In this document: positions 1 through 12,650 of the stretch, piece by piece
How the letters are laid out: each line of letters begins with the position of its first letter
How positions within the stretch are numbered: the stretch's first letter is position 1
IMG/VR virus record: IMGVR_UViG_3300045988_099112
Coordinates: 1-12,650 of that record
Direction: 5' to 3' (one strand)
DNA: 12,650 nucleotides
DNA from: a virus
The notes under the pieces: model-generated
Databases searched by the model: none
What the model saw: only the letters and a program-made list of their open reading frames with translations
What the model was told of the DNA's origin: nothing
Program-made: the position numbers and the translations under genes

Positions 1-290
1 GGGATTATGATATTAAAAATCAACAAAGATTTCCCACATAACACTGTTATGTTGTAACAGTTTGCACAAATTATCTTTTGTCAATATGAAATTGTAACAA
101 ATTTATCATCATGTCTTTGTTCATATTGCACAAAACAGTTGAATGCACAACTAGAACAATTCAAACGATAACGACTCTATTTAGAAGTTGTCTGACATTA
201 TGTTAAAATAGATCAATTTCTGCGAGCACCACCATAAATTAGTTAAAATAATCACTTGACAAATTGAAATTAGTTGTTCTAGAAATATGT
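1..290. repeat. Left inverted terminal repeat (ITR) of a linear, protein-primed genome
   Basis: Bases 1-290 match the reverse complement of 12361-12650. A hand, ungapped alignment gives 17 substitutions (positions 54, 72-76, 114, 124, 135, 145, 175-177, 196, 198, 264, 284). The first 53 nt are identical, and similarity stops abruptly after 290. No ORF is present. The terminus starts GGG. Confidence 0.92.
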
Positions 291-330
291 ATGATATATT
301 TTTGTATATAATATTTATGCACAGTGTCAA

Positions 331-359
331 TGGTAAAAAACGGCTAAATATGCTATACT
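331..359 (+). promoter_or_regulatory. Candidate early promoter for the terminal protein / polymerase operon
   Basis: Extended -10 TGcTATACT at 351-359. The -35 is weak (TGGTAA, 331-336, 17-nt spacer). It lies about 23 nt upstream of the ATG at 382, with a strong SD in between. The -10 resembles those of the two internal promoters (TGcTATAAT, TGgTATAAT). Confidence 0.4.
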
Positions 360-381
360 AGATAGGAAAGGAAGTGTTTAT

Positions 382-939
382 ATGAACCCATTTTTGACAC
401 CGGAATATATACGGAACAATATGACGGAGAAAGAAGCAAGAAAAACATATAGCCGTTTACGAAAAAATGTGCAAAAGCGACTTAAAAGATTAGGCGAAAC
501 CGAATTTAAAAAAACGCCTGTCTATCAACAGAATAGAAAAGGTTTTCCGCGCTTGAAAGATATAGCACAGCGTGACTTGCCATACTACTTGACACAAGTA
601 TCTGATTTTTACTTTTCTAAAAGCGCAACACTGCGCTATCAGAAAAAACAGAAGCGCGAAAATTTAAGATCGTTTAAAGCAAAGGGGTTTAATATCAAAG
701 AAAGTGACTATTGGGATTTTATTGCTTTTTTAGATGAATGGCATGAAAACAATTTGGAAAGATTATATGGTTCAGAACGCGTATTCGAATTATTTGAGAA
801 TATGAAAGAAAAAAATATAGGCGCTGACGATATAACTAGAAATTTTGAAAAATGGCTAGAAAAGTCTAATGATTTAGAAGATATTGAGACGGTAAGCGGA
901 GCGGGAGCGGAATATTATCGGGAGAAGCTAGGCATATGA
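382..939 (+). CDS. Putative terminal protein (replication primer), 185 aa
   Basis: SD GAAAGGAAGTG lies 5 nt before the ATG. The stop overlaps the polymerase start (ATGA at 936-939), implying translational coupling. The N-terminal half is very basic (RKTYSRLRKNVQKRLKRL) and the C-terminus is acidic. The gene sits immediately upstream of a protein-primed PolB, as in phi29 (gene 3 then gene 2). From memory of phi29 TP there is local resemblance (basic N-terminus; SATLRYQKK versus ...NMRYQFEK...). The family has no diagnostic motif, so the function is inferred. Confidence 0.55.
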   Translation: MNPFLTPEYIRNNMTEKEARKTYSRLRKNVQKRLKRLGETEFKKTPVYQQNRKGFPRLKDIAQRDLPYYLTQVSDFYFSKSATLRYQKKQKRENLRSFKAKGFNIKESDYWDFIAFLDEWHENNLERLYGSERVFELFENMKEKNIGADDITRNFEKWLEKSNDLEDIETVSGAGAEYYREKLGI

Positions 940-3041
940 TACACGTTAAAAATGAGACGATTTACGAATATGAAAAAGACGATATAACGCCTATTTATTA
1001 TTATGTCCGCGATTGTGATATAATTAAACGTCCGCGCGGTAATCAGCGAACTAAAAACAGCCACTTTTATTATAAGGATATAGTAGCTACGTTTGATATC
1101 GAGACAAGTCGCTTTACCGAAAAGAACGCTCCACGCGCAGATCTGATAGATCAATCTTTTTGTTATATATGGCAGATGTCGTTTAATAATGAATATGTGA
1201 TAGTAGGCAGAACGCTAAATAGCGCATTAGATTTTTTTACTCAAATTGACAAAAATTTAATGCGTGACGAACGCCTTGTTTGTTATGTCCATAACTTAAG
1301 TTACGAGTTCCAGTTTTTAAGCGGCATAGCCCGTTTTAAAACTGAGGACGTTTTTTGCATTAAAAAACGCAAGATATTAAAAGCCCTATTATGGGATACG
1401 TTTGAATTTAGATGTAGTTATCTACACGCTAATATGGGGCTAGCTCTATATACAGAAAAAATGCAAGTTGAACATGCTAAATTAGACGGTGTGCAATTTG
1501 ATTATAGTAAGTTACGTTACCCTTGGACACTATTAACAGATTACGAGATACTATATAGTGTGTATGATGTTATGGGTTTAGTTGAGTGTATCAAAAAAGA
1601 AATGGAAATGGACGGTGATACACTATATACTATTCCCTTAACGTCAACCGGTTATGTAAGACGTGACGCTAAAGAATCGTTAAAAAAGCTAGGAAAAAAC
1701 TATCTTAAGAATATGGAGATAGACTATCATATCTATGAGTTACTGAAAGAAGCATTTCGAGGTGGCGACACTCACGCTAACAGATATTTTAGTGGGAAAA
1801 TAATTGAAAACGTGCATAGTGCAGACAGGTCTAGCAGTTACCCAGATGTGTTAATTAACGGTCAGTTTCCAATGTCTCAATTTGCACCGCTAGAAAATCC
1901 AAATACCGAAAAAGTAATTAAATACCTCACACAATACAAGCGTGCGCTCTTAATGCGTGTACGCTTTAAAAACGTGTGTCTACGGCGCATAGACCACGGC
2001 TGTCCATATCTAACTAAAGACAAATCCAGACACATTAAAAATGCCACTTTTGATAATGGCAGAATCCTTGAATGTGAAGAAATGGAAACTACTCTCACCG
2101 ACATTGATTTTAAAATCGTGCTCAAAGAATATGATATAGAGTGTATGGAATTTAGTGAGGTATACCATGCTAGATACGGAAACTTACCGGAAGAACTAAA
2201 AGACGTAGTACGCACATACTACGTCAGAAAAACAGAATTAAAGGACATAGACGGGAAAGAAGTTTTTTACACTAAAGAGAAAAACAAGCTAAATGCGTGC
2301 TACGGCATGATGGCACAGGACGTTGTGAAGATTGCTATACTATTTAGTGACGAGTACGAAAAGCTATACGCCGAGGACGAAACGGACGATAAAGAAGCTA
2401 ACTTTGAAAAAAACAATAGCAAACGCTTTTTAAGCTACGCATGGGGCGCATGGTGTACCGCATTAGCACGCCACGCTCTACACGCCGCCATTTGGATAGT
2501 AGAGGATACACCAGACGCATACTTTTTGTATTGCGACACTGATAGCGTTAAATATATTGGCGATGTAGACCTCACTCCCTTTAATAGAAAGGCATTGTCA
2601 GATAGTAAAAAGAATAAAGCATTTGCAACAGACAAACATGGCGTCACTCATTACATGGGTGTTTACGAACAAGAACAGGATATGCTCCGTTTTAAAACGT
2701 TAGGCGCTAAAAAATACGCGTATGATGCAGTTAATAAAAAAGGCGAAAAAGAATTGCACTTGACACTTGCCGGAGTATCTAAAAAAGACGGCGCTACATA
2801 TTTAGCCGAGCATGGCGGTTTGGAATCCTTTTGTGACGGCTTTACTTTTCCGGAAAACGGTGGCGGCGGCAATGAAGCTGTCTATAACGATAGGACTAAT
2901 ACTACTATTAACATAGACGGCCACACATTGGCTGTTAGTCGAAATGTGTGTATTAAAGAATCTACTTATACACTAGGCTTGACACCGGAATACTCGGAGC
3001 TGTTAGATGGTTACAAAGAATACAACGTTTTACCGTTCTAA
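936..3041 (+). CDS. Protein-primed family-B DNA polymerase (phi29 gp2-like), 701 aa
   Basis: Exo I is FDIETS (D54/E56, nt 1095-1103). Exo II is HNLSYEFQF (nt about 1290-1316). Exo III is YSVYD. The pre-motif A region AFRGGDTHAN parallels phi29 YAYRGGFTWLN. Motif A is DRSSSYP (compare DVNSLYP) and motif B is KEKNKLNACYGMM (Kx3NSxYG type). Motif C is YCDTDS (nt 2529-2546). The KxY motif is LGAKKYAY, followed by LTLAGVSKK (compare phi29 VKCAGMTDK). Confidence 0.95.
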   Translation: MIHVKNETIYEYEKDDITPIYYYVRDCDIIKRPRGNQRTKNSHFYYKDIVATFDIETSRFTEKNAPRADLIDQSFCYIWQMSFNNEYVIVGRTLNSALDFFTQIDKNLMRDERLVCYVHNLSYEFQFLSGIARFKTEDVFCIKKRKILKALLWDTFEFRCSYLHANMGLALYTEKMQVEHAKLDGVQFDYSKLRYPWTLLTDYEILYSVYDVMGLVECIKKEMEMDGDTLYTIPLTSTGYVRRDAKESLKKLGKNYLKNMEIDYHIYELLKEAFRGGDTHANRYFSGKIIENVHSADRSSSYPDVLINGQFPMSQFAPLENPNTEKVIKYLTQYKRALLMRVRFKNVCLRRIDHGCPYLTKDKSRHIKNATFDNGRILECEEMETTLTDIDFKIVLKEYDIECMEFSEVYHARYGNLPEELKDVVRTYYVRKTELKDIDGKEVFYTKEKNKLNACYGMMAQDVVKIAILFSDEYEKLYAEDETDDKEANFEKNNSKRFLSYAWGAWCTALARHALHAAIWIVEDTPDAYFLYCDTDSVKYIGDVDLTPFNRKALSDSKKNKAFATDKHGVTHYMGVYEQEQDMLRFKTLGAKKYAYDAVNKKGEKELHLTLAGVSKKDGATYLAEHGGLESFCDGFTFPENGGGGNEAVYNDRTNTTINIDGHTLAVSRNVCIKESTYTLGLTPEYSELLDGYKEYNVLPF

Positions 3042-3043
3042 TT

Positions 3044-3089
3044 TTGTGCATTTTTCCGGTATTGCAAAATGAACCCATAGTGCTATAAT
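3044..3089 (+). promoter_or_regulatory. Promoter module copy 1 (drives the 94-aa and 122-aa genes)
   Basis: TTTTGTGCA box (3042-3050), -35 TTGCAA (3062-3067), 16-nt spacer, extended -10 TGcTATAAT (3081-3089). The block 3041-3110 is repeated at 4877-4945, including an identical TATAATAATACTTGTAAG. Confidence 0.75.
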
Positions 3090-3162
3090 AATACTTGTAA
3101 GAAAGAGAGGTAATAAAATGTATATAGCGACCTAGTGGCTTATACGGGAGAAAGGAAACAAT

Positions 3163-3447
3163 ATGGATTTAGAAAAAAAAATCAAAGTAACAGTACCGAT
3201 CTATGAAGTGTTAATCACATCATTAGACAGCACAGGCACGCCGCACAGTGTAGTGCTAGACTGCACTGAAAAGAAAGACAAGCGTTACCTTTTAGCAGAA
3301 GCTAAAAAGAATGCGGCAGAGAGTGAGAAAGTATTGTCTGTCGCAAATATCGGCACAAGAAAAGAAACGTACTTATTGCCGCTTACAACAGTATTAAGCG
3401 CGGAGAGAGTATCAACAGAAAAAAAAGAAAAGGAAAGTGAGGAATAG
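3163..3447 (+). CDS. Hypothetical small acidic-tailed protein, possibly phi29 p6-like dsDNA-binding protein (94 aa)
   Basis: SD GGGAGAAAGGAAA lies before the ATG. The C-terminal tail is EKKEKESEE. The gene precedes the SSB-like gene, as gene 6 precedes gene 5 in phi29. The remembered phi29 p6 C-terminal half (VQVVSVEPNTEVYELPVEKFLEVATVRVEKDEDQEE) resembles KVLSVANIGTRKETYLLPLTTVLSAERVSTEKKEKESEE. The comparison is from memory only. Confidence 0.4.
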   Translation: MDLEKKIKVTVPIYEVLITSLDSTGTPHSVVLDCTEKKDKRYLLAEAKKNAAESEKVLSVANIGTRKETYLLPLTTVLSAERVSTEKKEKESEE

Positions 3448-3449
3448 TC

Positions 3450-3818
3450 ATGAGAAATTACGAATTTTTAAAATCTGGTGAGGTATTAAGTGGGCTTGAC
3501 AAATACCGCTACTCACAGGGCGCGGAGAACATCAAATTAAAAGATGTAGCCGGAGATAAAATTGTAGTGAAAAATTATGCTACAATGTTGCAGAAAAATA
3601 TTGAGGAAGAAAGCGGGGAGGTTACGGATGAAAAGCTGTTACTTGCTATTGAGGATATAAACGGCAAGGTGTATGTTACAAATAGCGCGACTACTCGTGA
3701 AGCTTTCGCAAATATTGTCAAGTTTTTAGAAGATGATGGAGTAACAACCGGTTTTGAAATCAAGGTTGTCACCGGAAAATCGAAGAACGACCGTGAATTT
3801 GTCACGGTCACATTATAA
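3450..3818 (+). CDS. Putative single-stranded DNA-binding protein (phi29 p5-like), 122 aa
   Basis: SD GTGAGGAA is present and the start lies 2 nt after the upstream stop. The size matches phi29 p5 (124 aa). The C-terminus GKVYVTNSATTREAFANIV...FEIKVVTGKSKNDREFVTVTL resembles the remembered phi29 p5 GSLYSAISKTVAEAASDLI...FKVKVVQGTSSKGNVFFSLQLSL. Confidence 0.55.
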   Translation: MRNYEFLKSGEVLSGLDKYRYSQGAENIKLKDVAGDKIVVKNYATMLQKNIEEESGEVTDEKLLLAIEDINGKVYVTNSATTREAFANIVKFLEDDGVTTGFEIKVVTGKSKNDREFVTVTL

Positions 3819-3831
3819 AAAACAGACTTAT

Positions 3832-3857
3832 AAAGCCCGCCTAGAGCGGGCTTTTTT
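3832..3857 (+). terminator. Rho-independent terminator
   Basis: AAAGCCCGC-ctaga-GCGGGCTTTTTT. The core is a 6-bp G:C stem (3835-3840 / 3846-3851) extended by 3 A:U pairs, with a 5-nt loop and a T6 tract. It starts 14 nt after the stop at 3818. Confidence 0.85.
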
Positions 3858-3871
3858 GAAAGGGCGAAAAT

Positions 3872-4876
3872 ATGGAATTATATTTAGAAAACGGTTACTT
3901 GAACATTGACTATGTGCTATCTCTAAATACAACATTTAATCTTATCACAGGCGGGCGCGGTACAGGCAAGACTTTTGGTCTACTCGATACCGCGATTAGA
4001 ACAGGTAAAAAATATATTTATCTGCGCCGTACACAAACAAATATTGATCTGATCGGAACGGAAGAATACTCACCACTTAAGTCAATAGAGCGTGTTCGCG
4101 GCATTGAGACGACAACCAAAAAAATCAATAAATATGTGGCCGCGCATTATTTAGGCGAAAATCCAGAACCTCTAGGCTATTGCATGGCTTTATCAACATT
4201 TGCCAACGTTCGCGGCTTTGACGCAACAGACGTTGACTGGTTGATTTTTGACGAATTTATACCCGAAAAAAATGCGCGAAAAATTAAAGATGAGGGAGAA
4301 GCATTTTTAAACTGTTACGAGACCATTAACCGTAACCGTGAATTAGAGGGCTCCGAACCAGTCAAGGTGTTTTGTTGCGGCAACTCAAATAATATCAGTA
4401 ATCCGGTTTTTATCAGTTTTGGAATGGTCAACATAGCCCGCCGTGCGCAGAAAAGCGGGCGTGAAGTTACAGTGTTAAAAGATCGCGGTATAGCATACAT
4501 TAACTTGTCAGATAGCAAGATTAGTAATCTCAAAAAAGATACCGCTCTATATAGAGCGTCTAAAAACAAAGCATTTAATTACATGTCTCTTGATAATGAT
4601 TTTGGAGATACAACGGACGATATTAAAAGCTATAATCTGCGCGGCTTAAAATGTGTCGCGGCAATAGATGATATATTTGCTATTTACCGTTTAAAAGACG
4701 GACGTTATTATGTATCTGAGCATATAAGCGGCACACCGCAAGTATTTACTACTGCGGAGATCGACTTAAAACGATTAAAATTAAAATACCCGCGTGTAAT
4801 GTCAGATTATGCGCGAAATCTTGTGACATTTGAAAGCGACTTTTGCTTGTCAGTTTTTGCGTCAATTTTAACGTGA
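3872..4876 (+). CDS. DNA packaging (encapsidation) ATPase, phi29 gp16-like, 334 aa
   Basis: Walker A is GGRGTGKTF (nt 3950-3976; compare phi29 GARGIGKSY). It is followed by YIYLRRTQ (compare FIYVRRYK) and Walker B WLIFDEFIPEK (compare IVFDEFIREK). INRNRE and CCGNSNNISNPVF parallel phi29 FRNRE and CLSNAVSVVNPYF. Confidence 0.9.
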   Translation: MELYLENGYLNIDYVLSLNTTFNLITGGRGTGKTFGLLDTAIRTGKKYIYLRRTQTNIDLIGTEEYSPLKSIERVRGIETTTKKINKYVAAHYLGENPEPLGYCMALSTFANVRGFDATDVDWLIFDEFIPEKNARKIKDEGEAFLNCYETINRNRELEGSEPVKVFCCGNSNNISNPVFISFGMVNIARRAQKSGREVTVLKDRGIAYINLSDSKISNLKKDTALYRASKNKAFNYMSLDNDFGDTTDDIKSYNLRGLKCVAAIDDIFAIYRLKDGRYYVSEHISGTPQVFTTAEIDLKRLKLKYPRVMSDYARNLVTFESDFCLSVFASILT

Positions 4877-4880
4877 TTTT

Positions 4881-4923
4881 TTGTGCATTTTGTATATTGT
4901 AAAACAGGCAATTCTGGTATAAT
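4881..4923 (+). promoter_or_regulatory. Promoter module copy 2 (drives the two small terminal genes)
   Basis: TTTTGTGCA box (4879-4887), -35 TTGTAA (4897-4902), 15-nt spacer, extended -10 TGgTATAAT (4915-4923). This is a direct repeat of the 3041-3110 module. Confidence 0.7.
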
Positions 4924-4976
4924 AATACTTGTAAGGAAGATATACAAAAAACAACATGAAAAGGAGAATGAAGAAT

Positions 4977-5171
4977 ATGAGAAAAATAACTAAAAGAATG
5001 GCGCGTGAAATCTATACAAGAGGCTTTTGCTTAACAAAGAAATATGAGTATTACGAAAACATGGAAAATGGCGGTATTTATCGCGTGCCTGTTGAAATGT
5101 TAGGTACGACAGCGTTACTAGATGAAGATATCACGAATTTGTTTGCAGTCATGCAGAACTGTGTGATTTAA
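4977..5171 (+). CDS. Hypothetical protein (64 aa from the ATG at 4977; the ORF is open from 4956)
   Basis: AAGGAG at 4961-4966 lies 10 nt before ATG 4977. The ATGs at 4956 and 4968 lack a usable SD spacing. The N-terminus is basic (MRKITKRMAREIY). No motif was recognised. Confidence 0.55.
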   Translation: MRKITKRMAREIYTRGFCLTKKYEYYENMENGGIYRVPVEMLGTTALLDEDITNLFAVMQNCVI

Positions 5172-5193
5172 TATATTAGAAATGAGGTGAAAA

Positions 5194-5400
5194 ATGTTAG
5201 CAGAACCGTTAGTAGAATTATTAGACGGCGTTGTAACCGCATACGGTCGTGGTGTTGCTATAATATCATACGACAAAAAGGAATTGTACGCCGTAAGAGT
5301 GAAAGATATTATCATTGATAATGAAAGAAATTCGATTGAGTTCCAATCGCAGGAATATATCAATAGCAACGGTGATATTGTAAGAGATAACACTATATGA
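5194..5400 (+). CDS. Hypothetical protein, 68 aa
   Basis: SD GAGGTGA lies 4 nt before the ATG. The ORF ends just before the convergent terminator. No motif was recognised. Confidence 0.55.
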   Translation: MLAEPLVELLDGVVTAYGRGVAIISYDKKELYAVRVKDIIIDNERNSIEFQSQEYINSNGDIVRDNTI

Positions 5401-5412
5401 AAATGGAAAAAG

Positions 5413-5443
5413 TAGAGATCGCACTTTTATAGCGCGATCTCTA
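5413..5443. terminator. Bidirectional rho-independent terminator between the convergent arms
   Basis: Perfect 10-bp stem TAGAGATCGC (5413-5422) / GCGATCTCTA (5434-5443) with an 11-nt loop. It is flanked by a T-rich run on the + strand (TACTTTTATTT) and by an A-rich run upstream (GGAAAAAG), which reads as U-rich on the - strand. It lies between the stops at 5400 (+) and 5453 (-). Confidence 0.8.
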
Positions 5444-5452
5444 TACTTTTAT

Positions 5453-6793
5453 TTAAGCAACGGTAAACTCCACATTGACTTGCCAATTATGCGCGCCGCC
5501 CGCGCTAACATTATCAATGGTAAACTGATAGTAGCTCTCTCCTTTGTTTAAAAAAGTAGCATTGTGACCAACACCGTCAACATTGCAAGCAGTTACAGCT
5601 ATATTGTAGTTATTTCCGTTTAAATGTGGCGGAAATGTGGCAGTCACATAGATCTTTCCGGCACTATCAGCCGGAGCAGTTCCAACCATGCTCTGAACAA
5701 AATGATTTTCGATAACATTAAGCCCTGGGATACCGCTATTATTAGCGCACCCAGTACTACACCGAATATTGGCATCGTTATTTGGAAGATAGCTTTTCCA
5801 TGTGCTTTCAATTCCTGTCGCTTTGCGGAACTGAATATTGAGATATCCGGCGTAGTCCGTCCAGTTACCGGAAAAAACAACGGTCATGACACTCGTAGTA
5901 TTGCCGTTACTATATCCGGCGTCATCTATTATTACGGCTTTTCCGGCGGTATGATTAAAATAGCAATTATTTACAATCAAATACTGTCCTGTTCTTCCAG
6001 AATATGCCGAATTGTGGGCGTAGAGGTTTGCAAACGAGCCAGATGCGACTAGCTGGCAATCGTACAACCTTAAATGTGTATTAGTACCGCTACCATATCC
6101 GACAGCAGTTCCGCCTTGTAAGCTACAGTTGCGGAATGTCACGATACCACTAACATTAGTGTCTAATGGGTCGACATGAACGGCATAAGTAGTAGACACC
6201 GTGTTTCGAATCGTAAGATTATAAAAAGAGACATCACCCTGTATATGGACGGTACAGTCTGGATATTCTCCGGCGTAGTAAATCTGCACGTTATTATTCG
6301 GTACATTTCCTAACCCGAAAAGAACTAAACCGTGTATGTCATTATACACTAACTGTTCGTAATAGTCTCCCTGCTCGATCAGTATTGTATATCTATTGGT
6401 AAGTGACATATCTTTACTGATAGCGTAGTCAATAGCCGCTTTTATTGTGTTAAACATGACACCGTTAGAGTGTCCGACAGTCAATATATAGCTGTCTCGT
6501 ACATATACTTTATCCATATAGCTATTTAAGCTATCTACTTTAGCGTTAATCTCTCCTAACAATGTTTGGTTAATCAACGCCCCCATAGTGCCATTATCAA
6601 TCAATCTCTGAATTTCATCAGCAATAGCGGTGTCAACGTCAAGTGAAGAGAAGTAGTTATTAACATACTCTTTTAACTGTTCGAAAGACAGTCCTAAATC
6701 TGCCACTTTTTTAACGCAATCTCTGACCTGTTCTAAAATCCAGTCAGCGTTAAATTCGTGGAAATTTGAATAAGGGAAATTTTGGTAACTCAT
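5453..6793 (-). CDS. Tail appendage / receptor-binding protein with right-handed beta-helix (pectate-lyase-like) domain, 446 aa
   Basis: The start was chosen at ATG 6793 (SD AAAGGATGA); the longer ORF to 6853 has no SD. The N-terminus NFHEFNADWILEQV is typical of phage fibre N-terminal anchors. The central part carries repeated beta-helix-type rungs (NLTIRNT, FRNCSLQGG, VNNCYFNH, VMTVVFSGN). It is the last gene after the collar genes, as gp12 is in phi29. Confidence 0.7.
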   Translation of the reverse strand: MSYQNFPYSNFHEFNADWILEQVRDCVKKVADLGLSFEQLKEYVNNYFSSLDVDTAIADEIQRLIDNGTMGALINQTLLGEINAKVDSLNSYMDKVYVRDSYILTVGHSNGVMFNTIKAAIDYAISKDMSLTNRYTILIEQGDYYEQLVYNDIHGLVLFGLGNVPNNNVQIYYAGEYPDCTVHIQGDVSFYNLTIRNTVSTTYAVHVDPLDTNVSGIVTFRNCSLQGGTAVGYGSGTNTHLRLYDCQLVASGSFANLYAHNSAYSGRTGQYLIVNNCYFNHTAGKAVIIDDAGYSNGNTTSVMTVVFSGNWTDYAGYLNIQFRKATGIESTWKSYLPNNDANIRCSTGCANNSGIPGLNVIENHFVQSMVGTAPADSAGKIYVTATFPPHLNGNNYNIAVTACNVDGVGHNATFLNKGESYYQFTIDNVSAGGAHNWQVNVEFTVA

Positions 6794-6834
6794 ATAATCA
6801 TCCTTTCTTTTTTGAAAATGTTTCATGTGAAACT

Positions 6835-7497
6835 TTAGTAATTTAATAGACAAAATTCGTTAATAAAATCGTTGCAAATCCGGTCGTATATATTAAACTC
6901 TGCAACAGCTCTTTCCTGTTCAATCATGCTTTGCGTTGTCATTGTTCCAATATTTCCATGCACACGACCAGAATGTTTGCTTTCTTTTTTAGTGTCTCTA
7001 TTATCCGTTCCTGCGGCGGCACTATTTCCGTCACGCGTAAATGATATGTCTGGACGCTCAAAAGCGGTACTGTTATTTTGGTCGGTCTGCCATAGATTGG
7101 TTGTGTTAAACGCTGTATTATAATTTTTGCTCTCGGTGTCTGTCTGCGTCACTCCCTTATCTTGTCCGTGATCGAAATAGTTCCCTGTACTAGATGTTGT
7201 ACCATTTTCGTTACCGTTTTCATTGTCCGTCCATTCTTCATTTCGATCATAGTTTTCTATAGGATTATAGTCATACTCTGTTGTTTCTAATAGATGTTCC
7301 CAGATCGGCACGCGACTTGCTGACCAATAATTAATATAGCTTTTCAACGTTCGCGGATCTGCGTAGAGTATTTCCAATTCTGCGGCGCGGAAAAGTATCA
7401 AATTGACAAGCGTTTTTTTATCAACTTTTTTCGGGAGAGTCAAAGTGTCAAAAAGTGTTTGGTCGTGATTGTAAAGCCCTAGCACACTAATCCACAT
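6835..7497 (-). CDS. Putative lower collar / head-tail connector tube protein, 220 aa
   Basis: The start at ATG 7497 (SD GGAAGTGAGGAA) overlaps the portal stop by 11 nt. It occupies the position directly after the portal, as phi29 gp11 does. The central segment is rich in N/T/D/G/S (DNENGNENGTTSSTGNYF...TDQNNSTAF) and the C-terminus is HGNIGTMTTQSMIEQERAVAEFNIYDRICNDFINEFCLLNY. The function is inferred mainly from position. Confidence 0.55.
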   Translation of the reverse strand: MWISVLGLYNHDQTLFDTLTLPKKVDKKTLVNLILFRAAELEILYADPRTLKSYINYWSASRVPIWEHLLETTEYDYNPIENYDRNEEWTDNENGNENGTTSSTGNYFDHGQDKGVTQTDTESKNYNTAFNTTNLWQTDQNNSTAFERPDISFTRDGNSAAAGTDNRDTKKESKHSGRVHGNIGTMTTQSMIEQERAVAEFNIYDRICNDFINEFCLLNY

Positions 7498-8398
7498 CGT
7501 ATTCCTCACTTCCTTTCTGTACCGGTGGAAATCTCCATTCAACGCTCAAATTAGTTCCAAACATGGCGTTCACTTTTTCATAGCTTTCTTTTAAATTCTC
7601 GAGCCACATAGCCGCCATAGTATAGGTATCTACATTGTTAGCGTTTACCTCGTCTGCAATCATGCGTTCTTTTTTTGACAAGTTAGCGTTTGGAATACCG
7701 ATAGTTGTGTTAAAAAGTGCGTCTATCTTGTCTAGTGCAGAGAGAGTTTTATCTGCAATGTAGTTTTGTGCTACATTTTGCGATACAAACGGCAGTTCGA
7801 TTTTTCCGGTACTCTCATTAAACATACGAGTGTCCATGAATGTGGACGGTTCACCACGGTATATTTCATCGCACATTTTTTTAAACGTCTCCGCCTGTGC
7901 TTTGTTTTTTGCGGCAAAAATGTAGCTTAAATGACTGTTTAACAAATTAACATCTGTTGTTTGCATGGCAAGAGTACGCATATCCGCAAAGGTTGCTACA
8001 ATGTCGATCGGTGGCGTGTAGTCATATTGTAATTTTACCAACTCACACTCAACGCCGATTTTTGGATTAAGATTCCCGCGCAGAAGCGGGTTAGCAATCT
8101 GACAGTGTGTCGGTTGATACATCACGTTATAACCGCTAATACCGCACGCTTGCGGAATGATACCGTATTTATCGGTATTTATCACGGCGAAAAATCCCCA
8201 CCCGTAGAGAGAGTATAACACATAGTTTTTATCCCAATTTTCGGGAAATGTGTGTTTGAATACGCTTAATAACTTGTTAAAATAGTACCGATAATTAAAT
8301 GCGAAAGTAATGTTATCTCGCGAATGTACTGTGCTAGGAAATATGTTGCCATTGTAAGCGTTAATGCCGGGATAGTTCACAGGCAATTTATTATTCAT
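7487..8398 (-). CDS. Portal / upper collar connector protein (phi29 gp10-like), 303 aa
   Basis: GIPNANLSKKERMIADEVNANN matches the remembered phi29 gp10 segment [22 protein letters not shown]. The size is similar (303 versus 309 aa). SD GGAGG is present and the start overlaps the tail-knob stop. Confidence 0.88.
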   Translation of the reverse strand: MNNKLPVNYPGINAYNGNIFPSTVHSRDNITFAFNYRYYFNKLLSVFKHTFPENWDKNYVLYSLYGWGFFAVINTDKYGIIPQACGISGYNVMYQPTHCQIANPLLRGNLNPKIGVECELVKLQYDYTPPIDIVATFADMRTLAMQTTDVNLLNSHLSYIFAAKNKAQAETFKKMCDEIYRGEPSTFMDTRMFNESTGKIELPFVSQNVAQNYIADKTLSALDKIDALFNTTIGIPNANLSKKERMIADEVNANNVDTYTMAAMWLENLKESYEKVNAMFGTNLSVEWRFPPVQKGSEEYDVD

Positions 8399-9851
8399 AA
8401 AAAAAACCTCCGTTCATGTATGATTTTACCGCCGCAAGTTCGCCAACATAACCGTCTATTGCTATGTCGGCAGAATTTACTAAAATGTAACCGGATAACG
8501 TGTTAATTACACGTTTTTGCATAAGCGGTCTACCAATGTCGTCATTATCTTCGTCTACAATGTGTATATATTCAATGTAAAGTGTCATAAGTTCGTCAAT
8601 ATTGCCAAAAAAACCTTGACTACCTGTGACTTGTAACTGCGGCATTAACGACTTAATAGCATTTCCAACGCCTGTTATTGTGGCGGCAGAAGTCATGGCC
8701 ACCGCTCCGGCATTCCCAACAGAGGATAAACCGCCACTTGACGGCACGTTAAAATCTGGAAATTTTGATTGCGTGTCCTCGACCGCTTTTTCAAACTGCG
8801 CGATTTGAGGATCATCACTTTGAACTAAAAGCGTGTTAGCAGTACCAACAAGCGCATTTGACGCGCCTTGAGCCATTGCAAGGCTTACACCGATCTGCGC
8901 ATAATAAATACCAAGCAAGTTACCGCCGCTGTAAACAGATAGAGAACCTAGACCGTTCGTAGCGTCACACTCAATGTTGCAAACAATCGTATTATCTGAC
9001 ACCTTAAAAAGATCTATCGGTATTAGTCCAAAAGGTTTGCATGATAGATTTGCCCTCGTAAACGGATTTTTATTTAAAAATATTCCTCTATCTGATTGCG
9101 GGTGATCTGCTATTGTCAAGCTGATTGAGGGTAGTCCTATTGACGGATTTATAAGAGCGCGTCCTGTTGCTCCCTCTACCGTCCAAAACCCTACTTTTAT
9201 CGCGTCAACGTTTGCCGCCGGAACAGCGAACGGTACATAGACGCATGACACTATATAACTAATCGGATTAAGTATCGCAAAAGCGAGATCGTCAGTGAAC
9301 TGATAGTTTCCTTGCGTCAAAAGCCAATTCATAATGTATGCGATTTCCGAACTATCCATAACATAATAAGACACACTGCCTGTTCTTCCAACAGAGCCGT
9401 TAATGACGCCTAATATATAAGAGCCGCCACTTGCACTCATACCGCTACTTTCAAAAACTTTTGACGTTGTAACATAATTTAAAGCGGGGTAGCGCGTGTC
9501 AACAACGCGCCCATCATGCGCGCTTGCCGCGCGTAAGACATATTGTGTTGATGTCCCGATAAATTCTTTATATGTCGCCATAACGTCAACAGCTAAAAAG
9601 ACCGCCCACTGCCCGTTGTTAGTAACCCACTCTTTAACATAATAATAACGCTTAAATTCTGGAATATATGCATAATTCCAGTTGACCGGATTTAGAGGTC
9701 TACCATCTGCGCCTTGTAAAGTCAAAAGCAAAGTGGGGCTTAAAATCCCACTTTGCAATTTAAAAACACCGTTATAATAAGTGAATGTATCTAGCGCAGG
9801 TCTTTTGGTACTGTTTTCACGTTTTGAAAACTGAGTAAAGCCAATCTGCAT
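8391..9851 (-). CDS. Tail knob / distal tube protein (phi29 gp9-like), 486 aa
   Basis: SD GGAGGAG is present. It lies between capsid and portal, as gp9 does in phi29. The N-terminal pattern YAYIPEFKRYYYVKEW...LAVDVMATYKEF...VLRAAS parallels gp9 ASYIMFQNADYGNKWFYAFV...FEIDVLQTWMF...IVREHV. There are Gly/Ala/Ser/Thr-rich hydrophobic segments (residues about 319-343 and 371-403), as in the gp9 membrane-active loop. The C-terminal GRPL...LSGYILV resembles the gp9 C-terminus. Confidence 0.75.
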   Translation of the reverse strand: MQIGFTQFSKRENSTKRPALDTFTYYNGVFKLQSGILSPTLLLTLQGADGRPLNPVNWNYAYIPEFKRYYYVKEWVTNNGQWAVFLAVDVMATYKEFIGTSTQYVLRAASAHDGRVVDTRYPALNYVTTSKVFESSGMSASGGSYILGVINGSVGRTGSVSYYVMDSSEIAYIMNWLLTQGNYQFTDDLAFAILNPISYIVSCVYVPFAVPAANVDAIKVGFWTVEGATGRALINPSIGLPSISLTIADHPQSDRGIFLNKNPFTRANLSCKPFGLIPIDLFKVSDNTIVCNIECDATNGLGSLSVYSGGNLLGIYYAQIGVSLAMAQGASNALVGTANTLLVQSDDPQIAQFEKAVEDTQSKFPDFNVPSSGGLSSVGNAGAVAMTSAATITGVGNAIKSLMPQLQVTGSQGFFGNIDELMTLYIEYIHIVDEDNDDIGRPLMQKRVINTLSGYILVNSADIAIDGYVGELAAVKSYMNGGFFYE

Positions 9852-9864
9852 ATTAACACTCCTC

Positions 9865-11031
9865 CTACTCTAATAAAAATACAACGGCGTTTTCCGTAAA
9901 ATCGTTCCAATAGCGATCGGTGAAATGAAAGTAGATATTTGAGTAACCGCCCGCCGCATTAAACGGTGTAGTAGCAGTCCACTGATTAACTACTGTATAG
10001 CCCATAGCTTCTACATCACACATAAGCCCGAATACGTTTGACGTAACAACCGCTTCTTCCTCGACTTTGGTCGTTCCGTCCGGCAAGAGATACTCCGGTT
10101 TATTGTTAATACCCATAGGTGTATCAATGGACTGCCAAAAGTTGACCTGCTCAGTGTATGCCAACTTGAGAAAATCGGGGTTGAATACATCAGAAAGAAC
10201 GGAAGTTCTAATGTTGTTTAACTCCGGCGAATATAAGTAGAGTGACTGCATACTTGGCGGAGTATGGCGTGCGATCTCATGATCTGTGACGTTAATGTGG
10301 TATTTTACGGTTCTTTCAGTCAGCAGTGAAGAGATAGTGGAAAGGTAGCCGTACATCCATTTTACAAATGGAACGAAATTCTGCGGCTGTTTAACGGTGT
10401 CGGGTGTGAGTGCCGCCCCTGTCATATCGTTATAAACAGTGACTAACTTAATTACATTCGGAGCGTCGCCTTTTACTTTGCCGTTGATAAAGTTAGCTAC
10501 GGTAGCTCTAGCAAGTGATTCGTGCGCCTGTTCGATTGTATCGGACAAATTCTGTGCCACCATTGCGAGAAAACGCCCGAACTCTTCCATGCTTGAAAAA
10601 GCGACATCTAACTGATCGCGGAATACTGTATAGTGCGTCTGAAAAGTTTCCTGTCCATACATGTTGACCTGTAATACTTTTGGTTTTCGCACTTTATACA
10701 TGTCAACTGAGACATTATCTTCCAATGTATAGCGCTGATCGTCCTCAAACGGAAGATCGGATAAATTAAGTTTGCGGACGTGATTTCCGTAGCGAATTGA
10801 GTCAGCTTCGAGCCCCTTAAATTTACGAGTATACGGGCGAACAGAAAAGATTGTGCGCGACAACACCTGTGAGATTGCTTTAAGTGTGACGTCATAGTCC
10901 TTTTTTAAAACTGTAGTAGCAACGCTGACAAAGTTTTCCGGTGTCACGGTGCCGATCACTTTTGAGCCTGTTACCTGTGCTAATACTTCATTAAGCACTG
11001 CGCTTGTCTGTTCGATTGTAAGTGTATTCAT
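9865..11031 (-). CDS. Major capsid protein (phi29 gp8-like, HK97 fold; no Ig-like extension), 388 aa
   Basis: SD AGAAAGGAAGTGA is present and the start overlaps the scaffold stop (TAATG). The N-terminal region VLSRTIFSVRPYTRKFKGL parallels phi29 [25 protein letters not shown]. The C-terminus YSNIYFHF...FTENAVVFLL parallels YWNYYYHVWQ...RFANAVAFV. Confidence 0.85.
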   Translation of the reverse strand: MNTLTIEQTSAVLNEVLAQVTGSKVIGTVTPENFVSVATTVLKKDYDVTLKAISQVLSRTIFSVRPYTRKFKGLEADSIRYGNHVRKLNLSDLPFEDDQRYTLEDNVSVDMYKVRKPKVLQVNMYGQETFQTHYTVFRDQLDVAFSSMEEFGRFLAMVAQNLSDTIEQAHESLARATVANFINGKVKGDAPNVIKLVTVYNDMTGAALTPDTVKQPQNFVPFVKWMYGYLSTISSLLTERTVKYHINVTDHEIARHTPPSMQSLYLYSPELNNIRTSVLSDVFNPDFLKLAYTEQVNFWQSIDTPMGINNKPEYLLPDGTTKVEEEAVVTSNVFGLMCDVEAMGYTVVNQWTATTPFNAAGGYSNIYFHFTDRYWNDFTENAVVFLLE

Positions 11032-11339
11032 TATTTTTCACTTCCTTTCTGTGGCGGATTGATAATTGACGCTAGCGCTTCATCAGCAGTCATAGCTTTA
11101 GGTTGTTCGGAATGCATGATAGCGTTAGACTGTACCGCTTTTGTGAGCGCTTCGATCTGCGCGCCTAAATCGTATGGATTCTGCTGTGTAGGGATCTGCT
11201 GTGTCGGGATCTGCTGTGTCGGGATCTGCTGTGTCGGGATCTGCTGTGTCGGGATCTGCTGTGTCGGGATCTGCTGTGGCTCTGTTTTTTCCGCTAACGC
11301 TAACGCTAAGAGTGCGTTAAAAAGATTCTCTGTTTTCAT
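11031..11339 (-). CDS. Putative scaffolding protein with (IPTQQ)x6 tandem repeat, 102 aa
   Basis: A small protein immediately upstream of, and coupled to, the capsid gene, as phi29 gp7 (98 aa) is. Helix-prone flanks (FNALLALALAEK, LGAQIEALTKAVQ) surround a Q/P-rich repeat. I see no sequence similarity to gp7, so the assignment is positional. Confidence 0.5.
   Translation of the reverse strand: MKTENLFNALLALALAEKTEPQQIPTQQIPTQQIPTQQIPTQQIPTQQIPTQQNPYDLGAQIEALTKAVQSNAIMHSEQPKAMTADEALASIINPPQKGSEK
11176..11280. repeat. 15-bp tandem repeat (about 7 units) inside the scaffold gene
   Basis: GGGATCTGCTGTGTC occurs five times perfectly (11191-11265). Degenerate units flank it at 11176-11190 (GGATTCTGCTGTGTA) and 11266-11280 (GGGATCTGCTGTGGC). 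The repeat is in frame and encodes IPTQQ repeats on the - strand. Confidence 0.95.
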
Positions 11340-11936
11340 TTAAAAATGTCCTTTCTTTAAATAATTGTTTACAAGTGACTGCACTTTTGAGTAACTATAT
11401 CCCATTGCAGTTACTTTTTTACGGCGACTTTCGCCATTGCCGTATAAGCCTTTAATACAGTTAGTTGCGACTTCTCTGTATTTGCTTTCGCCAGGCTCTG
11501 TATTGGCAATGATATTGCCGGATAAAAAGAGTGCTTTTTCTGCTTCACGTCTTTTAACGAGTCCGGTAAGTTTTCTACCTCCGGCATGGCAGTAGCGAGG
11601 CATAGCTTCTGCGATCTCTTTTCGCGACCTTTTCCCATTTGCTACCAATTTATTAAGATTTCCCGCGCCTAAATTAAAAACAAAAGATACAAGCGCGTCA
11701 AATTCTGACTGGCTAAAGTGATATGTATTATACCATTTGTTTACTGCATTTTCTGCGGTAACAACATCCGCACGCAGAAAAGCATCTGCCTGTTCGATTG
11801 TGATTTTCTGATTTCTGCGGACGTTTATTGTATGCCCGTAACCGATCGTAAGAGTGCCGCCCGCGTCAGCATATGTTGTCAAACGCAAACCCTCAAAAGA
11901 TTTGATAAGATTAAGACCGACCTCACTGCATTTCAT
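11340..11936 (-). CDS. Endolysin: GH24 (T4/lambda-type) lysozyme domain plus one C-terminal CW_7 (Cpl-7-type) cell-wall-binding repeat, 198 aa
   Basis: The start is at ATG 11936 (SD GGGGGTGAT). GLNLIKSFEGLRLTTYADAGGTLTIGYGHT is the GH24 catalytic signature (E, D, T). The C-terminal REVATNCIKGLYGNGESRRKKVTAMGYSYSKVQSLVNNYL fits the CW_7 repeat consensus (GxWGNGxxRkxxLgxxGYdYxxVQxxVN). Confidence 0.9.
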   Translation of the reverse strand: MKCSEVGLNLIKSFEGLRLTTYADAGGTLTIGYGHTINVRRNQKITIEQADAFLRADVVTAENAVNKWYNTYHFSQSEFDALVSFVFNLGAGNLNKLVANGKRSRKEIAEAMPRYCHAGGRKLTGLVKRREAEKALFLSGNIIANTEPGESKYREVATNCIKGLYGNGESRRKKVTAMGYSYSKVQSLVNNYLKKGHF

Positions 11937-12144
11937 TATTATCACCCCCAATTTTAGATACGATCTTTTCGAGCGCAATAGTATTTCTTTCTAATACATC
12001 GCGCAATTTTGACACCTCTTCTGTGTGTTCTTTCTGAATTTCTTTCACATAACCAGCCATACAAATACAAGCGGCAATCGGAAAAGCATAGTTTCCGATT
12101 AATGTTGGCACGTCAAGTGTTGCACCGATCATGTTAAATAACAT
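11923..12144 (-). CDS. Holin, BhlA/UviB-like (single N-terminal TM helix plus charged coiled C-terminus), 73 aa
   Basis: The start is at ATG 12144 (SD AGAAAGGAAG, 6-nt spacer); the longer ORF to 12198 lacks an SD. The hydrophobic stretch LIGNYAFPIAACICMAGYV is followed by KEIQKEHTEEVSKLRDVLERNTIALEKIVSKI, as in BhlA-family holins. The gene overlaps the endolysin start by 14 nt. Confidence 0.7.
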   Translation of the reverse strand: MLFNMIGATLDVPTLIGNYAFPIAACICMAGYVKEIQKEHTEEVSKLRDVLERNTIALEKIVSKIGGDNNEMQ

Positions 12145-12174
12145 ACATATCTTCCTTTCTGTGTAGAGTTTAAG

Positions 12175-12242
12175 TTGGCGGCTCGTGCGCCTACACAAAC
12201 GCGCTGACCGCTCTTCCGGAGCTGTGTATTGGTCGCCGCCAA
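12175..12242 (-). promoter_or_regulatory. GC-rich structured RNA element in the late-operon 5' leader (function unknown)
   Basis: It stands out by eye as a GC-rich island in an AT-rich genome. The closing helix is TTGGCGGC (12175-12182) / GCCGCCAA (12235-12242). Internal helices are GCGC 12187-90 / 12201-04, GACC 12206-09 / GGTC 12231-34, and GCTC 12210-13 / GAGC 12219-22. An alternative pairing is TACACA 12192-97 / TGTGTA 12223-28. The element begins about at the predicted late transcription start and ends about 15 nt before the holin SD. Confidence 0.5.
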
Positions 12243-12249
12243 TAGTGTC

Positions 12250-12279
12250 ATTTTAGAGCTGTGTTGTTATTTCTGTCAA
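12250..12279 (-). promoter_or_regulatory. Late-operon promoter (leftward)
   Basis: On the - strand: -35 TTGACA (12279-12274), 18-nt spacer, -10 TAAAAT (12255-12250). Upstream is TTTTGTGCAATTTGTATATTG, nearly identical to the upstream part of promoter module copy 2 (TTTTGTGCATTTTGTATATTG). It is the only promoter-like site upstream of the 6.7-kb leftward operon. Confidence 0.65.
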
Positions 12280-12284
12280 TATAC

Positions 12285-12322
12285 AAATTGCACAAAATTA
12301 GCGCACTTGTTTTGTGCAATTT
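12285..12322. promoter_or_regulatory. Perfect 13-bp-arm inverted repeat (putative operator/activator site or AT-rich hairpin terminator)
   Basis: AAATTGCACAAAA (12285-12297), 12-nt spacer, TTTTGTGCAATTT (12310-12322). The proximal arm lies 5 nt upstream of the late -35. Each arm contains the TTGTGCAA octamer, which also occurs in the ITRs and, as TTGTGCA, at both internal promoters. Confidence 0.6.
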
Positions 12323-12360
12323 TATTCTCTCAATATGTTTCACAATTATAAGCATAAAAT

Positions 12361-12650
12361 ACATATATCTAGAACAACTAATTTCATTTTGTCAAGTGAT
12401 TATTTTAACTAATTTATGGTGGTGCTCGCAGAAATTGATCTATTTTAACATATTTTCAGACAACTTCTAAATAAGCTCGTTATCGTTTGAATTGTTCTAG
12501 TTGTGTATTCAACTGATTTGTGCAATGTGAACAAAGGCATGATGATAAATTTGTTACAATTTCATATTGACAAATTGATATTTGTGCAAACTGTTAAAAC
12601 ATAACAGTGTTATGTGGGAAATCTTTGTTGATTTTTAATATCATAATCCC
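12361..12650. repeat. Right inverted terminal repeat (ITR)
   Basis: Reverse complement of 1-290 (about 273/290 identical by hand count). The window ends ...ATAATCCC, the exact complement of the first bases GGGATTAT. Confidence 0.92.

What the first reader, a model, noticed from the sequence alone, without database searches (positions are those of the whole stretch)
1..12650. The window is an entire ITR-bounded, near-minimal phi29-type phage genome of only 12.65 kb
Both window ends are exact inverted copies, so the window runs from one genome terminus to the other. It holds about 14 genes that together form a self-sufficient protein-primed podophage. The replication set is a terminal protein candidate, pPolB, a p6-like protein and an SSB-like protein. 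The packaging and structural set is a gp16-type ATPase, scaffold, capsid, tail knob, portal, lower collar and appendage. A holin and an endolysin complete the set. Characterised phi29-like and related protein-primed podophages that I know of are about 16-27 kb, and Mycoplasma phage P1 (about 11.7 kb) is the only comparably small one I recall. Compared with phi29, no head fibre gene, no gp13-type tail peptidoglycan hydrolase and no recognisable p4-type regulator are visible. The gene layout also differs, with two convergent arms and with the ATPase and lysis genes relocated. This could be a new lineage of miniature protein-primed phages of Firmicutes, but I cannot test novelty without a database.
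Basis: partly seen in the sequence, partly recalled or inferred. Interest (0 to 1): 0.8.

Follow-up and report, generated by a model that had tools for sequence, protein, structure and literature searches.

The report
Complete small phi29-like gut phage genome
The window is the complete 12.65-kb linear genome of an uncultured phi29-type, protein-primed short-tailed phage from the human gut, but phages this small are already isolated and catalogued, so it is a new member of a known kind.

Summary
The ends are a 297-nt inverted terminal repeat at 94% identity; only the first 53 nt are exact. Three other assemblies from different samples stop at the same base (GGGATTATG...), and no related contig found exceeds 12.76 kb, so the window is a full genome. 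It has 15 genes, not 14.

- **Shown:** protein-primed DNA polymerase, phi29-type SSB, gp16 ATPase, connector, phi29-type capsid protein, tail knob (predicted fold matches phi29 gp9), lower collar (family HMM hits phi29 gp11), lysozyme/CW_7 endolysin.
- **Inferred:** terminal protein (conserved gene coupled to the polymerase, near-invariant Ser131), scaffold, holin, and a receptor-binding protein with a pectinesterase-like beta-helix.
- **Not supported:** the "p6-like" label.
- **Not found:** pRNA, head fibre, gp13-type lysin, p4 homologue.

The novelty claim fails. Amedibacillus phages (12.2-12.3 kb, 15 genes), Astrithrvirus and relatives (10.4-11.9 kb) and many 12-15 kb human-metagenome genomes are already published. 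An identical sequence and 76-90% similar genomes sit in public assemblies. It is an unclassified genus (37% polymerase identity to the nearest isolate), probably infecting gut Clostridia.

The parts
1..297 (.). Left inverted terminal repeat. Holds the genome terminus (5'-GGGATTATG), the presumed replication origin, two TTGCACAAA motifs (62-70, 126-134) and an inward extended -10 promoter candidate (180-209).
12354..12650 (.). Right inverted terminal repeat. It is 94% identical to the left copy, and the first 53 nt are exact.
351..359 (+). Extended -10 promoter candidate (TGcTATACT) upstream of the TP-polymerase pair.
   Evidence: read from the sequence; inferred
382..939 (+). Terminal protein candidate, 185 aa, pI 9.4. 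Its stop overlaps the polymerase start. Near-invariant Ser131 is the candidate priming residue.
   Evidence: A homologue lies directly upstream of pPolB in all relatives that retain this region, including astrithr gp02 (E 1.7e-10). No detectable similarity to phi29 gp3. AF2 model is all-helical but has pLDDT 51.
936..3041 (+). [quoted passage not shown]
   Evidence: PF03175 and phrog_1907, E 2.5e-53. Motifs A, B, C and KxY align with phi29 gp2. Family HMM built without phi29 hits gp2 at E 4e-23.
3042..3089 (+). Promoter module P1: upstream TTTTGTGCA element, TTGCAA, then extended -10 TGcTATAAT.
   Evidence: function inferred
3163..3447 (+). 94-aa protein of unknown function, found only in this genus.
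   Evidence: No Pfam, PHROG or NCBIfam hit. hhalign against phi29 p6 gives probability 1%. Present only in same-genus contigs.
3450..3818 (+). phi29-type single-stranded DNA-binding protein, 122 aa.
   Evidence: PF17427 E 7e-8; phrog_6243
3833..3857 (+). Intrinsic terminator hairpin plus T-run between the SSB and ATPase genes.
   Evidence: z about -4
3872..4876 (+). gp16-type DNA packaging ATPase, 334 aa.
   Evidence: PF05894 E 6e-20; phrog_2150 E 8e-36
4879..4923 (+). Promoter module P2. It has the same upstream TTTTGTGCA element and the same -10 and initial transcribed sequence as P1.
   Evidence: (I4, I25)
4956..5171 (+). Small basic protein of unknown function (64-71 aa; likely start at 4977).
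5194..5400 (+). Small acidic protein of unknown function, 68 aa.
5413..5443 (.). Bidirectional intrinsic terminator where the two arms converge.
   Evidence: z -4.5 and -4.1
5453..6793 (-). Receptor-binding tail appendage, 446 aa. It joins a conserved N-terminal module of about 100 aa to a pectinesterase-like right-handed beta-helix.
   Evidence: It sits in the position of phi29 gene 12. The N-terminal module is shared with relatives that carry GDSL or pectate-lyase domains instead. A profile of C-domain homologues hits pectinesterase structures at E 1e-7 to 1e-10.
6835..7497 (-). Lower collar (tail tube) protein, 220 aa.
   Evidence: Family HMM built without phi29 hits phi29 gp11 at E 1.2e-9; hhalign probability 82%.
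7487..8398 (-). Connector / upper collar (portal), 303 aa.
   Evidence: PF05352 E 1e-13; phrog_2038 E 1e-24
8391..9851 (-). Tail knob protein, 486 aa, with a poorly ordered loop at 328-411 rich in small and hydrophobic residues.
   Evidence: AF2 pLDDT 78. The only significant Foldseek PDB hits are phi29 gp9 (5fb5_A, E 4e-13, TM 0.52).
9865..11031 (-). Major capsid protein, 388 aa.
   Evidence: PF25622 E 2e-14. Family HMM built without phi29 hits phi29 gp8 at E 4e-21.
11031..11339 (-). Scaffolding protein candidate, 102 aa: N-terminal helix, (QQIPT)x6 repeat linker, C-terminal helix and an ASIINP tail.
   Evidence: It lies directly upstream of the MCP in all relatives, with a variable P/Q-rich linker. 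No sequence hit to phi29 gp7; inferred.
11340..11936 (-). Endolysin, 198 aa: phage lysozyme domain plus a CW_7 cell-wall-binding repeat.
   Evidence: PF00959 E 2e-34; PF08230 E 3e-11
11923..12144 (-). Holin candidate, 73 aa, with one hydrophobic segment.
   Evidence: phrog_4898 E 1.5e-4; conserved across the clade
12250..12320 (-). Right-arm promoter P3 (TTGACA-18-TAAAAT, 11 of 12 matches) with an upstream palindrome ATTGCACAAAA-N12-TTTTGTGCAAT at 12287-12320.
   Evidence: conserved in L001 and L007; function inferred

Best explanation
The window is the complete linear dsDNA genome of an uncultured, lytic, phi29-like short-tailed phage from the human gut. It very probably infects a Gram-positive member of the Clostridia.

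Replication (inferred from the parts). The 185-aa protein encoded just upstream of, and translationally coupled to, the polymerase primes DNA synthesis at both ends, probably through conserved Ser131. The 3'-CCC template end would allow initiation with dGMP followed by sliding back. The polymerase elongates by strand displacement, helped by the phi29-type SSB.

Transcription (inferred). The left arm (TP, polymerase, 94-aa protein, SSB, ATPase, two small proteins) and the right arm (holin, endolysin, scaffold, capsid, knob, connector, collar, appendage) are transcribed convergently. They run from promoters near or inside the ITRs to a shared terminator.

Assembly and infection (inferred). The gp16-type ATPase packages unit-length TP-DNA through the connector. 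The tail is built from connector, lower collar, a knob with a membrane-active loop, and beta-helix appendages that probably bind and cleave or de-esterify a cell-wall polysaccharide. Holin plus lysozyme/CW_7 endolysin release the progeny.
For: Termini and completeness.

Gene identities: Pfam and PHROGs. The knob's predicted fold matches phi29 gp9 at E 4e-13. The collar family HMM hits gp11 at E 1.2e-9, and the capsid and polymerase HMMs hit gp8 and gp2. Polymerase catalytic motifs align with phi29 gp2.

Terminal protein: the family is always adjacent to pPolB and includes astrithr gp02. The review reports HMM evidence for a TP counterpart in the astrithr group without naming the gene (PMC11476376).

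Appendage: modular N-terminal anchor plus beta-helix.

Other: late-gene order matches phi29 genes 7-12. All 15 genes have SD sites. Terminators.

Source and host: samples are human gut metagenomes. Related stand-alone contigs are binned mostly with Lachnospiraceae or Clostridiales MAGs. The CW_7 endolysin points to a Gram-positive wall.
Against: The terminal protein has no detectable sequence similarity to phi29 gp3, and its model is too poor to compare. Covalent linkage cannot be seen in sequence.

No pRNA was found: no Rfam hit and no structured non-coding stretch other than the terminators. Either packaging differs from phi29 or the RNA is too divergent to detect.

No virion-associated peptidoglycan hydrolase is recognisable.

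Host assignment rests only on MAG binning and endolysin type. A search for close relatives of the endolysin in bacterial genomes found nothing.

The promoter and operator assignments are consensus matches only.
Confidence: 0.88

Rival explanations
1. It is a helper-dependent hitchhiker phage, like Acinetobacter phage Phanie. It would make its own capsid and short tail, but the particles would be infectious only after binding the tail of an unrelated helper phage.
For: The review reports that Phanie (11,885 bp) depends on a helper myophage (PMC11476376). No tail peptidoglycan hydrolase was found here.
Against: The Phanie group has a tail knob split into two genes with Ig-like domains and lacks tail fibre genes. 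This genome has a single full-length gp9-like knob. It also has a dedicated appendage with a carbohydrate-active beta-helix, plus holin and endolysin.
Confidence: 0.06
2. The contig is incomplete or mis-assembled, and the inverted repeat is an assembly artefact.
For: Several public assemblies of the same phage are truncated inside the ITR (L010, L002). One has a fold-back at its end (L007).
Against: The two ITR copies differ at 17 positions. Three other assemblies from different samples end at the same base. No contig exceeds 12.76 kb among more than 120 close relatives. The gene set is complete and syntenic across the clade.
Confidence: 0.03
3. It is a linear phage-plasmid or other temperate element rather than a strictly lytic phage.
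For: Some phi29-related sequences are phage-plasmids carrying partition and toxin-antitoxin genes (PMC11476376). Three small proteins have no assigned function.
Against: No integrase, repressor, ParA or toxin-antitoxin domain was found in any ORF. Relatives in bacterial MAGs are always stand-alone 12-13 kb contigs and are never embedded in longer ones.
Confidence: 0.03

Closest known systems
Uncultured same-genus genomes in public assemblies (IMG/VR UViG 3300045988_076419 and _075878; ENA ERZ27307905, ERZ28564375, ERZ28657553, ERZ28615678; ERZ28657550 is identical)
   Same: Same 15-gene map, same ITR and terminal sequence. Nucleotide similarity is 76-90% across the genome, and 100% over 209-12442 for ERZ28657550.
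   Different: They would count as different species under the 95% rule. The scaffold repeat number, appendage details and one small ORF vary. None is named or described.
Amedibacillus phages AD70P2/AD70P3 (OP172638/OP172639; filed by NCBI under Guelinviridae)
   Same: Isolated phi29-like phages of a gut Firmicute, 12.2-12.3 kb, 15 CDS, with ITRs (55 bp). They carry homologous TP candidate, polymerase, SSB, ATPase, capsid, knob, connector, collar and holin.
   Different: Only 37% polymerase and 31% capsid identity, with no nucleotide similarity. Nearly all their genes lie on one strand. GC is 27% against 39%. Their appendage and endolysin are different.
Human faecal 'Bacteriophage sp.' MT835998 (14.0 kb) and related MT83xxxx records; Lachnospiraceae/Clostridiales MAG-binned contigs (e.g. 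JAHZDE010000027, 13.2 kb)
   Same: The same clade of 12-14 kb genomes. MT835998 has the same convergent layout, with 47% polymerase and 42% capsid identity. The MAG contigs reach up to 56% capsid identity.
   Different: A different genus or higher rank (2-5% nucleotide similarity). They carry other appendage catalytic domains (GDSL, pectate lyase) and other endolysins.
Bacillus phage phi29 (Salasmaviridae)
   Same: Protein-primed polymerase, SSB, gp16 ATPase, capsid, knob, connector and collar are homologous, and the late-gene order 7-8-9-10-11-12 is the same.
   Different: phi29 is 19.3 kb with a 6-bp ITR, a pRNA, a head fibre, the gp13 tail lysin, p4, p6 and a right-hand early operon. None of these was found here. 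The window's capsid has no tblastn hit to any Salasmaviridae record at E 1e-3, nor its polymerase at 1e-5.
[quoted passage not shown]
   Same: Size of 11-12 kb, about 15 genes, short ITR. The TP candidate is homologous (E 1.7e-10) and the polymerase is 31-32% identical.
   Different: They have Gram-negative hosts, a knob split into two genes, a shortened collar and no tail fibre. Phanie needs a helper phage (PMC11476376).

Membership tests
phi29-like protein-primed podophages (informal supergroup) | Linear dsDNA genome bounded by inverted terminal repeats | tested here: met
   297-nt ITR. The same terminal base is seen in three other independent assemblies.
phi29-like protein-primed podophages (informal supergroup) | [quoted passage not shown] | tested here: met
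   PF03175; phrog_1907 E 2.5e-53; motifs A, B, C and KxY align with phi29 gp2.
phi29-like protein-primed podophages (informal supergroup) | Terminal protein covalently bound to the 5' ends | not testable with these tools
   A conserved candidate gene abuts the polymerase and has a near-invariant Ser. No similarity to phi29 gp3 was found. Showing the linkage needs biochemistry.
phi29-like protein-primed podophages (informal supergroup) | gp16-type packaging ATPase, phi29-type capsid protein and connector | tested here: met
   PF05894, PF25622 and PF05352 all score above their gathering thresholds.
phi29-like protein-primed podophages (informal supergroup) | Tail knob (gp9) and lower collar (gp11) homologues | tested here: met
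   Foldseek to 5fb5_A at E 4e-13. HMM hit to gp11 at E 1.2e-9.
phi29-like protein-primed podophages (informal supergroup) | Prohead RNA (known only for phi29 and close Bacillus relatives) | tested here: inconclusive
   No Rfam match at E<=1. No structured non-coding region apart from the terminators. A divergent RNA could still be missed.
Salasmaviridae | Protein and genome similarity to phi29-group members sufficient for family-level clustering | tested here: not met
   The window's capsid has no tblastn hit to any Salasmaviridae record at E 1e-3, nor its polymerase at 1e-5. There is no nucleotide match either. phi29 is reached only with profiles.
Guelinviridae (as NCBI files the Amedibacillus phages) | Clustering with Clostridium Guelinviridae by shared proteins | tested here: inconclusive
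   Identity to AD70P2 is 31-37%, and no classified Clostridium Guelinviridae appears among the hits. The review places the Amedibacillus phages in their own capsid cluster. No proteomic tree could be run.
Astrithrvirus-like phages of Gram-negative hosts | Tail knob split into two genes; no tail fibre gene | tested here: not met
   The knob is a single 486-aa gene covering the whole gp9 fold. An appendage gene is present.

The most novel reading that the evidence does not exclude
This genome stands for an unclassified, widespread human-gut genus, probably within a new family-level clade together with the 12-14 kb Lachnospiraceae-associated contigs. In this reading it is close to the minimal autonomous tailed phage. 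It would package TP-DNA without a pRNA and cross a Gram-positive wall without a virion peptidoglycan hydrolase. One recurring DNA motif (TTGCACAAA), present in the replication origins and at every promoter, would couple replication to transcription through one of the three small orphan proteins.
Probability: 0.2. Interest if true: 0.45.

Novelty: new member of a known kind. Interest (0 to 1): 0.25.

Why it matters
It gives a well-bounded, fully mapped reference genome for a common but undescribed human-gut lineage of very small phi29-like phages. With 15 genes, 12 of them assignable, it is a useful baseline for asking what an autonomous tailed phage minimally needs. It also offers a compact protein-primed replication system (candidate TP, polymerase, SSB, 297-nt origins) from an anaerobe-associated phage. 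It does not change what is known: equally small phi29-like phages have been isolated and hundreds catalogued.

Tried and rejected
- **Nucleotide search.** Megablast of the whole window against GenBank phages found no match.
- **Direct PDB sequence searches.** The knob, appendage, collar and polymerase gave nothing useful.
- **Terminal protein.** A profile of 18 homologues against PDB, and hhalign against phi29 gp3, gave no real hit. The AF2 model from 6 sequences had pLDDT 51, too poor for a fold search, so none was run.
- **Other hhalign tests.** The 94-aa protein against p6 (1%), the scaffold candidate against gp7 (1%) and the appendage against gp12 (0.3%) were all negative.
- **pRNA.** There was no Rfam hit; the single match was a Trp-leader model picking up the terminator hairpin. 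The left leader 210-385 folds no better than shuffles (z +1.0). A z-score scan of all non-coding stretches found only the two terminators.
- **Other searches.** No tRNAs. NCBIfam gave nothing for the nine unassigned or weakly assigned proteins.
- **Host.** A search for close relatives of the endolysin in bacterial genomes found none. The endolysin's tblastn hits are spread over unrelated hosts and say nothing about the host.
- **TTGCACAAA motif.** Its count with one mismatch allowed is not above chance (10 against 6.7 expected). Only its placement in non-coding DNA is notable.

Full report
**Observation**

The two ends form a 297-nt inverted repeat, arms 1-297 and 12354-12650, at 94% complementarity. 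Aligned base by base, the first 53 nt are identical and 17 mismatches follow. "Exact" is therefore true only of the tips. That the two copies differ argues against an assembler duplication.

I fetched related contigs to test whether the window ends are physical ends. Three assemblies from different studies begin or end with GGGATTATGATATT at exactly the same base: L001 from IMG/VR, and L035 and L036 from ENA. L007 carries a snap-back that turns round exactly at ...ATAATCCC, using the 4-nt microhomology GGGA/TCCC. L010 (ENA ERZ28657550, sample SAMEA3449381, a human gut metagenome) is 100% identical to window 209-12442 and stops inside both ITRs.

A search with the capsid protein returned more than 120 clusters at 94-99% identity. 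Their longest contigs never exceed 12,762 nt. The window is a complete genome.

**Gene map**

Fifteen ORFs cover 90% of the sequence, or 94% between the ITRs. All have a Shine-Dalgarno site and ATG starts once aligned with gene calls in relatives.

The left arm is on the + strand:
- g01, 382-939
- polymerase, 936-3041
- g03, 3163-3447
- SSB, 3450-3818
- ATPase, 3872-4876
- two small ORFs, ending at 5400

The right arm is on the - strand, listed here by coordinate; transcription runs from the holin to the appendage:
- appendage, 5453-6793
- lower collar, 6835-7497
- connector, 7487-8398
- knob, 8391-9851
- capsid, 9865-11031
- scaffold candidate, 11031-11339
- endolysin, 11340-11936
- holin, 11923-12144

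The arms converge on a strong bidirectional hairpin at 5413-5443. A second terminator lies between the SSB and ATPase genes.

**Assignments that are shown**

- Pfam scores above its gathering threshold for the polymerase (PF03175), phi29 SSB (PF17427), Gp16 ATPase (PF05894), connector (PF05352), phi29 MCP (PF25622) and lysozyme plus CW_7. PHROGs agrees, and also gives a weak holin match (phrog_4898, E 1.5e-4).
- The polymerase aligns with phi29 gp2 through motifs A (DxxSxYP), B (KxxxNxxYG), C (YCDTDS) and KxY. The stretches corresponding to the two phi29 insertions lie between them.
- The 486-aa protein had no sequence match anywhere. An AlphaFold model from 79 homologues (pLDDT 78) matched only phi29 tail knob gp9 in the PDB: seven chains at E 4e-13 to 3e-10 and TM about 0.5, with the next hit at E 7e-3. 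Its low-confidence stretch 328-411, rich in small and hydrophobic residues, may correspond to the long gp9 loop. From my own knowledge of the gp9 structure paper, that loop is proposed to insert into the membrane.
- The 220-aa protein is the lower collar. An HMM of its family, built without phi29, hits phi29 gp11 at E 1.2e-9 over both ends of the protein. hhalign gives 82% probability.

**Assignments that are inferred**

*Terminal protein (g01).* g01 overlaps the polymerase start, is basic (pI 9.4) and is predicted all-helical, but at pLDDT 51. A homologue sits directly upstream of the polymerase in every relative that retains this region, including AD70P2, Clostridium phage HM2 and astrithr gp02. 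The astrithr protein was recruited at E 1.7e-10 in the first iteration. The review reports HMM evidence for a terminal-protein counterpart in the astrithr group but does not name the gene (PMC11476376).

One serine (Ser131, in a [YF][DG]S context) is nearly invariant across this very divergent family. I propose it as the priming residue. I could not link g01 to phi29 gp3 by profile or by PDB search. The terminal GGG fits initiation on an internal C of the template followed by sliding back. That is inference from what is known of phi29 and PRD1.

*Scaffold (g13).* It always precedes the capsid gene. It has two short conserved helices joined by a variable proline/glutamine-rich repeat, here six QQIPT units from a 15-nt tandem repeat.

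*Appendage (g08).* It occupies the gene-12 position. Its first 100 or so residues recur at the N-termini of many proteins of different lengths. In relatives, the same N-terminus carries GDSL esterase or pectate-lyase domains instead. A profile of homologues of its own C-terminal domain hits pectinesterase structures at E 1e-7 to 1e-6, and a cell-wall-binding repeat-containing protein at 1.6e-10. This is the usual modular tailspike design. From my own knowledge, phi29 gp12 is also a beta-helix.

**What is not supported or not found**

- The 94-aa protein called "p6-like" has no family hit and 1% hhalign probability against p6. It exists only in this genus.
- None of the window proteins hits phi29's head fibre (gp8.5), gp13 or p4, and Pfam finds no such domain.
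- No pRNA was detected by Rfam or by a fold z-score scan of all non-coding DNA. That test has limited power.

**Regulatory features (consensus level only)**

Two promoters, P1 (3042-3089) and P2 (4879-4923), share an extended -10 and the following 12 bases (TGnTATAATAATACTTGTAAG). Both also carry an upstream TTTTGTGCA element. The near-consensus right-arm promoter P3 (12279-12250) has the same element as one half of a palindrome, ATTGCACAAAA-N12-TTTTGTGCAAT.

All six exact copies of TTGCACAAA lie in non-coding DNA, four of them in the ITRs. The raw count is not above chance; only the placement is notable. Each ITR also holds an inward-facing extended -10 candidate. The ITR block 236-283 is almost invariant, with three variable columns, in eight copies from four strains.

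**Comparison with what is known**

No GenBank phage matches at the nucleotide level. By protein, the nearest records are:
- unannotated human-faeces contigs (MT835998: 47% polymerase, 42% capsid identity);
- the isolated Amedibacillus phages AD70P2/P3 (37% and 31%; 12.3 kb, 15 CDS, 55-bp ITR);
- Clostridium phage HM2;
- the Astrithrvirus/Phanie/DU_PP_III group (31-32% polymerase; 11-12 kb).

No classical Salasmaviridae, Rountreeviridae, Madridviridae or classified Clostridium Guelinviridae record appears among the tblastn hits.

In one-genome-per-species bacterial collections, relatives with 40-56% capsid identity are stand-alone 11.7-13.2 kb contigs. They are binned mostly with Lachnospiraceae, Acetatifactor, Wujia, Ruminococcus and other Clostridiales MAGs. 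This hints weakly at the host.

Six same-genus genomes at 76-90% similarity are public.

The literature already covers this kind of phage. The 2024 review lists 2115 phi29-related genomes in 30 capsid clusters, with many human-metagenome representatives of 12-15 kb, and calls the group the smallest known tailed phages (PMC11476376). The Gut Phage Database paper noted Picovirinae among the commonest subfamily assignments of globally distributed gut clusters (PMC7895897).

**Verdict**

This is a complete genome of an unclassified genus within a known and catalogued kind of phage.

The one rival worth keeping in mind is helper dependence as in Phanie. The intact single-gene knob and the dedicated appendage argue against it.

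Noticed in passing
window 1-297 and 12354-12650, compared with L001, L007 (alignment A7): The two ITR copies are distinct haplotypes that are shuffled among strains. The window's right copy shares its variant positions (54, 72-76, 114, 124, 135, 145, 175-177, 196-198) with one end of L007. The window's left copy resembles the right end of L001. This suggests exchange of ITRs between ends or between co-infecting strains.
   Followed up: partly
L007 12716-12762 (ENA ERZ27307905 k141_111655), corresponding to window 1-47: This assembly runs to the terminus and then folds back (...ATAATCCC followed by ACATAACACTGT) through a 4-nt microhomology between window 1-4 (GGGA) and 32-35 (TCCC). It looks like a snap-back extension of a free 3' end, and it marks position 1 as a real end.
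   Followed up: partly
window 62-70, 126-134, 3043-3051, 4880-4888, 12288-12296, 12311-12319, 12517-12525, 12581-12589: The motif TTGCACAAA (or ATGCACAAA) occurs only in non-coding DNA: twice in each ITR, once upstream of each of promoters P1 and P2, and as a palindrome with a 12-nt spacer upstream of P3. It is a candidate operator for an unidentified regulator, possibly one of the three small orphan proteins.
   Followed up: partly
window 3084-3101 and 4918-4935: Promoters P1 and P2 share an identical 18-nt stretch, TATAATAATACTTGTAAG, covering the -10 and the start of the transcript. This suggests a duplicated promoter module.
   Followed up: no
window 11180-11278 (within g13, 11031-11339): A 15-nt tandem repeat (6.6 copies, 98% match) encodes (QQIPT)n in the scaffold candidate. 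The protein's length varies from 102 to 141 aa among strains. More distant relatives have PA or PQ repeats at the same place. The identical-strain assembly L010 breaks here.
   Followed up: partly
window 3833-3857, directly upstream of the ATPase gene (3872): A strong intrinsic terminator sits inside the left arm between the SSB and the packaging ATPase, with no clear promoter after it. ATPase expression may therefore depend on read-through.
   Followed up: no
window 5453-6793 and homologues L012, L014, L016, L017, L020, L026, L028, L030: The appendage N-terminal module (FPYxNFHExNxDWI) is conserved across the clade, while the C-terminal domain is swapped between pectinesterase-like, pectate-lyase-like and GDSL/SGNH esterase domains. 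This is a clear case of receptor-binding domain exchange.
   Followed up: partly
L003-L006 versus window and L012: The structural module is inverted relative to the replication module in some relatives: all genes on one strand in L003-L006 and AD70P2, but convergent arms in the window and MT835998. The convergent layout is therefore one of at least two arrangements in the clade.
   Followed up: partly

What the first reader, a model, noticed from the sequence alone, without database searches (positions are those of the whole stretch)
1..290. Long (290 bp), imperfect ITRs with a perfectly conserved 53-bp tip and a GGG terminal reiteration
The two ITRs together make up about 4.6% of the genome, far more than the 6-bp ITR of phi29. 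The 17 differences between the copies all lie beyond position 53. The terminal 53 bp therefore appear to be kept identical, which fits a minimal replication origin corrected by the replication mechanism, while the inner ITR drifts. The 5' ends start GGG, so the template 3' end is CCC. Terminal base reiteration is the hallmark of the sliding-back or jumping-back initiation used by protein-primed polymerases (phi29 AAA, PRD1 GGGG). This predicts initiation opposite an internal C with dGMP linked to the terminal protein.
Basis: partly seen in the sequence, partly recalled or inferred. Interest (0 to 1): 0.65.

Follow-up and report, generated by a model that had tools for sequence, protein, structure and literature searches.

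The report
Imperfect terminal repeats of small gut phage
The window is the complete linear genome of a small phi29-like gut phage whose 292-bp end repeats look like ordinary replication origins plus duplicated promoters, and the differences between the two ends come from strain-to-strain recombination, not slow drift.

Summary
Bases 1-292 and 12359-12650 are inverted repeats, with 17 ungapped differences in the first 290 bases, none before position 54. Both ends start GGGATTATGA.

The window is a complete 12.65-kb phi29-like podovirus genome. It has a protein-primed type B polymerase, phi29-type SSB, gp16 ATPase, connector and capsid protein.

GGG is very likely the true terminus: independent assemblies stop at the same base, and distant isolates start GGGAT/GGGTT with 171-219-bp ITRs. 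That fits sliding-back initiation with dGMP, which remains untested.

The "protected 53-bp tip, drifting interior" idea is not established:
- A clean first 53 bases has P of about 0.03-0.09, and the longest clean block is internal (199-263).
- The tip varies between strains at positions 14, 21, 45 and 48.
- The whole ITR is more conserved (87-94%, mostly 90-94%) than most genes (mostly 67-90%).
- Most left/right differences are alleles shared with other strains, arranged as a mosaic.
- The two arms differ from each other as much as from other strains' arms, while sister strains have nearly perfect ITRs.

Sliding-back can only check the first 1-3 bases. Cp-1 shows the same layout. This is a new member of a known kind.

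The parts
1..292 (+). Left inverted terminal repeat (ITR).
   Evidence: It aligns to the reverse complement of 12359-12650 at 94-95% identity. Similarity is lost after about 292-297.
12359..12650 (-). Right inverted terminal repeat.
   Evidence: Same alignment. The L029 assembly reproduces the differences at 264 and 284.
1..3 (+). 5'-GGG terminal reiteration, mirrored at 12648-12650 on the minus strand. The template 3' end is therefore CCC.
   Evidence: The same first bases occur at contig ends in L017 and L011, and internally in L026. Distant isolates DU_PP_III and Phanie also start GGG(A/T)T.
1..53 (+). Tip block identical in both arms (mirror 12598-12650). It is the presumed core replication origin.
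   Evidence: No mismatch in this block. Between strains it varies at 14, 21, 45 and 48. It is not significantly cleaner than the rest of the ITR.
43..61 (.). Short palindrome ACTGTTA-N5-TAACAGT (mirror 12590-12608). The first left/right difference, position 54, lies in its loop. It is a candidate protein-binding site or hairpin of unknown role.
   Evidence: Read directly from the sequence. Predicted as a hairpin. Strain changes at 45 and 48 keep only G-U pairing on the minus strand.
62..134 (+). Two direct copies of TTGCACAAA, at 62-70 and 126-134 (mirrors 12581-12589 and 12517-12525). Candidate binding sites for a phage DNA-binding or regulatory protein.
   Evidence: There are 6 exact copies in the window, all near the ends, against 0.3 expected and 0 of 200 shuffles reaching 6.
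180..209 (+). Inward-facing promoter-like site TTTAGA-18-TAAAAT with a TG extended -10 (mirror 12471-12442).
   Evidence: Consensus scan. TGTTAAAA is invariant and TGTTAAAAT is kept in most ITR copies. Function is not tested.
256..285 (+). Inward-facing -35 TTGACA (256-261) with a weak -10 at the ITR boundary (mirror 12395-12366). This is one of the best-conserved blocks of the ITR.
   Evidence: Read from the sequence. Only 2 of 20 columns vary in 241-260. Cp-1 has an annotated -35 at 222-227 inside its 236-bp ITR, with its mirror-image counterpart at the right end.
382..939 (+). 185-aa candidate terminal protein. It lies immediately upstream of the polymerase gene and overlaps it.
   Evidence: No Pfam or PHROG hit. 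No similarity to the Cp-1 or phi29 terminal proteins. It is homologous to the gene upstream of the polymerase in Astrithrvirus, Amedibacillus-phage and other small phi29-like genomes (hhalign 97%, E=2e-11). The assignment rests on position.
936..3041 (+). Family B DNA polymerase of the protein-primed type.
   Evidence: PF03175 at 26.8 bits and phrog_1907 at E=2.5e-53. A profile of 12 relatives hits only the phi29 polymerase 1XHX/2EX3 in the PDB, E=2e-20. Exo and Pol motif residues are invariant.
3450..3818 (+). phi29-type single-stranded DNA-binding protein.
   Evidence: PF17427 at E=7e-8 and phrog_6243.
12250..12319 (-). Right-end unique region. It holds the strongest promoter-like site of the window (TTGACA-18-TAAAAT, 12279-12250). 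Just upstream is an inverted pair of TTGCACAAA (12288-12296 and 12311-12319).
   Evidence: Conserved in L011, L012 and L030.

Best explanation
The window is the complete linear genome of a small (12.65 kb) phi29-like podovirus from the human gut. It replicates by protein priming from both ends.

Each 292-bp ITR is a composite functional module. The outer bases, starting GGG, form the origin recognised by the terminal-protein/polymerase complex. Initiation is inferred to occur opposite an internal C of the 3'-CCC template, giving TP-dGMP that slides back, as in PRD1. The inner two thirds carry repeated TTGCACAAA motifs and inward-facing promoter elements. Duplicating them gives both ends the same early transcription and regulatory signals, as in pneumococcal phage Cp-1.

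The ITR as a whole is under purifying selection. The 6% difference between the two arms of this genome is not slow decay. It is a mosaic of ITR alleles that circulate among co-occurring strains and are reshuffled by recombination, with breakpoints inside the ITR. Sister strains have near-perfect ITRs, so the arms are homogenised from time to time. The identical 53-bp tip is most simply explained by origin constraint plus the internal position of the exchanged patch. A replication step that corrects 53 bp is not needed.

Shown here: the repeat, the gene content, the conservation pattern, the shared alleles and the conserved GGG.
Inferred: covalent terminal protein, dGMP priming, promoter activity and the recombination history.
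For: Repeat and coordinates.

phi29-like gene set: DNA_pol_B_2, Phi29 SSB, gp16 ATPase, connector and Phi29 capsid protein. The polymerase profile hits only the phi29 polymerase in the PDB, E=2e-20. A conserved gene sits upstream of the polymerase across the wider clade.

True ends: L017 and L011 contigs end at the same GGG. DU_PP_III (GGGATATCC, 219-bp ITR) and Phanie (GGGTTATCC, 171-bp ITR) share the start. The rule that sliding-back needs a terminal reiteration, and the PRD1 3'-CCCC precedent, are in PMC4974454.

Whole-ITR constraint: the ITR is 87-94% identical between strains (mostly 90-94%), against 67-90% for most genes. For L026 the values are ITR 94%, terminal-protein gene 67%, polymerase 83%.

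Shared alleles: at positions 54, 124, 135, 145, 196/198, 264 and 284, both window alleles recur in other strains.

Mosaic: the window's left arm differs from L011's right arm at only 4 sites in 1-171, and from L026's left arm at only 4 sites in 146-288.

No within-genome similarity excess: window left vs right is 16/283. Window vs L026 is 15/283 and window right vs L033 is 14/254.

Intermittent homogenisation: strain L033/L034 has 1 difference in 249 and L031 has 2 in 157, against 13 in 110 for L011.

Promoter parallel: Cp-1 is annotated with a -35 inside its ITR, with its mirror-image counterpart at the right end, and has a perfect outer ITR (1-236) followed by an imperfect inner stretch to about 344. 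The TTGACA block is highly conserved.
Against: - No experiment or read-level data were available. A covalent terminal protein, blocked 5' ends, dGMP priming and transcription starts are all untested.
- The terminal-protein candidate has no detectable similarity to known terminal proteins, and its predicted structure was unusable (pLDDT 51).
- The promoter scan found no more sites than shuffled sequence (43 against 39.5), so the promoter calls rest on conservation and on analogy with Cp-1.
- Only three strains give full tips, and no other genome has both tips assembled. Tip symmetry in relatives could therefore be checked only for positions 36-53 in one strain.
- All three between-strain tip comparisons differ by 1-3 bases, while the window's two tips are identical. 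This leaves room for an active tip-homogenising process.
Confidence: 0.72

Rival explanations
1. The terminal 53 bp are actively kept identical by the replication mechanism, while the inner ITR is free to drift neutrally after duplication.
For: There is no left/right difference before position 54. Tips of different strains differ by 1-3 bases while the two tips of this genome are identical. Cp-1 has a perfect outer and an imperfect inner ITR. From my own knowledge, adenovirus can repair damaged ends from the other ITR through panhandle intermediates. That gives a conceivable tip-inward correction route.
Against: - Sliding-back only rechecks the reiterated 1-3 nt (PMC4974454).
- The clean tip has P of 0.03-0.09, and a longer clean block lies at 199-263.
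- Difference density is 10% in 54-198 but 2% in 199-292. This is not a tip-inward gradient.
- The inner ITR is more conserved than most genes, and most differences are shared alleles, not private mutations.
Confidence: 0.15
2. The strong conservation of the ITR reflects an RNA gene inside it, for example a divergent packaging RNA (pRNA) like the one near the left end of phi29. On this view the ITR is not simply origin plus promoter sequence.
For: The genome encodes a gp16-type packaging ATPase and connector, which use a pRNA in phi29. No pRNA was found anywhere else in the window. An outward-facing promoter-like site at 337-308 on the minus strand could transcribe through the left ITR.
Against: - No Rfam hit to pRNA was found, even at E up to 10.
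- Folding of either strand is no better than shuffled sequence (z = -1.6 and -0.95).
- A 7-sequence alignment gives 0 compensatory pairs among 60 predicted pairs.
Confidence: 0.08
3. The ITR or its exact ends are assembly or library artefacts, for example an inverted-duplication chimera or added G residues.
For: The sequences come from metagenome assemblies. Most relatives' contigs are truncated inside the ITR. One contig (L026) carries 38 extra bases before GGG.
Against: - Partial ITRs appear at both ends of independent assemblies (L011, L012, L029, L031, and L033 with L034).
- The two arms are imperfect, with reproducible differences, which a chimera would not produce.
- The same terminal base is reached in separate assemblies.
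- Cultured isolates of the sister group have 171-219-bp ITRs starting GGG.
Confidence: 0.03

Closest known systems
Streptococcus phage Cp-1 (Salasmaviridae, Cepunavirus) ITRs
   Same: Both are phi29-like podoviruses that use protein priming. Both have a long ITR: Cp-1 has 236 bp perfect, then an imperfect stretch to about 344 bp. In both, the outer part is identical and the differences lie further in. Both carry an inward promoter -35 element inside the ITR, with its mirror-image counterpart at the right end, and both have a 3-nt terminal reiteration. The window's lysin also carries a CW_7 repeat. To my knowledge that repeat was first described in a lysin of the related pneumococcal phage Cp-7.
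   Different: Cp-1 ends in AAA (TP-dAMP), not GGG. Its genome is 19.3 kb and has a different gene order. Its terminal protein shows no detectable similarity. The window's arms begin to differ already at position 54.
Astrithrvirus-like small phages (Pectobacterium phage DU_PP_III, Acinetobacter phage Phanie)
   Same: Genomes are 11-12 kb with the same order of terminal-protein-like gene, polymerase and ATPase. ITRs are long (219 and 171 bp) and start GGGAT/GGGTT. The gene upstream of the polymerase is homologous.
   Different: The polymerase is only about 31% identical. The hosts are Gram-negative. Their ITRs are perfect, and there is no ITR sequence similarity beyond the first 5 bases.
PRD1 (Tectiviridae) stepwise sliding-back initiation
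   Same: The template 3' end is a run of C, so the primer nucleotide is dGMP. A terminal reiteration allows sliding-back (PMC4974454).
   Different: PRD1 is a tail-less membrane-containing virus with four C residues, not three. The initiation site in the window phage is untested.
phi29 (Salasvirus) replication origins
   Same: Same polymerase family, SSB family, packaging ATPase, connector and capsid fold families.
   Different: The phi29 ITR is only 6 bp (AAAGTA). No pRNA or p6 homologue is detectable in the window.
Guelinviridae (Clostridium perfringens phages; Amedibacillus phages AD70P2/P3 as labelled in GenBank)
   Same: These are the nearest classified isolates by polymerase (35-37% identity). 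They have small genomes (12.2-12.3 kb for AD70P2/P3) and gut or sewage Firmicutes hosts.
   Different: Published Guelinviridae ITRs are 25-30 bp (PMC3362512). AD70P2 shows 55 bp. Sequence divergence is large, and family membership was not tested.

Membership tests
phi29-like, protein-primed tailed phages (Salasmaviridae / Guelinviridae / Astrithrvirus assemblage) | Family B DNA polymerase of the protein-primed type (PF03175, phi29-like) | tested here: met
   PF03175 scores 26.8 bits against a cut-off of 25.8, and phrog_1907 gives E=2.5e-53. The profile of relatives hits only the phi29 polymerase in the PDB, E=2e-20. That alignment runs from ExoIII to motif C, across the regions that hold TPR1 and TPR2 in phi29.
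phi29-like, protein-primed tailed phages | Terminal protein gene next to the polymerase gene | tested here: inconclusive
   A 185-aa ORF lies directly upstream and overlaps the polymerase start. It is conserved across the clade. It has no similarity to the phi29 or Cp-1 terminal proteins, and the structure model was too poor to use.
phi29-like, protein-primed tailed phages | Linear genome with inverted terminal repeats | tested here: met
   292-bp ITR. Independent contigs end at the same base.
phi29-like, protein-primed tailed phages | Protein covalently bound to the 5' ends | not testable with these tools
   This needs protease-dependence or exonuclease-protection experiments.
phi29-like, protein-primed tailed phages | phi29-type morphogenesis module (gp16 ATPase, connector, capsid protein) | tested here: met
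   PF05894 at E=6e-20, PF05352 at E=1e-13 and PF25622 at E=2e-14.
phi29-like, protein-primed tailed phages | Packaging RNA (pRNA) | tested here: inconclusive
   No Rfam pRNA hit and no structured or covarying RNA in the ITR. Divergent pRNAs are not expected to match the Rfam model.
Sliding-back (or stepwise sliding-back) initiation | Reiteration of at least 2 identical nucleotides at the template 3' end | tested here: met
   GGG at both 5' ends. It is conserved in relatives and in distant isolates. The requirement is stated in PMC4974454.
Sliding-back (or stepwise sliding-back) initiation | Initiation opposite an internal template nucleotide, followed by backward translocation | not testable with these tools
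   This needs in vitro TP-dNMP assays with mutated template ends.
Guelinviridae (formal taxon) | Clustering with the family by ICTV genome or proteome criteria | not tested
   Only polymerase identity was measured: 35-37% to the Amedibacillus phages labelled Guelinviridae. The closest relatives are unclassified metagenomic genomes.
Adenovirus-type ITR homogenisation through panhandle intermediates | The two ITR copies of a genome are kept identical by copying from one end to the other | tested here: inconclusive
   The arms are near-identical in L033/L034 (1/249) and L031 (2/157). They are as divergent as between strains in the window (16/283) and L011 (13/110).

The most novel reading that the evidence does not exclude
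In this clade of gut phages the two genome ends behave as semi-independent modules that are swapped between co-circulating strains. The extreme tips would nevertheless be re-homogenised within each genome by an end-repair process, such as a panhandle or template switch that copies one tip from the other. No such process has been described for phi29-like phages. The window would then be caught midway, with tips already equalised and the interior still heterozygous.
Probability: 0.12. Interest if true: 0.55.

Novelty: new member of a known kind. Interest (0 to 1): 0.3.

Why it matters
The window gives a well-defined example of replication ends for an uncultured lineage of very small (about 12.6 kb) phi29-like phages that recurs in human gut metagenomes. 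It makes a concrete, testable prediction: TP-dGMP priming on a 3'-CCC template.

The comparison across strains shows that an imperfect ITR is not a reliable sign of neutral decay. Here the ITR is among the best-conserved DNA of the genome, and the asymmetry between its arms records recombination between strains.

There is also a practical point. Most relatives' contigs recovered here are truncated inside the ITR, which complicates completeness calls and end-based classification of such phages.

None of this changes the current understanding of protein-primed replication.

Tried and rejected
1. A megablast of the whole window against GenBank phages found nothing. Relatives had to be found through proteins.
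2. An exact search for the 28-nt tip in IMG/VR found nothing, because the relative L011 differs at position 21.
3. A metagenome scan with the polymerase returned only contigs already found. Genome-collection scans with the polymerase and with an ITR motif found nothing, so no host or prophage link emerged. A 17-nt ITR motif scan in IMG/VR gave only L011 and L012 plus chance hits.
4. pRNA or another structured RNA in the ITR: no Rfam hit, non-significant folding and no covariation. The idea is not supported, though not excluded.
5. Terminal-protein identification: Pfam at a relaxed threshold, AlphaFold with a 6-sequence alignment (pLDDT 51, too poor for a fold search) and hhalign against the Cp-1 and phi29 terminal proteins all failed. 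Only positional and clade-wide homology remains.
6. A single-sequence search of the polymerase against the PDB found nothing. A profile was needed.
7. Two further contig look-ups in the wider clade (L037, L040) gave no ITRs and no extra information on termini.
8. The Cp-1 genome paper (PMC190243) is not held. Statements on Cp-1 therefore rest on its GenBank annotation and my own comparison of its ends.
9. GGG as a library artefact was considered and rejected, because it recurs in independent assemblies and in cultured isolates.

Full report
**Observation.**
The first 292 bases of the window and the reverse complement of the last 292 form an inverted terminal repeat. Tool and script comparisons agree on this (blastn E=1e-129). 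In ungapped register there are exactly 17 differences within the first 290 bases: 54, 72-76, 114, 124, 135, 145, 175-177, 196, 198, 264 and 284. None lies before position 54. Both 5' ends read GGGATTATGA. With gaps allowed, the two clusters become compensating 1-nt indels, which leaves about 12-13 events. Similarity ends at 292-297. An independent assembly of the same strain (L029, 100% identical apart from one short stretch in the 15-nt tandem-repeat region) reproduces the left/right differences at 264 and 284. They are therefore real.

**What the molecule is.**
The window encodes the following genes:
- On the plus strand: a 185-aa protein, a 701-aa family B polymerase (PF03175, phrog_1907), a phi29-type SSB and a gp16-type packaging ATPase.
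- On the minus strand: tail proteins, a phi29-type connector, a phi29-type major capsid protein, a lysozyme with a CW_7 repeat and a small membrane protein.

A profile of the polymerase and 11 relatives matches only the phi29 polymerase among all PDB sequences (E=2e-20). The Exo I-III and Pol A/B/C motif residues are invariant. Both gene blocks are transcribed inward from the ends. This is a complete, very small phi29-like podovirus genome.

Its nearest database relatives are:
- uncultured human-faecal phages (polymerase 42-47% identical);
- Amedibacillus phages labelled Guelinviridae (37%);
- Clostridium phage HM2 (35%);
- Astrithrvirus-like phages of Gram-negative bacteria (31%).

**Are the ends real?**
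Contigs from separate assemblies end at exactly the same base. L017 ends at GGG, and the right end of the IMG/VR contig L011 reads GGGATTATGATATTAAAAATT. Cultured isolates of the distant sister group have annotated or detectable long ITRs that also start GGG. DU_PP_III starts GGGATATCCGCC with a 219-bp ITR. Phanie starts GGGTTATCCGCC with a 171-bp ITR. A terminal reiteration of at least two nucleotides is the stated requirement for sliding-back. PRD1, with 3'-CCCC, initiates at the fourth C (PMC4974454).

The terminal protein itself is only a positional candidate. The 185-aa ORF has no Pfam or PHROG hit and no similarity to the Cp-1 or phi29 terminal proteins, and its structure model was unusable. 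It is, however, homologous to the gene that precedes the polymerase throughout the wider clade (hhalign 97%, E=2e-11).

**Is the 53-bp tip special?**
Statistically, barely.
- With 12-17 events in 290 positions, a clean first 53 has P = 0.03-0.09. A clean run of that length somewhere occurs in 47-82% of simulations. The longest clean run is internal, 199-263.
- Three strains give full tips (window, L011, L026), and three more copies start at 31-36. The tip is polymorphic at 14, 21, 45 and 48.
- Variable columns are 3/53 in the tip against 30/231 further in. This trend toward conservation is not significant (Fisher p=0.16).
- Mechanistically, sliding-back rechecks only the reiterated bases, so it cannot explain 53 identical bases.

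**Does the inner ITR drift?**
No. Between strains the ITR is 87-94% identical (90-94% in all but L021 and the partial left arm of L011), whereas most genes are 67-90% identical. For L026 the ITR is 94%, the terminal-protein gene 67% and the polymerase 83%. The ITR is therefore among the most constrained DNA in the genome.

Its best-conserved blocks include:
- the TTGCACAAA motifs, with 6 exact copies in the window, all terminal, against 0.3 expected;
- a block at 146-171;
- an extended -10-like TGTTAAAAT at 201-209;
- a TTGACA at 256-261 just inside the ITR boundary.

Cp-1 is annotated with the same arrangement. It has a -35 box at 222-227 inside its 236-bp ITR, with its mirror-image counterpart at the right end (-35 at 19117-19122). 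Its ends are perfect to 236 and then imperfect to about 344. I found no support for an RNA gene in the ITR: there was no Rfam pRNA hit, folding was non-significant, and 0 of 60 predicted pairs covaried.

**Where do the left/right differences come from?**
At positions 54, 124, 135, 145, 196/198, 264 and 284, both alleles seen in the window also occur in ITR copies of other strains. The pattern is mosaic. The left arm differs from L011's right arm at only four sites in 1-171. It then switches to resemble L026's left arm, with four differences in 146-288. The right arm carries the L033/L026 alleles at the diagnostic sites, plus a few private changes.

The two arms of the window differ at 16/283 sites. 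That is no less than window against L026 (15/283) or the window's right arm against L033 (14/254).

Other strains give contrasting results:
- L033 and L034 are 100% identical over 4.7 kb and supply the right and left ends of one strain. Its arms differ at 1 site in 249.
- L031's arms differ at 2 in 157.
- L011's arms differ at 13 in 110.

Genome-wide identity is patchy in the same way. Segments of 95-100% identity sit within genomes that are otherwise about 80-85% identical.

The simplest reading is that ITR arms are normally kept similar, while frequent recombination among co-circulating strains, with breakpoints inside the ITR, creates heterogeneous arms such as the window's. Difference density is 10% in 54-198 and 2% in 199-292. 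That fits an exchanged internal patch better than a tip-inward correction gradient.

**What stays open.**
All three between-strain tip comparisons differ by 1-3 bases, yet the window's two tips are identical. With so few tips this could be chance, origin constraint, or a real tip-homogenising process such as panhandle-type end repair. I give that last reading roughly 12-15%. It cannot be tested here, because most relatives' assemblies are truncated inside the ITR. No other genome has both tips.

**Comparison and verdict.**
Functionally and architecturally this is the ITR of a protein-primed phi29-like phage. In layout it is closest to Cp-1, and in terminal sequence to the Astrithrvirus-like isolates. 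The feature is real and correctly described. Its length and imperfection have precedents. The GGG/sliding-back inference is reasonable. The "corrected tip, drifting interior" model is replaced by "constrained composite ITR with recombinational mosaicism". The novelty class is a new member of a known kind, and interest is modest.

Noticed in passing
window 11165-11299 (ORF 11031-11339, minus strand): A 15-nt tandem repeat encodes seven PTQQI units in a 102-aa protein next to the capsid gene. The only region where L029, an independent assembly of the same strain, fails to align with the window (100 nt in L029 against 15 nt) falls within this repeat. The copy number therefore probably differs or was collapsed during assembly.
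   Followed up: partly
L030 1-55 and its right end; L012, L023, L024, L026, L027 upstream of the terminal-protein gene; window 289-299: In most relatives the inner border of the ITR runs into a tandem array of the 9-nt unit ATGATATAC (about 3-6 copies, present at both ends of L030). The window keeps only one unit on the left and none on the right. This is an iteron-like element of variable copy number and unknown role.
   Followed up: partly
window 62-70, 126-134, 12288-12296, 12311-12319, 12517-12525, 12581-12589; variants at 3043-3051 and 4880-4888: The motif TTGCACAAA occurs six times exactly, only near the ends (0.3 expected). One occurrence is an inverted pair just upstream of the strongest promoter-like site (12279-12250). 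One-mismatch copies (ATGCACAAA) lie 9-11 nt upstream of two similar internal promoter-like sites (3062-3089, 4897-4926). It may be an operator for a phage regulator.
   Followed up: partly
L026 1-38: This contig carries 38 nt before the GGG terminus. They duplicate its own sequence just upstream of the terminal-protein gene, in the same orientation. It is probably a chimeric read or assembly artefact and not a concatemer junction.
   Followed up: no
window about 3830-3857 (plus strand) and 5413-5443: A strong intrinsic terminator hairpin (GCCCGC...GCGGGC followed by T6) lies between the SSB and ATPase genes. It produced a spurious sub-threshold Rfam Trp_leader hit. A 13-bp stem terminator sits where the two convergent gene blocks meet.
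   Followed up: no
window 11340-11978 (minus strand): The endolysin combines Phage_lysozyme with a CW_7 cell-wall-binding repeat. This points to a Gram-positive (Firmicutes) gut host. No host link was found in the genome collection.
   Followed up: partly
whole window compared with L021, L025, L012: The genomes are strongly mosaic. L021 is 97-99% identical from the polymerase to the ATPase but 81-87% elsewhere. L025 is 94-100% identical across the tail, collar and connector genes but 73-88% across the replication genes. Recombination among co-circulating strains is frequent.
   Followed up: partly
window 3081-3117 and 4915-4951: Two 37-nt direct repeats (81% identical, TG-TATAATAATACTTGTAAG...) form near-duplicate promoter and leader regions. 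They lie ahead of the 94-aa ORF/SSB operon and ahead of the small ORFs after the ATPase gene.
   Followed up: no
L001 (MT835998) 171-251 and its right end 1-81: A more distant relative (polymerase 47% identical) also has an imperfect ITR, with 5 mismatches in 81 nt. Its right end is truncated by about 170 nt. Imperfect ITRs are therefore not confined to the window's species group.
   Followed up: no

What the first reader, a model, noticed from the sequence alone, without database searches (positions are those of the whole stretch)
12145..12249. GC-rich three-way-junction-like RNA at the very 5' end of the late transcript, with an alternative pairing that reaches the holin SD
From the predicted late transcription start (about 12243) the RNA immediately forms an 8-bp G:C-rich closing helix (12235-42 with 12175-82). 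This encloses two further helical arms (GACC+GCTC / GAGC...GGTC, and GCGC/GCGC), about 68 nt in all, in a genome that is otherwise AT-rich. The - strand segment UGUGUAG (12197-12191) can pair with UACACA inside the domain (12228-12223). Alternatively it can pair with CUACACA (12166-12160), which directly abuts the holin SD AGAAAGGAAG (12160-12151). The holin and endolysin are the first genes of the late operon, so some post-transcriptional delay of lysis would be expected, and this element is ideally placed for that. There are two other possibilities. It could be a 5' stabiliser hairpin for the long late mRNA. It could also be a processed small RNA acting as a compact packaging RNA, since phi29-type gp16 motors use a pRNA with paired 5'/3' ends and a three-way junction, although at about 120 nt minimum that RNA is much larger. 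I recognise no known riboswitch class or tRNA cloverleaf here.
Basis: partly seen in the sequence, partly recalled or inferred. Interest (0 to 1): 0.75.

Follow-up and report, generated by a model that had tools for sequence, protein, structure and literature searches.

The report
Miniature pRNA-like RNA in gut phage
A 68-nucleotide folded RNA at the start of the late transcript of a tiny phi29-like gut phage is conserved in about 90 related phages and has the same layout as phi29 packaging RNA (pRNA), so RNA-dependent DNA-packaging motors may exist in miniature form well beyond Bacillus phages.

Summary
On the - strand, 12242-12175 folds into an 8-bp closing helix and two arms, directly after a near-consensus promoter. 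The element is real and conserved. A covariance model finds exactly one copy per genome in 73 of 81 related sequences, always upstream of the late genes. It also finds the element in held-out contigs, and I found it by eye in the cultured Amedibacillus phage AD70P3. All four helices show compensatory changes. So does the pairing between the 7-8-nt bulge and the second hairpin loop (permutation p<=5e-5). The apical loop CGGAA is nearly invariant. Segment by segment this is the topology of the phi29 pRNA prohead-binding domain, and the phage encodes phi29-type gp16 ATPase, gp10 connector and capsid. It is half the size of pRNA, does not match Rfam Phage_pRNA, and is fused to the late mRNA. My best reading, at about 0.5, is a miniature packaging RNA that forms rings by trans bulge/loop pairing. 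The rivals are a cis-acting pseudoknotted leader, an antitermination RNA and a riboswitch. No tool here can separate cis from trans pairing.

The parts
12250..12279 (-). Sigma-70-type promoter TTGACA (12279-12274), 18-nt spacer, TAAAAT (12255-12250). The predicted start is near A12243, right at the first base of helix A.
   Evidence: 11/12 match. The same arrangement holds in relatives, where the -10 box ends 4-8 nt before helix A in most loci.
12175..12242 (-). The whole 68-nt three-way-junction RNA element.
   Evidence: CM R1 hit at 12176-12241, 45.6 bits.
12235..12242 (-). Helix A, 5' strand UUGGCGGC. It pairs with 12182-12175.
   Evidence: All 10 aligned A-helix pairs show compensatory changes.
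12231..12234 (-). Helix C, 5' strand GACC. It pairs with 12209-12206.
12223..12230 (-). 5'-side bulge AAUACACA, the counterpart of the pRNA CE or 'right-hand' loop. UACACA is complementary to the D loop.
   Evidence: The bulge/loop pairing covaries: 40 distinct combinations, 4-5 pair types per position.
12210..12222 (-). E hairpin GCUC-CGGAA-GAGC. The pentaloop CGGAA (12218-12214) is nearly invariant across the family.
   Evidence: Variants UGGAA, CUGAA, CAGAA and CCGAA occur only in distant members.
12206..12209 (-). Helix C, 3' strand GGUC. It is continuous with the E 3' strand, with no bulge on this side.
12187..12204 (-). D hairpin GCGC-GUUUGUGUAG-GCGC. The loop (12200-12191) holds UGUGUA, the partner of the bulge. 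This is the counterpart of the pRNA D or 'left-hand' loop.
12183..12186 (-). Junction strand ACGA between helix D and helix A. It is purine-rich and conserved as A-N-G-A in most relatives.
12175..12182 (-). Helix A, 3' strand GCCGCCAA.
12160..12166 (-). Leader box CUACACA. It copies the bulge sequence and is complementary to the D loop, and it abuts the SD. It is conserved only in the window's own clade.
   Evidence: window, L001, L003.
12151..12158 (-). Shine-Dalgarno region GAAAGGAAG of the first late gene.
11923..12144 (-). First late gene: a 73-aa holin-like protein (start ATG 12144), followed by the endolysin.
   Evidence: PHROG holin phrog_4898. The endolysin has Phage_lysozyme plus CW_7.
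3872..4876 (+). phi29-type packaging ATPase (Podovirus_Gp16), the presumed partner if the RNA is a pRNA.
   Evidence: E=6e-20.
7487..8398 (-). phi29-type connector or portal (Phage_connector GP10), the presumed docking site of the RNA ring.

Best explanation
The element is a miniature packaging (prohead) RNA. It is a natural, roughly 65-100-nt counterpart of phi29 pRNA that consists essentially of the prohead-binding domain plus a short A helix.

Proposed mechanism:
- The RNA is transcribed from the strong promoter that also drives the late genes, so it is made when proheads appear. Its 5' end sits in helix A.
- It is released as a discrete RNA. In some relatives an intrinsic terminator does this. 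In the window it would be decay or processing of the unstructured mRNA downstream.
- The invariant E-loop CGGAA docks on the connector/capsid vertex.
- The bulge of one molecule pairs with the D loop of the next molecule, in trans, and closes an RNA ring.
- The A helices present the gp16-type ATPase to the portal.

Shown here: the fold, its conservation, covariation of all helices and of the bulge/loop pair, one copy per genome, promoter placement, and phi29-type motor proteins.

Inferred: trans rather than cis pairing, prohead binding, release from the mRNA, and a role in packaging.
For: **Same topology as phi29 pRNA**
- The Rfam structure of phi29 pRNA runs: A, then 1 nt, then C, then a 9-nt 5'-only bulge, then a 4-bp E helix, a 6-nt loop, E' and C' as one continuous strand, 3 nt, a 6-bp D helix, a 5-nt loop, and A'.
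- This family runs: A, then 0-1 nt, a 4-bp C helix, a 7-8-nt 5'-only bulge, a 4-bp E helix, a 5-nt loop, a continuous 3' strand, 1-2 nt, a 4-6-bp D helix, a 5-10-nt loop, about 4 nt, and A'.

**The defining bulge/D-loop complementarity is present and covaries**
- There are 40 distinct bulge/loop combinations.
- The cognate complementary run averages 4.6 bp against 2.9 for non-cognate pairs, permutation p<=5e-5.
- Six of 6 informative pairs show double changes.
- New pairs appear in held-out loci.

**All four helices covary**
- RNAalifold on a sequence-only alignment finds compensatory changes in 13 of 13 pairs.
- The covariation score is 0.83 against 0.15 for shuffles and 0.04-0.12 for slid controls.

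**One copy per genome**
- Every hit is on the late-gene strand. There were 73 hits in 73 of 81 sources across 0.98 Mb and both strands, and none elsewhere.
- The element persists down to about 30% capsid identity and occurs in cultured Amedibacillus phage AD70P3.

**The phage has the phi29-type motor**
- It encodes Podovirus_Gp16, Phage_connector GP10 and Phi29_MCP.
- No other structured non-coding candidate exists in the 12.65-kb genome. The other stable regions are plain terminators.

**Signs of a discrete RNA in some relatives**
- The L066/L068/L069 clade has a terminator hairpin plus U-run right after the element.
- In L082, L052, L070, L105 and others a U-run directly follows helix A.
- No alternative antiterminator pairing was seen on inspection of the L068 sequence listed.

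**A helix resembling that of phi29**
- One clade (L010-L035) extends helix A to 15-17 bp across an A-rich 5' bulge, reminiscent of the bulged phi29 A helix.

**Geometry**
- C and D helix lengths are anticorrelated, and C+D is 8-10 bp in 44 of 47.
- The C'-to-D linker is only 0-2 nt. This fits a fixed bulge-to-loop distance along a stacked rod better than two parallel arms touching in cis. This last step is inference only.

**RNA, not DNA**
- G-U pairs outnumber A-C pairs in the helices, about 45 to 17 by my tally of the pair types listed. That points to RNA of this strand rather than a DNA cruciform.
Against: - There is no sequence or covariance-model similarity to Rfam RF00044, even at E<=10, while the same scan scores phi29 at 145 bits.
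- The window RNA is 68 nt with an 8-bp A helix. The minimal active phi29 pRNA is 120 nt, and its long bulged A helix is essential for packaging (PMC5066667).
- The unpaired junction nucleotides are distributed differently: 0-1/1-2/~4 here against 1/3/0 in phi29. Helix stacking may therefore differ.
- In the window and most relatives no terminator separates the element from the late ORFs. The leader has a median length of 37 nt. The element could therefore act purely in cis.
- Its position is locked to the 5' end of the late operon even where genome order differs, as expected for a cis element.
- Many leaders carry a conserved (U)UCCGGGAAG box next to the SD that relates to the E hairpin. This hints at a cis interaction.
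- A topology-only descriptor is unspecific, giving 37-72 hits per genome. Topology alone is weak evidence.
- A few members have only 3 bp of bulge/loop complementarity or none (L051, L070, L083, L101; L049 and L073/L076).
- Nothing here tests trans pairing or prohead binding.
Confidence: 0.5

Rival explanations
1. The element is a cis-acting 5' leader of the late mRNA. The three-way junction folds into a compact intramolecular pseudoknot, with the bulge pairing with the D loop of the same molecule. This protects the 5' end from 5'-exonuclease and/or tunes translation of the first late gene. Tuning could work through competition between the loops and leader boxes next to the SD, or through a protein that binds the CGGAA loop.
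For: - The element always sits at the very 5' end of the late transcript, with helix A starting at the predicted +1.
- Most loci have no terminator, and the leader is short, with a median of 37 nt.
- Leader boxes lie adjacent to the SD. CUACAC(A/G) in the window clade is complementary to the D loop. (U)UCCGG(G)AAG occurs in 33 of 61 distinct leaders against a 19% background, and it is complementary to CCGGAA of the E hairpin.
- Covariation fits cis pairing as well as it fits trans pairing.
Against: - A stabiliser needs only a terminal hairpin. It does not need an invariant loop, a covarying bulge/loop pair or conserved junction purines.
- The leader boxes are absent from many clades. Where the E loop varies the leader does not follow: L081, L085, L033 and L066 carry no matching complement in the leaders listed.
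- The first downstream gene is not always the same.
- Terminators between the element and the gene in the L066 clade, L082 and others make no sense for a stabiliser or translational operator.
- The C'-to-D linker of 0-2 nt and the anticorrelated C and D lengths do not favour side-by-side arms. This is inference.
Confidence: 0.23
2. The element is a processive antitermination RNA, either put-like and acting directly on RNA polymerase or nut/boxB-like and recruiting a phage protein through the CGGAA hairpin. It would let polymerase that starts at the late promoter read through terminators in the roughly 7-kb late operon.
For: - The order promoter, structured RNA, terminator, genes is seen in the L066/L068/L069 clade and in L082, L052 and L070. 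This is the arrangement known for HK022 put (my own knowledge).
- The size, about 65-70 nt, and the position right after +1 fit.
- The E hairpin is a GC stem with a purine-rich pentaloop, superficially like boxB.
- The window uses terminators inside operons. For example, one at 3834-3857 lies just before the ATPase gene.
Against: - Most members, including the window, have no terminator near the element.
- put and nut RNAs have no three-way junction and no bulge/loop complementarity.
- The terminator inside the early operon has no such element upstream.
- No Rfam antitermination family matches.
Confidence: 0.12
3. The element is a riboswitch-like ligand sensor or a small self-cleaving ribozyme. 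The three-way junction with conserved junction purines would form a pocket, held together by the bulge/loop contact as in purine riboswitches or hammerheads.
For: - The architecture resembles the purine riboswitch: a closing helix and two arms with a tertiary loop contact.
- About 13 unpaired nucleotides are conserved: AA in the bulge, A(C/A) and A-N-G-A in the junction, and CGGAA.
- In some members a U-run follows helix A.
Against: - There is no consistent expression platform. Neither the window nor most relatives show alternative pairing with a terminator or the SD.
- No Rfam riboswitch or ribozyme family matches, even at E<=10.
- The junctions, at 0-1/1-2/4 nt, are too short for known catalytic cores such as the hammerhead.
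- The most conserved part is an apical loop, which is typical of a protein or RNA contact rather than a ligand pocket.
Confidence: 0.05

Closest known systems
phi29-family prohead/packaging RNA (pRNA; Rfam RF00044 Phage_pRNA)
   Same: - It is encoded by a protein-primed phage with gp16 ATPase, gp10 connector and phi29-type capsid.
- The 5' and 3' ends pair in helix A.
- It has a three-way junction.
- The C-E arm carries a 7-9-nt bulge on the 5' strand only, topped by a 4-bp E helix and a small conserved loop.
- The D hairpin loop is Watson-Crick complementary to the bulge over 3-8 nt, and that pairing differs between related phages.
- Sequence diverges while structure is kept.
   Different: - It is about half the size: 68 nt here against 120-174 nt.
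- Helices A and C are much shorter, and the window has no CCA-type bulge and no domain II.
- Unpaired junction nucleotides are placed differently.
- It does not match RF00044.
- It is fused to the 5' end of the late mRNA instead of being a separate early gene near the genome end.
- Its function and trans pairing are untested.
Purine-riboswitch-type three-way junctions (loop-loop stabilised aptamers)
   Same: It has a closing helix, two arms joined by a covarying tertiary base-pairing contact, conserved junction purines, and a location in a 5' leader.
   Different: - The contact is bulge-to-loop, not loop-to-loop.
- The junction strands are far shorter.
- There is no expression platform.
- The apical loop is the invariant part.
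- It is found only in phi29-like phages.
HK022 put RNA / lambda nut-boxB antitermination elements
   Same: It is a compact structured RNA of about 70 nt transcribed immediately downstream of a phage promoter, and in some relatives it lies upstream of a terminator.
   Different: - put is two stem-loops without a junction or loop complementarity.
- boxB is a single hairpin.
- Most members here have no nearby terminator.
5' stabiliser hairpins of Gram-positive mRNAs (ermC and aprE leaders, SP82 stabiliser)
   Same: It is a stable helix at the very 5' end of a transcript in a Firmicutes-type system.
   Different: Stabilisers are simple hairpins or ribosome-binding sites. They show no conserved multi-helix topology, invariant loop or covarying tertiary pair.

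Membership tests
phi29-type pRNA | Encoded by a phage with the phi29-type packaging apparatus (gp16 ATPase, gp10 connector) | tested here: met
   Pfam hits: Podovirus_Gp16 (3872-4876), Phage_connector (7487-8398, - strand), Phi29_MCP, Phi29 SSB and PolB_2. There are 297-nt ITRs.
phi29-type pRNA | Three-way junction in which helix A is formed by the 5' and 3' regions | tested here: met
   MFE and centroid agree. Helix A covaries at 10 of 10 positions. RNAalifold recovers helix A from a sequence-only alignment. The predicted +1 coincides with the start of helix A. The true 3' end is unknown.
phi29-type pRNA | C-E arm: a helix interrupted by a bulge on the 5' strand only, then a short E helix with a small conserved loop | tested here: met
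   The bulge is 7-8 nt, E is 3-5 bp, the loop is 5 nt (CGGAA), and the 3' strand is continuous in 47 of 47 distinct parses. The phi29 values come from the Rfam alignment.
phi29-type pRNA | CE bulge and D loop are Watson-Crick complementary, and the pairing covaries between phages | tested here: met
   Permutation p<=5e-5. Six of 6 informative pairs show double changes. Held-out loci carry new pairs. Exceptions have 3 bp or fewer: L051, L070, L083, L101, L049, L073.
phi29-type pRNA | The bulge/loop pairing is intermolecular and closes a pentameric or hexameric ring | not testable with these tools
   Only indirect hints are available: a 0-2-nt C'-to-D linker and anticorrelated C and D lengths. 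Gel-shift, AUC or complementation experiments are needed.
phi29-type pRNA | Match to the curated covariance model RF00044 | tested here: not met
   No hit at the gathering threshold or at E<=10. The positive control, phi29, scores 145 bits.
phi29-type pRNA | Long A helix (about 25 bp with a CCA bulge) needed for ATPase binding, and a size of at least 120 nt | tested here: not met
   The window has an 8-bp A helix and 68 nt in all. Relatives have 6-16 bp. Only the L010-L035, L036, L039 and L049 clades extend helix A across a bulge.
phi29-type pRNA | Separate transcription unit with its own promoter and terminator | tested here: inconclusive
   A promoter is present everywhere. A terminator or U-run follows the element only in some clades (L066 group, L082, L052, L070, L105). 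The window has none.
phi29-type pRNA | Binds proheads, is required for packaging, and is absent from mature virions | not testable with these tools
   An experiment is needed. A cultured host-phage pair exists: Amedibacillus phage AD70P2/P3.
Riboswitch | Conserved aptamer coupled to an expression platform with mutually exclusive pairing (terminator/antiterminator or SD sequestration) | tested here: not met
   Folding with the leader keeps the junction and leaves the SD free. No conserved alternative pairing appears across clades. There is no Rfam hit.
put-type antiterminator RNA | Promoter-proximal RNA followed by terminators that it suppresses in cis | tested here: inconclusive
   The arrangement is present in a minority of loci and absent in the window. 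Activity cannot be tested here.
Known self-cleaving ribozymes (hammerhead, twister, pistol, hatchet) | Conserved catalytic core nucleotides and a match to the family model | tested here: not met
   There are no Rfam matches. The junction strands of 0-1/1-2/4 nt lack the hammerhead CUGANGA/GAAA core.

The most novel reading that the evidence does not exclude
A natural minimal pRNA is transcribed as the first 70 nt of the late mRNA and has a second job. Boxes in the leader next to the SD copy or complement its loops: CUACACA in this phage and UCCGGGAAG in others. The same RNA-RNA or RNA-protein contacts that build the packaging ring could therefore also set translation of the first late gene, here the holin. 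That would couple head assembly to lysis timing.
Probability: 0.1. Interest if true: 0.9.

Novelty: new variant of a known kind. Interest (0 to 1): 0.75.

Why it matters
pRNA is the only known RNA component of a viral DNA-packaging motor. According to a 2016 and a 2024 review (PMC5066667, PMC11476376) it is confined to phi29 and related Bacillus phages. [quoted passage not shown]

A conserved 65-100-nt RNA with the pRNA blueprint in about 90 gut phages of Clostridia-type hosts, including a cultured Amedibacillus phage, would matter in four ways:
- It would show that RNA-dependent packaging is widespread among protein-primed podophages.
- It would define a natural minimal pRNA, showing which parts are dispensable and how a short A helix can still hold the ATPase.
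- It would give dozens of natural orthogonal bulge/loop pairs for RNA nanotechnology, which already relies on the pRNA junction and interlocking loops.
- It would make the old question of what pRNA does in the motor testable in a second, much simpler system.

If the pairing turns out to be in cis, this is a new, widespread class of structured phage leader RNA. That would still be worth describing.

Tried and rejected
- **tRNA or tmRNA:** ARAGORN found none.
- **Any Rfam family:** nothing at gathering or at E<=10 beyond three chance-level hits: CRISPR-DR22, mir-3660 and permuted tmRNA.
- **Close DNA relatives among deposited phages:** none by megablast.
- **MAFFT alone:** it misaligned helix C. 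The first CM alignment (A3) was also out of register for several clades. I therefore built an N-padded structural alignment from my own descriptor parse (A4). Its 99.9% paired figure is by construction and is not evidence. Only the covariation measures and the independent RNAalifold run count.
- **Topology-only pRNA descriptor without sequence anchors:** too permissive, with 37-72 hits per genome. It ranks phi29 pRNA second of 50 and the window element second of 37. It cannot be used to search other phage families.
- **CM R1 on other phages:** no hits in C. innocuum phages, phiCPV4, Eggerthella LE1-1, Cp-1 or Salmonella astrithr. The model is tied to the CGGAA loop, so absence there is not informative.
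- **E loop pairing with the leader UCCGG box:** the E loop hardly varies, and where it does the leader does not follow. This is unsupported.
- **DNA-level cruciform or protein site:** rejected, because G-U pairs are tolerated on this strand only and the element always lies downstream of a promoter.
- **Other candidate structured RNAs in the genome:** the other stable windows are ordinary terminators.
Full report
**What the window is**

The 12,650-bp window is a complete linear genome with 297-nt inverted terminal repeats, 94% complementary. The + strand encodes a family-B protein-primed-type polymerase, a phi29-type SSB and a Podovirus_Gp16 packaging ATPase. The - strand encodes a holin-like protein, an endolysin (Phage_lysozyme plus CW_7), a repeat-rich scaffold-like protein, a Phi29_MCP capsid protein and a phi29 GP10-type connector. 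It is one of the very small phi29-like podophages. It has no close DNA relative among deposited phages. The nearest records are human-faecal contigs and, more distantly, Amedibacillus phages AD70P2/P3, with 31.5% capsid identity.

**The observation**

TTGACA-18-TAAAAT (12279-12250, 11/12 match) places the transcription start at about 12243. From there the segments run:
- Helix A: 12242-12235 pairs with 12182-12175.
- Helix C: 12234-12231 pairs with 12209-12206.
- Bulge AAUACACA: 12230-12223, on the 5' side only.
- E hairpin GCUC-CGGAA-GAGC: 12222-12210.
- One A (12205).
- D hairpin GCGC-GUUUGUGUAG-GCGC: 12204-12187.
- Junction ACGA (12186-12183).

RNAfold gives this three-way junction as both MFE and centroid: -29.2 kcal/mol, z=-2.2. 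It keeps the junction when the leader is included. It is the second most stable 80-nt window in the genome and is 65% GC in a genome of about 39% GC. On one sequence this is suggestive, not conclusive.

**Comparative evidence**

A capsid-based search returned 80 related viral contigs.
- A descriptor anchored on the NGGAA loop found the same architecture in about 68 of them. It was always on the capsid strand and always just downstream of a TTGACA-N17-TATAAT promoter.
- A covariance model built from 46 distinct sequences then found exactly one hit per source in 73 of 81 sources, and nothing else in 0.98 Mb on both strands at E<=1.
- The misses are 5'-truncated contigs or a small variant clade (L049, L073/L076).
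- The model also finds the element in sequences it was not built from. These are faecal contigs with 30-42% capsid identity and 8 of 13 phage contigs binned into Clostridiales/Lachnospiraceae MAGs.
- By eye the same element sits in cultured Amedibacillus phage AD70P3, between the packaging ATPase gene and the late genes. It reads UGAGGG GUUGC AUAUCCAA UAGUG-CCGAA-CACUA GCAAC AGU-AGGGAU-ACU CUUUG CCCUCA.

**Covariation**

- RNAalifold on a purely sequence-based MAFFT alignment recovers helices A, E and D. Compensatory double changes occur in 13 of 13 pairs.
- On a structural alignment of 51 distinct sequences (A4) the covariation score is 0.83, against 0.15 for shuffles (0 of 500 reach it) and 0.04-0.12 for slid controls. 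All five helices show double changes with 4-5 pair types per position.
- A4 was made from my descriptor parse, so its near-100% pairing is by construction. Only the covariation measures carry weight.
- The fifth 'helix' is the pairing between the 5' bulge and the D loop. Across 40 distinct bulge/loop combinations, the cognate complementary run averages 4.6 bp against 2.9 for non-cognate combinations (permutation p<=5e-5).
- Examples are UACACA/UGUGUA (window), GUGCA/UGCAC, GCACA/UGUGC, GGAC/GUCC, GAGC/GCUC, AACCA/UGGUU, GAAACA/UGUUUC, GAAACC/GGUUUC, UGAAGUA/UACUUCA and AAAAGGAA/UUCCUUUU.
- In contrast the E loop is almost invariant. It is CGGAA, with rare UGGAA, CUGAA, CAGAA and CCGAA in distant members.
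- G-U pairs are common and A-C pairs rare, so the structure belongs to the RNA of this strand.

**What it resembles**

The Rfam alignment of phi29 pRNA gives this order: helix A, 1 nt, helix C, a 9-nt bulge on the 5' strand only, a 4-bp E helix, a 6-nt loop, an uninterrupted E'/C' 3' strand, 3 nt, a 6-bp D helix, the 5-nt loop UGGUU, helix A'.

The new family has the same segments in the same order. The modal sizes are C 4 bp, bulge 7-8 nt, E 4 bp, loop 5 nt, D 4-6 bp and D loop 5-10 nt. It also has the property that defines pRNA function. The bulge ('right hand') is complementary to the D loop ('left hand'), and this pairing changes from phage to phage while the fold stays the same (PMC5066667). 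In phi29 that pairing is intermolecular and builds the ring on the prohead. The E loop contacts the prohead, and the A helices hold the ATPase.

The present phage has the matching protein parts. It has no other candidate structured RNA, since the only other stable regions are ordinary terminators at 3834-3857 and about 5412-5445.

Some relatives express the element as a discrete unit.
- In the L066/L068/L069 clade a hairpin plus U-run follows it.
- In L082 a 16-bp A helix starts at +1 and ends in UUUUU.
- L052, L070 and L105 have a U-run right after helix A.
- The L010-L035 clade extends helix A to 15-17 bp across an A-rich bulge, with compensatory changes in the outer segment. This recalls the bulged A helix of phi29.

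**What does not fit pRNA membership**

- The element does not match RF00044 at any threshold.
- It is half the size of the minimal active phi29 pRNA, and in the window its A helix is only 8 bp.
- The unpaired junction nucleotides are placed differently: 0-1/1-2/~4 against 1/3/0.
- In the window and most relatives it is fused to the late mRNA, with a median 37-nt leader to the first ORF and no terminator.

I therefore file it as working like a pRNA and as a new variant, not as a member of the curated family.

**Cis or trans**

No tool here can decide whether the bulge/loop pairing is intramolecular (a pseudoknot) or intermolecular (a ring). Two observations lean toward trans, but they are inference.
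- The linker between C' and D is only 0-2 nt.
- C and D lengths are anticorrelated (Spearman -0.51, n=47, not corrected for phylogeny), and C+D is 8-10 bp in 44 of 47.

This is what one expects if C and D stack, so that the bulge and the loop sit a fixed distance apart at opposite ends of a rod. Arms lying side by side would need matched lengths.

The CUACACA box next to the SD is real. It is unlikely by chance and is kept in the two close relatives even though the rest of their leaders differ. It does not generalise. Other clades carry no copy of their own bulge in the leader.

Many clades instead carry (U)UCCGGGAAG just 5' of the SD: 33 of 61 distinct leaders against a 19% background. This box is both complementary to CCGGAA of the E hairpin and nearly a copy of its 5' half. 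It does not change where the E loop changes.

The first late gene is the holin-like protein in most loci. It is a different protein in L011, L036, L039/L048, L081 and L087. A holin-specific delay switch is therefore not the general function, although a clade-specific regulatory add-on remains possible.

**Rivals**

- A cis-acting pseudoknotted leader (stabiliser or translational operator) explains the fixed position and the leader boxes. It does not explain the terminators in some clades or the need for so elaborate a fold.
- A put- or nut-like antitermination RNA explains the promoter-RNA-terminator-genes order in a minority of loci. It does not explain the junction or the bulge/loop pair.
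- A riboswitch or ribozyme lacks any expression platform or known core.

I put these at about 0.23, 0.12 and 0.05, against 0.5 for the packaging-RNA reading.

**Novelty and literature**

Full-text searches found no description of such an RNA. A 2024 review states that pRNA is, to current knowledge, unique to phi29 and related Bacillus phages. [quoted passage not shown] Subscription-only papers were not searchable.

**Verdict**

The finding is real and robust as a conserved structured RNA family. Its most likely identity is a miniature pRNA. The decisive experiments are simple, and a cultured phage carrying the element exists.

Noticed in passing
L053:1235, 2936, 4437, 5586, 7292; L093 (phiCPV4): 4814, 4840, 7848, 7873, 9951, 11826, 11851; L092:5058; L081:3705; L001:249, 5856: A perfect 16-20-bp palindrome (A)ATGTTTCACGTGAAACAT(T) recurs 2-7 times per genome in many genomes of this phage group. 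That includes distant cultured phages of C. perfringens, C. innocuum and Amedibacillus. It often sits next to the late promoter or element: it abuts the -35 box in L066/L075, and it lies between the element and the SD in L053-L065 and L017/L028. The exact core is absent from the window. It may be an operator for a conserved regulator or a hairpin terminator.
   Followed up: partly
window 12160-12166 (- strand); L009, L053, L011, L084 and other leaders: Boxes just 5' of the SD of the first late gene relate to loops of the element. In the window clade the box is CUACAC(A/G), a copy of the bulge and a complement of the D loop. In 33 of 61 distinct leaders it is (U)UCCGGGAAG, complementary to CCGGAA of the E hairpin and nearly a copy of its 5' half. 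The function is unknown.
   Followed up: partly
window 12286-12320 (- strand), 4879-4899 (+), 3038-3054 (+): The box TAATTTTGTGCA(A/T)TTTGTATATTG recurs three times. At the late promoter it forms an inverted repeat, TTGCACAAAA-N11-TTTTGTGCAA, that runs into the -35 hexamer. It may be a binding site for an activator or repressor of middle/late promoters.
   Followed up: no
window 3834-3857 (+) and about 5412-5445: A canonical intrinsic terminator (AAAGCCCGC...GCGGGCUUUUUU) lies only about 15 nt before the start of the packaging ATPase gene, with no promoter in between. ATPase expression therefore seems to depend on read-through. A second hairpin sits between the convergent gene blocks and looks like a bidirectional terminator.
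   Followed up: partly
window 11031-11339 (- strand): The 102-aa protein between the endolysin and the capsid protein contains seven tandem PTQQI repeats. It is probably a scaffold-like protein. The first late ORF of AD70P3 is similarly repetitive (EEQKK repeats).
   Followed up: no
window as a whole, compared with L009, L053 and L081: In the window the late module is inverted and starts next to the right ITR. In most relatives all genes run one way and the element sits mid-genome, directly after the packaging ATPase gene. The element stays attached to the late promoter in both layouts.
   Followed up: partly
L049:1001-1076; L073:3195-3274; L076:5850-5929: A variant clade has an 11-nt bulge, a 6-bp E helix and the CGGAA loop. 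It shows no convincing bulge/D-loop complementarity and scores only weakly with the model.
   Followed up: no
L010, L019, L021, L015, L018, L023 (elements near 5400-5520): Helix A is extended by a second 6-8-bp segment across a 6-7-nt A-rich bulge on the 5' strand, for example UAUAGGG-aaaaca-AAAGUCCGUG...UACGGACUUU-CCCUAUA. The outer segment shows compensatory changes between members (GUGGGG/CCCCAC, GUGAGGG/CCCUCAC).
   Followed up: partly
window 12134-12148 (- strand): Two ATGs lie 4 nt apart (ATGTATG). The first opens a 4-codon out-of-frame mini-ORF (M Y V I stop) that overlaps the holin start at 12144.
   Followed up: no
L095 (Cp-1) 10-74 (-) and 19270-19334 (+): The topology-only descriptor's top hit in Streptococcus phage Cp-1 lies inside the terminal repeat, with a 6-bp bulge/loop match within CAUUUUCA and UGAAAAA. 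The descriptor is unspecific, so this is only a lead.
   Followed up: no
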